A DNA stretch of 64,000 bases from a virus. Its lineage: Duplodnaviria > Caudoviricetes. This document shows positions 1 through 64,000 of this stretch, piece after piece. The DNA is taken from the IMG/VR virus record IMGVR_UViG_3300010356_002264; one strand, 5' to 3'. The notes under the pieces were generated by a model that did not search any database, was not told where the DNA came from, and was given only the letters and a program-made list of their open reading frames with translations. How positions within the stretch are numbered: position 1 is the stretch's first letter; the number at the start of each line of letters is the position of its first letter. The translations under genes were made by a program, and so were the position numbers.

Positions 1-368
1 GTTCCGACCGGAGGGCTGACCAAGCAGCGCGGGCTGAACGACGTTCCCGTGACGTAGCACTCTCCCACCACGGAGATCGCGTGGGCCATGACGGTCCAGT
101 CGTAGCGCAGTCCGGCGAGGAGGACTGTGTTGGGGTCACAAGCGGTGACCACCAGCGTGGAAGGAAATGTGCTCTCGGGCGACACCGGCAGGCCGAGGAA
201 CGGTGCCAGGCGGTTGAGCACGGATGTGCGCAGTACGACGGCGGCATCCTCGACGCCGTCCAGCGCGCGGTAGATGCGGTAGAGGTTCAGCAGGTCCGCA
301 CGCTTGTCCTCATCAGGCTTCGAGGTCGTGTTGAGGTGGAGGGCTTGAATCCAGGATGGCCGGTTCAT
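1..368 (-). CDS. hypothetical protein, runs off the window edge (MNRPSWIQALH...)
   Basis: Open frame from ATG 368 to the edge (absent from the ORF track because it has no stop); promoter motif 30 nt upstream. Confidence 0.7.
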   Translation of the reverse strand, partial: MNRPSWIQALHLNTTSKPDEDKRADLLNLYRIYRALDGVEDAAVVLRTSVLNRLAPFLGLPVSPESTFPSTLVVTACDPNTVLLAGLRYDWTVMAHAISVVGECYVTGTSFSPRCLVSPPVG

Positions 369-397
369 GCCGCCTAGTCGCGTGGACACCAAAGACC

Positions 398-405
398 GGA
401 GCTGA
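398..405 (-). promoter_or_regulatory. TCAGCTCC promoter motif for ATG 368
   Basis: 30-nt offset; CGACTA at -12. Confidence 0.75.
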
Positions 406-420
406 AGGGTATGTATCGAC

Positions 421-1350
421 ATGCGGATCGCGGCCATCGACTGCGGCACCAACACCATCCACCTGATCGTCGCTGACCGAACTCCCGAGGGGACGAGCAT
501 CCTGGAGCACCAGGTCGCGACCCCTCGGCTCGGCCGGGGCCTCGCTCAGACGGGGGTCATCGACTCCCACGCGGCCGAGGCCGCGCTGCGCGCGCTGCAC
601 GCCTTCCACGACCGCGCGGTGGAGCTCGGGGCTGAGCGCCTCGTGGGCGTCGGGACAGAGGCGCTGCGAAGCGCGCGCAACGCCGAGGACCTCCTTGAGT
701 GCGTGTGGGCGCTCGGCATCCCGCTGCGCATCATCACCGGGGAGGAGGAGGCGCGCCTCTCCTTCATCGCGGCCTGTCACGCGGCGGGCATTGAGACGGA
801 GGTGACCCTCATCGACCTGGGGGGAGGTTCGACGGAGGTCGTCATCGGGTCCAAGGGTCGTCCCACCGATTGGGCGAGCTTGCCCTTCGGCTCCACGACG
901 CTCACCGACAGGTTCGCCGAGTCGGGTGACCTGGTGGGCGACGTGCGCGCAGCCGTTGGTAAGGCGATCGCCACGGCTCCTGAGCCGCGAGGGTCGGTCG
1001 TCTTGACGGGAGGGACGGCGAACGCGGTAGTAGGCGCCGTGGTGGCCGACGCGCGCAGGAAGGCTTCCGAGCAGGACCTGACCCACCCAAGCGGGGTCGT
1101 TCAGTGCCCCGCCAGGGCCTTCCTGGCCCTGGTGGAAGCTACCATTGGCCGGAAGGAGGAGGAGCTCGCCGCGCTGCCCTGGGTGGGACCTGAGCGCGCC
1201 AAGGTGCTCCGGGCCGGCGCGATCGCGCTCGACGTCCTCGTTGATCGCCCAACCGTCAAGCAGGTCGTGGTGACACCCCACGGGCTCTGCTGGGGGTTGA
1301 TCCTCGACACGGAGTTCGGCCCGGAGGCCGCTGGGACGGGTCTCGTATGA
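421..1350 (+). CDS. ppx: Ppx/GppA family exopolyphosphatase / pppGpp phosphohydrolase
   Basis: ASKHA motifs AAIDCGTNT, GTEALRSARN, IITGEEEA, IDLGGGSTE. Confidence 0.9.
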   Translation: MRIAAIDCGTNTIHLIVADRTPEGTSILEHQVATPRLGRGLAQTGVIDSHAAEAALRALHAFHDRAVELGAERLVGVGTEALRSARNAEDLLECVWALGIPLRIITGEEEARLSFIAACHAAGIETEVTLIDLGGGSTEVVIGSKGRPTDWASLPFGSTTLTDRFAESGDLVGDVRAAVGKAIATAPEPRGSVVLTGGTANAVVGAVVADARRKASEQDLTHPSGVVQCPARAFLALVEATIGRKEEELAALPWVGPERAKVLRAGAIALDVLVDRPTVKQVVVTPHGLCWGLILDTEFGPEAAGTGLV

Positions 1351-1591
1351 CGGCGCGTAGCTCGTCGAGGCGAACCTTGAGCAAGGACGGAGTCTTGACC
1401 GAGGACGGGGTGCCCGCGAGGATCGCGTAGCGTGTCTCCGCGCGGAGTGCTCGCTCCTCGTTAATGAGCCCCTCCTGGGCCGCTACGCAGAGGTGGTCGA
1501 AGCACAGGGGGTAGGTGTCCTTCTTGTGTGTGAGGGTCGTGACGACCGGCTCCGAACAGGGGACGTACGCGCACCTGGGAGGATTGTCCAT
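1256..1591 (-). CDS. small Cys-containing hypothetical protein
   Basis: CxxxxC...CxxH; start at 1591 supported by the promoter motif; 3' end overlaps ppx. Confidence 0.55.
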   Translation of the reverse strand: MDNPPRCAYVPCSEPVVTTLTHKKDTYPLCFDHLCVAAQEGLINEERALRAETRYAILAGTPSSVKTPSLLKVRLDELRAVIRDPSQRPPGRTPCRGSTPSRARGVSPRPA

Positions 1592-1620
1592 GCGCCTTCC
1601 TGGGTTGTTCGTCACGGTCC

Positions 1621-1637
1621 GGAGCTGACTCAGCTCC
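1621..1637. promoter_or_regulatory. back-to-back TCAGCTCC motifs for ATG 1591(-) and 1667(+)
   Basis: GGAGCTGA-C-TCAGCTCC, both at 30-nt offset. Confidence 0.8.
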
Positions 1638-1666
1638 AAAGACCTTTTACTCATCGACTACAAGAC

Positions 1667-2587
1667 ATGTGCTTCCAGACCACGCCCTCCCTGGGCAGCT
1701 ACATCGAGCTGTACGACCCGCTGTACCACCCTGTCGATGGGCGACCTCCCTTGATCGTCGCGTACGGGATGGGGGTTGACTCGACCGCCATGCTCGTCGA
1801 GCTGGTGAACCTGTCGATCCGACCCGACCTGATACTCTTTGCAGATACCGGGGACGAGAAGCCGGAGACCTACGCCTACCTGGCGATCATCAACGCCTTC
1901 CTGCGCGCGAACGGCTACCCAGAGGTCATCGTGGTGCGTCGCTCTCCGACGACCTCTCGCAAGAGCGGGATGGTGTACAGGACACTCGGGGAGAACTGCG
2001 TGGCCAACGCGACGCTCCCCTCGCTGGCGTTCGGTCGCAAGGGGTGCTCGCAGAAGTGGAAGCGTGAGCCGCAGGATAAGCACGTCAACGGTTGGGCTCC
2101 GGCGCGCGCGGCCTGGAAGCGTGGGCAGAAGGTCGTCAAGCTCATCGGCTACGACGCCGGGCCCAAGGACGCGCGTCGCAGCAAGATCGCCGACGACGCC
2201 AAGTACACCTACCTCTATCCACTGCGCGAGTGGGGGTGGGACCGAGAGCGGTGCGAGCGAGAGATCGCGCGCGCCGGCCTGCCGGTGCCCCCGAAGTCGG
2301 CCTGCGTGTTCTGCCCGGCCACCAAGCCCGAGGAGCTAGAGGAGATGATCCGTCGAGACGTGCAGGTCGCCTACAAGATCATCCAGATGGAGGCGGTGGC
2401 GGCTCCGGGGCTAAAGAACATCGACGGCCTGTGGCGCAAGGCAACCAAGAAGCGGCCCGGCGCGATGACCCCCTACGTGCGAGAGGTACTCCAGCGGATC
2501 GCCGACGAGAAGGGGCGCGGCGTCGTGCGGTCCCCTGCGCTGCGGGTCCTGCGGGAGGACGACGCGAGCACAACCCCCTGCGGGTAG
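1667..2587 (+). CDS. PAPS reductase family (PP-loop, Fe-S) protein
   Basis: VAYGMGVDSTAML PP-loop, FADTGDE, KSACVFCP; start refined by the promoter motif. Confidence 0.8.
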   Translation: MCFQTTPSLGSYIELYDPLYHPVDGRPPLIVAYGMGVDSTAMLVELVNLSIRPDLILFADTGDEKPETYAYLAIINAFLRANGYPEVIVVRRSPTTSRKSGMVYRTLGENCVANATLPSLAFGRKGCSQKWKREPQDKHVNGWAPARAAWKRGQKVVKLIGYDAGPKDARRSKIADDAKYTYLYPLREWGWDRERCEREIARAGLPVPPKSACVFCPATKPEELEEMIRRDVQVAYKIIQMEAVAAPGLKNIDGLWRKATKKRPGAMTPYVREVLQRIADEKGRGVVRSPALRVLREDDASTTPCG

Positions 2588-2599
2588 GTTGACGAAATA

Positions 2600-2995
2600 A
2601 TGCCCAAGCCCACGAAGCACCCCTGGCGCGACCTGGCCCGAGCGGCCCGGCGCGTGGCATGTGAGGAGTCATCCCCTCGGACATTCAGACGCCGCGTCCT
2701 GAAGCTCATCGCGGAGATCGAACGGTCGGAAGTCCTGCTCCAGCAAGGTCGGAATCGACCGAGTCCCAGCGCCCTGCACTGCCCCTGTTGTGGAGCGAAG
2801 CTCCAGCCTGTTTCTCCGCAGGACCCATACTGGGGAGACTTCTGTGAGGGCTATCGACGAGAAAACGGTACTGAGTGGTACCTCTGTCCCTCGAAGAGAT
2901 GCACGTACCACGACGCCCCGCTAGTCCTCTTCAACTCCTATCATGGGTGGAACCATCCGGCCGGCGACAACTGGGCGATAGGCTGGGTGAAGTAG
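2600..2995 (+). CDS. hypothetical protein with Zn-finger-like Cys motifs
   Basis: CPCCG and CPSKRC motifs. Confidence 0.6.
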   Translation: MPKPTKHPWRDLARAARRVACEESSPRTFRRRVLKLIAEIERSEVLLQQGRNRPSPSALHCPCCGAKLQPVSPQDPYWGDFCEGYRRENGTEWYLCPSKRCTYHDAPLVLFNSYHGWNHPAGDNWAIGWVK

Positions 2996-2996
2996 C

Positions 2997-3004
2997 TCAG
3001 CTCC
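2997..3004 (+). promoter_or_regulatory. TCAGCTCC motif for ATG 3034
   Basis: 30-nt offset. Confidence 0.75.
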
Positions 3005-3033
3005 AACCACCTCCCTTTCATCCCTATCCCTGC

Positions 3034-3366
3034 ATGGGAACACAGTTCATCCTGGGTGAGGTCGTCCCGCGCGCGAAGGCCGTGCGGTGCGCGGAGCTCG
3101 CCACGAAGTTCAACCAGGCGACCCCTGGGTCCGAGGTCCTCATGCGCAGCGTCGACGGGCACCTGCTCGTCGGGTTCCACGTGGGCTGGTCGGAGGACAA
3201 GAAGGTCGCGTCCCCCCTCGATCGATACGACGTCATGCCCCGCTGGGAGGCGCTTCGCAAGTACCTCAAGGAAAACGGACTCGACCCTGGCGTCGGTCGC
3301 GACATGACATTCGAGTGCGAGAGGGAGAACAAGATCCCAGCGCTCGACACGGAGACCCCCGCATGA
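3034..3366 (+). CDS. hypothetical protein
   Basis: ORF with promoter motif 30 nt upstream; ATGA overlap with the next gene. Confidence 0.65.
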   Translation: MGTQFILGEVVPRAKAVRCAELATKFNQATPGSEVLMRSVDGHLLVGFHVGWSEDKKVASPLDRYDVMPRWEALRKYLKENGLDPGVGRDMTFECERENKIPALDTETPA

Positions 3367-3704
3367 GCACGCACGTCTACTTCGGCTGCATCCTCGCGTC
3401 CAACCAGCGCAAGGTCTTCAACCTGCACGACCTCCCCCTGGGGTTCCAGGCGCTGCATCCCGGACCCCATGTGGTGGCTTCCACGCCTCAAAACGAGGCC
3501 GACGGACCTGCGTGGGTGGGGGTCGAGGCGCAGGGCCTCCCAGCAGGGCCGGTCCCGCTGGCGAGCCTGTCGGTGCGTTCCTTCCGGTACAGGGACACCG
3601 TGGAGCGGTGGCACGCGTTCTGCGAGTTCGTCAGGGCGGCGACCGGCCTGGACCTTGGGGAAGGTGAGCTCCTGCTCACCTACCTCGACACCGACGAGGA
3701 CTAG
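3363..3704 (+). CDS. hypothetical protein
   Basis: Translationally coupled ORF MSTHVYF... Confidence 0.6.
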   Translation: MSTHVYFGCILASNQRKVFNLHDLPLGFQALHPGPHVVASTPQNEADGPAWVGVEAQGLPAGPVPLASLSVRSFRYRDTVERWHAFCEFVRAATGLDLGEGELLLTYLDTDED

Positions 3705-4513
3705 CGCGACCCCTCGACGTACTTCTGCACGATCTCCCGCCACTCGTTACGGTAGCGCTCGAGGGTCGCGGCGATTATCCCGGCGACGTCGAAGCGCCGC
3801 TTCGTCTCCAGGTTGTCGCGGGACAATATGCGAGCTTGATCGCCGAGGTCGTCGAGCAGGTAGGCTGTCTTCGCGTCCACCGACTCCGCCTTGAGCTTCT
3901 CCAGGGCCGCCGTGGTCCAGACGATCTCCCGACCCCACTGTATGAGGTTCTGGGCGTACTTCTCGCCCGCCGCGATGTGCTTGAGGAAGTTCTGCGTGTA
4001 TCCCGCAACGTCGTCCGAGGAGGCGATGCGCACGACGGGGACCGCTACTCCCTCCAGGTGGGCGCGCAGCATCCAGAGGCGCTTGTCGAGCGAGCGGGAC
4101 ACCTCGATGTAGAGGTCGGCGGTGTCCTGGTCCCCCAGGTCAATCGACCGGATGATGTCCTCGCGCGCGCGGTTGGACACCAGCGCCACCCGCTCGGCGA
4201 GCGCTTGCACGTGGGCGAGACCATCGAGGAGGTTCGGTGGGTAGGGCGGAAGCCCCGCCCCTGCGGCGGCCTGCTCCAGGGTGCCGCCGGCCAACGCGCC
4301 AAGCTGCACGGCGCGCTCCGCGACGTCGTCCGCGTGGTTGCGCACCTCGCCAGCCAGGTCGTCAAAGAGCCCGTGGAGCGCCTGGAACTGAGGCCCTTTG
4401 ACGTTCCAGTGGGCCTGCTTGGCGGCCAGCATAAGGGCCGTGAGGTCAGCGAGGGTCTTGTTGAGGACCACACCGAGGAGGATGCGGTTCGGGGTGGGGA
4501 GGTTGATCTGCAC
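3701..4513 (-). CDS. dps: Dps/ferritin-like protein with C-terminal extension
   Basis: KQAHWNVKGPQFQALHGLFDD, DDVAERAVQLG, DQDTADL, DKRLWML; GTG start inferred. Confidence 0.85.
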   Translation of the reverse strand: MQINLPTPNRILLGVVLNKTLADLTALMLAAKQAHWNVKGPQFQALHGLFDDLAGEVRNHADDVAERAVQLGALAGGTLEQAAAGAGLPPYPPNLLDGLAHVQALAERVALVSNRAREDIIRSIDLGDQDTADLYIEVSRSLDKRLWMLRAHLEGVAVPVVRIASSDDVAGYTQNFLKHIAAGEKYAQNLIQWGREIVWTTAALEKLKAESVDAKTAYLLDDLGDQARILSRDNLETKRRFDVAGIIAATLERYRNEWREIVQKYVEGSR

Positions 4514-4565
4514 GCTACAGCTCCGATGATAGAGGATACCTCGCGCTCCCCGTACTGGAGGATCC

Positions 4566-5915
4566 ATGACCTGGGAGTGCCACGGCTGCGGCGAGCAGCA
4601 CCCGAACATCCCCGACGCCTGTAGGGCGTGCGGAACGAAGCCCGAGATCGTCGAGAACGTGTGGCGGTGCCGGTACTGCTCGACGGCGGGCATCCCGGCG
4701 GGCAAGCCGCGCTGCACGACCTGCGGGAAGGAGCGCGAGGCGGAGTCTGACTTCGCGGTCGACCCCTCCCGGGTCCTCGACGTTGAGGTGGGGCGCAAGC
4801 TCGCGGAGGGCACGCTCGTCAAGTGCGCCTACTGCGAGGACCTCATCGAGCCGTTCGACGCGGCGGGCAACCCGCGGAAGTCCTGCGACACCTGCGGGGC
4901 CTCTCGTGGAGAGGCCAAGGCCGCGGCCGTGGAGCAGACGATCCCGGCGGATCAGGCAGGGACGTACCGCCCGATGCAGTACGCCGCCTCACCGCCCGCC
5001 CAGTCCCCGCACCCAGGTACTCCCGCCCAGTCGTGGCAGGAGGCCAACGCGCTAGCCGACGAGCACGAAGATCCCCCTGGCGGGGTCTTCGCCTCGCCGG
5101 GAGCCTTCGACTACAAGCGGGCCGCGATCCTCGGTGGGGTTGGTCTTGGGGGCCTCGTCCTGCTGTTGTGGCTCGGGGGGCTCCTCGTGCAGGCGTTCCG
5201 CGCCTACCCGGTCGACGCGACGGTCACCGCCAAGCGATGGGAGCGATCGATCGCCGTCGAGCGCCACGTCATCCTGCACGAATCCGGGTGGATCGGGCAG
5301 AAGCCTATCGAGGCGTGGGACGTGTCCTGCGCGACGAGGCAGAACGGGAACCGCCGGATCTCCGACGGGTGGGTCCCTGTCCCCACTGTGAAGTGGTTCG
5401 CCTGTGACCACCAGGAGTCCTACTCCGCCCGAGAGCCCTACATGGTCAGGGGGCAGAAGTACTGCGCCAGCTTCGCCTACAAGTCCAAGGGCAAGGTGTC
5501 GGTCAAGGAGTGCGCGGACTGGCGGACCCCTACCTCGACCGCGTACCGCACCGTCACCAAGCAGAGGTGCGTGGGAGCCAACCGCACCGTCATCGAGTCG
5601 GTCGAGCGGTACCACTTCGAGCCCATCTGGGACCAGTACTGTAGCTGGACCGCCGATGGGGGTTGGAGGTACGCCCGCGCTCTCACAGCTTCAGGCGGCG
5701 CGCAGGACCCCCCGCGCTGGCCCGAGGTCCAGGGCCTCTCTGCGGATGAGCGGACGTCCACGCGCACCGAGAGCTACAGCGTCGAGGTCAGCGGGGGCAA
5801 GATCGACCCGTTCCAGCGCATCCTGCTACCCGAGGTCGTGTGGCGGGAGCGGCACGTAGGCAGCACCCTGCGAGTGTGGGCTCGTCGGGGTAGCGTAATA
5901 AGCTCCAGCTACTGA
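4566..5915 (+). CDS. multi-Zn-ribbon membrane protein
   Basis: Three CxxC...CxxC pairs, one TM helix, Cys-rich external domain; GGAGG SD. Confidence 0.75.
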   Translation: MTWECHGCGEQHPNIPDACRACGTKPEIVENVWRCRYCSTAGIPAGKPRCTTCGKEREAESDFAVDPSRVLDVEVGRKLAEGTLVKCAYCEDLIEPFDAAGNPRKSCDTCGASRGEAKAAAVEQTIPADQAGTYRPMQYAASPPAQSPHPGTPAQSWQEANALADEHEDPPGGVFASPGAFDYKRAAILGGVGLGGLVLLLWLGGLLVQAFRAYPVDATVTAKRWERSIAVERHVILHESGWIGQKPIEAWDVSCATRQNGNRRISDGWVPVPTVKWFACDHQESYSAREPYMVRGQKYCASFAYKSKGKVSVKECADWRTPTSTAYRTVTKQRCVGANRTVIESVERYHFEPIWDQYCSWTADGGWRYARALTASGGAQDPPRWPEVQGLSADERTSTRTESYSVEVSGGKIDPFQRILLPEVVWRERHVGSTLRVWARRGSVISSSY

Positions 5916-5925
5916 GGAGGTCACG

Positions 5926-6459
<534 letters not shown>

Positions 6460-6577
6460 ACCAAAAGAAAAACAGCGATCATCAGCTCCTGCCGCTTACC
6501 TGCCCTCTACTGCGAGTCAGTCCGGCTCGATTCGGACATAGACTCCGCAAAAAAGAACGAGACCTCAAAAAAACTTC

Positions 6578-6606
6578 TTGACCCTTAAACGGGTATGACG
6601 TAGAAA
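6578..6606 (+). promoter_or_regulatory. sigma70-type promoter of the tRNA array
   Basis: TTGACC-17 nt-TAGAAA preceded by A-tracts (UP-element-like). Confidence 0.7.
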
Positions 6607-6616
6607 GAACTTCACC

Positions 6617-6778
6617 ATGTTGGCCCTGACGCAAAAAACAGACCTGACGAACCGTGGAAGTTCCACGGCCCCGTCATATCTGCGCGCAGGGACCAATCTG
6701 GTGGCGATGCCGGGTTTTGCGGCCTCGAAGCGCCAGCCCTGCCACCTTGGTTGGATCGCTAGCACGCCTGGACCTTAG
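6617..6778 (+). CDS. putative 53-aa leader peptide
   Basis: ATG about 10 nt after the -10 box; ends 23 nt before the terminator hairpin. Confidence 0.45.
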   Translation: MLALTQKTDLTNRGSSTAPSYLRAGTNLVAMPGFAASKRQPCHLGWIASTPGP

Positions 6779-6801
6779 AGTAACCTCGAAGAGAGCTTAA
6801 C

Positions 6802-6846
6802 TCGAAGGGCCGGGCGGTGAAGACCTCCCGGCCCTTCGACGTTTTG
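6802..6846 (+). terminator. intrinsic terminator / attenuator upstream of the tRNA array
   Basis: TCGAAGGGCCGGG / CCCGGCCCTTCGA 13-bp stem followed by CGTTTT. Confidence 0.7.
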
Positions 6847-6888
6847 GGGTCCTAGGACTCCGATGGAGAACGCAGAAGGACGGTGTAT

Positions 6889-6958
6889 ATGTCGCGATCA
6901 GGGATCAGGTTGGTCTCCAAAACCGACCAGCGGGGTTCAATTCCTCGGCGACATGCCA
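6889..6958 (+). tRNA. tRNA-Trp(CCA), D-arm reduced
   Basis: ATGTCGC/GCGACAT acceptor, loop CTCCAAA, T arm, encoded CCA. Confidence 0.8.
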
Positions 6959-6959
6959 A

Positions 6960-7032
6960 GCCCTCGTAGCACAACTGGCGGTGCGTCGGTTTCGTAAACC
7001 GAAGGTAGTCGGTTCGAGTCCGGCCGAGGGCA
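6960..7032 (+). tRNA. tRNA-Thr(CGT)
   Basis: Cloverleaf, loop TTCGTAA. Confidence 0.92.
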
Positions 7033-7074
7033 CAAGTATCGACATAGGTGCGTGCGTGAATCGCGCATAGCATT

Positions 7075-7147
7075 GCGGGACTAGCTCATCCGGTAGAGTG
7101 CCTGGTTGCCAATCAGGAGGTGGAGGGTTCAAGTCCCTCGTCCCGCA
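7075..7147 (+). tRNA. tRNA-Gly(GCC)
   Basis: Cloverleaf, loop TTGCCAA. Confidence 0.92.
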
Positions 7148-7161
7148 CTGTAGGAACATAT

Positions 7162-7247
7162 CCCGGCGTATACCGTTATGGACACGGGGCAGACTGTAAA
7201 TCTGTCGCCTTCGGGTAGGGGGGGTTCGATTCCCTCCGCCGGGACCA
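7162..7247 (+). tRNA. tRNA-Tyr(GTA), C1:G72
   Basis: Loop CTGTAAA, long variable arm, ACCA end. Confidence 0.9.
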
Positions 7248-7393
7248 TGCGAGCGACCATCTATACGGTGGGCTCGCCTCTCTCAGCCCCGCAAGAGCTG
7301 AGAGGCTGACAACTCAAGAGTGAGAGATGAAGAGCGCGGGGCTCGCGCCACTTCCCGGGGTGATGCTCGAAGGTGGTCAGTCCCGCGCAGTAT

Positions 7394-7465
7394 GCGCCCG
7401 AGGCCGACTGGTGAGGCAGCTGATTCTTAATCAGTTTGAGGTGGGTTCGATCCCCACTGGGCGCA
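7394..7465 (+). tRNA. tRNA-Lys(CTT)
   Basis: Loop TTCTTAA. Confidence 0.9.
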
Positions 7466-7527
7466 CTCAAGGAGCCACACATGCAGACCAAACGCGCGGC
7501 GAGGGGAGCTCGCAGTCAGGACCCCGC

Positions 7528-7600
7528 GCCGCTGTAGCTCAACTGGCTGAGCAGCGTCCTTTTAAGTCGTTGGATGAGGGTTCGAGTCCCTCCAGCGGCA
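7528..7600 (+). tRNA. tRNA-Lys(TTT)
   Basis: Loop CTTTTAA. Confidence 0.9.
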
Positions 7601-7619
7601 ACGATAAGGTAGAGTAGCT

Positions 7620-7721
7620 TTACCGACTCCCACGAACGGGCCCTACAAGCACAGGTTCGACTCCTGTACCCTCCACTCTTACGGGGGGCGCGGTTAATGG
7701 TCCGCTCACTCGAGTTGGTAA
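7620..7721 (+). ncRNA. permuted tRNA-like / Y-RNA-like RNA, copy A (no D or anticodon arm)
   Basis: 10-bp terminal stem, CCAC/ACTC internal loop, T arm followed by a closed acceptor-like hairpin. Confidence 0.7.
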
Positions 7722-7724
7722 CAT

Positions 7725-7799
7725 GCGGGTTTGGCCGAGCGGCCCAGGCACCAGCTTCCCAAGCTGGACACGAGGGTTCAACTCCCTCAACCCGTACCA
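7725..7799 (+). tRNA. tRNA-Gly(CCC)
   Basis: Loop TTCCCAA, CCA end. Confidence 0.92.
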
Positions 7800-7800
7800 T

Positions 7801-7873
7801 GCGAGCGTCGCCCGACCGGCCGGGCACCAGCCTTCCAAGCTGGACCAAGCGGGTTCGAGTCCCGTCGCTCGCT
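7801..7873 (+). tRNA. tRNA-Gly(TCC)
   Basis: Loop CTTCCAA. Confidence 0.9.
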
Positions 7874-7876
7874 CTG

Positions 7877-7884
7877 ACAGCTCG
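7877..7884 (+). promoter_or_regulatory. ACAGCTCG motif for ATG 7914
   Basis: 30-nt offset. Confidence 0.65.
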
Positions 7885-7913
7885 GCGGGTAGTTCCTTCC
7901 CAGAGGAACTCCC

Positions 7914-8585
7914 ATGAAGATCTGCAAGGATGGCAAGCGGGTCGTTGTTACGGACCACGCCGCAACACGGTACGCCGCTCGGTACGACCGCGGGCTTGGG
8001 GTCGAGGAGGCCCGCACGAAGCTGGGGGTCCACATCATGAAGTCGAGCGCCAAGCGGCTCGTGGACAAGTCTCCCGCGGGGGACCCCCTCATGCTGCTAC
8101 CGGAACTCGACTGCGTGGTGGTGATCAAGCCAGACAACCGAGAGGGGCACGAGGGGGACCTCGTGGTCCCCACGGTCCTCGACAACCCGGATCGAAAGGT
8201 GAACCGAGGGCCGATGTACGAGAAGCTCGCGGCGATGTCCAACCTGCGCGCGACCCTCCCCGCGCAGGTGCAGGATCCGCCGCCGCCTCAAGCCCCCGAG
8301 GAACCCGAGGAACCAGAGGAACCAGAGGAACCAGAGGAGCCGCCGAAGTCGACACCTAGCGTTGACTGGCTGGAGCTCCAGCAGCTTCGTCGAATGCGTG
8401 ACCAGCTAGATGTCCTGGTCGCCTCGTTGCGGAAGCGTGAGCAGCACATTCGGGTCTCGGTCGCGGGCATCCCGGAGAACCTGAACCTTCAGGGGTGGGC
8501 CGACCGCCACATGACGCTGGCCGTGGAGCTAGGGTCCATCGGGGACGAGGTCGAGCGCTTGCTAGCGCAGACTGCTCGGGCGTAG
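7914..8585 (+). CDS. hypothetical protein with a (PEE)5 linker
   Basis: Promoter motif 30 nt upstream; stop codon lies inside tRNA-Gln. Confidence 0.7.
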   Translation: MKICKDGKRVVVTDHAATRYAARYDRGLGVEEARTKLGVHIMKSSAKRLVDKSPAGDPLMLLPELDCVVVIKPDNREGHEGDLVVPTVLDNPDRKVNRGPMYEKLAAMSNLRATLPAQVQDPPPPQAPEEPEEPEEPEEPEEPPKSTPSVDWLELQQLRRMRDQLDVLVASLRKREQHIRVSVAGIPENLNLQGWADRHMTLAVELGSIGDEVERLLAQTARA

Positions 8586-8648
8586 CTCAACGGTAGCAGC
8601 GGCGGCCTTTGACACCGCAGGTTGGGGGTTCGAGTCCCTCCGCCCGAA
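8576..8648 (+). tRNA. tRNA-Gln(TTG)
   Basis: Loop CTTTGAC. Confidence 0.88.
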
Positions 8649-8687
8649 CTCACTGAACGTCGTATCACTCGCCACAGGGCGAGTCGC

Positions 8688-8760
8688 TGGGGTGTAGCTC
8701 AACTGGCAGAGCGCCGGTTTCTGAAACCGTCGGTTGAAGGTTCGACTCCTTCCACCCCAA
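8688..8760 (+). tRNA. tRNA-Gln(CTG)
   Basis: Loop TTCTGAA. Confidence 0.9.
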
Positions 8761-8779
8761 CTCAGCTTTGGATTCTTCT

Positions 8780-8863
8780 GGAGGGTGCTTCTGGGGTGGC
8801 CCGGAGCCTGTTTGCTAAACAGTGCGTGTGTAACAGCACAGGGTTCGACTCCCTCACCTTCCG
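8780..8863 (+). tRNA. tRNA-Ser(GCT), 8/4 type
   Basis: 8-bp acceptor, 4-bp T stem, 6-bp D stem, G73. Confidence 0.85.
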
Positions 8864-8881
8864 CTCAACTTGACCTGACAA

Positions 8882-8963
8882 GGGAAGCAAACGCGGTGTG
8901 GACCGCGACCCGTCTCGAAAACGGTGTGCTGCAAGGCATGGGGTTCGACTCCTCTGCTTCCCG
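8882..8963 (+). tRNA. tRNA-Ser(CGA), 8/4 type
   Basis: GGGAAGCA/TGCTTCCC acceptor, loop CTCGAAA. Confidence 0.85.
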
Positions 8964-8967
8964 CTCT

Positions 8968-9053
8968 GGAGGGTATCTGCGGTGTGGACCGCAGCCTGCT
9001 TGGAACGCAGTGCGCTCGGGCAACTGGGCGGGGTTCGACTCCTCTACCTTCCG
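8968..9053 (+). tRNA. tRNA-Ser(GGA), 8/4 type
   Basis: GGAGGGTA/TACCTTCC acceptor, loop TTGGAAC. Confidence 0.85.
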
Positions 9054-9056
9054 CTT

Positions 9057-9241
9057 TCCCGGTAGACCAAGAGAAGCGCTGTCCTGGCCCAAGTGCGCCG
9101 CAAGGCCCCAAGGTGTCCGGTCGTGCAGCGGGCGCGCATCTGGCGCGGTTGTAGAGGTCGCCACCCCGACGGGGGAAACCCCAGGAAGATGCCCTGGCAA
9201 AGGGATAGTGGTGGAGGTGCCGGTTGGATACCGGCCCGGGA
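9057..9241 (+). ncRNA. tRNA scaffold with very large D-loop and anticodon-loop insertions
   Basis: TCCCGG/CCGGGA, TA, GACC/GGTC, CCACC/GGTGG, AGGT, GCCGG-TTGGATA-CCGGC. Confidence 0.55.
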
Positions 9242-9259
9242 TTTCATGGTTGTGCAGAT

Positions 9260-9345
9260 GGAGGAACCACCCGACGTGGCGACGGGACCTGTCTTGAAAA
9301 CAGGCGAGGTGCAAGCCCTTGGGGGTTCGACTCCCTCTTCTTCCG
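9260..9345 (+). tRNA. tRNA-Ser(TGA)
   Basis: Loop CTTGAAA, long variable arm. Confidence 0.88.
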
Positions 9346-9362
9346 CAAGGTAGAGTATGCAC

Positions 9363-9824
9363 ATGTCCGAAGGAATGCAGAAGCTCCTAGACCTTCTCCT
9401 CACGCGTCCCCCCCTCTCTGAGGACCAAGTCAAGGCTCGCGGCCTCGCGTGGCGCGAGGCCGTCGTTGCGCTCATCGTGACCCTGGAGAACTGGCTACAA
9501 CCGCTAGTCGCCGCGAACGTGGTCACGGTGACCCGCACGGAGCACGACCTACAGGACATGTGGATGGGGTCTAACACCGTGCCGGGCCTCGTAATGCGGT
9601 ACGGGCTCGTCGAGGTCCGATTCGAGCCCTTGGGTGTACAGGCGGCACGCTGCGTAGCTCCTGACATCTTCATGGCAGAGGGTCGGGTCGACATCGTATG
9701 TGGGCCGCACAGCGTTCCCCTCATTCTCAAGGAAGAGAAGTGGTATGCCGTCAGTCTTCGAGGTCGCAGCTCCGAGCTCACGGAGGACATCCTCTCCTGC
9801 ATCCTCGCCGAGATGCTTTTGTAA
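9363..9824 (+). CDS. hypothetical protein
   Basis: Clean ORF between tRNAs. Confidence 0.65.
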   Translation: MSEGMQKLLDLLLTRPPLSEDQVKARGLAWREAVVALIVTLENWLQPLVAANVVTVTRTEHDLQDMWMGSNTVPGLVMRYGLVEVRFEPLGVQAARCVAPDIFMAEGRVDIVCGPHSVPLILKEEKWYAVSLRGRSSELTEDILSCILAEMLL

Positions 9825-9828
9825 CCTC

Positions 9829-9901
9829 GCTGGACGATGCTGTCGTGGGACGGCGCCGGCCTTGTAGCCCGGTCTTGGCGGTTCGACTCCGACGTCCAGC
9901 A
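9829..9901 (+). tRNA. tRNA-Thr(TGT), atypical 8-bp acceptor
   Basis: GCTGGACG/CGTCCAGC, 6-bp D stem with GTGG loop, loop CTTGTAG. Confidence 0.75.
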
Positions 9902-9916
9902 CTCACGATTCACCAG

Positions 9917-9992
9917 TTCGGCGCTCCGACGGAGGAGACCGGGGCGGGTCGCACCTGTCCTCGGCGGGGTGGTTAGAGCCCACCCGCTGAAG
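9917..9992 (+). ncRNA. degenerate tRNA-like RNA
   Basis: TTCGGCG/CGCTGAA acceptor, GGTGG-TTAGAGC-CCACC T-like arm, extended anticodon-like stem. Confidence 0.45.
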
Positions 9993-10025
9993 CCTTGATG
10001 GTTAGCCTCTGATGTTAACCGTTTC

Positions 10026-10352
10026 ATGCAGTGTCGATGGTGCAGGAAGAGTCTCCAGGGTCGGCAGCGGTCGTTCTGCTCTGTCTCGTGCAAGGTCACC
10101 TGGAACGTGACGGAGTGGAGACGCAGGACGAAGAAGAAGGCTGTCGAGTACCTCGGAGGACAGTGCGTCAGGTGCGGCTACAACAAGTGCCTCCGGTCCC
10201 TGGTCTTCCACCATCGAGATCCGGCCGAGAAAGAGTTTCAGATTGCTAGTAGCCACATACGAGGGTGGGAGAGGATTCGCAAAGAGTTAGATAAGTGCAT
10301 ACTGCTATGTGCGAACTGTCACGGAGAACAGCACGAGGACATTCCCAGGTAG
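10026..10352 (+). CDS. HNH endonuclease
   Basis: CVRCG...FHHRDP...LLCANCH. Confidence 0.85.
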   Translation: MQCRWCRKSLQGRQRSFCSVSCKVTWNVTEWRRRTKKKAVEYLGGQCVRCGYNKCLRSLVFHHRDPAEKEFQIASSHIRGWERIRKELDKCILLCANCHGEQHEDIPR

Positions 10353-10417
10353 CTCAATGGCAGAGCACGAAGCTGTTAACTTCGGTTATGGGGGTTCGAG
10401 TCCCTCCTTGGGAGCCA
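10343..10417 (+). tRNA. tRNA-Asn(GTT)
   Basis: Loop CTGTTAA, GCCA end. Confidence 0.92.
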
Positions 10418-10430
10418 GCGACGAAAACAT

Positions 10431-10503
10431 GCCCCTTGTAGCTCACCGGTCGAGCAGCAAGCCGTTAACTTGCCTGTAGTGGGTTCGACTCCCACCGGGG
10501 GCG
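10431..10503 (+). tRNA. tRNA-Asn(GTT), second divergent copy
   Basis: Loop CCGTTAA; one-nt bulge in the acceptor. Confidence 0.8.
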
Positions 10504-10539
10504 CTAAGTAACAAAGCTATGTAGGAACATAGTCACCAT

Positions 10540-10613
10540 GGTCCGGTAGCCAAGTGGTAAGGCACCTGCCTGCAAAGCAGACATCGCCGGTTCGATTCCG
10601 GCACGGACCTCCA
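10540..10613 (+). tRNA. tRNA-Cys(GCA)
   Basis: Loop CTGCAAA, U73-CCA. Confidence 0.92.
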
Positions 10614-10618
10614 AATAG

Positions 10619-10626
10619 TCAGCTCC
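10619..10626 (+). promoter_or_regulatory. TCAGCTCC motif for ATG 10656
   Basis: 30-nt offset. Confidence 0.75.
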
Positions 10627-10655
10627 AGTACGTCGGGTCGCATCAACGTAGGAGC

Positions 10656-10925
10656 ATGAGTCGACAGCTACTTCCGTTCGCGATGTTCCCTCCCGGAACC
10701 AAGGTCCGCTTCAAGGACGCGCTCGACCGCGCCCCGGACTTCACGGTACCGGCCGGGGCGCTCGGTGTGGTGATGGTGGTGGACGAGGAGTTCGAGCGGA
10801 TCGTCGTCAAGGTGACCTCCCCCGAGGTGCCCGGCCTCACGGACGACCCCGAGTGGAAGGGAGAGGTCATCTTCTGCCTCCCCGAGGGGGACGACCCGGT
10901 CGCGGACCTAGAGGTAGTGGCGTAG
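10656..10925 (+). CDS. small SH3-like hypothetical protein
   Basis: Promoter motif 30 nt upstream; FPPGTKVR pattern. Confidence 0.65.
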   Translation: MSRQLLPFAMFPPGTKVRFKDALDRAPDFTVPAGALGVVMVVDEEFERIVVKVTSPEVPGLTDDPEWKGEVIFCLPEGDDPVADLEVVA

Positions 10926-10952
10926 AGTTTAAGCAGCTAGCCCGAGGCATGA

Positions 10953-11059
10953 GCCCCCGCTGGGGCCACGTCGAGGAAAGGAGGACGTCCTGGAGGGCAC
11001 CAGGGCGGGATCGACCTACCTCGACGCCGGTGGGCCGGGTTGAAGTCCCGTAGGGGGCC
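10953..11059 (+). ncRNA. tRNA-like structured RNA with an internal insertion
   Basis: GCCCCC/GGGGGC closure, CGGG-TTGAAGT-CCCG arm, GTCGAGG/CCTCGAC stem. Confidence 0.4.
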
Positions 11060-11093
11060 TCTCTTTCCCAGTATAGAAGCGAGTTCGCAGTAT

Positions 11094-11168
11094 CAGCGTG
11101 TAGCTCAGCCTGGCCAGAGCACGTGCTTGGGGTGCACGGGGTCGGAGGTTCAAGTCCTCTCACGCTGA
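11094..11168 (+). tRNA. tRNA-Pro(GGG)
   Basis: Loop TTGGGGT. Confidence 0.92.
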
Positions 11169-11205
11169 CTCAGTTTTGAACGTCAAAATGTGATAGGTTC
11201 ACTTC

Positions 11206-11829
11206 ATGGCGAAACCTGAAGTGAAGACCGAGGCGATCCGGCTCCGTGTCGAGGAACGGAAGTCCCTCCGAGACATTAAGAAGCTTACGGGCGTGTCGCA
11301 GGGCATCTTGAGTTTGTGGCTGCGCCCCTACCCACTCTCATCTGAAGAGCGGAAAGCGATCGCCAAAGCGAAGCGTGCGCTGCAACCTGATCCAGCCCGC
11401 AGAGATCCAGGACTCGAAGCAAAGGCACGCACGAACCTATGCGGACAGATGACCGAGAGGGATCATAAGGGGCGCGTCGCCGAGATGATGGTTGCGCTTC
11501 GGCTCGCCGAGCAAGGGTTCCTCGTCTATAAACCCTTGTTTGACTGCACGCGCGTCGACTGGCTCGCCTACAACCCAAAGACTGGTACGTACAATCGAAT
11601 ACAAGTCAAATGGTGTAAGTCTCCAAAGACAGGAAGGGCTCAAGTAAGTCTACGATGTAGACACGGAAAATTAAGACGTACATATACAGAATCAGACGTA
11701 GACTACGTTATAGGTTATGATCAATGTACGGACACAACTTACGTATGGTCGATTAGTGAAGTATCTCACATTAAATCCGATATCACCGTCAATGAAAACG
11801 CACGTGAACGATGGGACAAACTGAGGTAA
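11206..11829 (+). CDS. HTH + PD-(D/E)XK homing-type endonuclease
   Basis: KGRVAE...VD...RIQVKW; lower GC than flanks. Confidence 0.8.
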   Translation: MAKPEVKTEAIRLRVEERKSLRDIKKLTGVSQGILSLWLRPYPLSSEERKAIAKAKRALQPDPARRDPGLEAKARTNLCGQMTERDHKGRVAEMMVALRLAEQGFLVYKPLFDCTRVDWLAYNPKTGTYNRIQVKWCKSPKTGRAQVSLRCRHGKLRRTYTESDVDYVIGYDQCTDTTYVWSISEVSHIKSDITVNENARERWDKLR

Positions 11830-11830
11830 T

Positions 11831-11904
11831 CGGGGTGTAGCGAAGCTTGGTATCGCGCCTGATTCGGATTCAGGAGATCGTGGGTTCAAATCCCGCCACC
11901 CCGA
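11831..11904 (+). tRNA. tRNA-Pro(CGG)
   Basis: Loop TTCGGAT. Confidence 0.92.
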
Positions 11905-11906
11905 CA

Positions 11907-12071
11907 ATGGAACACCAAGTAAGTAAGAATCCATCGAGATGGGTTCTCCCCGTCCTGATAGGACTTATTACAGCTCATCTTTGGCACGCATGGGTGTTGG
12001 ATCGGCACGTCGAAGCAATCAACAAGATCCGTATCGAACTGCATAAAGTGCAACAAAACTTGAAAAAGTAG
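11907..12071 (+). CDS. small membrane protein
   Basis: 54 aa; hydrophobic helix plus coiled coil. Confidence 0.45.
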   Translation: MEHQVSKNPSRWVLPVLIGLITAHLWHAWVLDRHVEAINKIRIELHKVQQNLKK

Positions 12072-12075
12072 GTTC

Positions 12076-12149
12076 CCGCACGTAGCACGGTCTGGTAGTG
12101 CATCCGGCTGATATCCGGGAGGTCGAAGGTTCAAATCCTTCCGTGCGGA
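12076..12149 (+). tRNA. tRNA-Ile(GAT)
   Basis: Loop CTGATAT. Confidence 0.9.
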
Positions 12150-12151
12150 CT

Positions 12152-12228
12152 GTGAACGAAGGCGAAGTGGTCGAGCCCCCTGGCTGTGAACCAGGGCTAA
12201 GCGGGTTCAAGTCCCGTCGTTCACCCCA
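12152..12228 (+). tRNA. tRNA-His(GTG), no encoded G-1
   Basis: Loop CTGTGAA, C73-CCA. Confidence 0.9.
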
Positions 12229-12233
12229 CTCAT

Positions 12234-12311
12234 GGTGGTCGTAGCTCAACTGGCTAGAGCGTCGGGCTGTGAACCCGAAGACGAGGAGTTCGACTCTCCC
12301 CGATCACCCCA
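12234..12311 (+). tRNA. tRNA-His(GTG), with G-1
   Basis: Loop CTGTGAA, C73-CCA. Confidence 0.9.
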
Positions 12312-12312
12312 C

Positions 12313-12390
12313 GTCCCGGTAGCTCAGTCTCAGGTAGAGCATCCGGCTGAAACCCGGAGGTCGGCGGTTCGATTCCGCCTCGGGACACCA
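12313..12390 (+). tRNA. tRNA-Phe(GAA)
   Basis: Loop CTGAAAC, ACCA end. Confidence 0.92.
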
Positions 12391-12391
12391 T

Positions 12392-12464
12392 CCCCTGGTA
12401 GCTCATGTGGTACGAGCGTCGGACTGAAAATCCGAAGATCGTGGTTCGACTCCACGCCGGGGGA
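12392..12464 (+). tRNA. tRNA-Phe(GAA), second copy
   Basis: Loop CTGAAAA. Confidence 0.9.
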
Positions 12465-12590
12465 CTAGCGGGCAGGGCGGGACGCGCCGCCTCGCGGTGG
12501 CGTTGGGCTTCGGCCCACCCCTGCCTGCTCCGGGCCGCTGACGGGCCCGTCCGATGACGGCGGAGAAGCGGGATGCCGCGCGCAGCACCT

Positions 12591-12662
12591 GGGGTCGTAG
12601 TGATAGCGGTAGCACGCCTGCATGGCATGCAGGTAGCAGGGGTTCGACTCCCCTCGGCTCCA
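12591..12662 (+). tRNA. tRNA-Ala(GGC)
   Basis: G3.U70, loop ATGGCAT. Confidence 0.9.
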
Positions 12663-12677
12663 CTCAGGTAGACGGTC

Positions 12678-12821
12678 GGAACGTGGGGGCGGTACCTCAC
12701 GCGGGGCGGCTGTAGCCGGCTGGACGAGCATCGCTCGCGTCCCGGGAGGGCTCCTGCGGCGCGGTGGGAGACCACCTGCGGGCGAGCGCGATAGCGCCGA
12801 GCGCTCGGTCCCTCACGTTCC
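12678..12821 (+). ncRNA. putative structured ncRNA
   Basis: 12-bp terminal stem GGAACGTGGGGG/CCCTCACGTTCC enclosing GC-rich hairpins; no credible ORF. Confidence 0.4.
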
Positions 12822-12825
12822 TTTC

Positions 12826-12833
12826 TCAGCTCC
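12826..12833 (+). promoter_or_regulatory. TCAGCTCC motif for ATG 12863
   Basis: 30-nt offset; CGACT at -12. Confidence 0.78.
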
Positions 12834-12862
12834 GGTTCTCGTGAAATTTTCGACTGTCCGTC

Positions 12863-13165
12863 ATGGACGCCAACGAACTCAAGAACCTCGCCGACGGTGT
12901 TAACGAGAGCAAGCGTGCTGAGACGGAGCGCGCGAACCTAGAGAAGGTAAACCAGGTGCTCAGGCGCTGCGAGGATGTGGCCCGCCAGGGAGGCTACAAG
13001 CTAACCTACATGGACTCCTGCCTCAACCCGCAGGTCCTTGGGAAGCTGACGGCCTCGAAGGCGAACAACGGGTTGGGGCTCGTCGTAGTGGACAAGTCGG
13101 ACCGCTCGCGATCGCGCCCCCACTTCAGCTACGAGATCTCCTGGGAGGGGGCTGAGGGTAAATGA
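12863..13165 (+). CDS. hypothetical protein
   Basis: Promoter motif 30 nt upstream. Confidence 0.7.
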   Translation: MDANELKNLADGVNESKRAETERANLEKVNQVLRRCEDVARQGGYKLTYMDSCLNPQVLGKLTASKANNGLGLVVVDKSDRSRSRPHFSYEISWEGAEGK

Positions 13166-13200
13166 AGGTAGTACGTGGCGGCTTGACGCCACCTGACATC

Positions 13201-13276
13201 GCGGGGTTAGCTCATGTGGTAGAGCGCTGGTGTGACACGCCAGAGGTGGGAGGTTCAAGTCCTCCACTCCGCACCA
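13201..13276 (+). tRNA. tRNA-Val(GAC)
   Basis: Loop GTGACAC, ACCA end. Confidence 0.92.
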
Positions 13277-13277
13277 T

Positions 13278-13352
13278 GGGGTCGTAGTGATAGCGGTAGC
13301 ACGCCTGCCTCGCACGCAGGTAGCAGGGGTTCAATTCCCCTCGACTCCACCA
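13278..13352 (+). tRNA. tRNA-Ala(CGC)
   Basis: G3.U70, loop CTCGCAC; body nearly identical to Ala(GGC). Confidence 0.92.
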
Positions 13353-13386
13353 GACAAGTCGCCCACGAGGGCAGAAGGGAGAGACC

Positions 13387-13695
13387 ATGCGCCACAGCAT
13401 CGACAAGTTTCCCGCCTGGAAGAACGCCTCACGGCGGGAGGTCTCGACCCTGTTCGCGCCCTTCAGCCCCTACTGCCTGATGAGCCTGGCGAAGCTCTTC
13501 CGCGGTGAGGACGTGGTGGTGGGCAACTCTGCCCCCGTGCTGGCCCGACGCGACCGGCCCGGCCTGGCCCCCAAGAAGCGGGGCGGCCTGAATGAGCACG
13601 GCCGGTCCTGCTCCTGCTGCAACCCTCGCCAGGGGCGGCCCCGCAAGCCCTACGACCGGGCGCGGACCCCCAGGATCAGCGCGGACCTGGACTAG
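13387..13695 (+). CDS. basic hypothetical protein with CSCCNPR motif
   Basis: SD-like GGAG upstream. Confidence 0.55.
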   Translation: MRHSIDKFPAWKNASRREVSTLFAPFSPYCLMSLAKLFRGEDVVVGNSAPVLARRDRPGLAPKKRGGLNEHGRSCSCCNPRQGRPRKPYDRARTPRISADLD

Positions 13696-13848
13696 CTCAG
13701 CTCCGGCCGTGTGCGGCCTTGACACGACCCTCTGGTCCGAGGGTCTCTGTCATAGGGTGGTTGGCCCCCGCTCGGGATTCTCTGTGGCGGGAAGTTCAGA
13801 GAACCTCGGGCCGCTTCCCTTCAACCTCATGATGCCGCATCATGAGGT

Positions 13849-14265
13849 ATGTACGAGAATACGAAGGTTAAGGGTGAGGCTGCCGAGGTCGAAGTCCTGG
13901 TAAACCTTAAACGTCGGGGTTATCGAGTTTCGGTTCCGTTTGGAGAGAACTCACCTTATGATCTTATCGTCGAGTCTCCATCTGGCATGCTGTACCGGAT
14001 ACAGGTACGTGCTGCGTCGTGGAAGCTGGGACACCTCGTACTATCGCTTAGGTGCGTCAGCAAGAACTACAGTCGCACCCTCGACAGGTCACGAATCGAA
14101 GCTTTCATAGTTTGGGATGGAACGACCTGCTATGTCGTACCTTGTGTTGACACACAAGGATGCGAAACGACATTCTCTCTCCGACGAGACGCAGCGAAAA
14201 ACGGGCAGAAGAAAAAGACGCGGGATGCGGACACCTATGCGAATGCGTTTCACTTGATTCCATAA
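13849..14265 (+). CDS. PD-(D/E)XK homing-type endonuclease
   Basis: TKVKGEAAE...PFGENSPYDLIV...RIQVR. Confidence 0.85.
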   Translation: MYENTKVKGEAAEVEVLVNLKRRGYRVSVPFGENSPYDLIVESPSGMLYRIQVRAASWKLGHLVLSLRCVSKNYSRTLDRSRIEAFIVWDGTTCYVVPCVDTQGCETTFSLRRDAAKNGQKKKTRDADTYANAFHLIP

Positions 14266-14337
14266 GGGCGTTTAGCTCAATCGGTAGAGTGATGGCCTTG
14301 CAAGCCGTCGACGGGGGTTCGATTCCCCCAACGTCCA
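14266..14337 (+). tRNA. tRNA-Ala(TGC)
   Basis: G3.U70, loop CTTGCAA. Confidence 0.92.
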
Positions 14338-14460
14338 CAGGGTTTGCCGGCGACCGCGACGTCGCGACAGAGCGGTTGGGGCGTCCCGCCTAATCGTTGG
14401 GCTACAAGGCTCCTCGCCTATCGCCCCCAGGTACAGTCAGAGGTGCCCTCCCTCACCGTG

Positions 14461-15282
14461 ATGACTGGAGACAACTTCATCCAGGTTCCCACGCTAGCCG
14501 ATGCGTCAGTCGACGTAGTGGTGACGAGCCCGCCATACTGGGGACAGCGCGAGGGCCCAGGGATTGGTCAAGAGCCAGATCCCCGTGAGTACCTACGGTC
14601 GGTCGCGAGGGTCTTCGAGGTCCTGCGACCCAAGATGAAGCATCGGGGCATCCTGTGGGTGAACCTTGGGGACGCCTACAACACCCCGGTGAACTGGAGC
14701 CCTCAGAGCGCGCACAAGTACAGCACGCTTGGCCCACAGCGGGCCGGACTCCCTGCGGGGAATGCGGCCTACGTCAAGCCGCGGGGGACGCGCAGGGCCT
14801 TCGTGAAGCCCGAGGTGCCATGGCTCCGGTATGGGAGCCTCCTGGCGCTACCACATCGGCTCGTCGCCGCCCTGTGCGACTTGGGCTACCTCCTGCGAGG
14901 GGAGGTCATCTGGCGGAAGCGCAACCCACTGCCGGAGGGACGATGCCGCCGGCCGCACCGCCAGCACGAGGTGATCCTCCTACTCGCGCTCCGAGAGGAC
15001 CACGAGTTCCGGGTGAGCCCTCCGGTGGGGAGCGTCTGGGAGGTGGCGAACGAACTTCCCAGAGGGGAGCGACACTACTCGCGCTTCCCCGTCGAGATCC
15101 CGCGACGGTGTATAGAGGCGTACGGGCTCGTGGGAGGTGAGGTACTGGTGCTCGACCCCTTCTCCGGGTCGGGAACGACCGGGATCGCCGCCCGGTCGCT
15201 GGGATGCTCGTTCGTAGGCGTTGAGATCGATCCTCTTCGCGCCGAAGAATCACGTAGGACACTAGGGATTACAGGCGTGTAG
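14461..15282 (+). CDS. N4-C/N6-A DNA methyltransferase (beta class)
   Basis: VTSPPYW precedes LDPFSGSGTT; start uncertain. Confidence 0.9.
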   Translation: MTGDNFIQVPTLADASVDVVVTSPPYWGQREGPGIGQEPDPREYLRSVARVFEVLRPKMKHRGILWVNLGDAYNTPVNWSPQSAHKYSTLGPQRAGLPAGNAAYVKPRGTRRAFVKPEVPWLRYGSLLALPHRLVAALCDLGYLLRGEVIWRKRNPLPEGRCRRPHRQHEVILLLALREDHEFRVSPPVGSVWEVANELPRGERHYSRFPVEIPRRCIEAYGLVGGEVLVLDPFSGSGTTGIAARSLGCSFVGVEIDPLRAEESRRTLGITGV

Positions 15283-15348
15283 CTCAGCGGCAGCAGCATC
15301 GGCCTTACAAGCCGAGGGTCGAGGGTTCAACTCCCTCCGCGCCTACCA
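15273..15348 (+). tRNA. tRNA-Val(TAC)
   Basis: Loop CTTACAA, ACCA end. Confidence 0.92.
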
Positions 15349-15349
15349 C

Positions 15350-15425
15350 GGCCGCGTAGCTCATCTGGCAGAGCGCCTGGGTCACATCCAGGAGGTAGAG
15401 GGTTCAACTCCCTCCGTGGCTACCA
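15350..15425 (+). tRNA. tRNA-Val(CAC)
   Basis: Loop GTCACAT, ACCA end. Confidence 0.92.
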
Positions 15426-15432
15426 AGTTCTC

Positions 15433-15505
15433 GGGTGTGCAGCTCGACTGGTCGAGCGGCGGCTTCATACGCCGATGGTTGAGGGTTCGAGTCCCTCCGC
15501 ACCCA
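15433..15505 (+). tRNA. tRNA with CAT anticodon (Ile2 or Met)
   Basis: Loop TTCATAC. Confidence 0.85.
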
Positions 15506-15555
15506 CTCCATTCTGATGGATAGTTTCAGCGTCCGAGCCGAAAGAACTACCCCTC

Positions 15556-15978
15556 CTAATGGATAGTTCGACGCAGCGCGCTCAGGACGAGGCGGCGCGC
15601 GACGCGTGCGTCGGACGCTGTCGGCTTGGACCGAGAGTTCCGGCCCGGAGCGTCGAGCCACATGTCGGCCGCGCAGTGCAGGGCATCAGGCCCGTAGGTG
15701 TAGGTCGGGGTCCAGTGGGAGACCCGGAGCTTGTCGGGGTCGCCGCCCCAGGCGATGACGTCGTGCCGCAACTTCGGGTCCTGACTGGCCGCCAGAGTGA
15801 TCTTGGCCCCGTGGTCCTTGGGTAGGAGGGACAGCGGCTTGTCCAGCACGATGCGCATCGCTCGACTGAACAGTTCCCGGTGTTTGTCGCTCAGGGGATT
15901 CTCAGGTGGGGGGCCACTCGATCCACCGTCCGAGTAAGGTAGGGTTCGACCGGGACGTCCGCGACGATCATGTGACAC
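15556..15978 (-). CDS. hypothetical protein
   Basis: Antisense ORF inside the array; start uncertain. Confidence 0.45.
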   Translation of the reverse strand: MSHDRRGRPGRTLPYSDGGSSGPPPENPLSDKHRELFSRAMRIVLDKPLSLLPKDHGAKITLAASQDPKLRHDVIAWGGDPDKLRVSHWTPTYTYGPDALHCAADMWLDAPGRNSRSKPTASDARVARRLVLSALRRTIH

Positions 15979-16190
15979 GCGCTGGTCGACATGGACCGCG
16001 GCGTTCGCCTTCTGGGGTCGTGAGTACGATGGTAGGTGACCTGGTGAGGCTTCACGTAGTCCCCGACGTCGATCTTCTGGATGACGTCGAGCGCCTGGTT
16101 CACGAAGCGGAACATCGCCGCCTCGTCTCCAAGCGCCCTGGAGACTTCAGTACCGATGCCAAGAAGGTAGCCGTCGAGAGCGTGGTTCAT
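15891..16190 (-). CDS. hypothetical protein
   Basis: ORF with AGGT SD-like sequence upstream. Confidence 0.5.
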   Translation of the reverse strand: MNHALDGYLLGIGTEVSRALGDEAAMFRFVNQALDVIQKIDVGDYVKPHQVTYHRTHDPRRRTPRSMSTSACHMIVADVPVEPYLTRTVDRVAPHLRIP

Positions 16191-16200
16191 GACACACCTG

Positions 16201-16274
16201 GGAGGTGTAGCTTAGCTGGTCAAAGCAGTGGGCTCATAACCCGAAGATCGAGGGTTCAAGTCCCTCCACCTCCA
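16201..16274 (+). tRNA. tRNA with CAT anticodon (Met or Ile2)
   Basis: Loop CTCATAA. Confidence 0.9.
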
Positions 16275-16286
16275 CCTGACGAAACC

Positions 16287-16490
16287 ATGGCACAGCAAAA
16301 CATCATATACGAGGATCAACTTCCCTGTGTGGGCTGCGGAAGTTCCGTTCCGGTCAGCCTGACGGTCGAGCTTCTTCACGGGGAGAAGAAGGACGTGGCC
16401 GCCAGGATGGGTCGCGAGTGGGAGTTGACGCTAGCTAAGCTAAGCGAGACGGGCGTACGTTGTGACGACTGCCACTCGCAGGAAGTTTGA
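16287..16490 (+). CDS. small Zn-ribbon protein
   Basis: CVGC...CDDC. Confidence 0.55.
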   Translation: MAQQNIIYEDQLPCVGCGSSVPVSLTVELLHGEKKDVAARMGREWELTLAKLSETGVRCDDCHSQEV

Positions 16491-16508
16491 CTGAAGGTAA
16501 CTGATCCT

Positions 16509-16581
16509 GCCGTCGAGGCTCATACGGATGGGCGCCTGCTTGGTAAGCAGGAGGCAGCGAGTTCGAGTCTCGCCGACGGCA
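16509..16581 (+). tRNA. tRNA-Thr(GGT)
   Basis: Loop TTGGTAA. Confidence 0.9.
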
Positions 16582-16584
16582 CTG

Positions 16585-16716
16585 ACTTCGTCCCTCGAGA
16601 AGGCCCTACAAGCCGGTTGGTTCAACTCCAACCTCCCCCACTCTACGGGGGAGACGCCTCGCGGAGAGGCAGCAGACCGTAAATCTGTCACCAATGGTCT
16701 TCCCACTCGACGAAGT
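16585..16716 (+). ncRNA. circularly permuted tRNA-Tyr(GTA)-like RNA, copy B
   Basis: Terminal stem, CCTC/ACTC loop, T arm, closed 7-bp acceptor, D arm, GCAGA-CCGTAAA-TCTGT. Confidence 0.8.
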
Positions 16717-16721
16717 TTCCC

Positions 16722-16796
16722 GCTCCCGTAGCACAACTGGATAGTGCACAGGTCTACGAAACCTGGTTCATGGGGGTTCGAGTCCCTCCGGGAGCA
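16722..16796 (+). tRNA. tRNA-Arg(ACG)
   Basis: Loop CTACGAA. Confidence 0.92.
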
Positions 16797-16798
16797 CT

Positions 16799-16946
16799 AG
16801 CTTCACCCCTCGTGTGGGCCACACACGCGACGCTATCCGGGTTCGACTCCCGGTCCCTCCTCACTGTGGGGGGATTGCCTAACGGTAAGGCAGCAGATCA
16901 ACCATCTGTCGAAAGACGCAACACGGCCCACCCACTCGGTGAAGCT
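16799..16946 (+). ncRNA. permuted tRNA-like RNA, copy C
   Basis: AGCTTCACC/GGTGAAGCT stem, CCTC/ACTC loop, arms in T-acceptor-D-anticodon order. Confidence 0.8.
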
Positions 16947-16982
16947 CACCTTCTACGAAGTGACTATGAAGTCACATCTGGT

Positions 16983-17399
16983 ATGAAGCGCTGCGCGACA
17001 TGCCAGACCCACAAACCGCTCGACGAGTTCACTCGGAACAAGACGAAGAAGGACGGCCGCAACGCCTCCTGTAAGGTCTGCCATCGAGCCTATGTGCGAC
17101 GGCACTACCAGAAGAACAAGGCTTACTACGTCAGCAAGGCGCGAAAGTACCAGGCTGGCATCAAACAGATCATCCGAGAGCTAAAGACGGTCCCCTGCGC
17201 CGACTGCAAGAGGACATACGACTGGTGGGTGATGGACTTCGACCATGCACGCGGCACCAAGAAGTTCACCATATCTCGTATGCAAGGACGTGTCGGTTTA
17301 CAGAACGCACTCTTCGAGATCGCGAAGTGCGACATCGTCTGCTCCAACTGCCACAGGGATCGCACGTACAAGCGGAGGATCGCCTCCAGCACCCCGTAG
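16983..17399 (+). CDS. HNH endonuclease
   Basis: CATC, CKVC, CADC...DFDH...VCSNCH. Confidence 0.85.
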   Translation: MKRCATCQTHKPLDEFTRNKTKKDGRNASCKVCHRAYVRRHYQKNKAYYVSKARKYQAGIKQIIRELKTVPCADCKRTYDWWVMDFDHARGTKKFTISRMQGRVGLQNALFEIAKCDIVCSNCHRDRTYKRRIASSTP

Positions 17400-17412
17400 C
17401 TCTCGTCAAGTT

Positions 17413-17554
17413 CGTTCCGCCCCTCGAGCAGGTCACACAAGCGATTGCAGGTTCGACTCCTGCCTCCCCGACTTCACCGGGGAGTAGCCAAACGGTAAAG
17501 GCACTGGAACAAGGATCCATCAAAAAGCACACGGCCTACCCACTCGGCGGAACG
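17413..17554 (+). ncRNA. permuted tRNA-like RNA, copy D
   Basis: CGTTCCGCC/GGCGGAACG stem, CCTC/ACTC loop, arms in T-acceptor-D-anticodon order. Confidence 0.8.
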
Positions 17555-17560
17555 ACCCTC

Positions 17561-17568
17561 TCAGCTCC
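17561..17568 (+). promoter_or_regulatory. TCAGCTCC motif for ATG 17598
   Basis: 30-nt offset. Confidence 0.75.
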
Positions 17569-17597
17569 AGGTGCTCACGGAAACAGGAGCGCCTCCC

Positions 17598-18023
17598 ATG
17601 CCCCCCCGACCCCCTCAGACCCTCAGCCCATCGCAGGTCACCATGCTGCGCGCGGCGAGCGCCGGCCGGGGACCGACCGACCACCTGGTGGGTCGAGGGC
17701 GCAGCTTCCATGGTGGGGCCGTGGGGACGCGGTTCTCGCTGACGCGCCGGGGCCTGCTTGACCGGCAGGGGAACATCACCGCGGCCGGCGTGGACCGGCT
17801 CAGGGAGCTCGACCTCTGGGCGCTGCGGGCGCGGGTAGCCGGCCTTGGAGCCGACGACCTCCGCGCGCTGCGCGAGTGCGTCGAGTACGCGCTCCCCCGC
17901 TTCCGTGACGCCTACACCGACCACATCCTGGAGGAAGGCGAGGAGGCCAGGCTGCGTGCCCGTCACGGGCGAGCGGAGCGTCTCCAGGCCATCCTCTTCC
18001 CCCCGAACGCTCCCGTAACCTAG
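17598..18023 (+). CDS. hypothetical protein (winged-helix-like N-terminus)
   Basis: Promoter motif 30 nt upstream; stop codon inside tRNA-Arg. Confidence 0.6.
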   Translation: MPPRPPQTLSPSQVTMLRAASAGRGPTDHLVGRGRSFHGGAVGTRFSLTRRGLLDRQGNITAAGVDRLRELDLWALRARVAGLGADDLRALRECVEYALPRFRDAYTDHILEEGEEARLRARHGRAERLQAILFPPNAPVT

Positions 18024-18081
18024 CTGGACAGGGTGCTGGCCTCCGAAGCCAGATGTGGGGGTTCGAGTCCCTCCGGGAGCA
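18009..18081 (+). tRNA. tRNA-Arg(CCG)
   Basis: Loop CTCCGAA. Confidence 0.92.
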
Positions 18082-18120
18082 CAGCTTGACAAGCCATCAC
18101 CTGCTTAGATACAAGACGAC

Positions 18121-18576
18121 ATGGGCCGACATCACACGAAGGATAAGGGTGATGCAGGAGTGGGGTTTGTCATCGCGGACTGTATGCGGCATGGGATCCA
18201 GATATGTCTACCGATTAGCGAGCATCTACCGTTCGACTTGATCATGGTTGACGAGACGGGGAAACTGGCCCGAACTCAGGTTAAGTATCGCGCAGCTAAG
18301 GACGGAGTCGTTGAGGTGGGCCTCCGCTCGATATGGAGCGACCGCAACGGAGTACATACGAAGACGCCTAGCTACGATCAGTTCGACGCTGTGGCCGTCT
18401 TCTGTCCCAACACGACGTGTGTGTACTACGTACTTGCTAGCGAGCTATCTGGCATACGAAGCAGCTTCGTTATCCGTCTTTCCCCTTCCGAAGATGGTCA
18501 GACCAAGAGAGTAAGGCTGGCCTCGACGTTTACGAATCCATTACGTGTATTTGCACCCGTCGCCAAATCTGGATAA
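18121..18576 (+). CDS. PD-(D/E)XK homing-type endonuclease
   Basis: HTKDKGD...PISEHLPFDLI...QVKYR. Confidence 0.85.
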   Translation: MGRHHTKDKGDAGVGFVIADCMRHGIQICLPISEHLPFDLIMVDETGKLARTQVKYRAAKDGVVEVGLRSIWSDRNGVHTKTPSYDQFDAVAVFCPNTTCVYYVLASELSGIRSSFVIRLSPSEDGQTKRVRLASTFTNPLRVFAPVAKSG

Positions 18577-18627
18577 GGCACGAGTCTTCTAAACTCGCAT
18601 CTGTGGGTTCGATCCCCACCGGGTGCA
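18553..18627 (+). tRNA. tRNA-Arg(TCT)
   Basis: Loop CTTCTAA. Confidence 0.92.
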
Positions 18628-18650
18628 CAACCAGCGGGTAGATCGGCCCC

Positions 18651-18854
18651 ATGAGCTCATACCTCCGGTACCTGTGCCCCAAGTGCCAGCAGCCCGTCCA
18701 GGAGGACGCCGACCACCCCGCGGTGGGGTTCTGCAACACGGACGGCTGCCAGGTCGGGGCGATCCAGACGCGCTACTGCGCGCTCGTCGACGTCACCGTC
18801 GACGGCCTGGTCCTGGAGGTCGTCTCCCCGGCCTCCCACCTGTACACGGGATGA
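18651..18854 (+). CDS. small Zn-finger protein
   Basis: CPKC...CNTDGC. Confidence 0.55.
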   Translation: MSSYLRYLCPKCQQPVQEDADHPAVGFCNTDGCQVGAIQTRYCALVDVTVDGLVLEVVSPASHLYTG

Positions 18855-18881
18855 AGAAAATCGACCAGGACGTGCGGATTC

Positions 18882-18889
18882 TCAGCTCG
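18882..18889 (+). promoter_or_regulatory. TCAGCTCG motif upstream of the tmRNA-like RNA
   Basis: CGAC at the expected -12 position; no ATG. Confidence 0.6.
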
Positions 18890-18918
18890 GGTCGTGCGGG
18901 TGGTTCCGACCTTCCTGT

Positions 18919-19440
18919 GTAAGACGCAGGGCTTCGGGAAAAACGGTGGTGCTCATCGAGCACACGGGACATCGACCCCGAACGAAGTCAGGCAGGCTTC
19001 TGTTGCTATGTCGGCAACTTGGCACCACCCGCGACGGGTGGAGGACGCGGGTTCAACTCCCGCCAGGGGCCCGATTGGGTGTAAGTCTGCGCGTGACCCT
19101 GACCTGGATGATGACGGTCACTCATCGCCAGGGCAGTGCGCGGTCCGAAGCCCAGACATCTATGGGGTCAACCCCACCATGCGGCCTGCCTCGTGCGGCC
19201 TGTCGGGGAACACCCCACCTTCTATGAGGACCCGTCCCAACGGGAGACCTACGGGACACTGCCAAGTGGATTGGTCCTCACCCTCTTGATGAGAACCCTG
19301 CCTACCCAGGTGGGGGCGAAACCGGCTCCGTTGTCCGCAATGTAAACGACCGAGCAGTTCCGTCTCATCCTCCACACAACTAGAGGGGACGCAGCGACGT
19401 CAGACACCGCGCGTCCTCCCGCGGTCGGAGCGTGCTCCGA
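18919..19440 (+). ncRNA. permuted (two-piece) tmRNA-like RNA, highly divergent; ends approximate
   Basis: GGAC-GCGGG-TTCAACT-CCCGC lies upstream of GACCCTG-ACCTGGATGATGAC; long P2-like pairing 19022-19041 with 19118-19139. Confidence 0.6.
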
Positions 19441-19447
19441 CCGTTCC

Positions 19448-19520
19448 GTTCCCGTAGCCAAGCGGATAAGGCTCCTGTTTCCTAAACAGGCATTCGCAGG
19501 TTCGATTCCTGCCGGGGACA
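19448..19520 (+). tRNA. tRNA-Arg(CCT)
   Basis: Loop TTCCTAA. Confidence 0.92.
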
Positions 19521-19604
19521 CGAAAGGCGAGCCGCGGTGAACCGGCCCCGTCCGAGCGCGAGTTCACGCGCGAGGGTGGCAAGCTGCGCGGACGCTTGTT
19601 TTAC

Positions 19605-19706
19605 GGGCAGGTAGCTCTACATGAGCGGGTGCGTGGGCGGCAAGTCGCTCGACGCTGGAGCCTCAGTCCAACTCTGAGGTGACTGGTTCACCCCGGTCCC
19701 TGCCCC
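19605..19706 (+). ncRNA. tRNA-like RNA with an extra arm
   Basis: GGGCAGG/CCTGCCC acceptor, TA-GCTC..GAGC D arm, two central hairpins, GGTTCA T-like arm. Confidence 0.45.
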
Positions 19707-19834
19707 CCGTTTCCACGAACCGAAGGAGCCGACCGTGCGCACATAGTTGGCTCCGCGAGGTCAGACCCGTGCGTGGGTCTGACCTCGTAGGTACGCCTGC
19801 CTGGTAAGTACGCTATGCGAAACTACGTTAGTGT

Positions 19835-20323
19835 ATGCCAGTCAAGTACACGCGCGAAGCTCTCACCAAGGTCGTAGCCTCCTCCACCAGCATCCTCCAG
19901 GTTCTCCGCAAGCTCGGTGTCAGACCAGCAGGCGGAAGCCACTCCTACATCACGGGCCTGATCAAGCGGCACGGTCTCGACACGGCCCACTTCACGGGTA
20001 AGGGTTCAAACCGAGGCACACACCATGTAGGGGGTCCAGACCGGATCCCCTGGCACGAGGTGCTCGTGCTAGATCGCCTCGGAGGTAGGAAGGAGGTCAC
20101 GTCGCGTCTCCGGCGCGCAATGGTCGAGGCGGGCATCCCCTACGTCTGCAAGCTGTGCGGCAACCCGCCCGAGTGGTGCGGTAGACCACTCACCTTACAG
20201 ATCGACCACATGAACGGAGACTTCCTCGACAACCGGAGAGAGAACCTCCGGTTCACCTGTCCAAACTGTCACTCCCAGACGGACAACTGGGGTAGTAAGA
20301 ATCGTTATGCTCGGGTGGTGTAA
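19835..20323 (+). CDS. HNH endonuclease
   Basis: CKLCG...LQIDHMNGDFLDNRRENLRFTCPNCH. Confidence 0.9.
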   Translation: MPVKYTREALTKVVASSTSILQVLRKLGVRPAGGSHSYITGLIKRHGLDTAHFTGKGSNRGTHHVGGPDRIPWHEVLVLDRLGGRKEVTSRLRRAMVEAGIPYVCKLCGNPPEWCGRPLTLQIDHMNGDFLDNRRENLRFTCPNCHSQTDNWGSKNRYARVV

Positions 20324-20391
20324 TGGCAGCCACGTTAGCTTGAGGTGCTAATGGTCGAAAGACCGTGCGGGTTCGACTCCCGCCCCGAGTA
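20309..20391 (+). tRNA. tRNA-Leu(GAG)
   Basis: Loop TTGAGGT, long variable arm. Confidence 0.92.
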
Positions 20392-20406
20392 CTCACAGTC
20401 CTTCCT

Positions 20407-20492
20407 GCGCAGATGCTGGAACCTTGGTAGACAACACGGCCTCAGAAACCGTGGCCCTTCGGGGCGTGGGGGTTCGACTCCCCCTCTGCGCA
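20407..20492 (+). tRNA. tRNA-Leu(CAG)
   Basis: Loop CTCAGAA. Confidence 0.92.
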
Positions 20493-20497
20493 CTCCT

Positions 20498-20580
20498 GCT
20501 CGTGTGGTGGAATGGCAGACACACCAGACTTAGGATCTGGCGGCCTTCGGGCCGTGAGGGTTCGACTCCCTCCACGAGTA
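20498..20580 (+). tRNA. tRNA-Leu(TAG)
   Basis: Loop CTTAGGA. Confidence 0.92.
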
Positions 20581-20643
20581 CTCTGGTCGACGAGCTACAA
20601 GCGGGAACGGCGCCTGACACCCGACGCTCGTCGACCGGTTCAT

Positions 20644-20729
20644 GCCCAGGTGGTGGAACTTTGGTAGACACACCGGCTCGAGATGCCGGCGCTCGCGAGG
20701 GCGTGCAGGTTCGACTCCTGTCCTGGGTA
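20644..20729 (+). tRNA. tRNA-Leu(GAG), second copy with C33
   Basis: Loop TCGAGAT. Confidence 0.85.
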
Positions 20730-20777
20730 CCGAGGTACGAAGTATGGATCACTTATGTCGCCCACGAGCAGACCTGA

Positions 20778-20861
20778 GCTCGGGTGGCGGAACTAGGCAG
20801 ACGCGCCGTCCTTAAAACTCGGTGCCCACGTGGCGTAGGGGTTCGATTCCCCTCCCGAGCA
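20778..20861 (+). tRNA. tRNA-Leu(TAA)
   Basis: Loop CTTAAAA; weak anticodon stem. Confidence 0.88.
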
Positions 20862-20899
20862 CACCTCTTCATCTCTCGCTCTTCCAGCGCTCAACATAC

Positions 20900-20984
20900 G
20901 CCCAGGTGGCGGAACTTCGGCAGACGCGCTCGCCTCAAAACCGAGTGTCTACGTGACGTGTGGGTTCGACTCCCTCCCTGGGCA
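20900..20984 (+). tRNA. tRNA-Leu(CAA)
   Basis: Loop CTCAAAA. Confidence 0.9.
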
Positions 20985-21030
20985 CTTTAACGGTAGACAT
21001 ACCGTATCAACACATCATAGACTCTACCTA

Positions 21031-21537
21031 ATGGGACGACGACGGTTATGGACCGACGAGCAATTCGTCTCAGCAGCTCGCTCCGGCCACTCCGTGGCCT
21101 CTGTCCTACGTACTTTAGGTTTACGTCCCACAGGGGCCAACTACGAAACAGTACATAAATACCTACATAAATTAGGTTGTGATGTAGCTCATTGGACAGG
21201 GCAAGCTCATCTTCGCGGTAAGACCCACTCATGGAAAGCCAAGGAGCCCCTCGACACGATACTCGTAGACGGAAGATATGTTAATACATCTCACATTAAG
21301 AAGAGGATGGTTCGAGAGGGTATTCTCGACGAGAAATGTTACGAGTGTGGACTGACAGAATGGAGAGGAAAAGCGATCGCACTTCATCTCGAACACAAGA
21401 ATGGAAAGAAGGACGACAATCGACGGGAGAATTTATGTTTATTGTGCCCTAACTGCCATTCTCAAACATCTACATACTGTGGACTAAACAAGAAGAACCT
21501 GAAAGGAGGCCCTCGATGTCGGAGACACTTGTGTTAA
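21031..21537 (+). CDS. HNH endonuclease (paralog of 19835)
   Basis: CYECG...LEHKNGKKDDNRRENLCLLCPNCH; low GC. Confidence 0.9.
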   Translation: MGRRRLWTDEQFVSAARSGHSVASVLRTLGLRPTGANYETVHKYLHKLGCDVAHWTGQAHLRGKTHSWKAKEPLDTILVDGRYVNTSHIKKRMVREGILDEKCYECGLTEWRGKAIALHLEHKNGKKDDNRRENLCLLCPNCHSQTSTYCGLNKKNLKGGPRCRRHLC

Positions 21538-22085
21538 GCCCCAGCTACGAGTACGTCGGGAGGGTCTCCTGGGACCGCGCCATCACGCTACTCTTCCTGG
21601 GGAAGGTCGAGGTACTGGAGGAGTACGAGGATCGGGACATTCGCTCGGTGACCTTCAGCATCAAGATGCCGTCGGTGATTCGCTTCCTCCAGGCGATCCG
21701 CGGGAAGAGGCGCGCGGTGAAGTTCTCGCGAGAGAACATCTACGCCCGTGACCAGGGCCGGTGCCAGTACTGCTGGCGGAAGGTCACGCGGGACGAGTTC
21801 ACCTACGACCACGTCAACCCGCGGGCCGCAGGTGGCAAGACCACCTGGGAGAACGTCGTGGCCTCGTGCATGCAGTGCAACCAGGACAAGAAGAACCGCA
21901 CGCCGGCCGAGGCCGGGATGCGGCTCCGTACGACCCCAGTGCGGCCCAAGCGGCTGCCTGATGTCCGCATCACCCTCGTGTGGCGCAAGGGCATGCCGGA
22001 GTCGTGGAAGTCGTGGGTGCGCGACTTCATCTACTGGAACGGCGAGCTCGACAACGACGAGGGGGATGCCCTCGCGGGCGTCTAG
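21516..22085 (+). CDS. HNH endonuclease family protein
   Basis: RDQGRCQYC...TYDHVNPRAAGGKTTWENVVASCMQCN. Confidence 0.9.
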   Translation: MSETLVLSPSYEYVGRVSWDRAITLLFLGKVEVLEEYEDRDIRSVTFSIKMPSVIRFLQAIRGKRRAVKFSRENIYARDQGRCQYCWRKVTRDEFTYDHVNPRAAGGKTTWENVVASCMQCNQDKKNRTPAEAGMRLRTTPVRPKRLPDVRITLVWRKGMPESWKSWVRDFIYWNGELDNDEGDALAGV

Positions 22086-22399
22086 TCCCGCAGGACCAGC
22101 AGGTCGAACTGCATGAGGGCCTCCCCTTCATGCAGTTCGACTTCCGTGTAGTTGCCCTCCCGCTCATACCATCCAGATTGTGGGGCGTCCTGCCCCCTTG
22201 CGCGGAACGCCGCGTCGATCACCAGACATAAACTCCGGTACTGCTGGTAGCTCTGTGGGGTGTGCTTGACGCGCACGTCGACGACGTGTCCGTACAGGTC
22301 GTTCTGTCGCGCGACGACGGAGGTGACCTCCAGGCCCTTGGAGGAGGCTTCCGACCGAATGAGGTGCTCAAGATCCGCAGCGGTAAACAGGTTCTTCAT
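22082..22399 (-). CDS. hypothetical protein
   Basis: Start MKNLF fixed by the promoter motif. Confidence 0.65.
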   Translation of the reverse strand: MKNLFTAADLEHLIRSEASSKGLEVTSVVARQNDLYGHVVDVRVKHTPQSYQQYRSLCLVIDAAFRARGQDAPQSGWYEREGNYTEVELHEGEALMQFDLLVLRD

Positions 22400-22428
22400 G
22401 CCTGGTAGTAGATGCGGGCCGTCACTAC

Positions 22429-22436
22429 GGAGCTGA
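22429..22436 (-). promoter_or_regulatory. TCAGCTCC motif for ATG 22399
   Basis: 30-nt offset. Confidence 0.75.
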
Positions 22437-22437
22437 C

Positions 22438-23400
22438 TTAGGAGAGCACGGAGATGCGGTCGAGTACGCGCTTCTCGTCTCCGAGCTTGACGACCTCGAA
22501 GTTGGCCTCCCCGCACCCTGTCATGGCGTCCGCGACCGACCCGAGGAAGCTGGGGAACACGAACGTGTCCCATCCCCCCAGGGCGAGGCCCGCCTCAAGT
22601 CCGACCTGAGTGATGCAGCCCTCGTCGATCCACACGAGGTTGACGCCGCGCCCCCAGTCGAACGAGTAAGCGCCCAGGAGCAGGAGGTCAACGCCCGACA
22701 TCCCCTCAGGGATCGGGCTGCCACACGCCTTGAGGACGTCGGTCCAGCGGACCCCGCGCACCGTGGGGACGCGACCGGACAGGGCCGCCTGGCGGGCGCA
22801 GGCCGTCACCGTGGACTCGAAGTCCGCCTCCGAGCACAGCAGGCCGATGCGCTTCTCCTTGCGGATCGCGCTGCGCACAGATACCTGCGACCGGCGCGAG
22901 CACGCGTTCGGCGACACCCAGCCGCCGGCCGCGACCGCGCCACGGACGGCCGACCCGGAAACCCGGAGGGCCGAATGGCTGCCCTCAGGCTCCACGATCA
23001 CCCACCGGTCTACGAGCCAGGAGAACCCGGTCGTCTCGGTGCGGTACCGCTCCTGCTCCCGCCACTCCTCACCGGGGCGAGCCGCCCGAACGACGACGTC
23101 ACAGCGGTTCCGTACGAGCTCGTGAAGGACCCGCTGACCCTTCGCGTCGGGTGGGCGCGTCACCTTGACGGGGAGTCCCGACCCCAGGAGGCAGAAGCCG
23201 GCGAGGTCACAGCGCTGCTGCTCGGTGAGCGCGTAGGGGCGCGTGGGGTCGGTCATGATGGACAGCACGACCTCCTCAGCGATGTCGGAGGCTGCACGCA
23301 CGAGCGCCTCGTGCCCGCGGGTGAAGGGGTCGCAGGAGGCGAACACGAGGGCCCGCTTGTAGTTCTTGGGGGCCGTCTTGGTGGAAAGGTCGGTCGTCAT
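22438..23400 (-). CDS. CoaD-like (HIGH-family) nucleotidyltransferase with C-terminal extension
   Basis: ALVFASCDPFTRGHEALV, LTEQQR, VSGSAVR. Confidence 0.65.
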   Translation of the reverse strand: MTTDLSTKTAPKNYKRALVFASCDPFTRGHEALVRAASDIAEEVVLSIMTDPTRPYALTEQQRCDLAGFCLLGSGLPVKVTRPPDAKGQRVLHELVRNRCDVVVRAARPGEEWREQERYRTETTGFSWLVDRWVIVEPEGSHSALRVSGSAVRGAVAAGGWVSPNACSRRSQVSVRSAIRKEKRIGLLCSEADFESTVTACARQAALSGRVPTVRGVRWTDVLKACGSPIPEGMSGVDLLLLGAYSFDWGRGVNLVWIDEGCITQVGLEAGLALGGWDTFVFPSFLGSVADAMTGCGEANFEVVKLGDEKRVLDRISVLS

Positions 23401-23407
23401 GGAGCAC

Positions 23408-23590
23408 CTACTCGGGAAGGGTGGAGAGCCACTGGTGGAGGGCGGGGCCGCCTTGGTGCAGGCCGGAGAAGACCCAGACCATGAGCCCGACGAGCAGCGC
23501 CCGCAGGGGCTCGACGCCCGCGAAGCTCGCGGCGGCGCTGGCAGACCCGAGGATGAGGCCCTCGCGCAAGATGAGTGCAAGGCCCCTCAC
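23408..23590 (-). CDS. small membrane protein
   Basis: Coupled to the kinase stop codon; hydrophobic. Confidence 0.5.
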   Translation of the reverse strand: MRGLALILREGLILGSASAAASFAGVEPLRALLVGLMVWVFSGLHQGGPALHQWLSTLPE

Positions 23591-24450
23591 GGCTTCGTCT
23601 TGACCGTCAGGACGGTCCCGTCGCGGAATCGCAGCGCCTCACGAGTCGATGGGCGCTTGAAGACCTTCTCGCGGATCTCATGGATCGTCTTGCGCACCAG
23701 GGCGGCCGAGTGCGGCCGAACCGTGGGGTCCGCGCAGAGGAGGTGCGCGATGAGGTCCCGCAGGGGTTCGCAGGTGTCAGACGGAACGACCCCCGTGCAA
23801 GGGTCCCCGCCGAGCATCGCGATCATCACCTTTCCTGCGGACCAGAGATCGGACTCGCCGATCGGTGGCATGCGGGATAGGATCTCTGGCGCGATGTAGC
23901 CAGGCGACCCACCCTTCCCCACGCTGTCCCGCTTGGACCCAGCGACCGACACGGTGAAGTCGGTGAGTACCGCCCCGTGTTGTGGGACGTCGACGATGAG
24001 GTTGTCGGGCTTGACGTCCCCGTGGAAGACTCCGCACTTGTGCAGGTGACCTAGCGCCTCAAGCAGGCGATCCGCGACCCACAGGGTGTGCTCGTCATCT
24101 AGCGGCCGGCGCGCGACGAACGCGGTACGGTCGGCGTTCGGCTGAACGTCGAGGATCTTCCCGAGCGTCTGGCCTGGAGCCCAGGTGAGCACCATGAAGG
24201 GGAACCCTTCGCGGTCGACGACGTAGTCGTGCAGCGCGGGGATCGTGTAGTGGTGAGGGATGCGGGACAGGAGGCTAGCCTCCTGCAAGAAGAGCGTAGC
24301 TTCGTCTCCGTCCTTCCACTTGGACTGCTTGACCGCCACCCGGTGGCCCAGGTGTATGTGTCGCGCCTCGTAGACGCAGCCGAACGAACCCTCTCCGACG
24401 AGTTTCTTGAGGGCGTAGCTCCCCACCTGGAGGTTTGAACTTGCTGGCAT
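23587..24450 (-). CDS. Hanks-type Ser/Thr protein kinase
   Basis: GEGSFGCVY, VAVK, HGDVKPDN, GYIAPE, DLWSAG. Confidence 0.92.
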   Translation of the reverse strand: MPASSNLQVGSYALKKLVGEGSFGCVYEARHIHLGHRVAVKQSKWKDGDEATLFLQEASLLSRIPHHYTIPALHDYVVDREGFPFMVLTWAPGQTLGKILDVQPNADRTAFVARRPLDDEHTLWVADRLLEALGHLHKCGVFHGDVKPDNLIVDVPQHGAVLTDFTVSVAGSKRDSVGKGGSPGYIAPEILSRMPPIGESDLWSAGKVMIAMLGGDPCTGVVPSDTCEPLRDLIAHLLCADPTVRPHSAALVRKTIHEIREKVFKRPSTREALRFRDGTVLTVKTKP

Positions 24451-24479
24451 GCTCACAGCACGAGCAGCCGCGCGCCCCA

Positions 24480-24487
24480 GGAGCTGA
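24480..24487 (-). promoter_or_regulatory. TCAGCTCC motif for kinase ATG 24450
   Basis: 30-nt offset. Confidence 0.75.
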
Positions 24488-24490
24488 CGG

Positions 24491-24802
24491 TTACAGGTCG
24501 CGCGACCTGTAACCGAGCAGGTGCAGCCCCATCACGATGCTGGCCGCCACACCCCACATCAGGGCGATCGACCCTCCTACCGACAGGTCGAAGCGCACGA
24601 CGGTCGCTAGGATCCCCATCCATACGGGGATCCCTAACACCTCAGGCCAGTAGTCCGAGGGGTCCACCAGGCCCGCCAGGACCTGCAAGGGTCCTAGCAG
24701 GACACGGAGAAGCAAGCGGAACCACAGGACCGCAGAGATGACGCGGCCCACGGGGGCGCGCGAAGGCCCCCTACAGGGGAAACAGGAGATGAGAGGAGAC
24801 AC
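24491..24802 (-). CDS. membrane protein
   Basis: Three hydrophobic segments. Confidence 0.45.
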   Translation of the reverse strand: MSPLISCFPCRGPSRAPVGRVISAVLWFRLLLRVLLGPLQVLAGLVDPSDYWPEVLGIPVWMGILATVVRFDLSVGGSIALMWGVAASIVMGLHLLGYRSRDL

Positions 24803-24933
24803 GGCGAAACTCGCAGAGGCAGGACGTGATGCGCAGGCGATGCTGGAGGGCGTTACGTCGGTTGTCGGGTACTACGCTCGATGAGATCGAGGAGACTTCA
24901 AAGGTCCCTTTCCCTCTGGGAACCTCTTGTTAG

Positions 24934-25006
24934 TTGCGAGCGGGAGGATTTGAACCTCCGACCTTCTGGGTATGAGCCAGACGAGCTACCGCTGCTCCAC
25001 GCCGCA
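24934..25006 (-). tRNA. tRNA-Met(CAT), initiator-like body
   Basis: TGCGGCGTGGAGCAGCGGTAGCTCG..CTCATAC..GGTTCAAATCC; bulge in the acceptor. Confidence 0.88.
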
Positions 25007-25043
25007 ATGAGTATGATGCAGGATCGTGGTCACTTTGTCAAGC

Positions 25044-25051
25044 GGAGCTGA
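25044..25051 (-). promoter_or_regulatory. TCAGCTCC motif upstream of tRNA-Met
   Basis: Predicted +1 is 8 nt before the tRNA. Confidence 0.65.
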
Positions 25052-25055
25052 GAAA

Positions 25056-25736
25056 ATGCGTCGCACCCGCCAGTTGATAGAACCCCTTGAGCGCCGTCCG
25101 GGCTACTGTACGTGGTGCAAGAAGCCCGTACCGCCGAGGAGACGCACCTGGTGTTCGACCGCTTGCGTGTACGAGTACCGGATCCGAGCGGATCCTCGCT
25201 TCATGCGCCGGGAGCTTCGCAAGCGAGACAAGGAGGTCTGCCAGGCGTGCGGGTTCGACTGCCGATGGCTGGCCAGCTTCCTCCGCAGGCTCGGCACGCT
25301 GGAGGTACAGGTCCACACGGAGGAGACCGCCCAGATGCTCCGCTGGACGCGCCTTCCCCCACCATCTCCCCGGCTGCCGTTCGGTCGCGAGATGACCCCG
25401 CAGATGGCCGCGTGGATAGAGGAGACGGAGCGCCTGCGTCCGCGCTGGGGGCCCGTCAATCACCGCACCACGACGGACGGGCGCATCGTCGCTCTCGACA
25501 AGAAGGAGCGGCCCTACCGAGACTGGCGCGACTGGTGGGGCTGCGAGGTGATGGGGCTCACGCGCGCGGACGCACGCAGGCGGACCTACTGGGAGGCCGA
25601 CCACGTGGTGACGGTCGCCGAGGGAGGCGGGGATCTCGGGCTGGCCAATCTTCAGACCTTGTGTCTTTGGTGCCATCGCAAAAAATCTACGTCAGATTGT
25701 CGACGGATAAAGACTAAGAAACAGGTTGATAGTTAA
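25056..25736 (+). CDS. HNH endonuclease with an insertion
   Basis: CTWC..WCSTAC, RDKEVCQAC, WEADHVV..EGGG..NLQTLCLWCH. Confidence 0.85.
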   Translation: MRRTRQLIEPLERRPGYCTWCKKPVPPRRRTWCSTACVYEYRIRADPRFMRRELRKRDKEVCQACGFDCRWLASFLRRLGTLEVQVHTEETAQMLRWTRLPPPSPRLPFGREMTPQMAAWIEETERLRPRWGPVNHRTTTDGRIVALDKKERPYRDWRDWWGCEVMGLTRADARRRTYWEADHVVTVAEGGGDLGLANLQTLCLWCHRKKSTSDCRRIKTKKQVDS

Positions 25737-25760
25737 AGATGACATCGGTAGATTACACTG

Positions 25761-26612
25761 ATGTCGCAAGCTCCCTGGTGGATCATCTACTTCGTGCGGT
25801 CTGGACCTCCAGGAGGTCCGATCAAGATCGGAGTCACCGTCGACCTCCTGAAGAGGATAAAGCTGCTTCAGACGGGCAACCCAGAGAAGCTCGTGCTGTT
25901 GCGGGCCATCACAGGCGACGCTCTACTAGAGAGAGAACTACACGCTAGATTCAAACACATAAGAATACACGGGGAATGGTTTAAGCCTACTGATGAACTA
26001 TTGTCCTTCATTGATCAAATCTCTGACGCTTGGGCGAACGACTTCAATGAATCATTAAAACGACCCTGCACTTGCGGCAGAAATCAGTACACGGTATCTC
26101 AGCTTCCTAACGAGGCGTTCGTCGCGTTGTGTCGTCGTTGTCTCATGCGTCAGAACGGGCACATGAACACGTTCCTCACTCGGTGCGCCCACCGAGAACG
26201 CCCCTATGTTCCCCCGAAGCCCTGTTCACATTGTGCGGTACCCTCGAAGCCTTTGCGTAAGGGCAGGTGTCATACGTGCCACGAATACTACCGTAGGCAC
26301 GGAGTGGATCGAGACTTATCTCTACCGCGTAAGAAGATATGCGCTAACTGCAACAAAGAATGCGAACGATTATCTAGGAGTAGGTGCAGGATCTGCTACT
26401 CGTACTGGTATCAGTATGGCGTTGAGCGAGGACCCGACGACAACATCCACGCAAACAAGGGACCTGAAACCATAAGACGATACACGAGGAGACGTCTTGT
26501 GGACATCATACCAAGTGATACTTCTCACAGCTCCGGTCCTCCGTCCGTCTCCGACCCACCCGCATGCCTCACATCCTCTCTGAGCGTCCCCAACGAGGAA
26601 CCCTCGACGTAG
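25761..26612 (+). CDS. GIY-YIG (T5orf172-like) protein with Zn fingers
   Basis: IYFV..IKIGVT..RIKLLQTGNP..GEWF; low GC. Confidence 0.8.
   Translation: MSQAPWWIIYFVRSGPPGGPIKIGVTVDLLKRIKLLQTGNPEKLVLLRAITGDALLERELHARFKHIRIHGEWFKPTDELLSFIDQISDAWANDFNESLKRPCTCGRNQYTVSQLPNEAFVALCRRCLMRQNGHMNTFLTRCAHRERPYVPPKPCSHCAVPSKPLRKGRCHTCHEYYRRHGVDRDLSLPRKKICANCNKECERLSRSRCRICYSYWYQYGVERGPDDNIHANKGPETIRRYTRRRLVDIIPSDTSHSSGPPSVSDPPACLTSSLSVPNEEPST
26527..26534 (+). promoter_or_regulatory. ACAGCTCC motif for ATG 26564
   Basis: 30-nt offset; CGAC at -12. Confidence 0.75.
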
Positions 26613-27061
26613 ACTACGGGTTCGTTCACGACCGCGAGGGTCGCCCCACGTGGCTCGCGGTCGGCAACGCCTGCTCGCGCAACTCACGGCGCTGGTCCGC
26701 CGTGGTGACCCTGTGTGGACAGGCGGAGCTCGACAACTCCCGCGCCAACTACATCGAGGTGTGCCCGCCCCCGACCCTGATGGTCCCGCTCGACGAGATG
26801 GAGGGAGGGTCGTCGCGGCACCTCCCCATCATCCTCGCGTTCGTGCAGCACTACGTGCGCGGGGATCGCCCCCAGGTGCTCGTCCACTGCGACGCAGGGA
26901 TCAAGCGAGGCCCTGCGATCGCGATCTTCCTCCTTACGGCGCACGGGTGGGAGGAGCGAGACGCAATCGAGGGGGTCCAACGCGCACGCCCCGTAGCCAG
27001 CCCCTCTCCAGCCCTCCTGAGCGAGGGTCGGGACTACCTAGAAGAGATCCTCTGCCCGTAG
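26564..27061 (+). CDS. dual-specificity protein phosphatase
   Basis: VLVHCDAGIKR (CX5R). Confidence 0.85.
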   Translation: MPHILSERPQRGTLDVDYGFVHDREGRPTWLAVGNACSRNSRRWSAVVTLCGQAELDNSRANYIEVCPPPTLMVPLDEMEGGSSRHLPIILAFVQHYVRGDRPQVLVHCDAGIKRGPAIAIFLLTAHGWEERDAIEGVQRARPVASPSPALLSEGRDYLEEILCP

Positions 27062-27062
27062 T

Positions 27063-27070
27063 TCAGCTCC
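27063..27070 (+). promoter_or_regulatory. TCAGCTCC motif for ATG 27100
   Basis: 30-nt offset; CGACTA at -12. Confidence 0.8.
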
Positions 27071-27099
27071 GGTTAGCTCGGTCCAATCGACTATCCGGC

Positions 27100-27360
27100 A
27101 TGAGCAAGACCTCCAAACCGGCCCGCAAGGGCAACATGAACCTCGGGTACGACGAGAACGACCCCTCTACCTGGCCGCACGACGTGCGCCTGTTCCACGA
27201 GCTTCGCTCGATGCCCGCCGATATGCTTGTGGCGATCGTCCACGGGGACGTCAAGGTGGACGATGTGGCACGCAAGATCCTCGCGGACTGTGGGCTGGAC
27301 GACCAAGGCAAGTGGGTAGGTCCCGACAAGGCGGCCAAGATCCACAAGGTGACACTGTGA
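27100..27360 (+). CDS. hypothetical protein
   Basis: Promoter motif 30 nt upstream. Confidence 0.65.
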   Translation: MSKTSKPARKGNMNLGYDENDPSTWPHDVRLFHELRSMPADMLVAIVHGDVKVDDVARKILADCGLDDQGKWVGPDKAAKIHKVTL

Positions 27361-28061
27361 ACCCGCTCTACGTGAACTACTGGTGCGGGTGCGACCCGCG
27401 CACCCAGACGCTTTGTCCCGAGGGGAAGCGATACGCGACCTCAACCAAGAGAGGCGTCGGCAAGGACGTGCAGCACAACTCGTGGTTGCTTGACGTCCAC
27501 ACTAGGGTTGCCGAGGTGTGTCTCGGTCTACGGGAGATCGAGTCCTTCCAGGACGTCCCTCAGATGCCGGCCAACCAGTACGAGATCGACGTCGAGTGGC
27601 CATACCTGGAGGAGACGGTCCAGAAGCACATCCGAGAGGACGGCCTAGACCTCCTACCTCGCTTCCAGCGAGGTCATGTGTGGTCGGAGGACCAGCAGCG
27701 GGCCTACGTGGCCAACATGCTGCACGGATGCGAGGTCGCTCGGACGATCATCTTCAACCACAGTCAGTGGGACGATCTTCCCCAGAACCCCCCGAAGGGA
27801 ACGATGGTGATCGTTGACGGTCTCCAGCGACTAGAGGCCGTGCGGAAGTTCATGCGCGGCGACCTACTGGTGTTCGGTAAACGATACTGCGAGTTCAAGG
27901 GCGCACTGCGCATGCAGTATGGGCGGTTCAAGATCCGCATCACCAAGCTGCCTACCGAGGCGGCGGTCATCCGGTTCTACCTGGCCCTCAACGCGGGGGG
28001 TACACCTCACACCGAGGAGGAGATCATGCGAGTTCGTAGCCTCCTCCAGGAGGTGCAGTGA
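27357..28061 (+). CDS. DUF262 (ParB-like/GmrS) domain protein
   Basis: PRFQRGHVWS, IVDGLQRL, LNAGGTP. Confidence 0.85.
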   Translation: MNPLYVNYWCGCDPRTQTLCPEGKRYATSTKRGVGKDVQHNSWLLDVHTRVAEVCLGLREIESFQDVPQMPANQYEIDVEWPYLEETVQKHIREDGLDLLPRFQRGHVWSEDQQRAYVANMLHGCEVARTIIFNHSQWDDLPQNPPKGTMVIVDGLQRLEAVRKFMRGDLLVFGKRYCEFKGALRMQYGRFKIRITKLPTEAAVIRFYLALNAGGTPHTEEEIMRVRSLLQEVQ

Positions 28062-28294
28062 TGGCGGGCGGGCCCCTCATGACGGAGCACGACCGCGAGG
28101 TGCGACGTCGCGCCATCGAGGAGGCGATCGCGGTCCTAGAACTCAACTCCCCGTTCCCCGACGCAGAAGGTCGCAGCATGATGGTGCGCACGCTTCACGA
28201 CCGAACCATCGGGGAGCTCCGTAAGCTCCAGCAGGTGGCGTCGGTCGAGGAGTACATCGCTCTACCAAGCGCGGGGGACTACCGGCGCGGGTAG
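28058..28294 (+). CDS. hypothetical protein
   Basis: Coupled ORF. Confidence 0.5.
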   Translation: MMAGGPLMTEHDREVRRRAIEEAIAVLELNSPFPDAEGRSMMVRTLHDRTIGELRKLQQVASVEEYIALPSAGDYRRG

Positions 28295-28301
28295 GTCACG
28301 C

Positions 28302-28745
28302 ATGCACCAACTCCTGACCCCCCTCCTCGTCGCGGTTCCCGCATCCCTCGTGCTCGTGTACGCGATCCTCGCGTACGTCAACCACCGCGGCCTCACCCTC
28401 CTGGCCCGTGGGGTCGAGAGCGTTCGGTTCCCCGTACTGCGCGAGCTCCTCGACGAGGAGGTCAGGCGGGTCCGGCGCGAGGCCCTCCTGCACCCGCTAC
28501 GCACCGCGTCGCGCATCAGCGACTGGCACAGGCTAGGCGTCGAGTTCTACTTCGAGTCCCTGGCGAACCGCGGGGGCCTGGAGTTCGAGGACCCCATCAA
28601 CGGGACGTCTAGGGACATCTGGCTCCTGGACGCCATCGAGGCGCACAACCTCCAGTGGATCTGGCCCCAGCATCGGCCTCGGATCACCAACGCTGCCCCA
28701 GCGTCTCCGCGGGGCCGTACCGATAGGTCGCGACGAGCTGCGTGA
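28302..28745 (+). CDS. membrane-anchored hypothetical protein
   Basis: N-terminal TM helix. Confidence 0.55.
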   Translation: MHQLLTPLLVAVPASLVLVYAILAYVNHRGLTLLARGVESVRFPVLRELLDEEVRRVRREALLHPLRTASRISDWHRLGVEFYFESLANRGGLEFEDPINGTSRDIWLLDAIEAHNLQWIWPQHRPRITNAAPASPRGRTDRSRRAA

Positions 28746-29307
28746 CGTAGGGGTGAGCCCGCTGGGCGGCGAAGTCGCAGAATGTGCTGAGCACCCCCCG
28801 GTCGTCGGGGGTCTTCTCTATCGCGTGGAGCAGCGCGCGTGCGTCCGTCCCGCAGACCATCACGGGGAGCCCCCTGTCCAGCGGACCCTGGGCGTTCACC
28901 TCCCATCCCGTTGGGGGCTTCCAGGTCGCACTCCACAGGACGAACCGACTCCCCTTGTTCTCTCCGGCTCGCCCGCAGTGAACAACGTGTGTCACGCATG
29001 TTGGTGGTGGAGCCGCACGCAGCTTGCGCAGCAGCAGGGTCGAGCGGACGCGCGGCACTCCGTATGCTCTCCAGGAGGCTTCCGCGTCCTCACAGACCGC
29101 CATGAACGGGGTCCAGCCCACCCCCACCGAACAGCACCCCACGAGGTCCGGTCCGTAGGGGCTCGCGTAGGCCAGCGGCTTGACCTCGTCGGCTACCGCG
29201 AGGTAGCTCGCCGATGGCCCGCTTTCATCTCCTCCGAACCAGGCGACGATTGCGCTCACCGGAACCTCACCACGAGCGGACCCTCCTACAGGAGCGTGAC
29301 ATACCAA
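28684..29307 (-). CDS. hypothetical protein
   Basis: ORF downstream of the phosphatase; start uncertain. Confidence 0.45.
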   Translation of the reverse strand: MVCHAPVGGSARGEVPVSAIVAWFGGDESGPSASYLAVADEVKPLAYASPYGPDLVGCCSVGVGWTPFMAVCEDAEASWRAYGVPRVRSTLLLRKLRAAPPPTCVTHVVHCGRAGENKGSRFVLWSATWKPPTGWEVNAQGPLDRGLPVMVCGTDARALLHAIEKTPDDRGVLSTFCDFAAQRAHPYVTQLVATYRYGPAETLGQRW

Positions 29308-29322
29308 GCCATAACCGACGGA

Positions 29323-29880
29323 CTACAGGAGCGAGCTGTCCAGGGCGCGCAGGGCCTCCACGTTGGTCCGGTTGATGTACCAGGCCGGCGGCCGGCGCGC
29401 GAGCACATCCAGCAGGATGTCCTCCGCGCGCACCCGGTCGCGCGTTATGCGGTACCCGCAGTAGGCCGTCGGGCTGCGGTTGGCCCCCTGGAGGCAGTGG
29501 AACAGCACGGGTCCGCGCGTGCGGTGCTGGTCCACGAACGCCCACGCGGGCACGCACTTGGTGAGCAGCCCCTCCCCCTGGTCCTCGTGCTCCACGTGGA
29601 ACATCGGGACCGACGGCATCGCGACCCGCGCGCCCACATAGCGCGCGTCCGCCTCCGAGAGGATCGAGACGACCGCCACGAAGCGCGGGTCCACCCGCGC
29701 CTCTACGGACCCCACGAAGAAGCCTGGGGCCACCTCGTGACAGGCGGGCTTGTTTGGTTGCTGGGCCGGACAGTGCGTGCGGTGGGACATCGAGAGCTTG
29801 AGCCCAAACTTGCAGTGCGGGCACACCGTGGGGGGGTAGTAGAAGGGTTCGGGTCCCTTGTCCGTGTTGGTGAGGGTCAT
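29323..29880 (-). CDS. dual-specificity protein phosphatase
   Basis: VLFHCLQGANRS (CX5R). Confidence 0.88.
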   Translation of the reverse strand: MTLTNTDKGPEPFYYPPTVCPHCKFGLKLSMSHRTHCPAQQPNKPACHEVAPGFFVGSVEARVDPRFVAVVSILSEADARYVGARVAMPSVPMFHVEHEDQGEGLLTKCVPAWAFVDQHRTRGPVLFHCLQGANRSPTAYCGYRITRDRVRAEDILLDVLARRPPAWYINRTNVEALRALDSSLL

Positions 29881-29909
29881 GGTAGGGCGTATACCCGCGT
29901 CGGCGGATT

Positions 29910-29927
29910 CGAGCTGAAGTCAGCTCT
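29910..29927. promoter_or_regulatory. back-to-back motifs for ATG 29880(-) and 29957(+)
   Basis: CGAGCTGA-AG-TCAGCTCT, both at 30-nt offset. Confidence 0.78.
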
Positions 29928-29956
29928 GATCACCGTCGGTGAGGCGACTTCACACT

Positions 29957-30160
29957 ATGACGAACAACGGCTTCACGAAGGGCACCAAGGTGCTGAGCAG
30001 GGACGGCAAGCAGGAGGGGGCGCTTACAGGGGGTCGGCGCCGCTGCCAGCTCGCCGGGTGCAACGGGATCCGAGTCGTGGTGCGGTGGGCGGACAACAAG
30101 GTGACATACCCCTGCACGAAGGGTCTGGAACCGCACGGCGAGGCCCTTCGGATCGCATAG
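29957..30160 (+). CDS. small hypothetical protein
   Basis: Promoter motif 30 nt upstream. Confidence 0.6.
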   Translation: MTNNGFTKGTKVLSRDGKQEGALTGGRRRCQLAGCNGIRVVVRWADNKVTYPCTKGLEPHGEALRIA

Positions 30161-30163
30161 TGA

Positions 30164-30171
30164 TCAGCTCC
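30164..30171 (+). promoter_or_regulatory. TCAGCTCC motif for radical SAM ATG 30201
   Basis: 30-nt offset; CGAC at -12. Confidence 0.78.
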
Positions 30172-30200
30172 GGTATTTGGATCTCTGGCGACAGGACCCC

Positions 30201-31538
30201 ATGACCCTATACCACGTCATCCCGATCAAGAACTTCGCACGCGGCTACGACAAGTACGCGAGGAGCTATCGCAAGGCCCTCATCCCAGAGAGCCGCTACC
30301 CCGACGAGTTCTACCTCGTGCGCGAGGACGAGGTCCCGCAGGCGGTCGAGAAGGCCCGCACGCTATGCCAGCGGGTCGGGGGGTCTGTGCAGGGGGACGT
30401 CCTCGTGCTGGAGACGCAGGTCGACGAGTCGGCCACCCTACCCCACCCGCGCGGCGGGTTCGGCGTCGTGTACCCTCGTGGCGAGATCACGCTATCCTGC
30501 GTGCGCCGCACGACCTTGGACGGCCGTCGGGGCGAGGTCATCTCGGTGGAGGACGCGACTGCCTGGTCGCTTGCGGAGCACGACCTCCAGCCCTACGAGG
30601 CCCTGCGTCCACGGTCGATATCCTTCCTGCCGATCGCGCGCGGCTGCCAGGCATCGTGCAGCTTCTGCTTCTCGGAGGCGAGCGCCTCTGCCGACCAGCG
30701 ACAGGCCCAGCCCGACTGGGCCCTATGGAATCGCTGGGCCGTCGAGGCGAAGATCGTTGGGGCCGAGCGGGCGGTCATTACAGGTGGTGGTGAGCCGACT
30801 CTCATGCGAGACGAGGACCTCCCGCGCCTGATCCGTATGTGTCGTCAACACTTCGACAAGGTCGTTCTCATCACCAACGGGTTCGCGCTGACTCAGCAGT
30901 CTCCGTCGTGGGCCATCGCCAAGCTCGGGGCACTCTACGGGGCGGGCCTGTCAGTCCTTTCGGTCTCGCGCCACCACATGAGCGAGGACCGCAACACCGA
31001 CATCATGCTCCTGCGGACGCTGACGCCAGACCTGCTGCGCCTCGTCGTCGACCGTCGGCCCTTCTTCAAGGATCTGCGGGTGCGCCTTGTGTGCGTGCTC
31101 CAGAAGGGCGGGATCGAGACGATCGGCGATGTGGAGAGCTACGTGACCTGGGCGGCCAACCACGGTGCGGACGAGGTGTGCTTCAAGGAGCTCTACGTCT
31201 CCACGAGTCGCGAGTCCGTCTACCACTCGCGCAAAGCCAACCAGTGGAGCGCCGACCACCAGGTGCCCCTGTCTGTCGTGACCGACTGGGCGTGTGCGCT
31301 TGGCCTCCAGGCCGAGTCCCGCCTCCCCTGGGGTGCTCCCGTCTTCGCGCTCCAGCGGAACGGGCGACCCATGCGAGTCGCCGCCTACACAGAGCCCTCG
31401 CTCTACTGGGAACGCACGAGCGGCATCGCCCGAAGCTGGAACGTCATGGCCGACGGTACCTGCCTCGCCTCGCTGGAGGACTGCGCGAGCAGGCTCGACC
31501 CTCCTGGCATCCTGGCATCCCCAGAGGTGACGTCGTGA
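30201..31538 (+). CDS. radical SAM protein with an extra N-terminal domain
   Basis: CQASCSFC, ITGGGEPTL, LITNG. Confidence 0.9.
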   Translation: MTLYHVIPIKNFARGYDKYARSYRKALIPESRYPDEFYLVREDEVPQAVEKARTLCQRVGGSVQGDVLVLETQVDESATLPHPRGGFGVVYPRGEITLSCVRRTTLDGRRGEVISVEDATAWSLAEHDLQPYEALRPRSISFLPIARGCQASCSFCFSEASASADQRQAQPDWALWNRWAVEAKIVGAERAVITGGGEPTLMRDEDLPRLIRMCRQHFDKVVLITNGFALTQQSPSWAIAKLGALYGAGLSVLSVSRHHMSEDRNTDIMLLRTLTPDLLRLVVDRRPFFKDLRVRLVCVLQKGGIETIGDVESYVTWAANHGADEVCFKELYVSTSRESVYHSRKANQWSADHQVPLSVVTDWACALGLQAESRLPWGAPVFALQRNGRPMRVAAYTEPSLYWERTSGIARSWNVMADGTCLASLEDCASRLDPPGILASPEVTS

Positions 31539-32551
31539 CGTCCACCGAGTTCGTCGAGCGGAGTCGGTCCCTCCACCTGGACTTCAAGAGCTTCCTCGCC
31601 TGGAAGCAGGAGGCGATGACGCTCTTCCCCGAGGCGCGGGACTTCAGCGAGACGCGCATCGCGCGCACCTTCGCGAATCTGGCCCCCAAACCGTCCACGG
31701 AGAGCCGGGCAATCCACCGGTGCGACCTCTCCCGCCTGTGGCTGGAGGTCCGCCAACTCCCCGCCGAGATCGGAGTGCGAGCTCGTGTCTGTGCGGGAGT
31801 GCGGGCGGCCCTCCACGGCCTATTCGCTGGGTTCTCCCAGCAGCGGTCGCGGATCGCGATCCCCTCGGACGTCTATCCAGTCTACGAGGAGATCGCCCAG
31901 CGGATGGGCCTCGGGAGGTTCCACTTCCCTACCTTCCCCGAGCTCGAACTCCCGCGCCTGCTCGCGACCTGTTCGGGAAGCCACATCACGCACGTGCTGC
32001 TCCCCTACCCGCTCAAGCTTCACGGGCGCGCGTGGACCGACGAGGAAGTCGATACGGCAATCTCGTGGCTTCGAGAGAACTCGATGCGACGACTCCTGCT
32101 CGATGGGGTCTACTCGTTCGGCACGACCCTGGCCGATCATCGACTGCTCGCGCTACTCGACACCGACCAGGTCATCTACCTCGACTCCCTCTCGAAGGGG
32201 TGGTTGCACGAGTGGGTCATGGGTGTCACGATCCTCCCCGAGCAGGACCTCTACGCGCTGGCCCCCTGTCTCATGCCTCCCGTCGAAGTGGGACAACCAA
32301 GCGTGGCCCATTCCCTCCTCACGGAGTTCGCAAACTTTCCCCAGAAGCTCCGGGTTCACCTCGAAGCACATCGACACGCTACCGAGATGAACTTCTCTGA
32401 CTGGGGGGTCCAGTCGACGGCCGAGCGGGGCTACCTCCTGCCCGTCCAGCGGAACCACCTTGACCTGCTCGTCGACAAGAACGTCGTCGCGCTGCCGGCG
32501 AGCGTCTTCGGATCAAACCGTGCCGGCTGGTCGATCGTGAGTGCCCTCTAG
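31535..32551 (+). CDS. PLP-dependent aminotransferase-like protein (class I/II fold)
   Basis: LLLDGVYS, DSLSKGW, ALPASVFG; GTGA overlap with the radical SAM gene. Confidence 0.75.
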   Translation: MTSTEFVERSRSLHLDFKSFLAWKQEAMTLFPEARDFSETRIARTFANLAPKPSTESRAIHRCDLSRLWLEVRQLPAEIGVRARVCAGVRAALHGLFAGFSQQRSRIAIPSDVYPVYEEIAQRMGLGRFHFPTFPELELPRLLATCSGSHITHVLLPYPLKLHGRAWTDEEVDTAISWLRENSMRRLLLDGVYSFGTTLADHRLLALLDTDQVIYLDSLSKGWLHEWVMGVTILPEQDLYALAPCLMPPVEVGQPSVAHSLLTEFANFPQKLRVHLEAHRHATEMNFSDWGVQSTAERGYLLPVQRNHLDLLVDKNVVALPASVFGSNRAGWSIVSAL

Positions 32552-32560
32552 GCTGCGGGT

Positions 32561-33178
32561 CTACGCCTGACGAACCCCATGCGCCAAGAGCTTAGCTACG
32601 ACTCGCGCCTGGACGGCCTCTCGCAAGCTCTCCTCTACTGCTTGTCTCGAACAGGAGGGTCTGCGCCACTCCGTCGTGGGGATTCCACGAGGATTGCCGA
32701 CCAGGGTCTTGACCACCCGACCGACCCCGCTGATCTCTCGCTCGTAGTCGATCTCGCTCACCGGTGTGACGGATTTCCCGAGGACTTTAGGCACGTGGGC
32801 GACGCACACCACGGGTGTGCCGGCGGCGAGCACGAAGTCCCGCACCTTGTGAGAGACCTCCCCGTAGACGCCAGGGCGCTGGAACAGCGTGCGAAGCTGG
32901 CGGATTGCGTGCCCCTTACCCTCGGCGCTTCCGTCACTGCCCCCCAGGCCCATCTTGATCCCAAAGGGCGTCGTCTTCATGAGGTAGAACCCGATGGGAC
33001 GGTTCTCCTTTCCCTTCGCGATCACCCAGACGTCGTAGTCCTGAAGTAGCTCCTCGGGGGAGGAGACTTTGACCCCGATCTCCTTGTAGGTCGCGTGGAG
33101 CATACTCCAGACGACGGCGAGGTGTTCGCGGCGGGCCGCGCCGCGAACCTCGATCTCCGCCACCGCACGCCGCCGCAT
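32561..33178 (-). CDS. hypothetical phage protein
   Basis: ORF coupled to the upstream gene. Confidence 0.6.
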   Translation of the reverse strand: MRRRAVAEIEVRGAARREHLAVVWSMLHATYKEIGVKVSSPEELLQDYDVWVIAKGKENRPIGFYLMKTTPFGIKMGLGGSDGSAEGKGHAIRQLRTLFQRPGVYGEVSHKVRDFVLAAGTPVVCVAHVPKVLGKSVTPVSEIDYEREISGVGRVVKTLVGNPRGIPTTEWRRPSCSRQAVEESLREAVQARVVAKLLAHGVRQA

Positions 33179-34464
33179 CACCGTTTGTCTGCGGCCGTCT
33201 GGAACGCGCGGACCTTCTTGAGCAGCGGGGTCAACGCGCCTGGTGGGTTCGTGCTCGCCAGGGTGGTCACAGCGTTGTTCAGGTGCTCCCGAATCTCCTT
33301 CTCGATCTCCTCGGAGGCCCAGGGGAGCTTGTCGATCTCGGCGCGCTTCTTGATGGCTTCCAGTAGCTCGTCGGAGGCTCGCCTGCTGGCAAGCGAGATC
33401 CCGATCGCCTCGCGTGCCAGTGGACCCCCGTTGGTTACCCACCAGGTCGCGGGAGGAAGGCCCGTCTCCACGGTGGAGCTCGCCCTGAGATGTGCCCGCA
33501 CGGGCTTGCCGCGCGCCTCGGGGTTGTACATCCAGACGGCGAGTGCCGTCACCGGCATGACTCGGTGCCACCCGTCGCGGTAGAAGCCGGGCCTGTCGTA
33601 CTGGCGCTTGTAGGCGGCGATCGCCTGGGCGGGATCGTCGAACCCCACCATCACCTTGTCCTCGTCGTACTTTCCCGTGTCGGGGTCAGCCTGATGGATG
33701 ACGGTCGCGATCGGAGACAGAGCGTTTGGCCCCACGTAGACGTCGAGCGGGTCTCCGTCTGAGCCCAGGGAGCCCCGAAACTCACCGTAGGGGTAGTGCA
33801 TGTAGGTGCGCCATCCCTTGCCCTCACGGTAGCTGCCCGCGACGTTCTCGACGTCGATGACGAGTCCCTGGAAGTTGACGCACCCCTGGAAGGGAAACTC
33901 GTCGCGCGGCGGCGCGGAGGGGCTTGGGGGACCCACCCGCACCCGGGCAAACCGGTAGGGGACCATGAAGAACCGGCCGTCCCCGGCCGAGGCGTCCGCA
34001 ACCCGGGCACGCGCTTCGCGGTCGATGGGGTCGCGCAGCCGAGAGGCCGCGCGCTCGACGTTCTCCTCGGGGATCTCGATGCCGCGGTCCTGCGCGGTGA
34101 TGCCATCGTCATCTGGGTACAGGTAGGGGTGGGTACCCAGTGACCGGACCCAGCTCCCGTAGGGGACGATGCGGTTCTCCTGGTCCTTTACGGGTTCTGC
34201 ACGCAGGATGAGCCCCCGCTCGTCTGCCTCAAGGGCAGACAGGGGGATCCAGATGGACCCTCCGTGACGGGCGGCCACAGCTGCCCCGCGCGCGATGAAC
34301 TTCGCGCGGGCGCGAGCGGGGTCGGACGCCTTCTTGCCCTTCATCTTCTGAAAGATGCCCGTCACGTAGGCCCAGTCCTCCGCGTGCCCTTCCTCCTCGG
34401 CTCGCTGCTTGGCCTTGTCCCAGAGGTGCTCATCGCGTTGCGTCTTCACCAGGTTCGAGGGCAT
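33178..34464 (-). CDS. phage protein with an inorganic-pyrophosphatase-like domain
   Basis: PYGEFRGSLGSDGDPLDVYVG...YDEDKVMVGF. Confidence 0.75.
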   Translation of the reverse strand: MPSNLVKTQRDEHLWDKAKQRAEEEGHAEDWAYVTGIFQKMKGKKASDPARARAKFIARGAAVAARHGGSIWIPLSALEADERGLILRAEPVKDQENRIVPYGSWVRSLGTHPYLYPDDDGITAQDRGIEIPEENVERAASRLRDPIDREARARVADASAGDGRFFMVPYRFARVRVGPPSPSAPPRDEFPFQGCVNFQGLVIDVENVAGSYREGKGWRTYMHYPYGEFRGSLGSDGDPLDVYVGPNALSPIATVIHQADPDTGKYDEDKVMVGFDDPAQAIAAYKRQYDRPGFYRDGWHRVMPVTALAVWMYNPEARGKPVRAHLRASSTVETGLPPATWWVTNGGPLAREAIGISLASRRASDELLEAIKKRAEIDKLPWASEEIEKEIREHLNNAVTTLASTNPPGALTPLLKKVRAFQTAADKR

Positions 34465-34604
34465 CCCTTACTCCGTACGTGTTCGCCTATCATAGGCGGT
34501 CACATAGGGCGGTTGAGCTAGAACCCTGGTCGCATCGCGACCCAACCAGGACCTGAGGATCAAGGTCGAGTCCTGATCGTGTTAGATGCGACCTGGAGGA
34601 CCTC

Positions 34605-35120
34605 ATGGCCGATGCCTTTCAAACGACCCTTACCCTGACGCGACAGCCGGACGGGCTCTACGCGCTCCACGCGCTCACCACGACACCAGACAGCTGCCGC
34701 ATCGTGGACCCCGCAAGGCTGGGCGCGGTGTACGGGCAGCCCGTGCCGAGCGACGCCGTGGCCGTCATCCTGCCAACGCGCCGCGACCAGAACTGCACGA
34801 ACAGCAACCCAGGAACCATCCAGCACCGCCTTGTCAACCTGCGGCTGCCCCCAGGCAAGACCAAGGTGGTGGCCTTCCTAGTCATCAACCCAGGTTCGAC
34901 GCTCCTCACGACCGCCCTGGTGCAAGCGGGGGGAGGGGCCCCAACTCCAAACCCCGTGCCCACGCCTGTGCCCACGCCTGTGCCCACGCCTGTGCCCACG
35001 CCCCGACCGCGCGTCTCTCTGCCCTTTAACACCCCACCATGGGTCGTTGGAGGTTCGAGGACGGGAGGTCGAGTCCACCTCCCGTTCGAGATTCCGCCCT
35101 GGGTCGTGCTGTTCAGCTAG
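34605..35120 (+). CDS. hypothetical protein with (VPTP)4 repeats
   Basis: GGAGG SD; 12-bp repeats at 34956-35003. Confidence 0.65.
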   Translation: MADAFQTTLTLTRQPDGLYALHALTTTPDSCRIVDPARLGAVYGQPVPSDAVAVILPTRRDQNCTNSNPGTIQHRLVNLRLPPGKTKVVAFLVINPGSTLLTTALVQAGGGAPTPNPVPTPVPTPVPTPVPTPRPRVSLPFNTPPWVVGGSRTGGRVHLPFEIPPWVVLFS

Positions 35121-35995
35121 ACCCGTAGGGACCCAAAGGCTTCAACCCGCCCGTCGGAGTTGAGGTGAACCTCGACTTCGCGGATCTCGTTGTCTCCGCT
35201 CGCGTTGATCAGCGGGATTCCCGGTTCACAGTAGTCTGTGTCGGCAGTGAGGTCGTAGCTGCGGTGGACGTGGCCGCACAGGTGTGCGACCACGTTTGGT
35301 CGCCAGAGCTGGCGACCGGCGTGGCGCTCGTCCCACCCCATGAAGGTGTTCTTTCGATCGTAGCGCTCCGAGCTCCCGTACAGCACCATCTCGGGCACCG
35401 GAACCGTATGGGTCACGAGGATCGTGGGGGACTTGTCGTCCTCCTCCAGGTGGCGGAGGAGGGTGCGTCGACACTCCGCGTGGAGCGCGCCGGGGTGCAC
35501 TCCGACACCAACCTGCGCCCACCTGCGGGCCTCGTTGTCCATGTGGTCATGGGCGGTCTGCCCGCGCGACTGGTCCGTTGCGTGGAACAGGGTCCCATCG
35601 AACCCCGCGAAGTTTCCCACGAACCGGACCCCCTTGACCGTGAAGGGAGCCTTGTCAAGCAGGTTCGCTCCCACCTTGGAGCATGCGGCTGTCATGTGGT
35701 TCACAGCGTCCTGCATGAGGACGGGTTCGTTGGAGAAGACCGCGTCGAGGTCGTTGTTCCCCGCGACAAGCATGATGTGCTCGACCGAGGAAGCTGCCGT
35801 GAGGAGCGCATGGACCCCCTGGGCGAAGGTAGCACCCATGTCGGGCTCCACGAGGTCCCCTCCGTGGAGGAGGGCGTCGTAGCGGCCCGACATGCACAGG
35901 GACCGAAGGTCGTCGAGACGACTGAACCGGCTTCCCTTGCGCCCGAACAGGTGCCAGTCAGAGGTGAGGAGGAAGCGCAGCGTGGTTGGGCTCAT
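35117..35995 (-). CDS. calcineurin-like metallophosphoesterase
   Basis: SDWH, GGDLV, AGNND, VTHTVP, CGHVH. Confidence 0.88.
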   Translation of the reverse strand: MSPTTLRFLLTSDWHLFGRKGSRFSRLDDLRSLCMSGRYDALLHGGDLVEPDMGATFAQGVHALLTAASSVEHIMLVAGNNDLDAVFSNEPVLMQDAVNHMTAACSKVGANLLDKAPFTVKGVRFVGNFAGFDGTLFHATDQSRGQTAHDHMDNEARRWAQVGVGVHPGALHAECRRTLLRHLEEDDKSPTILVTHTVPVPEMVLYGSSERYDRKNTFMGWDERHAGRQLWRPNVVAHLCGHVHRSYDLTADTDYCEPGIPLINASGDNEIREVEVHLNSDGRVEAFGSLRV

Positions 35996-37182
35996 GCGTC
36001 CTCCACGATCTCGGCGTCGATGACCATGGGGCCTGAGTCGCCGCCGGCCGGGAGCAGCCTCCGGCTCTGGGGCGCGCGCAGGGGTCTGGCCGCGCCCAGC
36101 ACCGTGGACGCAGGGGCGAGCGAGGTGAGGACGGTGTCGACGTTGACCCGACCGTATGGATTGCCCGGCGTCAGGTGACGGCTCCTCAGGTCCGCGGTAA
36201 AGGCGTCGAACTTGCCCGCCGCGAGCGCCACGATCCCGATGATGACGTCGACGACGCGCCGTGCGTCGTCGAGGTCGACGACGCGCTCATTGCCGAGCAG
36301 CTTCTTCCACTTGTCGCGGGTCGCCTGAGTCGTGGGGTCCGACGGGTAGCTCCCGTAGGGCTTCTGGACGCACCAGACGGACCAGCCGCGAGTGCGGAGC
36401 GAGTCGACCACCTTGCGCAGCGGGGTGGGGGCCTGGAGGGTGATGCCGAGCCAGCGCATGGCGTGCTCCGGGTCGATGACCTCCGGGTACGGCTCGTCCG
36501 TCACGATGACGAACAGCTTCTGTCGGATGCTGTGAGGGAAGTTGAGCATCCGGTCCGCGTAGAGCAGGGCCATGTCGCTCGACTCGCAGTCGTTCCCTCC
36601 CCCGTCGCAGTCCTTGCGCATGTGGTGGAGGTACCCCTCGAGCTCGGGCCCCGAGCCGGGAGGAGCGACCTCGATGGTGTCGGACCGTCCATAGCGCCCA
36701 TTCACGGAGGCGTCCCCGAAGCCCACGAACTGGAGCTCCAAGATCTTGCGGCCGTCGATCATGGTGACAGGAGCCGAGTCGGGGGGGTCGTTGTCGACCG
36801 TCGGGTCATGCTTGTGGCCTGACTTTCCTCCGAGGAAGTCCAAGCTCTTCAGGAACAGGAACGCGAGCCGCTTGAACAGCTCCGGTCGCCACGGCCCCAC
36901 GGACCCCGTGGTGTCGATGGCAACCCCGAGGTAGTTCAGGGCCGAGATCGTATGGGGGCGTACAGTCAGGTCGACGGGAGGGTACGCGGGGCTGGGCGGC
37001 ACGGGGTCGGGGTCGACTCGTCGGGAGAAGGGGGCAGGCCCCACGGTACCCGGATCCGCAGACGGCATGGATCGGGTATATGAGGTTCCGGGGGAGTAGG
37101 CGCTGTGTGCGTCGCTGAAGGCGCTGGGGGCCGCGTCGTCGCGGTCGCGAGACTCTCCCCTCCATCCAAAGTTGCCACTCAT
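35992..37182 (-). CDS. vWA domain protein
   Basis: AIDTTGS MIDAS, GGGNDCES, VIVTDEP. Confidence 0.8.
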   Translation of the reverse strand: MSGNFGWRGESRDRDDAAPSAFSDAHSAYSPGTSYTRSMPSADPGTVGPAPFSRRVDPDPVPPSPAYPPVDLTVRPHTISALNYLGVAIDTTGSVGPWRPELFKRLAFLFLKSLDFLGGKSGHKHDPTVDNDPPDSAPVTMIDGRKILELQFVGFGDASVNGRYGRSDTIEVAPPGSGPELEGYLHHMRKDCDGGGNDCESSDMALLYADRMLNFPHSIRQKLFVIVTDEPYPEVIDPEHAMRWLGITLQAPTPLRKVVDSLRTRGWSVWCVQKPYGSYPSDPTTQATRDKWKKLLGNERVVDLDDARRVVDVIIGIVALAAGKFDAFTADLRSRHLTPGNPYGRVNVDTVLTSLAPASTVLGAARPLRAPQSRRLLPAGGDSGPMVIDAEIVEDA

Positions 37183-37289
37183 GGTGGTTCTCCTGTTTTC
37201 CTGTAGGTCTACACAGGGAGATAGGGAGCTCCAAAGGTGGAGCTGTGGTTCGACACCAGTTTCGGGGGTTTAGAGCGGAAGGAACCCTT

Positions 37290-37323
37290 CACAGGCCAAC
37301 CAGGGTCAACTGGTTGGCCTGTG
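37290..37323. repeat. perfect 14-bp inverted repeat between divergent genes
   Basis: CACAGGCCAACCAG-6 nt-CTGGTTGGCCTGTG. Confidence 0.75.
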
Positions 37324-37363
37324 ATTCATGGTGCGTTAGAACACTCATAGACCGGAGGCTAGC

Positions 37364-38101
37364 GTGCGCATTTTATCTACGAATCCCGCGATCGTCCCTC
37401 GGCATCGCTTGACTGAGACGGACTTTGCCACGACGCGCACGGAGATCCTTCAGATGCTCCGGCGTACCAACTACGACGTCATCCTCGTCACGGACCTACC
37501 CGAGACGCCAGCCGCTCGCGTACTCGACTGGGTGCGGGCCGCAGGATGGCGTATCCCTGCCATCCTCGTCGGAGACGTTGTTCCACAGGAGGCTGACGCG
37601 CTGGCCTGCTTGCATACGAAGGAGGCTACGACGGAGGTGCTGGAGTCCTACTTCCGCCAGGTACCGCGTAGCAGCGAGATGAGCGGCGAGTGGCCTCCTG
37701 GCAACGTGCAGGAACTCATCATCCTCACCAAGGACAGTGTGGCCGCCCAGACGCATATGGCCGCTGAGGTGTCCAACATGAGTCGTCAGATATCGGAGCT
37801 TCGCACCGGCCTGCGCGAGGACATCCGGGAGCTCGGGAGCAAGGTCGATGAGTTCCGTCACTACGCGGACAAGCAGCGGGACGCCATCGTGGCCAAGATC
37901 GGCGAGGGACCCCTGAGTCGCGTTCAGGAAGGACTCAAGTGGGTCGTGGAGCACCCCATCCTCGCGATGGCGGTGTTCCTTGCGATCCTGGTCCTCCTGG
38001 CGTCTGTCGTCGTGGGGATCAACGCCCTACAGCCGGGCAAGATGGAGATGATCAGGGACTGGTCCTCTGGGCACGGGGCCCAGAAGGCTGGCGGGCACTA
38101 G
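37364..38101 (+). CDS. degenerate receiver-like domain + coiled coil + TM protein
   Basis: YDVILVTDLP, IPAILV; C-terminal TM helix. Confidence 0.55.
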   Translation: MRILSTNPAIVPRHRLTETDFATTRTEILQMLRRTNYDVILVTDLPETPAARVLDWVRAAGWRIPAILVGDVVPQEADALACLHTKEATTEVLESYFRQVPRSSEMSGEWPPGNVQELIILTKDSVAAQTHMAAEVSNMSRQISELRTGLREDIRELGSKVDEFRHYADKQRDAIVAKIGEGPLSRVQEGLKWVVEHPILAMAVFLAILVLLASVVVGINALQPGKMEMIRDWSSGHGAQKAGGH

Positions 38102-40395
38102 GTCGGGGGCGGGGGCGGGGGCGGAGGTACGCTCCCGCCCGAAGAGGAACTGTCCTTGGGCGGTGGGACGGAACCTCCTGATGACTTCGCGTCATCCTTC
38201 TTCGCGTCCGCATCCTCGCTCTCGCTCTCGTTGATCTGGTCGCTCATGATCGTGTCCTCCGGAGTTTGGCGAACCTCGTCGAGCAGGACCTCCACGCGCT
38301 CGATCTCTGACATGACGAGGTCCAGGGCCCGCATCGCGCTGACCCAGTTCTTGTGAACGAGCGCACCGCCCGCGGCGGCGAGGTCGCGCTTGATGACCTG
38401 CACTCGCAGGTAGGCGAGCAGCAGGTGGCTATCCTTCGAGGGAACCTCGCGAAGCGAGCTCCCCTGAGTGGAGCTGGGAAGGCGCAAGAGGATGGCCGTG
38501 AGGCGTCGCTCCGCCTCTCCGTACACACTATGGGCGTCACGCGTCGCGTGGAGCACCACCCCGTGCTGCGCGATCGCCTTCTCGTAGAGACCGACCGTCT
38601 CGTTGGCCTTTACCTCGACGGGAGACGCGGAAGTCGCGTCGATGGGGGCTTCGATGAGGCGAAGGAGCTCCTCCTCCGCGTGCTGCGCGAGGACAAGCGT
38701 GTTGCGAGGGTTGTCGGCAGGGTCGATCGTGAGGTCGGCCGGCAGGGTCAGGTCCGCGACGCGGACGTTGATGACCCTCGTGATGGTCCTGGCGATCCGG
38801 TCGATGACGGCCGCGCACGCAGCATGTCGCCGCTCGTAGTCCCGGATCATGTGCATCGCGGCGACTGGGTTCTTGTAGGCCAGCGTCTCCGCTTCCAGGA
38901 AGAACTGCGGGCCCTCCGCGAGGAAGGGGTGCTGCGAGAGCCACACCATGGGTACGTGCATCGTCTCGGTTCGACGCGACAGAGCCTCGAACTCAAGCCC
39001 AGAGCGGTGGACCTGGATGCAGGTCATGACCGAGTGGATAGCGGACTCGACGTCGGCAACACACTTGTTTGCCTCGTCATACAGCCTCGACACCTCCGCC
39101 TCTGCGTGCTCCAGGCTGAAGAAGCGCGTGCGCGTCGCCGAGCCAAACACGTGAGCGTCGTGCAGGCTCACCGACTCAGCCATGTCCACGCGGTACGTCG
39201 CGCGCAGCCTACGACCGAGGTCTGACCCGGGGCAGGACCCCGTGATGAGGGCTACGACCTTCGCGGTACGCCCTGCCAGGGGCGCGCAGGTGTGAAGGTG
39301 GGCGGACGCGGCCTTGACGTGTCGATCGGCCTGGTCGGCCTGCTTGCACGCCTCCGCGACCTGGTCATGGGCGCTCGTGGCGGTCAAGGGGAGCTGGCTG
39401 CGTACCCTCTCGATCCGTTCCTTGAGCTCCCGGACCGCCGCCGCCGCGCGGCTGAACCGCGTCTGGTAGTGGTCGAAGTCTCGAACCGACGGGTCCATCG
39501 CCTCGTTCATCGTCCCCAGACGGCGACGAGCGCGGTACCAGAGAAACACGAGGAACAGGAAAAGAGCCGCTCCGAGGGCGGACGCTGCGGCCCATCGGAA
39601 CGTCTGGACGCGGCGTCGCTCCTCCTGGAGACGGACCCACAGGCGAACCTGCGACTCCACGAGGCTCTGAGCGTCTCGCATCAGGCGAGTGGATCCTGCG
39701 GTGCGTGCACTGACGGCCTGGTCCGCCGTCGCGTCGAGCATGTTGCGCTCCTCCCGACTCGCTGCGGGGTCCTGCGCGAGGAGCCTCAGCAGGGAGATCG
39801 CGCTGTCGAGGTCGGCCTCCGCGCGCGCACGGTCCAACGTCTCACGCGCCGTTGCCTCCTGCTCCGCCTCAGAGATCGCCCGTAGCGCCTGCTGCATCCC
39901 GTAGACAGGGTCGACGGGACGCTTGGAGGTCGCACGCTCGAACAGGTCGCCGGCGCCCGCGCTGGCCGGCGTCACACCAGCCGCCCGCACGGCCGCTCCG
40001 ACGCCGATCGCGTAGTCGCACCTCGAGTGCTCGGGCCTCCGCACGGAGACGGAGCAGTCGTCCGACCACAGCAGCAGCATCACGGAGTGACGGTCGGGGA
40101 GCCCCTGCTGGAGCCAGGTGTCGATGAGGTCGTCGAGCGCTCGGACGGCGGGGATCCCCGCCGCGACCCCCTCCCCTCGCGCCACGATGACGTAGCTCGG
40201 TATGGACATCTTCCCCAGGGTTTCACCCAGCTTGGCGAGCCCGGCGGGGCTCATCGAGCTCGGGTGCCAGGTGTGGGGAAGGACGTACACGTGCTGGTCG
40301 GGCTGGAATCGAACCTCGACGGCCGGCGCAGCGCGGGCTGCGAGGGGTAGGCACAACCAGATCGCCAGAGCCAAAACTGTAACCCGCATGAGCAC
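38098..40395 (-). CDS. signal peptide + TM + long helical domain protein
   Basis: 765-aa ORF, AxA signal peptide, TM helix, Pro-rich tail. Confidence 0.75.
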   Translation of the reverse strand: MLMRVTVLALAIWLCLPLAARAAPAVEVRFQPDQHVYVLPHTWHPSSMSPAGLAKLGETLGKMSIPSYVIVARGEGVAAGIPAVRALDDLIDTWLQQGLPDRHSVMLLLWSDDCSVSVRRPEHSRCDYAIGVGAAVRAAGVTPASAGAGDLFERATSKRPVDPVYGMQQALRAISEAEQEATARETLDRARAEADLDSAISLLRLLAQDPAASREERNMLDATADQAVSARTAGSTRLMRDAQSLVESQVRLWVRLQEERRRVQTFRWAAASALGAALFLFLVFLWYRARRRLGTMNEAMDPSVRDFDHYQTRFSRAAAAVRELKERIERVRSQLPLTATSAHDQVAEACKQADQADRHVKAASAHLHTCAPLAGRTAKVVALITGSCPGSDLGRRLRATYRVDMAESVSLHDAHVFGSATRTRFFSLEHAEAEVSRLYDEANKCVADVESAIHSVMTCIQVHRSGLEFEALSRRTETMHVPMVWLSQHPFLAEGPQFFLEAETLAYKNPVAAMHMIRDYERRHAACAAVIDRIARTITRVINVRVADLTLPADLTIDPADNPRNTLVLAQHAEEELLRLIEAPIDATSASPVEVKANETVGLYEKAIAQHGVVLHATRDAHSVYGEAERRLTAILLRLPSSTQGSSLREVPSKDSHLLLAYLRVQVIKRDLAAAGGALVHKNWVSAMRALDLVMSEIERVEVLLDEVRQTPEDTIMSDQINESESEDADAKKDDAKSSGGSVPPPKDSSSSGGSVPPPPPPPPT

Positions 40396-40450
40396 ACTCC
40401 CTTTGCCGGTCGGTTCTAGGGACCCGACCAGGGTAATCTATCCTGCCCCT

Positions 40451-41230
40451 ATGCAAGATAAGCAATCAACTATGGACCTCACCCTCGATTCTGTAGCCTC
40501 TGTAGCTTCTACAGGTAAGTCGAGCTTCGGGGAGGTATCGGATCAGATCCGAGCGGCTGTGACCTCCTGCGCGGCCTGCTCCCTGCGGTCAGGCTGCCGC
40601 GCTCCGGTCCCGTTTGACGGCCCGCTGGACGCGCCCCTTGGGGTGTTCGGGGAGGCTCCTGGTGGGGTGGAGGACGCGGAGGGGCTGCCGTTTCAGGGTC
40701 CGTCCGGCCTGCTGCTCAACCGGACGCTGGTCGCCCTGGGCTGGGCGCGGAGCCGCTGCTACGTGTCGAACGTGGTGAAGTGTCGGCCACCAGGCAACGA
40801 GAAGCCCAAGCGTCCGTTCGTCGCGAGCTGTCGACCTCACCTGGAGGCGGAGCTCGCGGCGGGACGGTTCAGGGCGATCCTGGCCCTGGGCTCCACGGCC
40901 CTGTCCGCCCTGACGGGCGAGCACGGGGCCGTGTCCGCCTTCATCCCCCGCGAGGACCTACGGGTCACGGTCGGGGGGCGGGAGGTGCCGATCGTGGCCT
41001 GCTACCACCCCTCCTACATCCTGCGCAAGCGGAGCGAGGGGGCTGACGCCTACGAGGTTGCCATGCGGGTCTTCGCGAGTCAGCTGCGGCGGGCGATTCG
41101 CCTGGCGTCCGAGGACGTCGTCGAGCATCCCGAGCGCGATCCCGAGGTCTCCCCAGAAGGAGAGCAGGGTCTCGCGCAGGGCGATGAGGTCAGTGGACGG
41201 GATGTTGAGGGTGATCCTGTCGCCCTGTAG
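40451..41230 (+). CDS. udg: uracil-DNA glycosylase family 4
   Basis: CAACSL, GEAPG, PFQGPSG, NVVKCRPP, YHPSY. Confidence 0.92.
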   Translation: MQDKQSTMDLTLDSVASVASTGKSSFGEVSDQIRAAVTSCAACSLRSGCRAPVPFDGPLDAPLGVFGEAPGGVEDAEGLPFQGPSGLLLNRTLVALGWARSRCYVSNVVKCRPPGNEKPKRPFVASCRPHLEAELAAGRFRAILALGSTALSALTGEHGAVSAFIPREDLRVTVGGREVPIVACYHPSYILRKRSEGADAYEVAMRVFASQLRRAIRLASEDVVEHPERDPEVSPEGEQGLAQGDEVSGRDVEGDPVAL

Positions 41231-41416
41231 GTCCACGGTCCCCTGGACGTAGTCGCGGCGCCCTCCGACCGCCACCTCCACCTCGATGTGCCCCGAGGGG
41301 GAGCTGGCGCGGTACACGACCTGGTCTCCAAGGCGACTCTTCCGCACGCGCACCTCCGTGCCGGGGAAGGCCCTCGCGATCTGCTCCTTGATCTCCTTGG
41401 GACTCATGGGGCTCAT
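40958..41416 (-). CDS. hypothetical protein (overlaps the UDG 3' end)
   Basis: ATGA coupling to the upstream gene. Confidence 0.45.
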   Translation of the reverse strand: MSPMSPKEIKEQIARAFPGTEVRVRKSRLGDQVVYRASSPSGHIEVEVAVGGRRDYVQGTVDLQGDRITLNIPSTDLIALRETLLSFWGDLGIALGMLDDVLGRQANRPPQLTREDPHGNLVGVSPLAPLAQDVGGVVAGHDRHLPPPDRDP

Positions 41417-42441
41417 AGGGCGAAGGGGGGCAGGTGGATGGTGTCCCGCAGGGGGCGCTTGTCGGGCTTGATCTTGCTGTCCGACCATACCAACCGAAAG
41501 CGGTATGGTTTCTCGACGAAGAACATGTGGGAGATGACGGGCGTGGTGTCCACCTGGCAAATGGTCTTGATGGCGAGGTCTACCTGGTCCGGAACCTCGG
41601 CGAACAGCACATGGTACAGCGGGATGCGCTCCTCGTCCTCGGTCCCGATGACCTCACGCAGGTGGGCGTCGAAGCGGCTCGTCCCGACGGTGTCCCGCAG
41701 CGACACGACCACGAACTGCGGGTCCCGAGCGAAGATCCCAAGGTCGCTGGTCGCGTGGTCTGGCTGGACGCGGATCGTGTCGATCGCTGCCTGGGGCAGT
41801 CCGGCTCGACGCATCGCACCCACCAGGCGCGGCGCGTCCGCTTCGGTGACGTAGTAGAGGGGGTTTCGGGTCGGCACGCTCCTCGTCTGGTTCCCCACGA
41901 TGAGGTTGGCGGTGAGGTTGAAGGCCGCCTCATGGTCTCGATGCAGGAAGACCACGACGCTCCCGCACGGGAACACGCGGTGGTCCTGCACGAGCTCCGT
42001 CGCGGACTCGTAGAACAAGGGGGCTTTACGTACCTCCCACCCTGAAGCGTCGACGGGGTGCTTGAGCAGGCGCGCCTCGGAGGGGATGAGGATCGCGGGG
42101 CTCGTCGGGGGGCCGAGCTCGATGGGGATCTCGACCCCGAACCCCTTGAGCACCTCGCCGACTTCCTGGAGCAGGCGGCTCGCGCAGTCCGCGACCCAAC
42201 GGGTCGCCTCCTTGGCCGGGAACGGGGAACCCAGCTTGTGGGACACGGCCAGCAGGCTCTCCCCCGAGAGCCCCCTGCACAGCTCCACCTGCACGCGCTC
42301 CCCGTCGCTCGTGGCGCACAACCCGACGCCCGAGGAGAAGGGGAGCCAGTACACGCCCTGCTCGACTCGCCACTCGGCGATGTCGGGCATCACGGCGCTC
42401 AGCGCCGATCGGTACCAGTCCAGCACGGTCTGCAAGTCCAT
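41413..42441 (-). CDS. hypothetical protein
   Basis: Promoter motif 30 nt upstream. Confidence 0.7.
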   Translation of the reverse strand: MDLQTVLDWYRSALSAVMPDIAEWRVEQGVYWLPFSSGVGLCATSDGERVQVELCRGLSGESLLAVSHKLGSPFPAKEATRWVADCASRLLQEVGEVLKGFGVEIPIELGPPTSPAILIPSEARLLKHPVDASGWEVRKAPLFYESATELVQDHRVFPCGSVVVFLHRDHEAAFNLTANLIVGNQTRSVPTRNPLYYVTEADAPRLVGAMRRAGLPQAAIDTIRVQPDHATSDLGIFARDPQFVVVSLRDTVGTSRFDAHLREVIGTEDEERIPLYHVLFAEVPDQVDLAIKTICQVDTTPVISHMFFVEKPYRFRLVWSDSKIKPDKRPLRDTIHLPPFAL

Positions 42442-42470
42442 GCGGTAGGACCACTCGGTGACGACCCGCA

Positions 42471-42478
42471 GGAGCTGA
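42471..42478 (-). promoter_or_regulatory. TCAGCTCC motif for ATG 42441
   Basis: 30-nt offset. Confidence 0.75.
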
Positions 42479-42517
42479 GACGGTCTGGATCAGGTCGTCT
42501 CCGGGTAAGAAGGTATC

Positions 42518-43291
42518 GTGGCGATCCTTTACTGTCGGGCACGAGATGGGGGCTACCGCGTTGACGTCGAGGGGGACAGGTACCTCCTCCACGCTCCGGG
42601 GGGCCCGTTCGTATACACGAGCCGGCGCGCGCTCATCGCGCACGTTACGGGGCACCCCAGGGGGAGGAACTGGACGTTGTCCCGCTACTTCCGGCTGGAG
42701 GACCCGTCCCTCACGGGGGACGACGACCCGTGGGCGCTGCTCGGGGAACCCCCTCCCCGGCCGCGCGCGCCGGGGATCAACCTCGTCGACAAGCACCTCG
42801 ACGTGCGCCGGATCTTCTTCCACGGCTTCCACCCGCAGCTCGCGCAGGGGCGCACGAGTGCCGTCGACCCCGAGGACTCGCTGCAAGATCTCTACGTGGC
42901 GATCCTGTCGCGCAACCGGCTCACGGGCGGCTTCGACCCGAAGCGGTCCACGATGAGTCACTACGTACACCTGGTGTCCCGTACGGTGCTCTACCAAAAC
43001 CGGCGCAAGCAGAATCGCTGGAACCGCGAAGTGTTATCCACCGACGAGAGAAATCCGCAGGAGGAAGTCGCTTCTTCAGCTCCTTCGGCGCTGGACACCT
43101 CGATCGTAGAGGGTCTGGTCCACTTCCTCAAGAACGGGGAGGGGGACGAAGTAGCTCGCGCGGCTGAGCTTCTCGCTCAGGGATGCACGGAGAAGGAGGT
43201 AGCCTCCAAGCTGGGGCTGTCCTCTGGCGACACCAAGCGCCTCGTACTCCGAGTCAGGGAGCGTGCCCGCGAGTGGCTAGAAACCCGATGA
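42518..43291 (+). CDS. sigma70-family (ECF-like) sigma factor with an N-terminal extension
   Basis: Region 2-like DPEDSLQDLYVAIL..FDPKRSTMSHYV; region 4 HTH GCTEKEVASKLGLS. Confidence 0.75.
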   Translation: MAILYCRARDGGYRVDVEGDRYLLHAPGGPFVYTSRRALIAHVTGHPRGRNWTLSRYFRLEDPSLTGDDDPWALLGEPPPRPRAPGINLVDKHLDVRRIFFHGFHPQLAQGRTSAVDPEDSLQDLYVAILSRNRLTGGFDPKRSTMSHYVHLVSRTVLYQNRRKQNRWNREVLSTDERNPQEEVASSAPSALDTSIVEGLVHFLKNGEGDEVARAAELLAQGCTEKEVASKLGLSSGDTKRLVLRVRERAREWLETR

Positions 43292-43300
43292 GGTGACGCT

Positions 43301-44287
43301 ATGACTCGCTCGGTCGTCCTGTACGTGCTCGTTTCGTTCCTGCTGGCCTGCTCTCGCGGTGGAGCCCCCGACACGACCGAGGCCGAACCCGAGACCACCG
43401 CCCCCGCCCCGGTCGGGGACAGCATGTACTTCCGCGTCGAGACCGCTCCGTCCCTGCCCTGCCGCCCCCTGCAAGTTCTCGGGTGCGACCTCGACGGGGA
43501 CGTGAACGAGGAGACCATCGTGGTGTGCGACGACGGAACCTCCTCGATCCTCTCGGGAACGAGTGAGCGGAAGGTGCGGGGCCGGGTCCTCGCGTGCGCC
43601 GACGTGGAGGGGAACCTGAAGAACGCCCTCGTGGTCCTGTCCGAGGGTTGGCTTCAGGCAGGCCCCTACAGCATCGCGGCCCTTGTGGGCGACGGCGTGC
43701 GCGCGGCGCGGATCGACGCGGACGGCGACGCCGCCTACGAGGTCGTGCTGTGGGGCTTCGGGGCGCACCCCTTCCGGTGGTCGCCCAAGGGGAACGACCT
43801 CAAGGAGATCGCGTGGGCCGCCAGCGACTGCGTGGGGGACGGGGTGGACGTGGCGTGCGCGAGCGACGCCGACCCGCAGACGTGGAAGACCCTCTCGTCC
43901 TCGTGGGGAGAGAAGGACGTGGTGTCGAGTCAGGTGGACTTCACCCCGCTGGCCCTCCTCGACGTGAACCGTGACGGGGCGCTGGACCTCGCGGGATCGA
44001 TGGGGTCAAACTTCGCGTGGGCCGGTGGCGGCAAGCGCGGGACATGGACGGCCAAGGGGTCTTGCCTGCTCGGGCTCCAGTCCGGCGTTCTGGTGGCCCC
44101 GACCGCCAAGGGTGGGTGGGGCTTGCTCCCCCAGAAGGCGGACCCGCTCCCGACGTGGGGTAGCCCGCTCGCGGACGACCCGATCGGGGCCGTCATCCTC
44201 ACGCAGGGTGTTCCGCACGCGCTCGTAGCCGACCCGGTGACGTTGCGCGCGTGGTCCGTGTCGATCCTGCCGCGACCCATCCCTTGA
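43301..44287 (+). CDS. lipoprotein with FG-GAP/VCBS-like repeats
   Basis: LLAC lipobox; DLDGD, DADGD, DVNRDGALDL. Confidence 0.7.
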   Translation: MTRSVVLYVLVSFLLACSRGGAPDTTEAEPETTAPAPVGDSMYFRVETAPSLPCRPLQVLGCDLDGDVNEETIVVCDDGTSSILSGTSERKVRGRVLACADVEGNLKNALVVLSEGWLQAGPYSIAALVGDGVRAARIDADGDAAYEVVLWGFGAHPFRWSPKGNDLKEIAWAASDCVGDGVDVACASDADPQTWKTLSSSWGEKDVVSSQVDFTPLALLDVNRDGALDLAGSMGSNFAWAGGGKRGTWTAKGSCLLGLQSGVLVAPTAKGGWGLLPQKADPLPTWGSPLADDPIGAVILTQGVPHALVADPVTLRAWSVSILPRPIP

Positions 44288-44374
44288 GGGTGAGGAGCGC
44301 GGCGGGCTGGTTTCGGCGCGTCCTGACCCACTAGCGGGGTGATACATCGGGACCCTCTCAGGAGAGGAGTCCCG

Positions 44375-44932
44375 ATGAGCAGCAGCCGTCATGCCGACCT
44401 GGCGGTCAAACCGTTCGCGGTGCGCGCGATGCTCACTGCACCTCAGAAGGAGGTGATGTATCACCTTCGAGAGAGGATCCAGCGTGAGGAAGAGGTAGAG
44501 CGTGGGTACGCCCTGGTCCCGACGGAGCAGGACGTAGTCATACGCGCGATCGCGCTGCTGTGCCGCAAGCAACGGATCTCGTGGCCCTCCGACCCGCGAA
44601 AGTCGAAGGGGAACCCTCCTCGTCGACCGGAGAAGTTCAGCGCGGACCGTCTCTACTCGGTGCGCGCCACCCTCACCGAGGGGCAGAAGACCGCGCTGGA
44701 GGCCCTGCGCGAGGCCCTCCAGAAGAGCTCGGAGAAGCGAACCGGACACGCCAACCTCCCCACAGAACAAGAGACCGTCATCCGCGCGCTGTCCGACCTG
44801 GCCCGGTCACGCCAGGTCGACTGGCCCACGCACGTGCCGACGGGCAGCCCCACCTCTCCCTCCGCCCCCGCCAAGCCCTCAACCGAGTCCCTCGCAGATC
44901 CTGCACCGATCCCTAACCGGTCCAACCCGTAG
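44375..44932 (+). CDS. tandem-repeat putative DNA-binding (RHH-like) protein
   Basis: Two ~75-aa repeats VRAxLT..QK...PTEQ..VIRA...WP. Confidence 0.65.
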   Translation: MSSSRHADLAVKPFAVRAMLTAPQKEVMYHLRERIQREEEVERGYALVPTEQDVVIRAIALLCRKQRISWPSDPRKSKGNPPRRPEKFSADRLYSVRATLTEGQKTALEALREALQKSSEKRTGHANLPTEQETVIRALSDLARSRQVDWPTHVPTGSPTSPSAPAKPSTESLADPAPIPNRSNP

Positions 44933-45027
44933 ATTCCGACCGGCTCCTGCCCGAAGGTTACCTCATGACCCGCGCTGGTGCGGGCGGCCTCACGAACCGA
45001 AAAAGAACTCTCCTCGAGGGCGTTACC

Positions 45028-45621
45028 ATGAGTGACCTTCAGTACAGCACCCAGATCGACTCTGCGCAGGCCCAGATGATGGAGCTGCGCGACCTCCGCT
45101 GCGCCGTGCACGGCAAGGCCAGCAAGGAAGACCTCATCGCGCTCCAGGGCGCGCTGTCGCACAAGGCCAACCAGGCCGAGTTCTGCGCAGTCCAGGCGCA
45201 GATCGCCGGCATCCAGGCCGAGCTTGCCCGCAAGGCGGACAAGTGCGACCTCGTCCGCACCCAGGACAGCGTCGCGGCGATCGCCAGCGGCCAGTCGGCG
45301 TTCGCCCTCAAGTACGAGGTGCAGGCGCTCTCGGGCTCGGTGCAGGGCATCACGAACAACATCGCGACCCTGGCCGGCAACGACTCGGGCTGCGAGCCCT
45401 GCTACGACAAGCGCCTGACCCACCTGGCGCGCGCGCTCGCCGCGATCCACTGCGGCATCCGCGACGACCGCGTCCGCGTCGACACGCTGATCGCGGCGGT
45501 GACCGACCCGGCCACCAAGAGCGCGCTCCAGGCGCTCGCCGACAGCGTGTTCTCGCGCTGGGATCAGATCCTCGTCCAGTTCGTCAGCATCACCGGCGGC
45601 TGCGACGGCGGCAACGGCTAG
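45028..45621 (+). CDS. coiled-coil protein
   Basis: Repeated L..KA helical units. Confidence 0.65.
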   Translation: MSDLQYSTQIDSAQAQMMELRDLRCAVHGKASKEDLIALQGALSHKANQAEFCAVQAQIAGIQAELARKADKCDLVRTQDSVAAIASGQSAFALKYEVQALSGSVQGITNNIATLAGNDSGCEPCYDKRLTHLARALAAIHCGIRDDRVRVDTLIAAVTDPATKSALQALADSVFSRWDQILVQFVSITGGCDGGNG

Positions 45622-45685
45622 TTCGGGGCGGACACCCGCACCAGCCGAGGGGTGAGCTTGAGCTCACCCCTGACCCTGGACTCCT

Positions 45686-45726
45686 CAAGGCGCAGGGACC
45701 GAAAGGTCTCTGCGCCTTGTTTTTTT
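45686..45726 (+). terminator. intrinsic terminator
   Basis: 15-bp stem, GAAA loop, T7 tail. Confidence 0.9.
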
Positions 45727-45737
45727 AGGAGGCGCGA

Positions 45738-46412
45738 ATGCGGCTGTCCTTGTGCTGCGTGACCTTGGTCAGCACCTTGTCAGGATGTTCCTCGTCGCTC
45801 CCGACGAACCTCTGCGGGGCGAGCGGCAACTACCTGGTGTGCCCTGACGGCAGCAAGTGTGCCGAGGGCTTCTGTATCCCGCCCTGCAAGGTCGACGCGG
45901 ACTGCGCGACCACGCGGTGCGAGGCGGACGGGTACTGCGCCGCCAAGACCCCGGCGGGGCCGGCGGTCCCTGGCGGCTGCTACTACCTGGACACCCAGAC
46001 GATCGCGTGCGAGGTCAACACGTTCGACCCCGTCCTCAACCCGCTCGCCAACAAGTGCCCGGCCGGGTTCTCGCTCTGCGGGAGCCGGCCGCCGAGCTCG
46101 AACTTCCCGCAGATCTGCGCGATGCCGATCGGGATGGGGTTCTTCGCCTCGACCGTGCCGGGGTACGTGGTGGACGCGCCCCCCTACGACAAGGTGACCT
46201 GCACGCCCCCCGCGGGGAGCTACCTGCCGGCGCTCATCGGCTGCGGGCAGCGAGGGCTCAACAACACGCGCGTCTCGGTGCCGCTCTCGCCGGCCTGCGG
46301 GGGGTTCACGCGCGGCATGGCGTGCTTGAACATCGGGCTCGGGTGTCCGGGTTCGGACGTGCGCCAGGCGTCGGGGGACAGCCCCAGCAACGGGATTCTC
46401 TGCTGCAAGTAG
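45738..46412 (+). CDS. Cys-rich lipoprotein
   Basis: LSGC lipobox, many Cys, GILCCK end; AGGAGG SD. Confidence 0.75.
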   Translation: MRLSLCCVTLVSTLSGCSSSLPTNLCGASGNYLVCPDGSKCAEGFCIPPCKVDADCATTRCEADGYCAAKTPAGPAVPGGCYYLDTQTIACEVNTFDPVLNPLANKCPAGFSLCGSRPPSSNFPQICAMPIGMGFFASTVPGYVVDAPPYDKVTCTPPAGSYLPALIGCGQRGLNNTRVSVPLSPACGGFTRGMACLNIGLGCPGSDVRQASGDSPSNGILCCK

Positions 46413-46434
46413 GGCCGCTGGGTACGTTGCTGGG

Positions 46435-47286
46435 ATGCCCCCCTCCTACTCCCTGCTGACGGGAAACTGCGTCGACGTGCTGCCCCAGCTTCCCGCCGAC
46501 CAGCGCTTCGACCTCGTGCTCACCGACCCGCCGTACCCGGAGATCGACCGCCCCTACGGCCGGATGACCGAGGCCGACTGGCACGCGATGATGCAGACCC
46601 TGCTCCCGCTGTGCCGCGACCGCCTCACCCCCCGGGGATCGATCCTCATGGTCATCCAGCCGAACGCCGAGACGCCGGGGAAGATGCGCCTGTGGGCGCA
46701 CGAGTTCGTCCTGTGGGTGGGCCGGTGGTGGAACCTCGTGCAGGACGTCTACTGGTTCAACCGAGCCGCCATGCCGACGGTCCACTCGCGGCGCACCGTG
46801 GGGCTCCTGCGGTGCGGGATGAAGTGGCTCGTGTGGGTCGGTCCCCCCGACTGCTACCGCGCGCAGGACGAGATCCTGTGGGCTCCCTCCGACCGCATCC
46901 TCCAGGTGTCGCTCGAGGACCGGAGCTTCCAGCGCCGGCCCTCTGGCCACCACGTCGTCCAGGGGCGCACGCGCGAGGCGTTCGACGAGCGCGGGGGGAC
47001 CACGCCCTTCAACTGCTTCTTCGCCGCGAACACGGCCTCGCACCGGTCCTCCGGGGAGGAGGGGCACGGGGCCGGGATCCCCCGGGAGCTCTGCGACCGG
47101 CTCGTCCGCTACCTGTGCCCGCCTGGAGGGATCATTCTCGACCCGTTCTGCGGGATGGTCACCGTGGGGGCGTCGGCGGTCGAGTCGGGCCGCCGGTTCG
47201 TCGGCATCGACAAGGACCCCCAGTGGCGGGAGCCTGGGCTGCGGCTCCTCCGCGAGGCCGACAAGCAGCCCTTCCTGACGGCCTGA
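46435..47286 (+). CDS. DNA methyltransferase (beta class)
   Basis: LTDPPY...ILDPFCG. Confidence 0.88.
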   Translation: MPPSYSLLTGNCVDVLPQLPADQRFDLVLTDPPYPEIDRPYGRMTEADWHAMMQTLLPLCRDRLTPRGSILMVIQPNAETPGKMRLWAHEFVLWVGRWWNLVQDVYWFNRAAMPTVHSRRTVGLLRCGMKWLVWVGPPDCYRAQDEILWAPSDRILQVSLEDRSFQRRPSGHHVVQGRTREAFDERGGTTPFNCFFAANTASHRSSGEEGHGAGIPRELCDRLVRYLCPPGGIILDPFCGMVTVGASAVESGRRFVGIDKDPQWREPGLRLLREADKQPFLTA

Positions 47287-47321
47287 CAGCTCCCGCGCCC
47301 TTCGACCGCGAACCTCCCCGC

Positions 47322-48164
47322 ATGTTGTGGCCTGACCTTCCCCCACGCCCCGACCTGTTCTCGCGCAGCAGGGGCAGCTACCGCGGGGTCGGGTACGTCT
47401 GGGCCTGTCGGGACAAGCCCCTCTGCTGGAGCAGTTCCGCGACGCGGAGCCTGCTAGACGCGGTGCGGGCGCACCGCGAGACGTGCGACCTTTGCCCCGC
47501 GAAGGCGCGCAAGCCCACCGAGGAGGAGGTCCGCAGGCGCGCGGGCACGAACGAGGTACACAAGCGGGTCCCCGTCGTCCCGTACGTGGTGCCCGTGACC
47601 GAGGAGGGGCCTCCCCCCTGGGGGGTCGCCCACCTGCACGAGGCGTCGGACCCGCCCCCCAACGCGCTCGTCCTGTTCCTTCAGCAGCGTACGGCCTACG
47701 CGCTCTCGTGGCTCCAGCAGGTCCACGGGCAGCGCAGGGACCGCAACCGCGTCCTCGCCATCGTGCGCAGCACGCTGCGCGTCGAGTGGGGTGTGGAGGT
47801 CGAGGTGGCCTCCCTGCGCAAGGCCGCACGCCTCGCGCGCACCGAGCGGGTACGTCCGTGGCCCGCGGCGAGCCGAACCATCGTCCTGTCACCCTTGTAC
47901 GAGGTGACGTGGAAGCACCTCCTCCTGCTCACCGTCCAGCTGAACCAGATCCTGACGGACGTCCTGTCCTGGGTGGACACCACCCTCGGCGGCGACTGGG
48001 CCTCAAGACTCCTGATCTACGCGGCCACCGAGGTCGTGATGGGGATCGCCCCGCACACTCCGGTCTGGTGGGGCCTGGTGGCGAGCGCGGGTGGCTTCTT
48101 TCCCCTCGGGTACGTGCCGGGCGCGCGTCGCATGGTGCTGATTGACGCTGCGGTGGACACCTGA
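47322..48164 (+). CDS. hypothetical protein (paralog of the next gene)
   Basis: Start near the promoter motif; similarity to 48142. Confidence 0.6.
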   Translation: MLWPDLPPRPDLFSRSRGSYRGVGYVWACRDKPLCWSSSATRSLLDAVRAHRETCDLCPAKARKPTEEEVRRRAGTNEVHKRVPVVPYVVPVTEEGPPPWGVAHLHEASDPPPNALVLFLQQRTAYALSWLQQVHGQRRDRNRVLAIVRSTLRVEWGVEVEVASLRKAARLARTERVRPWPAASRTIVLSPLYEVTWKHLLLLTVQLNQILTDVLSWVDTTLGGDWASRLLIYAATEVVMGIAPHTPVWWGLVASAGGFFPLGYVPGARRMVLIDAAVDT

Positions 48165-48918
48165 CGAGGTGGCGGCACTTGGCCGCCGGACGCGCGCCCT
48201 GGAGCTCTTCGGGGTCTTCGGGCAGGCCGACTGGGCTCCGAGCACCTCGCCCATCCCCTGGGACGTCCCCGTGCCCTGCGACGACCTTCCTGCGTGCATG
48301 CAGGCCATCCTGCGCGACGTCAGGGCGCACAGCGTCACGACCGTTCAACGCGCGATGCTCCACTACACCACGAGGAAGGACCCGCGCCAGGCGGTGGGGG
48401 TCGTACGCGCGACCGTGCCCTCCTGGCGACCCGGGGGGCTGTCGATCTCCGCGGTCGTGCTCCAGCGGCTTCCCGACCTCGGAGGTCCCGTGGCCTGGAG
48501 CCTCATGCGCGGGGCGCTGCGGCACCAGGCCGCCTGGTGCTGTGGGGGCGTGCAGGTGCAGTCCTGCCGCGCGGTCCTGCGGGCGCTGCACGAGGTGGGC
48601 CGGGAGGTCAGGCACGTCGTGCCCCCGCACTCCTGGTGGCTGCTGCGCGCTCCTGGGTGGGTCAGGCGCACCCTCCGACGCCTGACCGCCAGGTGGGAGG
48701 ACTACTCAGCGCTGTCGGTGCTAGCGGCGGTCGCGGGGGAGCACGGGATCGACGTGTACGAGCAGGGGGTTGAAGTCCTCGCGTGGGCGGGGATGTGCGC
48801 GGCGGGGGGCTGGCCGCTCGACGAGGCCGCGCGCCTGGCGCTAGCGATCGGAAGCGGGATCGTCCCGGTCGCCAGGGTTGATGGTCAAGTCCTGTGCGTC
48901 CGACATCCGGGGGCGTAG
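48142..48918 (+). CDS. hypothetical protein (paralog of the previous gene)
   Basis: Shared PxPW, RxD..V..VRxT and C-terminal motifs. Confidence 0.55.
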   Translation: MTLRWTPDEVAALGRRTRALELFGVFGQADWAPSTSPIPWDVPVPCDDLPACMQAILRDVRAHSVTTVQRAMLHYTTRKDPRQAVGVVRATVPSWRPGGLSISAVVLQRLPDLGGPVAWSLMRGALRHQAAWCCGGVQVQSCRAVLRALHEVGREVRHVVPPHSWWLLRAPGWVRRTLRRLTARWEDYSALSVLAAVAGEHGIDVYEQGVEVLAWAGMCAAGGWPLDEAARLALAIGSGIVPVARVDGQVLCVRHPGA

Positions 48919-48957
48919 CTTCCTCCGGAAGCTTGACCTACGGGGCACGCACGCATG

Positions 48958-50139
48958 CTAAGGGCGCAGGATCGTCGAGCTCACCTTGTAGGGCGAGCAG
49001 TAGACCAGCGGGAACCCGAAGGAGGCGGCGTCCGCGATCCCCTTGAGCTTGCGTGGCATCTCAGTGTCGTCGCAGAGGCGATCGATGAGGAGGAGATTGC
49101 GCCCCATTCCAGCAATCTGTGCGCAGTCGGTTCTGGAGATATGGGGGTACACGTCCGTCCCGAGTGCCACGTCCAGACCCCAACGGGCCACCTTGTCCGC
49201 GTAGCGCCCGTCATCCTCTCCGACCAGCAGGTCACATACCCCGTAGGTAGCGGCAGCGACCTCTTGGATGCGCTCAGGCTCGATGGGACCCTTCTTCGGG
49301 TGGTTGCGCGACAACTGGAGGATGCCGCGCCGGCCCGTGTGGAGGTCCACCTGGGTGCGGTTGTGCAGGTGACCGTAGTGCAGCGGCCGGAACGACCCCG
49401 AGAAGAGGTAGTGGGTCGTGGGGTCGAGCTTGGGTAGCGGGATCCACTCCGTCCCGAACGCAGGCAGGTAGGCATCCTGACCCTCGGGGGGCAGGGAGAC
49501 GACGCGCTTGTAGTGGCCGCGCCACGAGATGGACTCGATCCCCCAGGCGGACCACAGACCCGAGTCGATGATCCCCTCGACGCGCTCACGCGCCCCTAGG
49601 AGGGCACGGAGCACTGCGAGCCCTGCGATCTCGGACTGCTGAGCCCGGTCGCACACCTTCTGCCCGTGCTGCCACAAGATGTGTGCCTCGATGGTGTTAT
49701 GGCCGCTCGGGCCGAACCGGACCACCACGTACGCCTCGTCCCCGTGGTCACGAGTCGAGGTCACGCCGGAGAGCGTGCAGGTCACCGCGGCTCCTACGGG
49801 AAGGCCCCGCGCCTGCTCCTCCAGAGTCGCGCACGAGCTCGCGCGGACCCAAGCGGCCGAGGCCAAGAGGTGCGAGGCCGCGAAGCTCGTTGCCCCACCG
49901 ACTCGAACACCATTCTCCATGCGGGTCTGCATGCGCTGGCCCACGACCTGCGTGACAGCCTCCCGACTGTAGGGAGATCCTGCGTCCATGAGGACGTTCG
50001 TGCAGCCGATCGTTCGCTGGAGGACGGCGGCAGCTTCCGCCCCACCCCCTGCGGCGTAGATGACGGTCGGAACACGCCCGTGTGCTGGGATACAGGCACG
50101 GGAAGAGTCGATCAGCTCTGATAGCGGGGTCTGGTTCAT
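48958..50139 (-). CDS. CinA/PncC-like domain fused to a HIGH-family (NadD-like) nucleotidyltransferase
   Basis: AAGGG..GCTNVLMDAGSPYSREA; LFSGSFRPLHYGHL; VSSTILR. Confidence 0.7.
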   Translation of the reverse strand: MNQTPLSELIDSSRACIPAHGRVPTVIYAAGGGAEAAAVLQRTIGCTNVLMDAGSPYSREAVTQVVGQRMQTRMENGVRVGGATSFAASHLLASAAWVRASSCATLEEQARGLPVGAAVTCTLSGVTSTRDHGDEAYVVVRFGPSGHNTIEAHILWQHGQKVCDRAQQSEIAGLAVLRALLGARERVEGIIDSGLWSAWGIESISWRGHYKRVVSLPPEGQDAYLPAFGTEWIPLPKLDPTTHYLFSGSFRPLHYGHLHNRTQVDLHTGRRGILQLSRNHPKKGPIEPERIQEVAAATYGVCDLLVGEDDGRYADKVARWGLDVALGTDVYPHISRTDCAQIAGMGRNLLLIDRLCDDTEMPRKLKGIADAASFGFPLVYCSPYKVSSTILRP

Positions 50140-50168
50140 GGGGATCAATAGCTCTAACGGGTATCAGT

Positions 50169-50176
50169 GGAGCTGA
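50169..50176 (-). promoter_or_regulatory. TCAGCTCC motif for ATG 50139
   Basis: 30-nt offset. Confidence 0.75.
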
Positions 50177-50213
50177 ACGATACCTAACTCTCACGCTCAG
50201 GACACCCCATCCC

Positions 50214-51455
50214 ATGAAGAAGACCCCACCCGAACCGTCTCGGTCTCGTCTGAAGAAGGGGCTGGTTCGCTTCCTGCCTGGAAAGCGAACCGCGCAGACC
50301 CTCGTTGAGGCGGCGAACCACGTCAAGGACCGCTACATTCCTCCGCTCTTCCTCGTCGAGGGGGACGCGATCTCCGTGTTCTCTACCGCCTGCTCGGCGG
50401 ATCCCGACAACGTCTACATGACTCGTACCGACGTGCCCGTCGTCAACAGCACGGGGGTTCGTGTCGCGGGGAAGGTGGACGAGCTCAGCGCAGAAATCCT
50501 CAAGACCACGCGACCCTCCGCGATCCAGTTCGACGGGAGCAAGGTGTTCATCCTCAGGGAGGACGGGGAGGTTGCGGAGGGTGTCGGAGGCGCGGGAATC
50601 ACCACGAGCGATGACCCAGCCGCTCTCTGGAACGAGAGGGTCGCGCCCCTCGAGGAGGTGGGCCACCTACCCACCCCCCTGCTTCGTGGGCTCATCGACA
50701 TGATGCAGCCCTTCGTGGGAGAGGACGAAACGCGCAGTCAGATCGGCTGGGCTCCCGTCGAGGTGTCTCCGGGCCTCGTGCAGGGGGTCGCAACGAACGG
50801 ACACATCCTCGTGGTCCGTCGTCTGCGATCCCCCCTCATCACCGCCACCAAGGTTGAAAAGTTCGGCATCCCGCGCAAGGCCATGCGGGCGCTGACCCGG
50901 TTCCAGGAACCTACGACCTACCTGCTCAAGAACCCTGCCCGCGACAGCATGACGTGGATGGCCCGCTGCGGGGGGCAGAACGTGTTCATGTCGCACGTAG
51001 ACTCGTTCCCCCCGTACGACGCCCTCCTGCCGTCAGCAACAGGGGAGTACATCGGGTTCGACATGAGCGCTCCCCTGCTCCGAAGCACGGTGGCGGAGGT
51101 CGTCACCCAGGCCGCTAAGACGGAGAAGAGCTCCGTCGTCCTCGACGTGAACAACGGGGTGCTGACGATCAACATCGGCGACACGGCACTGCGCTGGACA
51201 ATCCCCATCGAGTGGACGAAGGGGGACTTGGAGCCTTTCCACTCCGTCGTGGGAGTACGCTACTTGTCGCAGGTGGTGCGATCCATCACCGAGAATGCCG
51301 TGACGACGCGCATCGAGCGCGCGTCGTCCTCCAGGTCCAACGACCCCGAGCTCAGCCCCCTGTACGTGAGGGACGTGCCCTTTGGAGACCTGTTCGACCA
51401 GGAAGACACGGACCCCAACGACGCTGTCACAGCCCTCATGCCCATGCGAGCCTAA
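50214..51455 (+). CDS. DNA polymerase III beta-clamp-like protein
   Basis: VATNGHIL, FPPYDALLP, RYLSQV, C-terminal ALMPMR. Confidence 0.7.
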   Translation: MKKTPPEPSRSRLKKGLVRFLPGKRTAQTLVEAANHVKDRYIPPLFLVEGDAISVFSTACSADPDNVYMTRTDVPVVNSTGVRVAGKVDELSAEILKTTRPSAIQFDGSKVFILREDGEVAEGVGGAGITTSDDPAALWNERVAPLEEVGHLPTPLLRGLIDMMQPFVGEDETRSQIGWAPVEVSPGLVQGVATNGHILVVRRLRSPLITATKVEKFGIPRKAMRALTRFQEPTTYLLKNPARDSMTWMARCGGQNVFMSHVDSFPPYDALLPSATGEYIGFDMSAPLLRSTVAEVVTQAAKTEKSSVVLDVNNGVLTINIGDTALRWTIPIEWTKGDLEPFHSVVGVRYLSQVVRSITENAVTTRIERASSSRSNDPELSPLYVRDVPFGDLFDQEDTDPNDAVTALMPMRA

Positions 51456-51457
51456 CC

Positions 51458-51712
51458 ATGCAGAACGACAAGATCGAAACGAAACCGAAGAAAACCCTCA
51501 CCGGAGAAGCAGACTTCGTGGCCGAGATGACGCGACAGCGCCTCACCGAGTGGGCCAACCGGCAGGTGTGTCGCGTGCAGCCCGTCATCCCAGACGAGGA
51601 GCGAGGATCTCCCTACCTGGACCACGCGGCCTCCAAGGGGTGGGTGACCACGCGACGTGACGCCCTGACCGCGCAGGGGTTCAAGGTGGCCGCTGCGTAC
51701 CTGCGCCGCTAG
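51458..51712 (+). CDS. hypothetical protein
   Basis: ORF directly after the clamp gene. Confidence 0.55.
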   Translation: MQNDKIETKPKKTLTGEADFVAEMTRQRLTEWANRQVCRVQPVIPDEERGSPYLDHAASKGWVTTRRDALTAQGFKVAAAYLRR

Positions 51713-52044
51713 GAGGTCTTTAGTCCACGTCTCACGGCGGTAGGTATCCGCAGCCCCGTAGCGGCGGCCGGGCCGACGAGGTCCGACACGTTCGCTGCGC
51801 TTGAGATGTTGTCCAGACGCTGGAGCGCGCTCGCTTCGGTCAACAGGTGCTGCGTGAGGCGCACCTCACACGCGCGCCTCACGCAGCAGTCCGAACATTC
51901 GGGATGCCCCTCCAGGAAAGCCCCGAAGCTCGGGCAGTTGCTCCGCTTGGCGAGCTCGCTGGACAACAGGGGCCCGAGGTCGGGAGCGTCGGTGTCGGGT
52001 TGTAGCTGCGCGACGACGCGCAGGTTGGGTTCTGATTGGGCCAT
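51709..52044 (-). CDS. small Cys-cluster protein
   Basis: CPSFG...CSDCCVRRAC; GGAG SD. Confidence 0.6.
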   Translation of the reverse strand: MAQSEPNLRVVAQLQPDTDAPDLGPLLSSELAKRSNCPSFGAFLEGHPECSDCCVRRACEVRLTQHLLTEASALQRLDNISSAANVSDLVGPAAATGLRIPTAVRRGLKTS

Positions 52045-52053
52045 GGACGTCTC

Positions 52054-53265
52054 CTAGGGGAAGGCTTCAAGCGTCTTGGGGACGTCGACGTCCTTCATGT
52101 GGGTGTTGGCGATCCCAAGCGCGATGGAGACCGCGTCAGGGGGGAGGCGATGGAACCAGGACCGCATGCCGGCGAAGATGATCTTCTTGTCTCCGGTGAC
52201 CGCCGTCCAGCCGGCCACCTCGATGAGGTCTGAGATGTGGTTGAAGCACGCCACCGCGTCGCGATGGCTGAACGGCGTCTTGAGGACGCGTCCATTCTCC
52301 TTGCGCAGCGCCTTGACGAACTCTCCGAGGCGATCGACGAGCTCGGGACACTTTCCGAGGAGGTCAGGAAAGTGGCGCCGTAGAGCCTCCGCGGTGATGT
52401 TCCATTCAGGGTAGTCGAGGCGATGGAAGCACTCGAAGCGATTGAGCATCGAGATGTCCTGCGGCTGAGCCGTCACGTAGTCGACTGTCCGCTCGCCAGA
52501 TCCGACGGTGTTAGCCGTCGCGATGAACTGGGTCCCGCGGAGGACGGTACGGATCTTCCCGTTCGGCATCGGCACGCGCCCAGAGATGGAGTCGATGATG
52601 GGTCGGAAGATCTCCATCTGGTCGGGGCTCGCGCGGTCCAGGTCCGATAGCAGGATGAGGTAGGGCACACGATCCACGACGCTGCCGTCCGCATCCCGAA
52701 TCACGTACCCGTCGCAGATCGCGCGCAGGACCTCCCCCTCCTCCCACACGGTGGACCCGTTGTGGAAGCTGCGGCACGCGATCTTGGCTGACGAGTCGCT
52801 GTCTGGTCGAAACTCCACGAACAGGCCGGGAATACGACACAGGGCACTCACGAAGTGGATGATCGCATCCTTGCCCGAGCCCGTAGGGCCATAGACCCAC
52901 GTGGTGCGACGCTTGCGGATCGAGGTCAGGATGTGCTGAACGGAGACCTTCGACGCGCCGGTGTCCGGTAAGACGTAGTCTTCTGGCGGCGGAAGGCACG
53001 CAGACAAGGGTACTCGAAGGTCGACAGGGAATTGTATCCCAGCTAGGTTGATGGACAGGGAGCCGCGGACGGCCTTGCGGGGCCTGGTCGGGTCTACCTG
53101 GGATGCAATCTTCGCCGCGAGTCTTGGAGATACCGTCGTGGCGTCTGGGTGCTGCGCGAGGTACTGGCGTACCGTCATCGCATGGCTGTGGATCAGGTGG
53201 TCGTGTAGTGCGTAGTCCTGTGGATAACCGCACTCAAGACACAATACTTGGGACACGTTCGTCAT
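52054..53265 (-). CDS. MoxR/CobS-like AAA+ ATPase with an N-terminal Zn finger
   Basis: GPTGSGK, LLSDLDRA, IATANT, MLNRF. Confidence 0.85.
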   Translation of the reverse strand: MTNVSQVLCLECGYPQDYALHDHLIHSHAMTVRQYLAQHPDATTVSPRLAAKIASQVDPTRPRKAVRGSLSINLAGIQFPVDLRVPLSACLPPPEDYVLPDTGASKVSVQHILTSIRKRRTTWVYGPTGSGKDAIIHFVSALCRIPGLFVEFRPDSDSSAKIACRSFHNGSTVWEEGEVLRAICDGYVIRDADGSVVDRVPYLILLSDLDRASPDQMEIFRPIIDSISGRVPMPNGKIRTVLRGTQFIATANTVGSGERTVDYVTAQPQDISMLNRFECFHRLDYPEWNITAEALRRHFPDLLGKCPELVDRLGEFVKALRKENGRVLKTPFSHRDAVACFNHISDLIEVAGWTAVTGDKKIIFAGMRSWFHRLPPDAVSIALGIANTHMKDVDVPKTLEAFP

Positions 53266-53295
53266 CAGAGGATGAGCTAGGCAACGACGGGAATG

Positions 53296-53303
53296 GGAGC
53301 TGA
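53296..53303 (-). promoter_or_regulatory. TCAGCTCC motif for AAA ATPase ATG 53265
   Basis: 31-nt offset. Confidence 0.65.
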
Positions 53304-53308
53304 GCGGG

Positions 53309-55663
53309 TCAGTGCATGGCGCGCAGTCGGTCCGAGATGACGTTGAGGAGCACGTCTGGAACCTCTGAGAACGTCTTGACGCTCACGCCGGTCGGATGGA
53401 AGAGCTTGATCGTCTTCTCGGTACCCGCTCCGACCCCAACTCCGACGATGAGGATTCCTCGTCGCACGGTCTCCGCGACCTGGGACACGATGACGCTCTC
53501 TGTACCGCGATTAGGACACCCGTCGGTCACGACGAAGATGAAGCGGGTTGTCTCGCGACGCACGGCCATCCACTCTAGGGCCGCCTGGATGCCCTCGGCC
53601 ATAGGGGTCCCTCCGTCCGCCTTGGCGGACGCGAAGCGATGCTGCACGAGGCTGAGCGGCTCCTCGAACCGCTTGTAGGCGAAGACCCGCACCCCCGACC
53701 CCGAGCGGTGACACTCGCTGGCGTTGTCCCCGAGGGGGAGCACGTCTTCTTGGTGGTACTCTTTGTCCTGAAAGCCTATCGCCGCGACGGGGTAACCCAG
53801 GTCGTCGATGGGGTCTACGATCGCTAGCATCGTCTGAACCGCCCGGCTCATCCAGTTCTCCATGGAGAACGACTGGTCCAACACGACGATGGCGGAGAAG
53901 CGAGGGTCGACGCGGTTCATGCGTCGCTTCCAGGGCCGCTGCGGGGGCTCACCGACAGAGATGGCCGCGCCGACGTCGGCGAGCATGCGCTCGGACAGGT
54001 CAACCCCGTTCTCCACCCCGTGGAGGACGCGTGTGCGCCGCATCCCCACGACGAGACGACGCAGCCCCTCCCGAAGCACCTGAGTCTCAGACGCCGCCGT
54101 GTCGCGGAGCTTGCTGATACACTCAATCGCGGCCGATCGGTCCCTCGGCTCCGGCACGACGACCTCATCGCAGCCTGGCGCGTAGGGACGATAAGCCGCC
54201 CCTACGGCAGCTTGCTCCTGCTCCTTCCATACCTCCTGCACGAAGTCGTCAAGGACGTTCGTGACCACCTGGGTAGGCGTCTCGTCTTCTTTGGTTTTCC
54301 CGAGCACCTCGGTGGCGACCTCGAATGAGGGGTCAGCTTCGGCTGGATTGCCCGCATCCGACTCGTCCTTGTCGGGGTCCTGCGGACCTCCTGCACCGGC
54401 CTCCTGCCCGGCTGCATTATCCGCCTCCTCGCCCTTCTCGCCCTTCTCGCCCTTCTCACCCTTCTCGCTCCCCGGCTGTCCCTTCCCCGGCTTCTTGTGG
54501 TTGGACTTCTGGTCTCGCTGCGTCTTGGCGGCGGCGGCAAGGGACTGAATCGCGCCAGCGACCTCATCGAGGTCTACGACGGTGCACCCTTCGGAATCAC
54601 CCTCGCTAGGTTGAACTCGGGTGCTCCAGAGCGTCCCACAACTCCCGCAGGAGCAGCGTGCGCGTCGTGTTCCTCGTGCGCGGTCATCCGCCGTTGATGG
54701 AAGCAGGATGGCGCGCACGTTCGCCGACCCGCACTGTGGGCAGGTGATTGCGCCTGGCACGCCTGGCATACGTATCCCGGCCTCCCCGTCCTCGCCAAGC
54801 GCCTCAGACACGAGGGAGACGAATCGGATCGCGATGCGGAGGGGTTCGTCACAGTCGTCGACCGCGATGGTCCGCATCGACTCCGCCACCTCTCGCAGGC
54901 GGCCGTGCTCGACCATGTGGGCTACGGCGGGCCGCACCTTGCGTACCACCTCGATATACTCGGTCCGCTCGGGCACGTCCACGTCGTCGTGGCCAAGCGC
55001 TATGAGCAGGGAGGTAGCTACCTGGTAGGGGCTGATCAGCTTGTCATGCTCCGGGTTGGCGTGTGCGGTCTCAAGAGCACGCGCCTCACGGTTCCACGAC
55101 CAGCGACGCAGCGCGAAGATGTAGGAGGTCGTGCCAGGGTACTCGCCCATGAGGGCGCGCTCGATCTGAGGGTCGTTGACGACGTTGGTGATGTCGAGGA
55201 GCGCGCGCTCGCAGTACCCCCAGTCAGGGACCTCGTCCCAGCGGTCTACGATGAGGTCCATCACCTCCTTGGTTGTGTACGCATGGCGTCGCGTGTAGAG
55301 GCCGTGCGCGGTCTCATGCAGCGCCCCGCCATCGGACACGACCTCCAGGTCCTGATCCCCCATGGGGGGAAGCGCCGCAAGGACGATGCAGTCCTGCCCC
55401 TGAAGCTCTAGGTTTCGGTGCAGCCGTTGCGTCTCCGCAGCCCACGAGGCCGCCTCCATCTCGCCTGGACGCTTGCCTGGGTTGAGGCGAGCCCAGGCAC
55501 ACACGATCCCAATGATCACGCGGTCCATCCAGGTCGCGCGATGCGCGAACTGGGTCCCCTGAACGTACACGCGTGGGGCCTGGGCCCCCAGGATGCTGTT
55601 GACGAGCGCCTGTGCTCGCGCTCGTCGTCTTGATCCCCCGAAGTGAAGGTCGTTCGCAATCAT
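53309..55663 (-). CDS. CobT-like protein: HEXXH domain, acidic linker, vWA
   Basis: HETAH, VLDQSFSM, GGTP, VVTDG. Confidence 0.85.
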   Translation of the reverse strand: MIANDLHFGGSRRRARAQALVNSILGAQAPRVYVQGTQFAHRATWMDRVIIGIVCAWARLNPGKRPGEMEAASWAAETQRLHRNLELQGQDCIVLAALPPMGDQDLEVVSDGGALHETAHGLYTRRHAYTTKEVMDLIVDRWDEVPDWGYCERALLDITNVVNDPQIERALMGEYPGTTSYIFALRRWSWNREARALETAHANPEHDKLISPYQVATSLLIALGHDDVDVPERTEYIEVVRKVRPAVAHMVEHGRLREVAESMRTIAVDDCDEPLRIAIRFVSLVSEALGEDGEAGIRMPGVPGAITCPQCGSANVRAILLPSTADDRARGTRRARCSCGSCGTLWSTRVQPSEGDSEGCTVVDLDEVAGAIQSLAAAAKTQRDQKSNHKKPGKGQPGSEKGEKGEKGEKGEEADNAAGQEAGAGGPQDPDKDESDAGNPAEADPSFEVATEVLGKTKEDETPTQVVTNVLDDFVQEVWKEQEQAAVGAAYRPYAPGCDEVVVPEPRDRSAAIECISKLRDTAASETQVLREGLRRLVVGMRRTRVLHGVENGVDLSERMLADVGAAISVGEPPQRPWKRRMNRVDPRFSAIVVLDQSFSMENWMSRAVQTMLAIVDPIDDLGYPVAAIGFQDKEYHQEDVLPLGDNASECHRSGSGVRVFAYKRFEEPLSLVQHRFASAKADGGTPMAEGIQAALEWMAVRRETTRFIFVVTDGCPNRGTESVIVSQVAETVRRGILIVGVGVGAGTEKTIKLFHPTGVSVKTFSEVPDVLLNVISDRLRAMH

Positions 55664-55692
55664 GCGGGAAAGCTGGCCAGCAGGCCAAGGTG

Positions 55693-55700
55693 AGAGCTGT
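55693..55700 (-). promoter_or_regulatory. ACAGCTCT motif for ATG 55663
   Basis: 30-nt offset. Confidence 0.65.
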
Positions 55701-55787
55701 ACGCCTGTGGCCCAGCGGGCAGGTTGACAAAATATCAGCTCCGGCCCGCGCAGACCCTGCGCACAGGACGTAGAGGAGACACGGCGC

Positions 55788-55958
55788 ATGCGAGAACACC
55801 GCCCCCCAGGTCCTATCGACGTACAGGAGGACTTCGTTCACACGAACGGTCCCCTTCTCTCGACGAGAACCAAGGAAGACGTGGACCGTGCGACCCTGTT
55901 TATCCTTCGCCATCGACGGGTGATCACCAGGATCACTACGACCTCGCTCGAAGAGTAA
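55788..55958 (+). pseudogene. degenerate copy of the nicotinamidase 5' end
   Basis: IDVQEDF..NG, frameshift, then DVDRATLFI..ITRIT, matching the gene at 55974. Confidence 0.65.
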
Positions 55959-55973
55959 GGAGACCCAGCCCCC

Positions 55974-56804
55974 ATGCGAAAACCCCTCATTCACCTGTTC
56001 TGTATCGACATGCAGAAGGACTTCTGCGACCGGAACGGCTCCCTCTACGTGCCGGGGGCCGAGGCGGACGTGGACCGCGCGGCCCTGTTCATTGACCACA
56101 ACCGACAGGCCATCACCAAGATCACCGCCACGCTCGACAGCCACTACCGGCTGCACATCGGCAACCCGCTGTGGCTCGTCGACGGCGCGACCCGGTCGCA
56201 TCACCCCAAGCCCTTCACGGTCATTCGTGCGGACGACGTGAAGACCGGCATCTGGACGACGACGCGTCCCGAGTTCCTGAAGTGGACGATCTACTACCTG
56301 GAAGCGCTGGAGAAGGCGGGCAAGATCCACACCATCTGGCCGCCGCACTGCTTGATCGGGACGGACGGGCACGCGCTGTCAGCGCGCCTCCAGCAGGCGA
56401 TCGGCGAGTGGGAGGAGGCCCGCACCAACATCGCGCGGTGCGTCTCGAAGGGCTCCAACCCGAAGGTCGAGCACTTCAGTGGTTTCCGCTCCGAGGTCGC
56501 CGACCCCGAGGACCCCAGCACCCTCATGAACACGGACCTCGTGCGCGACATCGAGGAGGCCGACCAGGTGATCCTGTTCGGCGAGGCCACGACGCACTGC
56601 GTGCTGGAGACCGTGACGGACCTCGTCAACAACTTCTCCGACCCGCAGGCCATCCGCAAGACCACGCTGCTGCTCGACTGCACCTCGCCGGTGCCGGACC
56701 CGGTACCGGTACCGGGTCTGTTCTCGACACGCATGGACAGCTTCCTCCGCGACATGAAGGCGCGAGGCATGCGGATCTGCAAGAGCACCGAAGTCACCCT
56801 GTAA
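55974..56804 (+). CDS. nicotinamidase / isochorismatase family hydrolase
   Basis: IDMQKDFC, GSLYVPGA, DSH, WPPHCLIGT, GEATTHCV. Confidence 0.9.
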   Translation: MRKPLIHLFCIDMQKDFCDRNGSLYVPGAEADVDRAALFIDHNRQAITKITATLDSHYRLHIGNPLWLVDGATRSHHPKPFTVIRADDVKTGIWTTTRPEFLKWTIYYLEALEKAGKIHTIWPPHCLIGTDGHALSARLQQAIGEWEEARTNIARCVSKGSNPKVEHFSGFRSEVADPEDPSTLMNTDLVRDIEEADQVILFGEATTHCVLETVTDLVNNFSDPQAIRKTTLLLDCTSPVPDPVPVPGLFSTRMDSFLRDMKARGMRICKSTEVTL

Positions 56805-56855
56805 TCCGCGACGGCCCCGCGCGGGGCCGTCCACCCAAGGAAGGCACAGACCATC

Positions 56856-57689
56856 ATGACGACCAGCACCCCCACGGGAAACCAGGGCGGCGAGTCCGCT
56901 GACACCATCAACCTCTCGGGCATGGGCTACCACTTCTCCGGCGCGGGCCTCTCGCTGCTACAGCACGGCGCGGACGCCTACTGCCTGGCGGTCGCGGCCA
57001 TCGACGTGTCCGGATCTCAGTCGGGCGAGGAGCAGAACCTTGCCGACTGCTTCGCCAACGTCCTAGCCGCGTGCGACAAGGCCCCCAACCGCGACGCCAT
57101 CCTGTTCCGCCTGACCGAGTTCAACTCGCAGGTCCGCGAGCTTCGCGGCTTCGTCCCGCCGGCCAACGCGCTGCGTCCGACCTTCACGACGGGCGGCTAC
57201 ACCGCGATCGGGGCGGCCTGCCTCGACGCGATCCGCAGCATCGAGACCTACGCGGAGCACCTGCTCAGCAACGGCGACTACCAGAGCAACGGGATCTTCT
57301 TCGTCCTGACCGACGGGGAGGAGACGGTCGAGTCGGCGCCCGCCGGCCTGAGCTACGACGAAGAGCTCAACTACCGCATCGACGCGGCGTCCGCGAAGGT
57401 CAAGGCGGAGATCGATCGCGTCCAGAAGAGCGAGAAGCTCAACAGCATCATCCCGATCCTCGTCGGATTCCGGCCCAACCCGGAGACCGAGGCTCGTCAG
57501 CGGCGCTTCGCGACCAACGCCGGGATGCTGTACGTCAAGCTCGCGGACGCGACCCCGCAGCGGCTGGCCAAGTTCGCGCACTTCGTCTCGCAGTCGACCT
57601 CCAGCCAGAGCCGGCAGGCGGGCTCGCGGCAGGCCGCGACCATCACGGTCCCGCAGGACCTCGACCCCACCGCCTCGCTGTCGATCTAA
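56856..57689 (+). CDS. TerY-like vWA protein
   Basis: IDVSGS, GGYTA, FVLTDG, FVSQSTS. Confidence 0.8.
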   Translation: MTTSTPTGNQGGESADTINLSGMGYHFSGAGLSLLQHGADAYCLAVAAIDVSGSQSGEEQNLADCFANVLAACDKAPNRDAILFRLTEFNSQVRELRGFVPPANALRPTFTTGGYTAIGAACLDAIRSIETYAEHLLSNGDYQSNGIFFVLTDGEETVESAPAGLSYDEELNYRIDAASAKVKAEIDRVQKSEKLNSIIPILVGFRPNPETEARQRRFATNAGMLYVKLADATPQRLAKFAHFVSQSTSSQSRQAGSRQAATITVPQDLDPTASLSI

Positions 57690-57698
57690 GGCCACCCC

Positions 57699-58658
57699 AT
57701 GCTCACCTGCGACAGCTTCTACCGGATCGGCAGCACCCACGATGTGTGCCAGGACTACGCCCTGGCGGTCCAGCACAGGCGGGACGAGGCGAGCGCCACG
57801 CGGACCCTCGCGATCGTCGGGGACGGCTGCTCCGGGGAGCCCCACACGGACATTGGGTCGCGGCTCGTCCTGCACGGAACCGCAAACCAGTGGACCCAGG
57901 TAGACGCGCTGCTCGACCTAGAGGGTTGGGTCGAGCGGAAGAGCATCGAGGTGAGCTACGGGGTGAGCGTAGCACGAGCAGCCTGCCTGCACGTCGGGGT
58001 ACCTGCCTGCGGGGTCACCGCGACCACGGTGCTCATCGAGCACCACGCGGAGGCCCCGCGGGAGGTGCGCGGGGCGATCTTCGGAGACGGAGCAATCTCG
58101 CTCCGCACGGTAGATGGGCGACTCATCGTCGTCGAGGTCGTCCCCCCCTCGACCGAGACGGGGAGCATGCCGGCCTACCCCACCTACGACCCCATCCACA
58201 TCGCCCACTACCTCGACAGGACGGACCACGTTCCATCGAGGGTGCGCCTCACCTACATGGACGAGAACGGCCGAGTCGTAGCGGTCGATGACCTCGACCC
58301 CACCCTTGCGGACCAGATGAAGGTCGACGACACCTGCGTTCTACGGGTCCTACAAAGTCCCGTGCAGGAGTTCCCATGGCCACGACCGACCGTGGCGATC
58401 CGGGCTGAAGGGTTCGACCTCGTCGCGGCGTGGTCAGACGGATGTGGTACCGGGTCATGGCGGCCCAGCCCCCTGCACCCCGAGTGGTCCAGCTTCCACG
58501 ACCGACCTCCGGAGGGCGTGGGGCCGCTACTGTACGACCTGTCTCGGATCGTCCGCCCGCAGGGACGATTCCTTCATCGAAGGGCCTTCCAGGCTTGCAA
58601 GAACTGGGCGCACGCGGACGACCTGTCTGGCGCGGCCATCTACATCGGAGCACCCTAG
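57699..58658 (+). CDS. PP2C-like phosphatase
   Basis: GSTHDVCQD, VGDGCS, FGDG, WSDG, ADDLS. Confidence 0.82.
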   Translation: MLTCDSFYRIGSTHDVCQDYALAVQHRRDEASATRTLAIVGDGCSGEPHTDIGSRLVLHGTANQWTQVDALLDLEGWVERKSIEVSYGVSVARAACLHVGVPACGVTATTVLIEHHAEAPREVRGAIFGDGAISLRTVDGRLIVVEVVPPSTETGSMPAYPTYDPIHIAHYLDRTDHVPSRVRLTYMDENGRVVAVDDLDPTLADQMKVDDTCVLRVLQSPVQEFPWPRPTVAIRAEGFDLVAAWSDGCGTGSWRPSPLHPEWSSFHDRPPEGVGPLLYDLSRIVRPQGRFLHRRAFQACKNWAHADDLSGAAIYIGAP

Positions 58659-60376
58659 TGACGACCCACCGCGTGTACGACGACGGTACCCTCGTTCGCC
58701 TCACCGACCAGGAGCTCATCGGAGCGGGCGGTGAGGGTGCGGTGTACGCGGTGGGCCCCGTCGCGTACAAGATCTATCACGATGTGGCTCGCGCGCTGCC
58801 GGTCGCCAAGATCGTGGAGCTCAGCCGGATCTCGCACACCCACGTCAACAAGCCGGAGCGTCCCATCACCAACTCCAAGGGGGTTGTGGTGGGGTATCGC
58901 ACGGCGTTCGCCTCCAACTGCAAGACGCTCTGCGAGGTCTCGACGCGAGCCTACCGAGATCGCCACGGTATGATCGGTGCCCACATGGAGGCCATCGTCG
59001 GCGACATGGAGGAGATCCTCCACAAGGTCCACGAGGCTGGCGTCGTGGTCGTAGACTTCAACGACCTCAACGTGCTCGTTCGGTCGTCGCACCGCGAGGT
59101 AGTGCTCATCGACCTCGACAGCGCCCAGACCCCCTCCTTCAACGTGACGGCCATCATGGACATCGTCCGCGACCCCGTTGCCCCGCCCGGCCGCTACAAG
59201 CCGGAGAGCGACTGGTTCGCGTTCGCGGTGCTCGCCTTCCGCGCCTTCACGGGGAGCGGACCCTACCGGGGTCACCACCCACAGGGCGGTCGGGAGCTCG
59301 ACCGCAAGGACAAGGGCCAGTCGGCGTTCGACGTCGGCGCACGGCTGCCGGCCAGCGCCTTCCCGCTCGACGTGATCCCCCAGCGGTACCGCGACTGGAT
59401 GCGGCTCACGCTGTCCCACAAGCTGCGCGCCGCCCCCGGATCGACGCCGATCGCCGCGATGCCCGTCCAGGTCGCCGCCTACGCGGCGCAGGGGCGTGTG
59501 CTCGTCGCGGTCGAGCTCGGGAAGGTCGCGAGCGGCCAGGTGCTGCGCGCCTGGATGGTAGGGACCAAGCTCGTGGTCCTCACCATGGAGGGCCTGTGGT
59601 ACGAGGGCCGCCTCGTCAAGGGCATCCCGTCTTCCGCGCGCCTCGCGGTGCACCCGAGGTCGGGCGCGCCCCTGCTCGCGTGGGTCGAGCGCACGATCAC
59701 CCCTGGTGGATCGGAGGACCGACTCGTGGTGTTCGACGCCCAGTCGGGAGCTGGCGCGGTCACGGACATCAAAGCCGACGACCTGGCCGAGGCGGGTCCC
59801 AACATCCTCGTCCGCGTAGGCGGTGGGATCCACCGCCTGAGCTGGATCGAGAAGGTCGGCGGACCTCCCATCGTGGGTCTGGACCGGGTGGCGAACTGCC
59901 TGCCGCGCGCGACCCTGCTGGGGGATGGGGCCGCGGTCATTCGGGGGCTCGGTCGCGTTGTTCTTCTCCTTCTGCCTGACGCGCAGAAGTGTATTGAGAT
60001 CCCCCTGCCCGACCTCGACGACTCCCGCGTCGTGTCGGTGCGCGCGGACAAGCACGTCGCGGTGCTGGGGGTGGTGCGCAAGAAGACGGGCCAGCGCGAC
60101 CTCATCCTGGTGCGCGTCAATCCAGACCAGCCGAGCCTCTATGACGTTCGCGTCATCTCCGACGCGGGCAGCGAGGCCGACCTTGTGGTCGGTGCGAGCG
60201 GAGCGGTAGCGGTCCGAACGGATGACGGCGTGCGCCTCATGTCCTCGCGTGTGGGGGCCTCGCAGGAAGCTGCCTGGGACCTCCCCCCTGGCGTACAGGG
60301 ACCGCTGCTCAACCTGGGGGGTCGCGTCGCAAGCGTGCAGGGCGACCGCGTAGTTCAGCTTCGCACCGCACCCTAG
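58658..60376 (+). CDS. protein kinase + beta-rich C-terminal domain
   Basis: IGAGGEGAVY, AYKIY, VDFNDLNVL, IDLDS, SDWFAF. Confidence 0.85.
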   Translation: MTTHRVYDDGTLVRLTDQELIGAGGEGAVYAVGPVAYKIYHDVARALPVAKIVELSRISHTHVNKPERPITNSKGVVVGYRTAFASNCKTLCEVSTRAYRDRHGMIGAHMEAIVGDMEEILHKVHEAGVVVVDFNDLNVLVRSSHREVVLIDLDSAQTPSFNVTAIMDIVRDPVAPPGRYKPESDWFAFAVLAFRAFTGSGPYRGHHPQGGRELDRKDKGQSAFDVGARLPASAFPLDVIPQRYRDWMRLTLSHKLRAAPGSTPIAAMPVQVAAYAAQGRVLVAVELGKVASGQVLRAWMVGTKLVVLTMEGLWYEGRLVKGIPSSARLAVHPRSGAPLLAWVERTITPGGSEDRLVVFDAQSGAGAVTDIKADDLAEAGPNILVRVGGGIHRLSWIEKVGGPPIVGLDRVANCLPRATLLGDGAAVIRGLGRVVLLLLPDAQKCIEIPLPDLDDSRVVSVRADKHVAVLGVVRKKTGQRDLILVRVNPDQPSLYDVRVISDAGSEADLVVGASGAVAVRTDDGVRLMSSRVGASQEAAWDLPPGVQGPLLNLGGRVASVQGDRVVQLRTAP

Positions 60377-61062
60377 TCGTCGGAGGATTCTGACTCTGAG
60401 TCGGAGGACTCAGGGTCGATCGCCGACGTCATCATCACGACGCGTCGTCGACGAGGGGCGGGCGTCCGCTTGCCTACCTCCTCTATCCGACCCGTCTCGT
60501 CGAAGCTCCCGCGCGGCGCGTTTGGGGCCTCCCCGAACCTGCGCAGCAACGAGGTGACAGTCCAGCAGGACAGGCAACGGTCCTCCAAACACGCCTCGGC
60601 CCTCACCTCGGTCCCACACGACGTGCAGGTGACAGTGCGACGTACCTTGCACGCGGGGCACAGTTGCGTGGGGTCGAACACACCCGTAGGGGCCCACGTT
60701 CCACATGCGGTGCACGGCATACGGGCCTCGCGCACGACCGGGAGGTTCCGACCAAAAGTCTGCACCGCCTTCCAGTACAGCAGGAGCGCAAGGGTTGGAG
60801 TGTCGCTGCGCATGTGGGCGACGGACCGTGTGAACTGCGCAACCCGTTGGTCAGGAGACACGACGAGGTATCCGTCCGTGTCGCCAAGACGGCAGGCGGC
60901 AGCCGCGTGAACGGCACCAGACTCGGTCTTGATGTAGTAGTAAGAGCTTTGGAGCAAGGGGGCGGCCTCTCCCGCACGTCCTACTACATCTCTGGTGATA
61001 GAGGGAGTCGGAGCTGGACGCCGGCCGCGGGTATCCTGCCAACAGGATGAGCACTCGGACAA
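60373..61062 (-). CDS. Cys-rich hypothetical protein
   Basis: Four CxxC motifs, acidic tail; start uncertain. Confidence 0.5.
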   Translation of the reverse strand: MSECSSCWQDTRGRRPAPTPSITRDVVGRAGEAAPLLQSSYYYIKTESGAVHAAAACRLGDTDGYLVVSPDQRVAQFTRSVAHMRSDTPTLALLLYWKAVQTFGRNLPVVREARMPCTACGTWAPTGVFDPTQLCPACKVRRTVTCTSCGTEVRAEACLEDRCLSCWTVTSLLRRFGEAPNAPRGSFDETGRIEEVGKRTPAPRRRRVVMMTSAIDPESSDSESESSDD

Positions 61063-62543
61063 GTCTTGTAGAGGGAATGGAGATCGTCGCGCGCGCTGTA
61101 CGCACCACGTACGGACCCCAAGGAAAGCCTGCGGCGCTGGACCGAGCCGCGGGCCTCACCTTCACGCGGGACGGGTTGACGGTCGTGCGGGAGGTGCGCC
61201 CAGAGGGTCCAGCACGGCTCGGAGCGGACCTCGTGCTCGAGGCCTGCGCGCGCACCAACGAGCGCGCAGGGGACGGAACCTCGGCGACCGCCCTGCTCGC
61301 CGCCGCCGCCGCGCGCACGGCGCTCCGCCTGGTCGCAGCGGGTCACTCCCCTAGCCTCGTTGGGCGTCAGATGCGGGAGGCCGCGAGGGAGGCCGTGGAC
61401 AGGGTGCGCGCTAGCGCACGGCGCGTGGACTCCTACGACCAGGTCGAAACGATCGCGCTCCGCGCGAGCGGAGGCGACCACCTGGTCGCCCAGGGAATCC
61501 GCAGGGGTCTTGAGGCGGCGGGAGAGAACGGTACCATCCTCGTTGAGGCTGGCATGGGGCGCGACGTCGAGGTGACCTTCACCGAGGGCGTCCTCCTCCG
61601 GTCGGGATCTCGGTCCCCCGAGATGATCCCCCCGGACGGAGAGCGCACGATGGAGGACCCGCTCGTGGCGGTGTGCGCGCACCCGCTCCTGTCGGAGCGC
61701 GACGTGATGAAGCTGCTGGAGGTGGCCGCCGAGCTCGGACAGACGGTCGTGGTCTTTGCCCCTCAGGTAGAGGGGCGGGCGCTCGCCACCCTGGTGCTGA
61801 ACGACAAGAAGGCTGTCGTTCGGTGCGTGGCGGTCGAGGTGCCTGGCGTGGGGGAATGGAAGACGCGAGGGCTTCTGGATGTCGCGGCGGCTACGGCCGC
61901 CGAGGTGTGTGACCCCCTGCTAGGCCGGCACGCGTCGAACTGGAACCCCGAGTGGTTCGGTGTGGCTCGGCGCTGCTCGGTGACGTCCAAGAGGACGCTC
62001 GTGCGCCCAGCCATGGAGGACAGCCCGGAGCTGTTCCAGAGGCAGGCCGAGGTGCGCGCGGAGCTTGACGCGTCGAGCTCCGCGTACGACCGGGACCGAC
62101 ACGCGGAGCGTCTCGCCTCCTTGTCAGGAGCACTGTGTGTCCTCAAGGCTGGGGGTACGACGGAGCCCGAGGCCCGGGAGCGGCGCACGCGCGTGGAGGA
62201 TGCTGTACGGGCGAGCCAGGCCGCCCTGCGAGACGGCTACGCGCTTGGTGCTGGGTGCGCGTTCCTGGCGGCTCGGCCTGTCGCAAAGACCCTCGGGGAC
62301 CTTGTGGTGAACGCGGCCCTGGAGGCCCCGGGACGTGCGATCGCGGACGCTCTGGGGATCAGCTGGGACCAAGCCCAGCAGCGCATGACGGAGGTTGGCG
62401 CTTCCTGGACGGGAGAGGAAGTCCTCGACAGTGTGGCCTCTGTTACGGAGGCGATTCAGAACGGGGTCGCGGCAGCCGCGTCGGGGATCGAATGCGAACA
62501 TGCCATCCAAGCGCGGCCTTCTCGGGGTAGGGTCGGGGCATGA
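61047..62543 (+). CDS. groEL: GroEL-like chaperonin
   Basis: TYGPQG, TRDGLTV, AGDGTSAT, ERLASLSG, EDAVRA. Confidence 0.88.
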   Translation: MSTRTSLVEGMEIVARAVRTTYGPQGKPAALDRAAGLTFTRDGLTVVREVRPEGPARLGADLVLEACARTNERAGDGTSATALLAAAAARTALRLVAAGHSPSLVGRQMREAAREAVDRVRASARRVDSYDQVETIALRASGGDHLVAQGIRRGLEAAGENGTILVEAGMGRDVEVTFTEGVLLRSGSRSPEMIPPDGERTMEDPLVAVCAHPLLSERDVMKLLEVAAELGQTVVVFAPQVEGRALATLVLNDKKAVVRCVAVEVPGVGEWKTRGLLDVAAATAAEVCDPLLGRHASNWNPEWFGVARRCSVTSKRTLVRPAMEDSPELFQRQAEVRAELDASSSAYDRDRHAERLASLSGALCVLKAGGTTEPEARERRTRVEDAVRASQAALRDGYALGAGCAFLAARPVAKTLGDLVVNAALEAPGRAIADALGISWDQAQQRMTEVGASWTGEEVLDSVASVTEAIQNGVAAAASGIECEHAIQARPSRGRVGA

Positions 62544-62743
62544 GCGGCCAAGCCAACATCGACAAGATCATCGAGGACATCCAGCGGGACGCTGCCGCCG
62601 CCTGCGGGGTCAACGCAGCCAAGGGAACCGGGCGAAACGCGCGGACCTACCTCCAGGGAGTAGAGGACGGCGTACGTATTGCCCTGCGTGCCCTGCTCGC
62701 GCGGGCGACTGGCCGTGACGAGGTTCAACGCATATCCGCCTGA
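62540..62743 (+). CDS. small hypothetical protein
   Basis: ATGA overlap with groEL. Confidence 0.55.
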   Translation: MSGQANIDKIIEDIQRDAAAACGVNAAKGTGRNARTYLQGVEDGVRIALRALLARATGRDEVQRISA

Positions 62744-62783
62744 CGCTTCCCCGATAGCGTGGGTATGAGACACCCCCGTACAG

Positions 62784-64000
62784 ATGGTGTCCCGCATACG
62801 CATCGCGTTCGACCTTCACTCTCTGGAAAACGCCCTAGAGAAGGGGTTTCAGGGTCAAGCCAAGGACCACGCCGACCCCAAGGCTGCGGCTCATCAATGG
62901 GCCGCAGCGATTCGTCACGTGCTGGAGACTCGTGAGGACCCCACTGAGTGGGTGAAGGCATCCCTCCAGGTACGAAAGACGGAGAAGGAAGGGTGGCGGC
63001 ACTTCCCCTACGAAGTGCAGGTGGAGTCCCACTACATGCTGCCTGCGCGCGAGGTGCTGGAGAAGGCGGGCCGCAGCGCCAAGGTTGACCCTGCTGTGGT
63101 CAAGTGGTCCGAGAAGGACACCCACGTTCTCGATGAGATCGCCAAACTGCATGGCGCCGCGTTCGCCGACGACGTGCGTTCGCCGACCGCGTGGCAGGAA
63201 GAGATCGACAACGGCGACCTCGACAAGACGCTTGACGACCACACGGTCGGCCTAGAGACGGGACCAGAGGGCTGGCGTGTGGAGGGTGTAGATCAACCTC
63301 GCGTCACGTCGTCCGCGTCGTCAGACGGTACGGTGACGACGGTACTGCGCGCGATTCTCCACCTTCAGGACCCTCCGTTCGAGACCGACGAGGATAACCC
63401 GCGTCACTACCGGGACGCAGCGGGTCCCCCCCACTTGCGCCTCGTGCGAGACGAGGAGGAAGGTCCCCGAATGAACCCGACACCCCGCAAAGAGCCTTCG
63501 GATGAGGACCGCGCGGCCCAGGCCCTGTTTGACCGGGAGGTCGTGGGGCGGACCGGTGAGGGTGAGAAGCTGCGCTGGCACGCCTACCGAGGAAACATCG
63601 AGGTCACCGAGCTTGCGGGCGCAGGGAAGCCCGGCAAGCGCCCCCGACGGGTCCGCTTGTTCCTGCCCGACCGCGCGCTCCCGAAGGCGGCCTACGTGGA
63701 GCTCGCGAAGTTCCTGCGGCTCATGCTCAGCGAGCACGCTCACTACGAGGGTGCAGTCCACTGGTTCAAGAAGTTCTACGACACCTACGGGACGCAGGTG
63801 TACGGCTGGCGCGACCCCATCGAGGAGACGGTCGTTCGTGGCGTCGACGTGGACCCCAAGTCCAGCCGGTTCAAGGCCCACTTCAACGAGGAGCGCGGTG
63901 AGGTCACCGTGTCCCCCACGAGCATCCTGTTCTCCTGGCGCAGCGGGATCAACGACCTCAAGGGAGGTCCCAACACGGGTCGGGAGACCCAGAAGGTGTA
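62784..64000 (+). CDS. hypothetical protein, runs off the window edge (MVSRIRIAFD...)
   Basis: Open frame of over 400 codons to the edge; absent from the ORF track. Confidence 0.7.
   Translation, partial: MVSRIRIAFDLHSLENALEKGFQGQAKDHADPKAAAHQWAAAIRHVLETREDPTEWVKASLQVRKTEKEGWRHFPYEVQVESHYMLPAREVLEKAGRSAKVDPAVVKWSEKDTHVLDEIAKLHGAAFADDVRSPTAWQEEIDNGDLDKTLDDHTVGLETGPEGWRVEGVDQPRVTSSASSDGTVTTVLRAILHLQDPPFETDEDNPRHYRDAAGPPHLRLVRDEEEGPRMNPTPRKEPSDEDRAAQALFDREVVGRTGEGEKLRWHAYRGNIEVTELAGAGKPGKRPRRVRLFLPDRALPKAAYVELAKFLRLMLSEHAHYEGAVHWFKKFYDTYGTQVYGWRDPIEETVVRGVDVDPKSSRFKAHFNEERGEVTVSPTSILFSWRSGINDLKGGPNTGRETQKV

Follow-up and report, generated by a model that had tools for sequence, protein, structure and literature searches.

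A predicted leaderless promoter class at a fixed distance from start codons in an uncultured giant phage

An 8-bp element, TCAGCTCC, recurs throughout a 203-kb contig of an uncultured giant phage and is followed, in about half of its copies, by an ATG at exactly the same distance. We consider it likely that this element belongs to a phage-specific promoter class that is read by an ECF-like sigma factor and that gives rise to leaderless mRNAs. Because the spacing of 30 bases to the ATG is fixed, the messages should begin at the start codon; with the predicted +1 on the A of the ATG, about 45 genes would be leaderless. The strategy is a known one among phages, and is unusually regular here.

Geometry of the element

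The pattern WCAGCTCB occurs 36 times in the window (the whole stretch of DNA that was analysed, 64,000 nucleotides), compared to 18.9 +/- 4.6 times in shuffled sequences. The initial annotation listed 18 sites at which the 8-mer is followed by an ATG at a constant distance, and in 18 of 18 the A is indeed the 30th base after the 8-mer. One more such copy brings the total to 19 of 36, where 0.37 are expected (binomial p = 1e-28). This 19th case, at 29339 on the minus strand, leads to an 11-codon ORF within a gene and looks like a chance occurrence. In the whole phage contig, 41 of 80 copies have the ATG at +30 (expected 0.78; p = 2e-60), and the remaining offsets from 1 to 99 have 0-4 ATGs each. 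The two copies said to be off by one are as described, with the A at 29 (47286, plus strand) and at 31 (53303, minus strand).

The signal does not depend on the choice of this pattern. In an unbiased scan of k-mers and offsets, the top signal by far was CAGCTC at offset 31 (45 of 170; score 105.7), and the best score of unrelated words in G000 was 13 or less. TCAGCTC is the commonest of the strongly enriched intergenic 7-mers when tRNA-derived words are set aside, with 42 of its 57 copies being intergenic (16-fold enrichment). Of the other enriched intergenic words, none stood out as a candidate promoter motif.

A logo of 41 sites places TCAGCTCC at positions -37 to -30, followed by a 17-nt spacer and by CGACTA at -12 to -7. 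The consensus bases of the latter box are found in 32 (C-12), 29 (G-11), 33 (A-10) and 30 (C-9) sites, and the sites share a pyrimidine at -1, which is C in 34 of the 41. CGAC at -12 had been reported for seven sites in the window, and these were recovered (ATGs at 368-, 1667, 12863, 26564, 27100, 29957 and 30201). With a PWM restricted to the -35 and -10 boxes, an ATG was present at +1 in 25 of the 30 best hits, and the remaining 5 lie ahead of Shine-Dalgarno (SD) leaders or RNA genes. The fixed-distance starts are ATG every time; no GTG or TTG occurs at +1 among high-scoring PWM sites. The proposal that the motif is a -35/-10 promoter with its +1 at the A of the ATG is thus supported by the bipartite logo with its 17-nt spacer, by the pyrimidine at -1 and by the A at +1. 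The depletion of SD sequences, the use of the element before RNA genes and the intergenic gaps that consist only of the promoter also argue for it, as presented below.

Association with gene starts

Of the 41 ATGs, 35 are in frame with genes predicted by a caller that relies on codon usage and is blind to the motif, and 28 coincide exactly with the caller's own start. An SD-like 4-mer is present upstream of 14% of motif genes, versus 48% of other genes, in agreement with the earlier remark that most motif genes lack an SD sequence. The phage's non-motif genes use ordinary SD sequences with canonical GGAGG, which indicates that the host's anti-SD is ordinary. In their 5' coding regions, motif genes show no less structure than other genes do, and this counts against the explanation proposed below.

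Fourteen of the 41 promoters start within about 4 nt of the upstream gene's stop codon, and in these cases the intergenic gap is the promoter alone. Since such promoters lie 0-4 nt past the preceding stop, each motif gene would by itself form a minimal unit of transcription. On a transcript that reads through from upstream, an ATG without an SD sequence is expected to be translated poorly, so translation would be tied to initiation at the gene's own promoter.

The element was also said to precede RNA genes, and two such cases hold up. At 25044 on the minus strand, the predicted +1 (25014) is 8 nt before a tRNA-Met gene (25006), and the copy at 18882 has its predicted +1 at 18919, with weak tRNA-like Rfam hits further on, at 18996-19105. 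Three further copies had been assigned to SD-bearing leaders. The one at 4517 is convincing, with GGAGG between the predicted +1 and the ATG and an ORF that is coding throughout; those at 37239 (minus strand) and 55735 are doubtful and have poor -10 boxes. The occurrence of the element before tRNA or tRNA-like genes and SD leaders implies that it acts in transcription.

Table 1. Predicted promoters of the TCAGCTCC class in the window, and the candidate sigma factor gene
Feature	Coordinates	Strand	Remarks
TCAGCTCC-N17-CGACTA-N6 + ATG (A at 368)	366..405	-	PWM 24.5
Promoter + ATG (A at 1591)	1589..1628	-	Half of divergent pair; weak -10; 111-aa ORF with low coding score
Promoter + ATG (1667), PAPS-reductase-like gene	1630..1669	+	Half of divergent pair
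Promoter + ATG (3034)	2997..3036	+	-35 begins 1 nt past upstream stop
Promoter + ATG (7914)	7877..7916	+	Within tRNA region
Promoter + ATG (10656)	10619..10658	+	tRNA genes then follow
Promoter + ATG (12863)	12826..12865	+	-10 is CGACTG
Promoter + ATG (17598)	17561..17600	+	Weak -10
Promoter + ATG (22399)	22397..22436	-	-10 is CTACTA
Promoter + ATG (24450), Ser/Thr protein kinase gene	24448..24487	-	
Promoter + ATG (26564), dual-specificity phosphatase gene	26527..26566	+	
Promoter + ATG (27100)	27063..27102	+	Near-consensus; begins 1 nt past upstream stop
Promoter + ATG (29880), second phosphatase gene	29878..29917	-	Half of divergent pair
Promoter + ATG (29957), 67-aa ORF	29920..29959	+	Half of divergent pair
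Promoter + ATG (30201), radical-SAM gene	30164..30203	+	
Promoter + ATG (42441)	42439..42478	-	Divergent from sigma gene
Promoter + ATG (50139)	50137..50176	-	
Promoter + ATG (55663), 784-aa VWA-domain gene	55661..55700	-	
Off-by-one copy, A at 29	47286..47324	+	No recognisable -10; adjoins upstream stop; uncertain
Off-by-one copy, A at 31, before AAA/CobS-like gene	53263..53303	-	1-nt leader predicted
Same -35 box, SD leader	4517..4568	+	Predicted +1 4554; 11-nt leader with GGAGG; ATG 4566
Promoter, non-ATG +1 at 6519	6482..6519	+	-10 CTACTG; upstream of tRNA array
Promoter, non-ATG +1 at 18919	18882..18919	+	Before tRNA-like stretch and tRNA-Arg
-35 box, 8-nt leader to tRNA-Met	25014..25051	-	Overlapped by sigma70-like TTGACA-17-CATCAT
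Candidate reader, divergent ECF-type sigma gene, 257 aa	42518..43291	+	SD-led GTG start

Proposed mechanism

In the mechanism that we propose, TCAGCTCC would serve as the -35 box and CGACTA as the -10 box of a promoter class specific to the phage, which would be read by the host core RNA polymerase with an alternative ECF-like sigma factor, most likely encoded by the phage. The resulting mRNAs of about 45 genes would be translated without an SD sequence, and a few short leaders with an SD, as well as tRNA or tRNA-like transcripts, may start from the same promoter. The initial annotation also suggested that leaderless mRNAs could bypass normal initiation control; with regard to this idea, the phage has other genes with ordinary SD sequences, and a gene for IF1, IF3 or S21 was not found in the contig.

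The motif genes are non-structural, and include genes for a protein kinase, two phosphatases, a radical-SAM enzyme, a VWA/AAA pair and many small unknown proteins. The motif is absent from the head and packaging module and from the sigma operon, both of which use SD sequences. This distribution suggests a cascade, in which a sigma operon read early by the host machinery would lead to expression of the TCAGCTCC class.

With this rule, start codons and transcription units could be assigned to the exact base for dozens of orphan genes of an uncultured giant phage, and errors made by SD-based gene callers could be corrected. The rule also yields a compact, putatively orthogonal promoter/sigma pair that is directly testable. 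If start-site mapping confirms the predictions, few leaderless regulons known outside Thermus phages would be as regular as this one, and the ECF-like sigma factors that huge phages commonly encode would be linked to a concrete consensus. A more far-reaching interpretation, which we think quite unlikely, is that of a private expression channel: the phage sigma factor, with an unusually stringent specificity for the 8-bp -35 box, would rigidly couple the start of transcription to that of translation in a quarter to a third of the phage's genes and, with the kinase, the phosphatases and a large set of tRNAs and release factors, would shift the infected cell to leaderless initiation, such that translation of the class proceeds while host translation from SD sequences is impaired. 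On this interpretation, the same code on unrelated contigs would mark a wider, undescribed phage group.

Candidate readers of the element

The initial annotation proposed a dedicated sigma factor, which is plausible judging by gene content: the contig has three sigma-like genes with ECF-like candidates among them, one of which is within the window, and no RNAP beta-type or T7-type polymerase gene was found in its 203 kb. The leading candidate, and probably the reader of the TCAGCTCC class, is the 257-aa protein encoded in the window. It matches phrog_1740 (1e-6), and its family has 425 representatives; of 79 members, 28 hit Sigma70_r2 and 15 hit Sigma70_ECF. Its AF2 model has a pLDDT of 88.5, the top of the corresponding Foldseek list contains almost only ECF sigma factors, and it scores 0.97 in the Atlas against Sigma70_r2/ECF clusters, among them one that is 86% viral. 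The gene is the first of an operon that ends at a terminator (45686-45719). We found no clear promoter for it; there is no co-oriented motif upstream of 42518, where the sole copy faces the other way, and thus no indication of autoregulation by the motif. Both points weigh against our explanation. Another phage protein, of 209 aa, has two sigma-region-4 domains. As the motif could be assigned to any of the three sigma-like genes, we count their number against our explanation.

It is possible that the leaderless promoter is real, but that its reader is an alternative (ECF-type) sigma factor encoded by the host and exploited by the phage. We regard this as unlikely. In its favor, the phage sigma gene has no autoregulatory copy of the motif, and phages without the code carry relatives of the phage sigma. 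LR745208.1, the public genome with the closest terminase (49% identity), shows no fixed-distance code, nor do two other huge phages with relatives of the sigma candidate, and the k-mer/offset scan of three other huge-phage genomes gave no score above 18. The sigma family alone therefore does not imply the code. The same code is present on three short contigs for which no gene in common with the phage contig was detected, one of them binned with a Syntrophaceae MAG. These contigs could point to a host-encoded reader. However, they may instead come from relatives of this phage or from unsampled parts of its genome, which is larger than the 203-kb contig. When 185,579 species, each represented by one genome, were scanned with a strict pattern, only 80 scattered single hits resulted, and no genome had a cluster of the motif. 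Moreover, the three sigma-like genes of the phage need target promoters, and no other motif stood out.

Comparison with known systems

In the large Thermus phages phiYS40 and Lalka27a, most mapped transcripts have the A or G of the start codon as their first base (bioRxiv 10.64898/2026.04.20.719267; PMC3594737), and so the promoter's position fixes the start codon as +1. Their promoters have -10-type elements and use the host polymerase, which is modified by phage factors for the late class (bioRxiv 10.64898/2026.04.20.719267). Starts were measured in these phages, whereas ours are predicted from sequence. Our phage also differs in its invariant 8-bp -35 box with CGACTA, its likely use of a phage ECF-like sigma factor and its restriction to ATG. 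Altered IF2 and IF3 levels have been reported for phiYS40 (PMC3594737); in contrast, we found no IF gene in this contig.

Among predicted ECF promoters, those that are leaderless are enriched in A starts and have a pyrimidine at -1 (Todor et al. bioRxiv 10.1101/2020.06.23.168245). Bacterial ECF (group IV) promoters are like those found here in having two boxes separated by ~16-17 nt, a -10 that contains CG (CGAC/CGTC type) and Y-1/R+1. The arrangement of two boxes about 17 bp apart, near -33 and -10, is that of the sigma-70 family, and CGACTA has the CGT/CGA core of an ECF-type -10. The AAC core that is typical of ECF -35 boxes is absent from the 41-site logo, an observation that we also count against our explanation. 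Unlike in bacterial ECF systems, the sigma gene is not behind its own promoter, there are about 45 promoters in 203 kb and not a handful, and the phage sigma factor has about 80 additional aa that form a beta-rich domain at its N terminus. In Deinococcus-Thermus and Actinobacteria, leaderless mRNAs are common and arise from a promoter element that lies close to the start codon at a constant spacing (PMC12340547; PMC4633059). However, those cellular genomes use a housekeeping-sigma -10, while the phage has a private, non-housekeeping consensus.

Phage sigma factors such as phiEco32 gp36 (ECF-like), SPO1 gp28 and T4 gp55 retarget the host core polymerase to a private consensus for a temporal class of genes. 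The present phage would resemble them in supplying a sigma factor for private promoters, given the predicted assignment of the motif. Their consensus sequences differ from this one, with several lacking a -35 box, and we know of none of these systems that is coupled to leaderless starts.

The T4 MotA box is an activator box near -30 that accompanies a housekeeping -10. Sigma appropriation of the MotA/AsiA type does not fit the element, as the -10 is CGACTA, with no T at -12/-7 pattern and no housekeeping TAnnnT. More generally, TCAGCTCC might not be a sigma -35 at all, and might be either the site of a phage activator that acts by MotA-like appropriation or the promoter of a phage RNAP encoded in an unsampled part of the genome. 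The box's position at about -33 matches that of the MotA box, the contig is incomplete (CheckV 83%; G001 runs 4 kb past one end) and the 209-aa protein could be such a factor. Nonetheless, we judge this very unlikely: appropriation would retain a housekeeping-sigma -10, the known promoters of single-subunit or phiKZ-type phage RNAPs are unlike this two-box arrangement with its 17-nt spacer, and the contig has no polymerase gene that we could find. Start-associated sequences (SAS) of mycobacteriophages, which are conserved motifs a few bases upstream of the start codon that include the RBS, do not fit either; our motif is 30 nt upstream, comes with no RBS and also precedes RNA genes.

Paired copies

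The two back-to-back pairs reported in the window are present (1621-/1630+ and 29910-/29920+), and inverted pairs occur at four loci. Such pairs, the palindromic AGCT core and the location of CGACTA where an SD sequence would be might suggest a repressor or regulator operator, or an RNA-level translation signal in a 37-nt 5' UTR, with the true promoters elsewhere, but this is highly improbable: the element also precedes untranslated tRNA or tRNA-like genes, the host anti-SD is ordinary, a separate promoter for the 14 closely spaced genes could only lie inside coding sequence, and the nucleotide-exact distance to the ATG is explained by transcription start selection and not by operator binding. 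The gap between the divergent boxes varies from 1 to 4 nt, so that there is no fixed dimer dyad, and single copies of the motif outnumber paired ones.

A motif at a fixed distance from start codons

The initial annotation had claimed that the motif WCAGCTCB (TCAGCTCC) ends exactly 30 nt before an ATG at 18 sites, and all 18 are borne out, with the A as the 30th base. Its two off-by-one sites, seven sites with CGAC and two back-to-back pairs are likewise as described. A 19th exact case (see the table) probably owes its spacing to chance. The window lies on the minus strand of a 202,778-bp IMG/VR viral contig (bases 132317-196316), and it holds 36 copies of the motif, compared to 18.9 +/- 4.6 in shuffled sequences. 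Throughout the contig, an ATG occurs at +30 for 41 of the 80 copies, while each of 98 other offsets has 0-4 (binomial p for the +30 spacing of 2e-60 in the contig and 1e-28 in the window).

We also scanned every 6-mer at every offset, which requires no prior knowledge of the motif. For the contig, CAGCTC at offset 31 was far ahead (45 of 170 copies, score 105.7); the best unrelated 6-mers in the same contig score at most 13, and no 6-mer in three other huge-phage genomes scores above 18. The predicted -35 box is stringent: of 216 one-mismatch variants only 4 have the ATG at +30, which is no enrichment.

Anatomy of the proposed promoter and predicted leaderless starts

The logo built from 41 sites has a -35 box, TCAGCTCC, at -37 to -30, followed by a weak GGT, an unconserved 17-nt spacer between the boxes, and the -10 box CGACTA at -12 to -7, in which A-10 is present in 33 sites (p 9e-19). 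The base at -1 is C in 34 sites and T in 7, and +1 is the A of the ATG. With a weight matrix of the two boxes only, 25 of the 30 best matches have an ATG at +1. The word TCAGCTC is intergenic in 42 of 57 copies (16-fold enriched), and is the commonest strongly enriched intergenic 7-mer that is not derived from tRNAs. Four divergent pairs have gaps of 1, 2, 3 and 4 nt between their boxes, and this variability argues against a dimeric operator. At 7 sites (window 1-42 kb and contig-wide), the -35 box is directly adjoined by TAG (TAGTCAGCTCC), which in 5 of them serves as the upstream gene's stop codon.

Our gene caller relies on codon usage and is blind to the motif. The genes it calls are in frame with 35 of the 41 motif-spaced ATGs, and in 28 cases the start it chose is exactly that ATG. 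SD-like 4-mers are found upstream of 14% of these genes, versus 48% of other genes. In 14 of the 41 cases the box starts no more than about 4 nt past the stop codon of the preceding co-directional gene, so that the intergenic gap consists of the promoter alone, with no space for a leader or ribosome-binding site. A promoter with leaderless starts is a reading that the sequence supports well, and we regard it as very probable. The proposal that leaderless mRNAs bypass normal initiation control is not supported: most genes of this phage are SD-led, no IF1, IF3 or S21 gene was found in the contig, and the 5' coding regions of the predicted leaderless genes are neither less structured nor G-poor relative to other genes.

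Transcription versus translation signal

Five lines of evidence point to a transcription signal in preference to a translation signal; two of them, the variable gaps of the divergent pairs and the intergenic enrichment of TCAGCTC, are given above. Some copies precede untranslated RNA genes, as the initial annotation had noticed: one stands ahead of tRNA-Met and one ahead of a stretch with weak tRNA-like Rfam matches. Another predicted start lies ahead of a tRNA array. Other copies precede SD-bearing leaders, including one that had been noticed at 4517, and a further short leader elsewhere in the contig. Canonical GGAGG is present upstream of other phage genes, so CGACTA is not an alternative SD.

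Around the 4517 promoter, the coding signal of the long minus-strand ORF is limited to its lower part, while the plus-strand ORF is coding over its full length; the longest-ORF start of the minus-strand gene is therefore wrong, and the two genes diverge around this promoter.

Features of the window, the contig and other contigs
Feature	Location	Observation
Copy with chance spacing (probable)	window 29339 (-)	Opens 11 codons only, within a gene
Copy before tRNA-Met	window 25013-25051 (-)	Predicted +1 at 25014, 8 nt ahead of tRNA; directly followed by good sigma70-type promoter TTGACA-17-CATCAT
Copy before tRNA array		Predicted +1 at 6519
Copy before RNA stretch	window 18882	Predicted +1 at 18919
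Copy before SD-bearing leader	window 4517	Predicted +1 at 4554, GGAGG, ATG at 4566
449-aa ORF	window 4566-5915 (+)	Coding throughout
Long ORF	window 3701-4822 (-)	Coding only below ~4520
Copy before SD-bearing leader	contig 34682 (-)	Predicted +1 is A of AGGAGA
Possible housekeeping-type promoter	window 18080-18123 (+)	TTGACA-18-TACAAG-5-ATG, ahead of ORF at 18121
tRNA region	window 6880-20985	Promoters at 7877, 10619, 12826, 17561, 18882
Candidate sigma gene	window 42518-43291 (+)	257 aa; SD and GTG start; first in operon
Terminator of that operon	window 45686-45719	Strong
Double-region-4 protein gene (L001)	contig G000 103658-104287 (-)	209 aa; two tandem sigma-region-4 domains (Sigma70_r4, E 7e-12), no region 2; in late-gene block
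Contig with a sigma relative (L015, IMGVR_UViG_3300036770_002369)	L015:11400-13830	ATTGTGGCTAAACC-N12-GGATAG-N7-ATG in five copies, two of which form a divergent pair
Coding repeats (L036/L037, 402-kb IMG/VR contig of a huge phage with a sigma relative)	1-9000	Long arrays of 23-residue repeat G..KEWW.NG..HR.DGPA, MORN-like
L170 (Ga0116143_10021711)		Exact arrangement at 3/4 CAGCTC copies
L155 (Ga0265338_10321604)		Exact arrangement at 2/3 CAGCTC copies
L290 (CAZMBE010000072.1)		Exact arrangement at 4/8 CAGCTC copies; binned with Syntrophaceae MAG

The phage and the genes behind the proposed promoter

The contig has a G+C content of 66%, with portal, protease and terminase genes at ~86-100 kb, and the window contains 43 tRNA genes. 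A second record of the same phage (G001) is 99.994% identical (8 differences in 130,640 bases), and for this reason SNP footprinting against it gave no information. Since G001 extends 4 kb beyond one contig end, the phage genome is larger than 202,778 bp. By terminase, the nearest public genome is LR745208.1, an uncultured 485-kb phage (49% identity); as a host clue the terminase gives weak pointers only, to LR745208.1 and an Acidobacteriota phage (28% identity).

Within the window, genes with this promoter include those for a Ser/Thr kinase, two dual-specificity phosphatases, a radical-SAM protein, a PAPS-reductase-like protein and a VWA protein with a CobS-like AAA partner, as well as many small orphans, several of which are interleaved with tRNA clusters. 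Promoter sites are spread over two parts of the contig, at 1-42 kb and 140-203 kb; between these, at 43-140 kb, where the head genes lie, there are only two. Given this near absence, the class is probably non-structural, and its timing, as inferred, is probably middle.

Candidate sigma factor

Phage-encoded sigma factors can redirect the host polymerase. The contig has three sigma-like genes, whereas RNA polymerase genes of the beta or T7 type were not found in it. The sigma-like proteins are one of 257 aa, the double-region-4 protein of 209 aa and one of 485 aa (contig 126157-127614). The leading candidate, the 257-aa protein, matches a PHROG sigma family (1e-6) over regions 2-4. Its family comprises 425 representative clusters, and among 79 members tested, Sigma70_r2 was detected in 28 and Sigma70_ECF in 15. 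In a protein atlas it falls among Sigma70_r2/ECF clusters, of which one is mostly viral. Nearly all Foldseek matches to its structural model (pLDDT 88.5) are ECF sigma structures, with E-values that are weak because the model has two domains. No co-oriented motif copy lies at its gene that would indicate autoregulation by the motif. This set-up is as expected of a factor that would switch the class on, and we infer that this protein may read the promoter; the lack of autoregulation speaks against the assignment, and the two other sigma-like proteins are candidates as well. Taken jointly, a promoter, leaderless starts and a phage-encoded reader appear likely.

Its closest relatives (Logan) are 83%, 76% and 63% identical. 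Searches with the single protein or a 4-sequence alignment found no relatives in viral, metagenome or genome contigs; a 79-sequence alignment found 60 IMG/VR loci at up to 35% identity, and many of the contigs concerned are 200-600 kb long. Separately, the 209-aa double-region-4 protein may act as a late activator or represent a partial sigma.

Comparison with known systems

In the Thermus phages phiYS40 and Lalka27a, transcripts are mostly leaderless (bioRxiv 10.64898/2026.04.20.719267; PMC3594737); their 5' ends were measured, whereas those of our phage are predicted from sequence. Deinococcus-Thermus and mycobacteria have many leaderless genes in which a -10 box abuts the ORF (PMC4633059; PMC12340547), and some predicted ECF promoters are leaderless, with enrichment for an A start (bioRxiv 10.1101/2020.06.23.168245). 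Huge phages are known to encode sigma factors and translation genes. What is new in this phage is the predicted combination of such features and how regular it is: a private -35/-10 pair of very high stringency, set base-exactly to ~45 start codons.

Distribution in other phages and contigs

We sought a fixed-distance arrangement de novo in two huge-phage genomes of 205 kb (G007) and 297 kb (G008) and in LR745208.1 (485 kb), and found none, although each encodes a sigma relative with 25-31% identity. Apparent signals in L036 and in another contig, L041, were rejected as coding repeats, since such arrays mimic a fixed-distance motif. In L015, whose sigma relative is 31% identical, an element has the same geometry as the TCAGCTCC promoter and a different sequence; three of its five copies open ORFs of at least 65 aa and two open very short ones. 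From this thin sample, five copies on one fragment, there is a hint of promoter and sigma changing together.

Pattern scans revealed other carriers. Three GC-rich contigs of 1.1-4.5 kb (L170, L155 and L290) each have 2-4 copies of the TCAGCTCC-N17-CGAC type of promoter at the exact 30-nt distance from the ATG of an orphan ORF, with no detectable DNA or protein similarity to our contig or to one another. They may come from unsampled parts of this phage or from its kin. Alternatively, they may mean that a host-encoded ECF-type sigma reads the promoter, and it is mainly on their account that we retain this explanation, which we consider unlikely. Among 185,579 species (one genome each), the strict arrangement has only 80 matches, single and scattered.

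Other possible promoters and the tRNA region

Intergenic 7-mer enrichment and inspection by eye gave no convincing second (late or early) promoter motif, and sigma70-type consensus promoters are not enriched. The word GTAGAGT was rejected as a further promoter word, being mostly tRNA D-arm. Individual sites resemble other promoter types. At tRNA-Met, the start of the sigma70-type promoter would coincide with the mature 5' end of the tRNA, and two promoter types may be stacked there. The element ahead of the ORF at 18121 resembles a promoter of the housekeeping type, and it too would give a leaderless or near-leaderless start. In the tRNA region, each promoter of the class is followed by a small predicted leaderless ORF or RNA and then by a tRNA cluster, a layout that suggests that these tRNAs may be co-transcribed with the class.

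Follow-up and report, generated by a model that had tools for sequence, protein, structure and literature searches.

The stretch of DNA analysed here (the window, 64,000 nt) is the minus strand of positions 132,317–196,316 of a 202,778-bp IMG/VR record. The same phage is also represented by a 331,503-bp ENA contig, and the public runs containing its sequence come from activated sludge and wastewater, with no RNA run listed among them. Its TerL belongs to the huge-phage type and has hundreds of relatives that are about 50% identical. The plus strand of the window carries, at positions 6,880–20,985, a tRNA array in which 42 genes were called by ARAGORN. At least two further tRNA-Ser genes (GCU, 8780–8866, and GGA, 8968–9054) lie in this array, detected with the tRNA-Sec model only or at a lowered ARAGORN threshold, and the array holds at least 43 tRNAs in total. 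Neither tRNA-Asp nor tRNA-Glu was found in the array of the 203-kb record. The array is mosaic and rich in homing-endonuclease-type ORFs (LAGLIDADG, PD-(D/E)XK and HNH).

The element studied here, X (9057–9241, 185 nt), lies on the same strand between two tRNA-Ser genes. The upstream one, tRNA-Ser(GGA) (8968–9054, plus strand), was matched by the Rfam tRNA-Sec model at 32 bits and called by ARAGORN at a lowered threshold, having been missed at default; the downstream one is tRNA-Ser(UGA) (9260–9346, plus strand). X starts 3 nt past the discriminator of tRNA-Ser(GGA), which is the spacing seen at the tight tRNA–tRNA junctions of the array. A scan for promoters and terminators found none within X.

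X has the layout of a complete tRNA-shaped RNA gene. Its acceptor stem pairs TCCCGG (9057–9062) with CCGGGA (9236–9241), and positions 9056 and 9242, which would form a seventh acceptor pair, are U-U. A TA connector leads to the D stem, GACC (9065–9068) with GGTC (9156–9159), and a single G (9160) separates the latter from the anticodon-type stem, CCACC (9161–9165) with GGTGG (9210–9214). A variable region, AGGT (9215–9218), precedes the T arm, whose stem, GCCGG (9219–9223) with CCGGC (9231–9235), closes the loop TTGGATA (9224–9230). All 20 stem pairs are Watson-Crick. Two loops are replaced by inserts, of 87 nt in the D loop (9069–9155) and of 44 nt in the anticodon loop (9166–9209), and all of these features lie on the plus strand. 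Direct reading of the letters thus bore out the description given by the sequence-only reading, which had placed all four stems, their connectors and both inserts at these positions.

The D-loop insert begins with a single-stranded motif, AAGAGAAGCGC (9069–9079), and ends with a second such motif, CGCGGTTGTAGA (9144–9155); both are conserved in the homologs described below, and a variable hairpin domain sits between them. In the anticodon-loop insert a constrained fold predicts two hairpins, GGGG-GAAA-CCCC (9171–9182), with a GNRA tetraloop, and CCCU-GGCAA-AGGG (9192–9204). The latter resembles the anticodon-type arm of the homolog X''. The anticodon-type arm of X does not contain a 7-nt loop with U33. 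In the T loop U54 and A58 are retained, and position 56 is G rather than C.

The pattern was searched for with a descriptor (acceptor stem of 6 bp, 2 nt, D stem of 4 bp, D loop of 7–120 nt, 1 nt, anticodon stem of 5 bp with a loop of 7–80 nt, variable region of 4–5 nt, and T stem of 5 bp with a 7-nt loop). When only Watson-Crick pairs were accepted, X was the single match, both strands being scanned, in the window as well as in the full 202,778-bp record, and 60 dinucleotide-preserving shuffles gave a chance expectation of 0.017 matches per 64-kb window. When G-U pairs were allowed, about 11 chance matches were obtained per shuffled window. Because the G-U-tolerant pattern is common by chance, the significance of X rests on its perfect pairing and on its location.

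Folding of X alone, a check that the sequence-only reading had proposed, did not set it apart. The minimum free energy (MFE) of X is -79.5 kcal/mol, which is not unusual (z = -0.04), and the cloverleaf-constrained fold, at -78.2 kcal/mol, is 1.3 kcal/mol worse. Pair probabilities are about 1.0 over the acceptor and T arm (0.66–1.0 for individual acceptor pairs, 0.99–1.0 in the T stem) and fall to 0.11 for the D stem and 0.03 for the anticodon-type stem. These low values arise because a competing long-range helix, of about 9077–9085 with 9201–9210, is preferred in the MFE structure. The putative D and anticodon-type stems of X are supported by its homologs and not by its own thermodynamics.

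The homologs were reached through a 223-aa ORF at 7914–8585, whose 66–83%-identical homologs gave access to contigs from related phages sharing the gene order. Two covariance models were used, R1, built from X alone, and R2, built from X and X' and restricted to the cloverleaf pairs. X' (119 nt, contig L114, 9788–9906) was found by R1 with 23.8 bits and an E-value of 7e-5. It occupies the same slot as X, between tRNA-Ser(GGA) and tRNA-Ser(UGA), and was independently recovered by the descriptor, its D loop having 59 nt, its anticodon-type loop 6 nt and its T loop the sequence TTTGAGT. X'' (181 nt, contig L118, 3636–3816) lies at a different position of the array from that of X. It aligned end to end with R1, with 16.5 bits on a 251-nt stretch, and scored 38 bits with R2. 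The copies of X'' in contigs L119 and L120 are identical to that of L118, and a 90% identical variant was found in L115 (8937–9117; 35 bits with R2). The contig that carries X' also holds a 5'-truncated X'' (8938–9015), and at the edge of L123 lies the 3' part of an X'', the X slot of this contig being empty. Real tRNAs also match R2 end to end, with up to 35–38 bits, and the core of the family is therefore tRNA-like. In the cloverleaf-constrained fold X' has the same energy as its unconstrained MFE structure, from which only a few pairs differ, and the cloverleaf of X'' lies within 0.8 kcal/mol of its MFE.

Parsed by hand, the acceptor stems read UCCCGG/CCGGGA in X, CUCUCG/CGAGGG in X' and (A)CACCG/CGGUG(A) in X''. 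The D stems are GACC/GGUC, GCAC/GUGC and GCUC/GAGC, the anticodon-type stems CCACC/GGUGG, GCCCU/GGGGC and CCCCG/CGGGG, and the T stems GCCGG/CCGGC, GCGGG/CCCGC and ACGGG/CCCGU, in the same order. This independent parse gave the same stems as the alignment made with the covariance model; MAFFT alignments of the family were structurally wrong and were set aside in favour of these two. In the model-made alignment, which is fitted to the model's own structure and covers six rows (four of them distinct) from one narrow lineage, standard pairs occupy 97.5% of the 80 stem cells and double-sided changes occur in 11 of the 20 pairs: four of six in the acceptor stem, two of four in the D stem, three of five in the anticodon-type stem (where every cell pairs) and two of five in the T stem. 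The observed values were reached in none of 500 shuffles. In slid controls, in which partners were shifted by 1–3 columns, 34–57% of the cells paired and at most two pairs showed double changes. The search for covarying homologs that the sequence-only reading had called for therefore came out in favour of conserved stems. Its proposal that X is a tRNA scaffold carrying structured inserts held in part: compensatory changes keep all four stems, and of the two inserts only that of the D loop is found family-wide, the anticodon-loop insert being private to X. Excision by tRNA-processing enzymes and an aptamer-like, ligand-binding role of the inserts, further parts of that proposal, are conjectural.

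Constraint was also compared with that of neighbouring genes. The two X'' variants differ by 17 substituted positions and 2 indels, and their 90% identity compares with 89–100% in three tRNA-type genes nearby and with 86% in the DNA of the adjacent ORF; a fourth pair compared, tRNA-Gln(CUG), is only 57% identical. Among the predicted pairs that changed between the variants, six of nine still pair, through G-U intermediates. X and X' are 49–56% identical, whereas the tRNA-Ser genes that flank them are 91–92% identical. X and X' are therefore not simple orthologs, and either the slot was refilled by another member of the family or X is fast-evolving. The acceptor sequence and the discriminator vary across the members.

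All members retain the class-I cloverleaf, with an acceptor stem of 5–7 bp, a D stem of 4 bp, an anticodon-type stem of 5 bp and a T stem of 5 bp, a variable region of 4–5 nt and a T loop of 7 nt. Positions that shape the L are kept family-wide, namely U8/A14 (G8/G14 in X'), A15/U48, 26/44 and U54/A58, and A21 is present in X and X''. With its four stems, its 2-nt and 1-nt connectors and its short variable region, this body is that of a decoding tRNA. The D loop is not: those of X', X and X'' measure 59, 87 and 120 nt, respectively, against the 7–11 nt of decoding tRNAs, in which G18G19 pairs with a T loop carrying C56. Across the family the T loop carries U or G in place of C at position 56, and the T loops of the relatives read UUUGAGU or UCUGAGU. 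At its 5' end the D-loop insert is single-stranded and rich in purines, with AAGCGC closing the stretch (the forms are AAGAGAAGCGC, GACGAAAGCGC and AACGAAAAGCGC), and at its 3' end it carries a motif such as CGGGUUUGAACA, which in X reads CGCGGUUGUAGA; a variable hairpin domain lies between the two in all members. Each member's 3' motif repeats a piece of its T-loop sequence; the shared piece is GGUUG in X, and X' and X'' have GUUUGA. The anticodon-type loop of X' and X'' has 6 nt and no U33 (CAGACG and GUCAAA). Since the anticodon-type loops contain no anticodon, the family is unable to decode. The large structured D-loop insert is the defining conserved trait of the family, and the 44-nt anticodon-loop insert is unique to X, which is the most derived member known.

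Standard annotation did not report these elements. The Rfam tRNA models RF00005 and RF01852 were silent on X at E-values up to 10 and on X' and X'' at E-values up to 1, and no Rfam model matched any of the three. ARAGORN made no call on X, either at default settings or with introns allowed.

Presence of X at its slot is variable. Contigs from two independent studies join position 9055 directly to 9259 with only CC in between, and the same junction was read in L123 (811–821). From these junctions it follows that a 203-nt unit (9056–9258, plus strand), made up of X and the 17-nt leader of the next tRNA, comes and goes as a block. X is dispensable at its slot, as the two tRNA-Ser genes are directly joined in L123 and in the contigs of both studies. 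X is the sole member of the family in its 203-kb record; X' is accompanied by the truncated X'' in L114, and X'' was found in L115, L118, L119 and L120. At least one member is present in each relative with readable sequence, L123 being counted by the 3' part of X''. This pattern, in a small sample, fits a function that is needed and redundantly supplied. X is present with 0 differences in three further assemblies of this phage, which therefore add no variation.

Beyond these contigs the family was sought widely. R2 found no member in 42 IMG/VR relatives with about 50% identical TerL, its single match being an ordinary 69-nt tRNA, and blastn in the 42–43 TerL-linked IMG/VR relatives returned tRNA-Ser genes only. 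Weak R1 matches in IMG/VR relatives (L107–L109) were attributed to chance, as they are not close to any tRNA gene and the top one (L107) falls inside an ORF. A family-motif scan of all IMG/VR gave two matches in A+T-rich coding sequence, and the exact 17-mer of the T arm gave six matches there, all without acceptor pairing; both sets were likewise judged to be chance. An IMG/VR search with three neighbouring ORFs found no relatives. When X and the sequence around it were compared with 50,697 phage records by megablast and blastn, only chance matches came up, and a T-arm 21-mer scan gave 0 hits in 185,579 prokaryote genomes. A 26-mer of tRNA-Ser(UGA) had 0 matches in IMG/VR and, in JGI metagenomes, matched only an unrelated low-G+C phage. 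In its own genome X has, by blastn, neither a paralog nor a repeated piece. A tRNA-like element at 18997–19069 that shares CCACC/GGTGG and a CGACG loop piece with X was considered as the source of a copy and rejected, its score of 31 being within the shuffle range. Within the searches made, the family looks confined to one narrow lineage, that of phages of roughly 330 kb from activated sludge and wastewater.

Taken together, these observations make it probable that X is a conserved, non-decoding tRNA-shaped RNA gene belonging to a family with X' and X'', and they support the view that it is neither a chance pattern nor a decayed spacer. Decay is the alternative with the most to be said for it. 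X could be a meaningless spacer or a decaying tRNA pseudogene derived, for example, from a duplicate of tRNA-Phe(GAA): among the tRNAs of the array it aligns best with tRNA-Phe (12313–12390), with a score of 56 against 38 for the next and a median of 25, and both begin with TCCCGGTAG and finish with CCGGGA. The empty slot in L123 and in the contigs of two studies, together with the ordinary MFE of X, would also suit a dying gene. Neutral decay, however, should leave mismatches, and every stem pair of X is Watson-Crick; the stems moreover differ from those of the homologs by compensatory double changes, and the D-insert motifs are conserved in members that are otherwise only 56–69% identical. 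X'' is as conserved as the tRNAs next to it, and each readable relative keeps at least one copy. We therefore consider decay improbable. A chance pairing in G+C-rich DNA has still less in its favour. The sequence-only reading had scanned very many windows, and G-U-tolerant cloverleaves are plentiful in shuffled DNA, but the all-Watson-Crick form is expected at 0.017 per window, X sits where a tRNA would sit, and independent homologs have the same architecture with different stem sequences, so that chance is an explanation we find hardly credible.

Two further alternatives would give X a recognised tRNA-type function. According to one of them, X is a true tRNA gene with two introns, spliced into a decoding tRNA; its scaffold is indeed complete, and an unrecognised tRNA would be welcome in a 203-kb record that lacks tRNA-Asp and tRNA-Glu. 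Yet none of the three members is hit by a model of a group I or II intron or of a ribozyme, and the inserts (87 and 44 nt) are too short, the catalytic core of a group I intron in an anticodon loop taking at least 200 nt; the sequence-only reading had already set aside such introns, and rightly so. X' and X'', which carry no anticodon-loop insert, still do not have a 7-nt loop with U33, removal of the D insert between its conserved flanks would leave a D loop of about 19 nt without G18G19, and ARAGORN in intron mode is silent at X. Splicing into a decoding tRNA is thus very unlikely. The other alternative takes X as a miniature or permuted tmRNA-like RNA with its tag frame in the D-loop insert. 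It comes from ARAGORN: with the threshold set to 80%, the program suggests a permuted tmRNA whose 19-codon tag frame ends in TAG at about 9152–9154. This call appears only at the lowered threshold, and the proposed spans far exceed X and take in neighbouring tRNA genes. The acceptor stem (UCCCGG/CCGGGA) has no G3-U70, no Rfam tmRNA model matches, and the homologs do not keep the frame: in X' and X'' the D insert differs in sequence and by lengths that are not multiples of three. X accordingly does not show the combination of G3-U70 pair, conserved tag frame and pseudoknots by which a tmRNA would be recognised, and there is next to no likelihood of its being one.

The nearest known kind, by analogy, would be small stable RNAs of the T4 RNAC/RNAD type, followed by tRNA mimics such as YrlA. 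The T4 RNAs (species 1 and 2) have tRNA-like termini and are matured by the tRNA-processing machinery. Like the X family they are non-tRNA RNA genes within a phage tRNA cluster and are co-transcribed with it, as X presumably is. Compared by description only, the X family differs in keeping four cloverleaf stems together with a large D-loop domain, and it is confined to a different, G+C-rich lineage of huge phages. The YrlA-type Y RNAs, partners of Ro60/Rsr, are likewise non-decoding tRNA mimics found in phage tRNA arrays. Their tRNA-like module is closed by a long Ro-binding stem and has its arms in permuted order, whereas in X the order of the arms is normal, the ends form the acceptor stem and there is no long terminal stem. 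Y-RNA models gave no match to X, and the Deinococcus Y RNA model touched only the neighbouring tRNA, at an E-value of 4.7. The functions of T4 RNAC and RNAD have been described as yet unknown (PMC9697503).

The tRNA-like domain of tmRNA is comparable in that it consists of an acceptor and a T arm with the remainder emerging on the D-loop side and without anticodon decoding; X, in contrast, has separate D and anticodon-type stems and neither G3-U70, a conserved tag frame nor a model match. Engineered tRNA scaffolds and aptamer-tagged tRNAs offer another parallel, since there too a structured RNA is inserted into a tRNA body that shields and displays it. Classical scaffolds carry the insert in the anticodon arm. 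In engineered aptamer–tRNA fusions it has been placed in the variable arm (PMC5397188, PMC7590224), and the Spinach aptamer in the D loop of E. coli tRNA-Tyr gave no stable expression (PMC5397188). The conserved domain of the X family lies in the D loop, precisely where that insertion failed. Finally, irregular or allo-tRNA-like sequences of the 8/4 and 9/3 types have been described from bacterial and phage polycistrons and from those of soil metatranscriptomes (PMC5389517, PMC7609411). They resemble X as non-canonical tRNA-shaped genes in clusters, and the tRNA-Sec model matches the tRNA-Ser neighbours of X. They have altered acceptor and T-stem lengths but normal anticodon loops (PMC5389517, PMC7609411), and no D-loop insert of tens of bases is among the matches listed from the review of natural non-canonical tRNAs (PMC7609411).

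A path to a functional RNA can be proposed. X would be transcribed together with the tRNA array and released by RNase P and 3'-end enzymes as a discrete RNA of about 185–190 nt; release by tRNA-processing enzymes is suggested by the acceptor/T-arm minihelix and the tRNA-like spacing of the junction. Because decoding is impossible, X would then act as a structured RNA. The tRNA elbow is read by the ribosome, by RNase P and by T-box leaders, and double T-loop modules occur in RNase P and T-box RNAs (PMC4810234). Given that the elbow is rebuilt in X while the acceptor/T-arm half is kept, a tRNA mimic would be the most likely role, one that we put forward tentatively: the acceptor/T-arm portion would engage tRNA-binding factors, the D-loop domain at the elbow would add specificity, and the RNA would bind or titrate a phage or host protein. 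Other roles, such as that of a non-ribosomal aminoacyl carrier or of a processing element, are conceivable.

It is also possible, though in our judgement rather unlikely, that X is a natural scaffold with a rebuilt elbow, in which position 56 has lost its canonical pairing; it would keep its acceptor/T-arm face, and the readers of the elbow would be blind to it. Such an RNA would still be seen by processing enzymes, the CCA-adding enzyme, synthetases and acceptor-directed toxins, and would be invisible to the ribosome and to the double T-loop modules of RNase P and the T-box. It might serve as a decoy for a host defence enzyme that targets tRNAs, as a non-ribosomal aminoacyl carrier, or as a tether bringing a protein bound to the D-loop domain to the tRNA-handling machinery. 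Were this so, the presence of at least one member in every readable relative would reflect a needed function.

Since T4, it has been known that phages keep extra small RNAs of unknown role in their tRNA clusters, and YrlA-like mimics illustrate that the tRNA shape can be reused for other jobs. With the X family a new design would join them: a full cloverleaf in which a folded D-loop domain of 59–120 nt is tolerated and conserved. For structural biology it would be a natural case of elbow remodelling in which the acceptor/T-arm half is kept, and for RNA engineering a natural template for display from the D loop. For phage biology X is a candidate tRNA-directed counter-defence or regulatory RNA, and its family would mean that the spacers of huge-phage tRNA arrays hold structured RNA genes missed by annotation with ARAGORN and Rfam.

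X, the 185-nt non-decoding tRNA-shaped RNA gene of the array (window 9057-9241), resembles tRNA-Phe(GAA) (window 12313-12390) in its acceptor stem and T arm. The alignment score of this pair is 56, compared with 38 for X and the next tRNA, and the Phe anticodon arm (CGG..GAAACCC) aligns with the GGGG-GAAA-CCCC hairpin of X. The tRNA-Phe-like acceptor is shared neither by X' nor by X'', the 119-nt and 181-nt homologs of X in related phages. The resemblance may reflect shared descent, gene conversion or coincidence.

In each member of the family, the D-loop insert has a 3' motif that echoes the T-stem/T-loop sequence of the same molecule (9144-9155 and 9219-9230 in X). The common element is GGUUG in X and GUUUGA in X' and X''; the family shows just two independent states of this likeness. 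The likeness could come from a duplication, or it could serve as a second T-loop-like motif or in alternative pairing.

Other unusual tRNA-shaped elements were observed. A 73-nt element at window 18997-19069, not called by ARAGORN, scores 23.9 bits with R2, the covariance model built from X and X' using cloverleaf pairs only. Its CCACC/GGTGG anticodon-type stem is identical to that of X, and its loop reads CGCGACG as compared to CCGACGG at the opening of the X insert. Another odd tRNA, whose D loop measures 21 nt, occurs in related phages (L115:8733-8815, L118:3494-3576, L119:927-1009 and L114:8738-8823; RF00005, 38-46 bits). ARAGORN calls this gene tRNA-Ala(CGC) and places its anticodon at position 26; it has no counterpart in the window phage. 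tRNA-Ser(GCU) (window 8780-8866) and tRNA-Ser(GGA) (window 8968-9054) were not called by ARAGORN at default settings, and the Rfam tRNA-Sec model outscores the general tRNA model on all four tRNA-Ser genes (32-41.5 bits).

ARAGORN detected 44 tRNAs across the 202,778-bp record but no tRNA-Asp, tRNA-Glu or tRNA-Pro(UGG). Because the full phage genome is 331,503 bp long (ENA contig), these three may be encoded in the part outside the 202,778 bp scanned; they may also exist as unrecognisable variants within array spacers.

A 155-aa ORF without Pfam or PHROG family lies directly downstream of tRNA-Ser(UGA) in the window (9357-9824). Its position in the array differs among relatives (L115:7218-7685; L123:916-1383) and on these placements it acts as a mobile ORF would. 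LAGLIDADG, PD-(D/E)XK and HNH ORFs are also found within these arrays (L114, about 9170-9590; L123:191-556; window 11206-11829).

Near the array are encoded a 364-aa protein with a weak match to PAPS-reductase/PP-loop proteins (window 1493-2587), a fold found in tRNA-modifying enzymes, and a protein of 826 aa that has a VWA domain at its C terminus (window 53309-55789), adjoined by a MoxR-like AAA protein. All three are possible candidates for RNA-handling partners.

What the first reader, a model, noticed from the sequence alone, without database searches (positions are those of the whole stretch)
16585..16716. Copy B reconstructs a complete bacterial-type tRNA-Tyr(GUA) broken in its variable arm
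Seen: read circularly, it gives GGGGGAG-AC-GCC TCGCGGAGA GGC-A-GCAGA CCGTAAA TCTGT-[long stem]-GTTGG TTCAACT CCAAC-CTCCCCC-A. That has G1:C72, A73, a GUA anticodon and a long arm at the variable position, matching bacterial TyrRS identity elements. The 3' and 5' acceptor strands are joined by only ACTCTAC. Inference: RNase P cleavage plus 3' trimming and CCA addition could give a chargeable two-piece tRNA-Tyr. Copy C keeps the same GCAGA/TCTGT stem with a scrambled loop, which suggests the family arose from tRNA-Tyr.
Basis: partly seen in the sequence, partly recalled or inferred. Interest (0 to 1): 0.85.

Follow-up and report, generated by a model that had tools for sequence, protein, structure and literature searches.

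The report
Phage Y-RNA-like permuted tRNA mimic
The 132-base element really is a circularly permuted, tRNA-shaped RNA with a tyrosine-type anticodon arm, but it belongs to a widespread, uncatalogued family of tRNA-mimicking "Y RNAs" that pair with a divergent Ro60-like protein which this phage also encodes, so it is most likely a protein-bound tRNA mimic and not a working tyrosine tRNA.

Summary
**Observation: confirmed.** Window 16585-16716 folds (z = -4.5) into a long closing stem enclosing a T arm, a 7-bp acceptor helix closed by a 7-nt loop, a D arm and an anticodon-type hairpin carrying GUA. That hairpin is 16/17 identical to the phage's own tRNA-Tyr.

**Interpretation: partly supported.**
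- The element is one of five paralogs in this phage, and I found over 100 relatives in phages and bacteria (Myxococcota, Planctomycetota).
- All six helices covary. No member reaches the threshold of any Rfam family.
- In 15 of 16 loci where the gene lies in the fetched DNA, the RNAs sit directly upstream of a ~580-aa protein on the same strand.
- A confident model of the phage's copy (pLDDT 88) matches Ro60/Rsr over its full length. Pfam TROVE misses it.
- Copy E of this phage lies 113-117 nt upstream of that gene.

So copy B is best read as a new structural variant of the YrlA-type Y RNA. Its closing stem sits at the variable-arm site and it keeps a complete anticodon arm.

RNase P cutting and CCA addition are plausible. 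M. smegmatis YrlA is a precedent, and 11 of 66 members encode N-CCA. Decoding as tRNA-Tyr is unlikely: B lacks U8, A14, A21 and U33, the family's triplet is hypervariable, and a normal tRNA-Tyr is present.

Earlier scan notes on this family cover this genome only.

The parts
16585..16592 (+). P1 5' strand of the closing stem (pairs with 16709-16716)
   Evidence: All 8 P1 pairs show changes on both sides across the family.
16593..16598 (+). 5' side of the conserved internal loop, CCUCGA. It carries a CGA(G/A) element like the Y-RNA CGAA motif.
   Evidence: The motif is described in PMC4201824 and PMC12135203.
16599..16605 (+). P2 5' strand (pairs with 16696-16702)
16606..16615 (+). Linker J1 with the conserved YUACAMGC. 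In most members its last base can act as tRNA position 48 (A15:U48).
16616..16632 (+). T arm: 5-bp stem with loop UUCAACU
16633..16653 (+). Closed acceptor helix: 3' strand CUCCCCC, loop ACUCUAC (first A is the discriminator position), 5' strand GGGGGAG. The predicted RNase P site is 5' of G16647.
   Evidence: All 7 pairs covary. The cleavage site is inferred from the M. smegmatis YrlA precedent.
16656..16670 (+). D arm GCCU-CGCGGAG-AGGC. G18 G19 are present. A14 and A21 are replaced.
16672..16688 (+). Anticodon-type arm GCAGA-CCGUAAA-UCUGU, with GUA at 16679-16681 and C at position 33
   Evidence: 16/17 identical to the phage tRNA-Tyr arm
16689..16695 (+). Linker J2
16696..16716 (+). P2 3' strand, 3' side of the internal loop (CCACUC, family consensus N-R-ACU-Y) and P1 3' strand
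7620..7724 (+). Copy A: minimal paralog with closing stem, loop CCACGA/UCACUC, T arm and closed acceptor only. It has no D or anticodon arm.
   Evidence: 56.6 bits
16798..16950 (+). Copy C: full paralog with loop triplet AAC, and U8, A14 and A21 present
   Evidence: 151 bits
17412..17558 (+). Copy D: full paralog with loop triplet AAG
   Evidence: 159 bits
16509..16582 (+). tRNA-Thr(GGU), ending 2 nt before copy B's closing stem. Its 3' processing would set B's 5' end.
   Evidence: The processing role is inferred.
16722..16797 (+). tRNA-Arg(ACG), starting 5 nt after copy B and abutting copy C. RNase P at its 5' end would release B's 3' end.
   Evidence: The processing role is inferred.
7162..7247 (+). 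Canonical tRNA-Tyr(GUA) of the phage. Its anticodon arm is almost identical to B's.

Best explanation
Copy B is one of five paralogs of a phage-encoded Y-RNA-class tRNA mimic.

**Release and fold (inferred).** It is transcribed inside the polycistronic tRNA array. Processing of the flanking tRNA-Thr and tRNA-Arg would release it. It then folds into an L-shaped, tRNA-like body whose two ends pair into a 15-bp bipartite stem with a conserved internal loop.

**Partner (inferred from gene linkage and Y-RNA precedent).** That stem and loop would be the docking site for the phage's divergent Ro60-like protein, a helical ring plus a vWFA domain. The protein is encoded at G000:79992-81803, outside the window, with copy E 113-117 nt upstream.

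**Processing (inferred).** The tRNA-like body is then exposed to tRNA-recognising enzymes. Host RNase P probably nicks the closed acceptor 5' of G16647, and the new 3' end is trimmed and CCA-tailed. This would give a nicked two-piece RNA held together by the stem, as shown for M. smegmatis YrlA.

**Role (speculative).** The likely role is RNA surveillance or tRNA-related counter-defence during infection, by analogy with Ro60/Y RNA/PNPase complexes. It is probably not codon reading.

**Shown here:** the structure, the family and its covariation, the gene linkage, and the Ro60-like fold of the protein.
**Inferred:** Ro60 binding, RNase P and CCA processing, and function.
For: **Structure**
- MFE z = -4.5.
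- All helices covary in 31 phage sequences (94.4% of cells paired, score 0.74 against about 0.10 for slid controls).
- The same holds in 85 mostly bacterial sequences (94.1% paired, 0.63 against 0.10 or less).

**Family**
- Five copies in this genome.
- Dozens of matches in IMG/VR phages.
- 85 matches in bacterial genomes, often as tandem arrays of 4-7 copies.

**Linkage to the protein**
- Of 55 loci with full-length RNAs, 16 hold the ~580-aa protein. In 15 of these it lies directly downstream on the same strand, mostly 76-178 nt away.
- This phage has the protein at E = 4e-135, with copy E 113-117 nt upstream.
- G002, Rctr197k, G007 and G010 show the same RNA-then-protein order.
- In four other phages the RNA sits just upstream of a Pfam-positive TROVE gene; in G012 the gap is 43 nt.

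**The protein is Ro60-like**
- AF2 model: pLDDT 88, pTM 0.86.
- The top 12 Foldseek hits are all Ro60/TROVE over 533-604 alignment columns.
- VIA-align gives Z 13.9-15.2 over 421-442 residues for Ro60 entries, while VWA-only hits cover about 170 residues.
- hhalign against phage TROVE proteins gives 94-97% probability.

**Y-RNA logic**
- A closing stem with an internal loop carrying CGA(A/G) on the 5' strand. This matches the descriptions in PMC4201824 and PMC12135203.
- Copies C and D give weak YrlA matches over the T, acceptor and D core.

**Processing**
- The 7-bp acceptor plus 5-bp T stem is conserved.
- N-CCA is encoded in 11 of 66 members, P about 7e-9 before allowing for relatedness.
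- M. smegmatis YrlA is a precedent.
Against: - Copy B lies about 98 kb from the Ro60-like gene, so its own link to the protein rests on paralogy with copy E.
- No member reaches Rfam's YrlA threshold. The topology also differs from YrlA: here the closing stem is at the variable-arm position and a canonical anticodon arm is kept.
- The CGAA motif is only approximated in B (CUCGAG).
- Several carrier phages, some near-complete (G004, G005, G011, G021), show no Ro60-like gene with either profile.
- No binding, processing or expression was shown directly. RNA-library contigs cover relatives of B and C, but contigs cannot prove transcription or show RNA ends.
- The canonical anticodon-loop frame (U33 in 59 of 69, R37 in 62 of 69) is conserved more strongly than a pure protein scaffold would seem to need.
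Confidence: 0.68

Rival explanations
1. First reader's model. RNase P, 3' trimming and CCA addition produce a two-piece tRNA-Tyr. Host TyrRS charges it and it decodes UAY codons for the phage.
For: - Complete cloverleaf with G1:C72, A at the discriminator position, GUA, and a long arm at the variable site.
- Anticodon arm 16/17 identical to the phage tRNA-Tyr.
- Un-permuted, trimmed B is called tRNA-Tyr by ARAGORN.
- RNase P and CCA processing of a closed acceptor has a precedent.
- CCA is encoded in part of the family.
Against: - B has C33, A8, C14 and G21 in place of U33, U8, A14 and A21.
- Relatives of B change position 33 from C to G, never to U.
- Sisters C and D carry A34 triplets and also lack U33.
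- The triplet changes completely between near-identical relatives while the body is unchanged. That does not fit aaRS identity rules.
- D and T arms are nearly invariant across all 'anticodons'.
- A canonical tRNA-Tyr(GUA) is already present.
- 7-nt and 10-nt linkers plus a 15-bp arm are unlike any class II tRNA.
- The family is linked to Ro60-like genes.
Confidence: 0.07
2. Ro60-independent decoy. The array copies (A-D) act alone as tRNA look-alikes. They would soak up or mislead host tRNA-targeting factors, such as anticodon nucleases or tRNA-sensing defence systems. The fast-evolving triplet would track the specificity of those factors.
For: - The canonical anticodon-loop frame is conserved while the triplet is hypervariable.
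- L105 and L119 differ only in the triplet and the acceptor loop.
- The copies lie inside tRNA arrays of large phages.
- Several carriers have no detectable Ro60-like gene.
- B mimics tRNA-Tyr but would not decode.
Against: - The closing stem and its internal loop are conserved in the array copies exactly as in the Ro60-adjacent copy E and the bacterial operon copies. This argues for the same protein partner.
- Bacterial chromosomal arrays upstream of the Ro60-like gene are hard to explain as anti-defence decoys.
- No nuclease target was identified.
Confidence: 0.13
3. True permuted tRNA gene matured as in Cyanidioschyzon or archaea. The closing stem is cut in its conserved internal loop and the ends are ligated, for example by RtcB. 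The acceptor loop is then opened, giving a contiguous class II tRNA.
For: - The 3' half precedes the 5' half.
- The two sides of the internal loop are similar (CCUC... and CCAC...), so it looks pseudo-symmetric.
- An earlier first-reader note mentions rtcB in this genome.
- G002 and G008 encode RtcB.
Against: - There is no bulge-helix-bulge geometry. An alternative 4-nt bulge / 4-bp / 4-nt bulge pairing works for B and D but breaks in C (by inspection).
- RtcB is absent from the held 203-kb record and from 17 of 19 carriers.
- Bacteria and phages lack the splicing endonuclease (general knowledge).
- Copy A has no D or anticodon arm, so it cannot mature into a tRNA.
- The Ro60 linkage remains unexplained.
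Confidence: 0.04
4. Copy B is a decaying, functionless duplicate of the Ro60-adjacent copy E. It is carried along in the tRNA array.
For: - B deviates from conserved tRNA core bases (U8, A14, A21, U33) that C and D partly keep.
- It lies far from the Ro60-like gene.
Against: - All 36 base pairs are intact in B.
- E shares the same D arm and the same A8/C14/G21, so this is a lineage feature and not decay.
- Relatives 90-95% alike retain B. The listed differences fall in loops, linkers, a pair-improving change in the anticodon stem, and four P2 5'-strand positions whose partners were not covered.
Confidence: 0.05

Closest known systems
YrlA-type bacterial and phage Y RNAs (Rfam RF02553; Chen et al. 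2014, PMC4201824; structure preprint 10.1101/312249)
   Same: - The 5' and 3' ends pair into a stem with an internal loop carrying a CGA(A)-type motif.
- The tRNA-like module has a T arm, an acceptor helix closed by a loop, and a D arm.
- The RNAs are encoded just upstream of a Ro60-type gene on the same strand, often in several copies.
- They occur in phage tRNA arrays.
- A 7-bp acceptor makes an RNase P and CCA substrate, as in M. smegmatis YrlA.
   Different: - In YrlA the closing stem continues the anticodon stem, and a V hairpin may precede the T arm. Here a complete 5-bp/7-nt anticodon arm is kept and the closing stem leaves from the variable-arm site through 7-16-nt linkers.
- Scores against RF02553 are at most 22 bits for this phage's copies (threshold 69). 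Copy B gives no hit.
- The partner protein is a Ro60 clade that Pfam TROVE does not detect.
Thermus phage phiLo Ro60 with Yrl1/Yrl2 (PMC12135203; PDB 9KOP, 9L5Y)
   Same: - A phage-encoded Ro60 ring plus vWFA domain, with phage-encoded Y-RNA-like partners upstream of the gene.
- 9KOP is the top structural match of this phage's protein.
   Different: - As described there, phiLo Yrls are stem/bulge/stem RNAs and are not full cloverleaf mimics.
- Protein identity in the structural alignment is about 16-17%.
Permuted tRNA genes of Cyanidioschyzon merolae and some archaea
   Same: The gene order is circularly permuted: the T arm and 3' acceptor strand come before the 5' acceptor strand, D arm and anticodon arm.
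   Different: - Those genes mature through a bulge-helix-bulge motif, a splicing endonuclease and a ligase into ordinary decoding tRNAs. No such motif or enzyme is evident here.
- Here one body carries many different triplets.
- The RNAs here are linked to Ro60.
Two-piece (permuted) tmRNA
   Same: A bacterial precedent for a permuted tRNA-like domain that is cut between the acceptor strands, CCA-ended and held together by base pairing.
   Different: - There is no tag reading frame or pseudoknots, and ARAGORN finds no tmRNA.
- G3:U70 is present only in copy C, not in B.
Canonical bacterial tRNA-Tyr
   Same: - The GCAGA/UCUGU anticodon stem and the GUAAA part of the loop.
- G1:C72 and A at the discriminator position.
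- An arm at the variable position.
   Different: - Permuted order with a closed acceptor.
- C33, A8, C14 and G21.
- Very long linkers and stem.

Membership tests
Y RNA / YrlA class | Encoded within a few kb of a Ro60 ortholog, on the same strand | tested here: met
   Met for the family and for paralog E: 113-117 nt upstream of the Ro60-like gene, and 15 of 16 loci. Copy B itself lies about 98 kb away, so it qualifies only through paralogy.
Y RNA / YrlA class | 5'/3' closing stem with an internal loop bearing GNCGAAN0-1G (the CGAA motif) on the 5' strand | tested here: inconclusive
   The stem and a 6x6 loop are present and conserved. B has CUCGAG, copy A has CACGAA, and many bacterial members have CGAA, CGAG or CGAC. 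The match is approximate, not exact.
Y RNA / YrlA class | tRNA-like module: T arm, acceptor helix closed by a loop, D arm | tested here: met
   The YrlA model aligns exactly to this core in copies C and D.
Y RNA / YrlA class | Closing stem occupies the anticodon-stem position (Rfam RF02553 consensus structure) | tested here: not met
   The consensus is seen. Here a separate 5-bp/7-nt anticodon arm follows the D arm, and the closing stem sits at the variable-arm site.
Y RNA / YrlA class | Reaches the Rfam gathering score (69 bits) | tested here: not met
   B gives no hit; C and D give 22 bits. No family member reaches it. Ro60-adjacent RNAs of the cultured phages Neville and RHph_Y65 also score only 34-44 bits.
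Y RNA / YrlA class | Bound by Ro60 | not testable with these tools
   Needs RIP, CLIP or EMSA.
Ro60 / TROVE protein (the partner) | Helical-repeat ring followed by a vWFA domain with a MIDAS motif | tested here: met
   AF2 pLDDT 88. Foldseek's top 12 hits are Ro60 over the full length. VIA-align Z is 13.9-15.2 over 421-442 residues. VWA_2 is detected and a DxSxS motif is present.
Ro60 / TROVE protein (the partner) | Matches Pfam TROVE (PF05731) | tested here: not met
   Only profile-profile comparison (94% probability) and structure comparison link it to Ro60.
Functional bacterial tRNA-Tyr | Free 5' and 3' acceptor ends in one contiguous cloverleaf | tested here: not met
   The order is permuted and the acceptor is closed by ACUCUAC. 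ARAGORN and Rfam tRNA do not detect the native order.
Functional bacterial tRNA-Tyr | GUA anticodon in a 7-nt loop with U33 and R37 | tested here: not met
   The loop is CCGUAAA. GUA and A37 are present but position 33 is C, and it is G in relatives.
Functional bacterial tRNA-Tyr | Universal core bases U8, A14, G18 G19, A21 and the T-loop | tested here: not met
   B has A8, C14 and G21. G18 G19 and the T-loop are present.
Functional bacterial tRNA-Tyr | TyrRS identity set: A73, G1:C72, G34/U35, long variable arm | tested here: inconclusive
   The bases are present in sequence. The arm is a 15-bp bipartite stem on 7-nt and 10-nt linkers. Charging cannot be tested here.
Permuted tRNA genes (C. 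merolae and archaeal type) | Bulge-helix-bulge motif at the joined termini, for a splicing endonuclease | tested here: not met
   The loop is a 6x6 internal loop. An alternative 4/4/4 pairing fits B and D but not C (by inspection).
Two-piece tmRNA | Tag reading frame, and detection by ARAGORN as permuted tmRNA | tested here: not met
   (no tmRNA in the window). The element is only 132 nt and has no ORF.

The most novel reading that the evidence does not exclude
After RNase P nicking and CCA addition, the RNA is a genuine aminoacyl acceptor (Tyr for copy B), or a specific molecular decoy whose hypervariable 'anticodon' is tuned to particular host tRNA-recognising factors. The Ro60-like ring would then be coupled to a programmable, tRNA-identity-specific module. 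That would be a new way for phages and Myxococcota to sense, protect or sabotage individual tRNA species.
Probability: 0.12. Interest if true: 0.85.

Novelty: new variant of a known kind. Interest (0 to 1): 0.6.

Why it matters
Y RNAs that mimic tRNA are known, but only as partial mimics tied to Pfam-recognisable Ro60. Four things here go beyond that.
- There is a second, topologically different Y-RNA design: an essentially complete permuted cloverleaf that keeps a canonical anticodon loop with a free-running triplet.
- There is a large Ro60-like protein clade (over 1000 homologs, annotated only as 'VWA domain-containing protein') that current domain models miss.
- The pair is widespread, in chromosomal tandem arrays of Myxococcota and Planctomycetota and in the tRNA arrays of large phages.
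- No Rfam family reaches its threshold on the RNA.

Why a Ro60 partner RNA should look like tRNA is an open question. Culturable Myxococcus species carry the protein family, so the module can probably be studied genetically there. The conserved anticodon-loop frame with a variable triplet is a concrete handle for experiments.

For genome annotation, it explains unannotated ~140-nt gaps in phage tRNA arrays. It also warns that tandem tRNA pairs give spurious YrlA-like hits.

Tried and rejected
- **Pfam TROVE search of the genome** found nothing. This was misleading, because the phage's Ro60-like protein is too divergent for that model. It was found only via the bacterial operon partner.
- **Weak YrlA hits across the genome** are mostly junctions of tandem isoacceptor tRNAs (Gln-Gln, Val-Val, Phe-Phe, His-His, Asn-Asn, Leu-Leu). 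They are not Y RNAs.
- **First viral pattern scan** (T-loop plus CCCACUCG) returned mostly chance or tandem-tRNA loci. A T-to-D spacing pattern worked better.
- **RtcB and CCA-adding enzyme as consistent phage-encoded partners:** each is in only 2 of 19 carriers and neither is in the held record of this genome.
- **First structure prediction** with 6 close homologs was unusable (pLDDT 51).
- **Sequence searches of the PDB** (phmmer and profile) found only VWA domains. NCBIfam gave nothing useful.
- **Distant tail hits of the exhaustive phmmer search** were not Pfam TROVE proteins.
- **Public sequencing runs:** only Logan contigs were available. RNA-library contigs from wastewater and sludge studies cover relatives of B and C (90-95% alike), but they cannot show transcription, RNA ends or nicking.
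- **The Oct 2026 preprint on three tRNA-mimic families** (skipping-rope, DUF2693-FD, salivarius-1) does not cover this RNA.
- **Pfam on the ORF between copies C and D** gave no significant family. 'HNH-like' rests on a motif read by eye.
Full report
**1. The observation**

The window is part of a 203-kb viral contig (IMG/VR, 83% complete). It holds 43 tRNA genes. The claimed element lies between tRNA-Thr (16509-16582) and tRNA-Arg (16722-16797).

Read 5' to 3', it contains:
- an 8-bp outer stem (P1);
- a 6x6 internal loop, CCUCGA opposite CCACUC;
- a 7-bp inner stem (P2);
- a 10-nt linker;
- a canonical T arm;
- a 7-bp acceptor helix whose strands are joined by ACUCUAC;
- two bases, a D arm, one A;
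- a 5-bp/7-nt hairpin, GCAGA-CCGUAAA-UCUGU;
- a 7-nt linker, then the return strands.

All 36 pairs are standard pairs. RNAfold finds the same fold at -55.1 kcal/mol, z = -4.5, with 0 of 200 shuffles as good. So the sequence-level observation is correct and is not due to chance.

Two things were glossed over. First, the 'long stem' is attached by long single-stranded linkers. Second, four near-universal tRNA bases are replaced: A8, C14, G21 and C33.

**2. It is a family**

A covariance model built from three copies (R1) finds five copies in the genome:
- B, C (16798-16950) and D (17412-17558);
- a minimal copy A (7620-7724) that lacks the D and anticodon arms;
- copy E, outside the window at G000:81917-82055.

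Pattern scans followed by R1 searches recovered relatives in many IMG/VR phages with GC from 0.31 to 0.61. These are nearly always inside tRNA arrays. R1 also found 85 matches in bacterial genomes, especially Myxococcota and Planctomycetota. These are often tandem arrays of 4-7 units.

All six helices covary, including the closing stem and the closed acceptor.

| Alignment | Cells paired | Covariation score | Slid controls |
|---|---|---|---|
| A2, 31 phage-collection matches | 94.4% | 0.74 | about 0.10 |
| A3, 85 mostly bacterial matches | 94.1% | 0.63 | 0.10 or less |

These alignments are fitted to the model, which favours the structure. The margin is still very large, and 33 of 36 pairs show changes on both sides.

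No Rfam 15 family reaches its threshold on any member.

**3. How tRNA-like is it?**

Across the family:
- the hairpin after the D arm has a 7-nt loop;
- the loop keeps the canonical frame, with Y32 in 60 of 69, U33 in 59 of 69, R37 in 62 of 69 and A38 in 44 of 69;
- U8 and A26 are conserved;
- the last linker base usually fits an A15:U48 Levitt pair.

The triplet, however, is free: more than 25 different triplets occur. L105 and L119 are otherwise near-identical but carry UUU and GCU. [quoted passage not shown] One body carrying many 'anticodons' is the opposite of what aminoacyl-tRNA synthetase identity would require of decoding tRNAs.

**4. The tRNA-Tyr claim**

B's hairpin is 16/17 identical to the anticodon arm of the phage's own tRNA-Tyr (7162-7247). 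The next best phage tRNA scores 11/17. Copies C and E are also closest to tRNA-Tyr, at 11/17 and 12/17. Tyr ancestry of that arm, or gene conversion from tRNA-Tyr, is therefore credible for B, C, E, L124 and L126. It is not credible for the family as a whole.

Un-permuted B with a trimmed variable region is called tRNA-Tyr(gta) by ARAGORN. With its real linkers it is not. Relatives of B in public assemblies keep GUA but change position 33 from C to G.

**5. The partner protein**

Directly downstream of most bacterial arrays, on the same strand, lies a conserved ~580-aa protein. Its only Pfam hit is a C-terminal VWA domain. It has over 1000 homologs, which sources name only 'VWA domain-containing protein'.

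Of 55 loci with full-length RNAs, 16 contain this gene. In 15 of them it is immediately downstream, typically 76-178 nt away.

The phage encodes a clear homolog (E = 4e-135) at G000:79992-81803. Copy E lies 113-117 nt upstream on the same strand.

Other phages show the same order:

| Phage record | Arrangement |
|---|---|
| G002 | RNA upstream of the protein, same strand |
| Rctr197k (KX853510) | RNA upstream of the protein, same strand |
| G007 | RNA 145 nt upstream |
| G010 | RNA about 975 nt upstream |
| G012-G015 | single RNA copy just upstream of a Pfam-positive TROVE gene (43 nt in G012) |

A 43-sequence alignment gave a confident model (pLDDT 88, pTM 0.86).
- Foldseek's 12 best PDB matches are all Ro60/TROVE proteins, aligned over the full length: Xenopus and human Ro60, D. 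radiodurans Rsr, and Thermus phage phiLo Ro60. After them come only isolated VWA domains.
- VIA-align gives Z 13.9-15.2 over 421-442 residues for the Ro60 entries.
- Profile-profile comparison with phage TROVE proteins gives 94-97% probability.

The protein is therefore a divergent Ro60-like ring plus vWFA domain that Pfam TROVE misses. A tblastn search with one phage TROVE protein matched only 95 of 50,697 phage records. That is a rough lower bound on how common Ro60-type genes are in phages.

**6. What it is**

Three features define Y RNAs of the YrlA type (PMC4201824; PMC12135203):
- the RNAs are encoded just upstream of a Ro60-type gene;
- the ends pair into a stem with a conserved internal loop bearing a CGA(A/G) element;
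- the body imitates tRNA with a closed acceptor.

The family here meets these features. It differs in one tested feature. In the Rfam YrlA consensus the closing stem continues the anticodon stem. Here a full anticodon arm is retained and the closing stem leaves from the variable-arm site. I therefore file it as a new structural variant of the Y-RNA/YrlA kind, and not as a member of RF02553.

**7. How it most likely works**

Shown here:
- the structure;
- the family and its covariation;
- the gene linkage;
- the Ro60-like fold.

Inferred:
- Release from the polycistronic tRNA transcript by processing of the flanking tRNAs. B starts 2 nt after tRNA-Thr and ends 5 nt before tRNA-Arg.
- Docking of the Ro60-like protein on the stem and loop.
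- RNase P nicking 5' of G16647, followed by CCA addition.

The nicking step has three supports:
- The M. smegmatis YrlA precedent. Its authors attribute that cleavage to its 7-bp acceptor.
- Strict conservation here of a 7-bp acceptor stacked on a 5-bp T stem.
- N-CCA encoded right after the acceptor 3' strand in 11 of 66 full-length members, against about 1 expected (the sequences are related, so the P value is optimistic).

Only 12 of the 42 plus-strand tRNAs encode CCA. A CCA-adding activity, presumably the host's, must therefore act on phage transcripts anyway.

The function beyond this is speculative. It could be RNA quality control with host exonucleases, as in Ro60/Y RNA/PNPase complexes, or tRNA-directed counter-defence.

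**8. Rivals**

- A decoding two-piece tRNA-Tyr is unlikely, for the reasons in sections 3 and 4 and because a canonical tRNA-Tyr is present.
- A Ro60-independent decoy role for the array copies cannot be excluded. It would fit the hypervariable triplet. Some near-complete carriers show no Ro60-like gene.
- A Cyanidioschyzon-type cut-and-ligate maturation lacks a bulge-helix-bulge motif and a consistent ligase.
- Decay is unlikely, because B's pairs are all intact and it is retained in relatives.

**9. Expression**

Only assembled contigs of public runs were available. RNA-library contigs from wastewater and sludge studies cover relatives of B and C. This is a weak hint and says nothing about RNA ends.

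**10. Verdict**

The element is a paralog of an uncatalogued, widespread Y-RNA-like family that partners a divergent Ro60 clade. It is a new variant of a known kind, and of good interest to RNA biologists.

Noticed in passing
G000:79992-81803 (- strand), outside the window; locus L290:1459-3270: The phage encodes a 603-aa Ro60-like protein (helical ring plus vWFA) that Pfam TROVE misses. RNA copy E lies in the ~290-nt gap upstream. Further upstream is a 360-aa ORF with no Pfam match, and beyond it an open frame of about 870 aa with a weak VWA-like match (G000:83502-83756).
   Followed up: partly
window 16983-17399 (+): A 138-aa Cys-rich ORF lies between copies C and D. It has an HNH-like motif by eye (DFDH ... 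CSNCH) but no significant Pfam match. In a relative's contig, C is joined to D with only 21 other bases in place of 16946-17413, so the ORF looks like a mobile insertion.
   Followed up: partly
window 7620-7724 (+): Copy A is a minimal version of the family: closing stem, internal loop, T arm and closed acceptor only. So the D and anticodon arms are dispensable for at least one paralog. Its loop reads CCACGA, followed by A, giving an exact CGAA.
   Followed up: partly
window 8599-8736, 10362-10490, 12201-12260, 12343-12452, 15317-15374, 20686-20831: Junctions of tandem isoacceptor tRNAs (T arm and acceptor of one, acceptor and D arm of the next) give spurious sub-threshold YrlA hits of up to 31 bits. 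This is a trap when hunting for Y RNAs in tRNA arrays.
   Followed up: yes
L227:1979-3051, L241:2504-3532, L190:5313-6902, L237:2069-3239, L178:5613-6312: Myxococcota genomes carry tandem arrays of 4-7 of these ~145-nt tRNA-like units. In three of these five loci (L227, L241, L178) the Ro60-like gene follows within about 180 nt; it is not in the fetched DNA of L190 or L237. Some Archangium loci (L184, L191) have 2 copies followed by an M1 peptidase gene instead.
   Followed up: partly
L105:8741-8887 and L119:8550-8701: Two near-identical Ro60-adjacent RNAs differ in all three 'anticodon' bases (UUU and GCU) and in the acceptor loop (GCGUU and GCCAAAAAUU). This suggests targeted diversification of exactly these two loops.
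   Followed up: no
L165:6072-6199 (Arthrobacter phage Atuin), L166:3073-3344 (Rhizobium phage RHph_Y65), L168:2899-3015 (Gordonia phage Neville): Cultured Ro60-encoding phages have unannotated Y-RNA-like elements next to the Ro60 gene, inside their tRNA arrays. All score below Rfam's YrlA threshold (34-44 bits with YrlA, or 39 bits with R1 in Atuin).
   Followed up: partly
window 16633-16653 in copy C equivalent (16798-16950): Copy C's closed acceptor carries a G3:U70 pair, the alanine identity element used by tmRNA. B and D do not.
   Followed up: no
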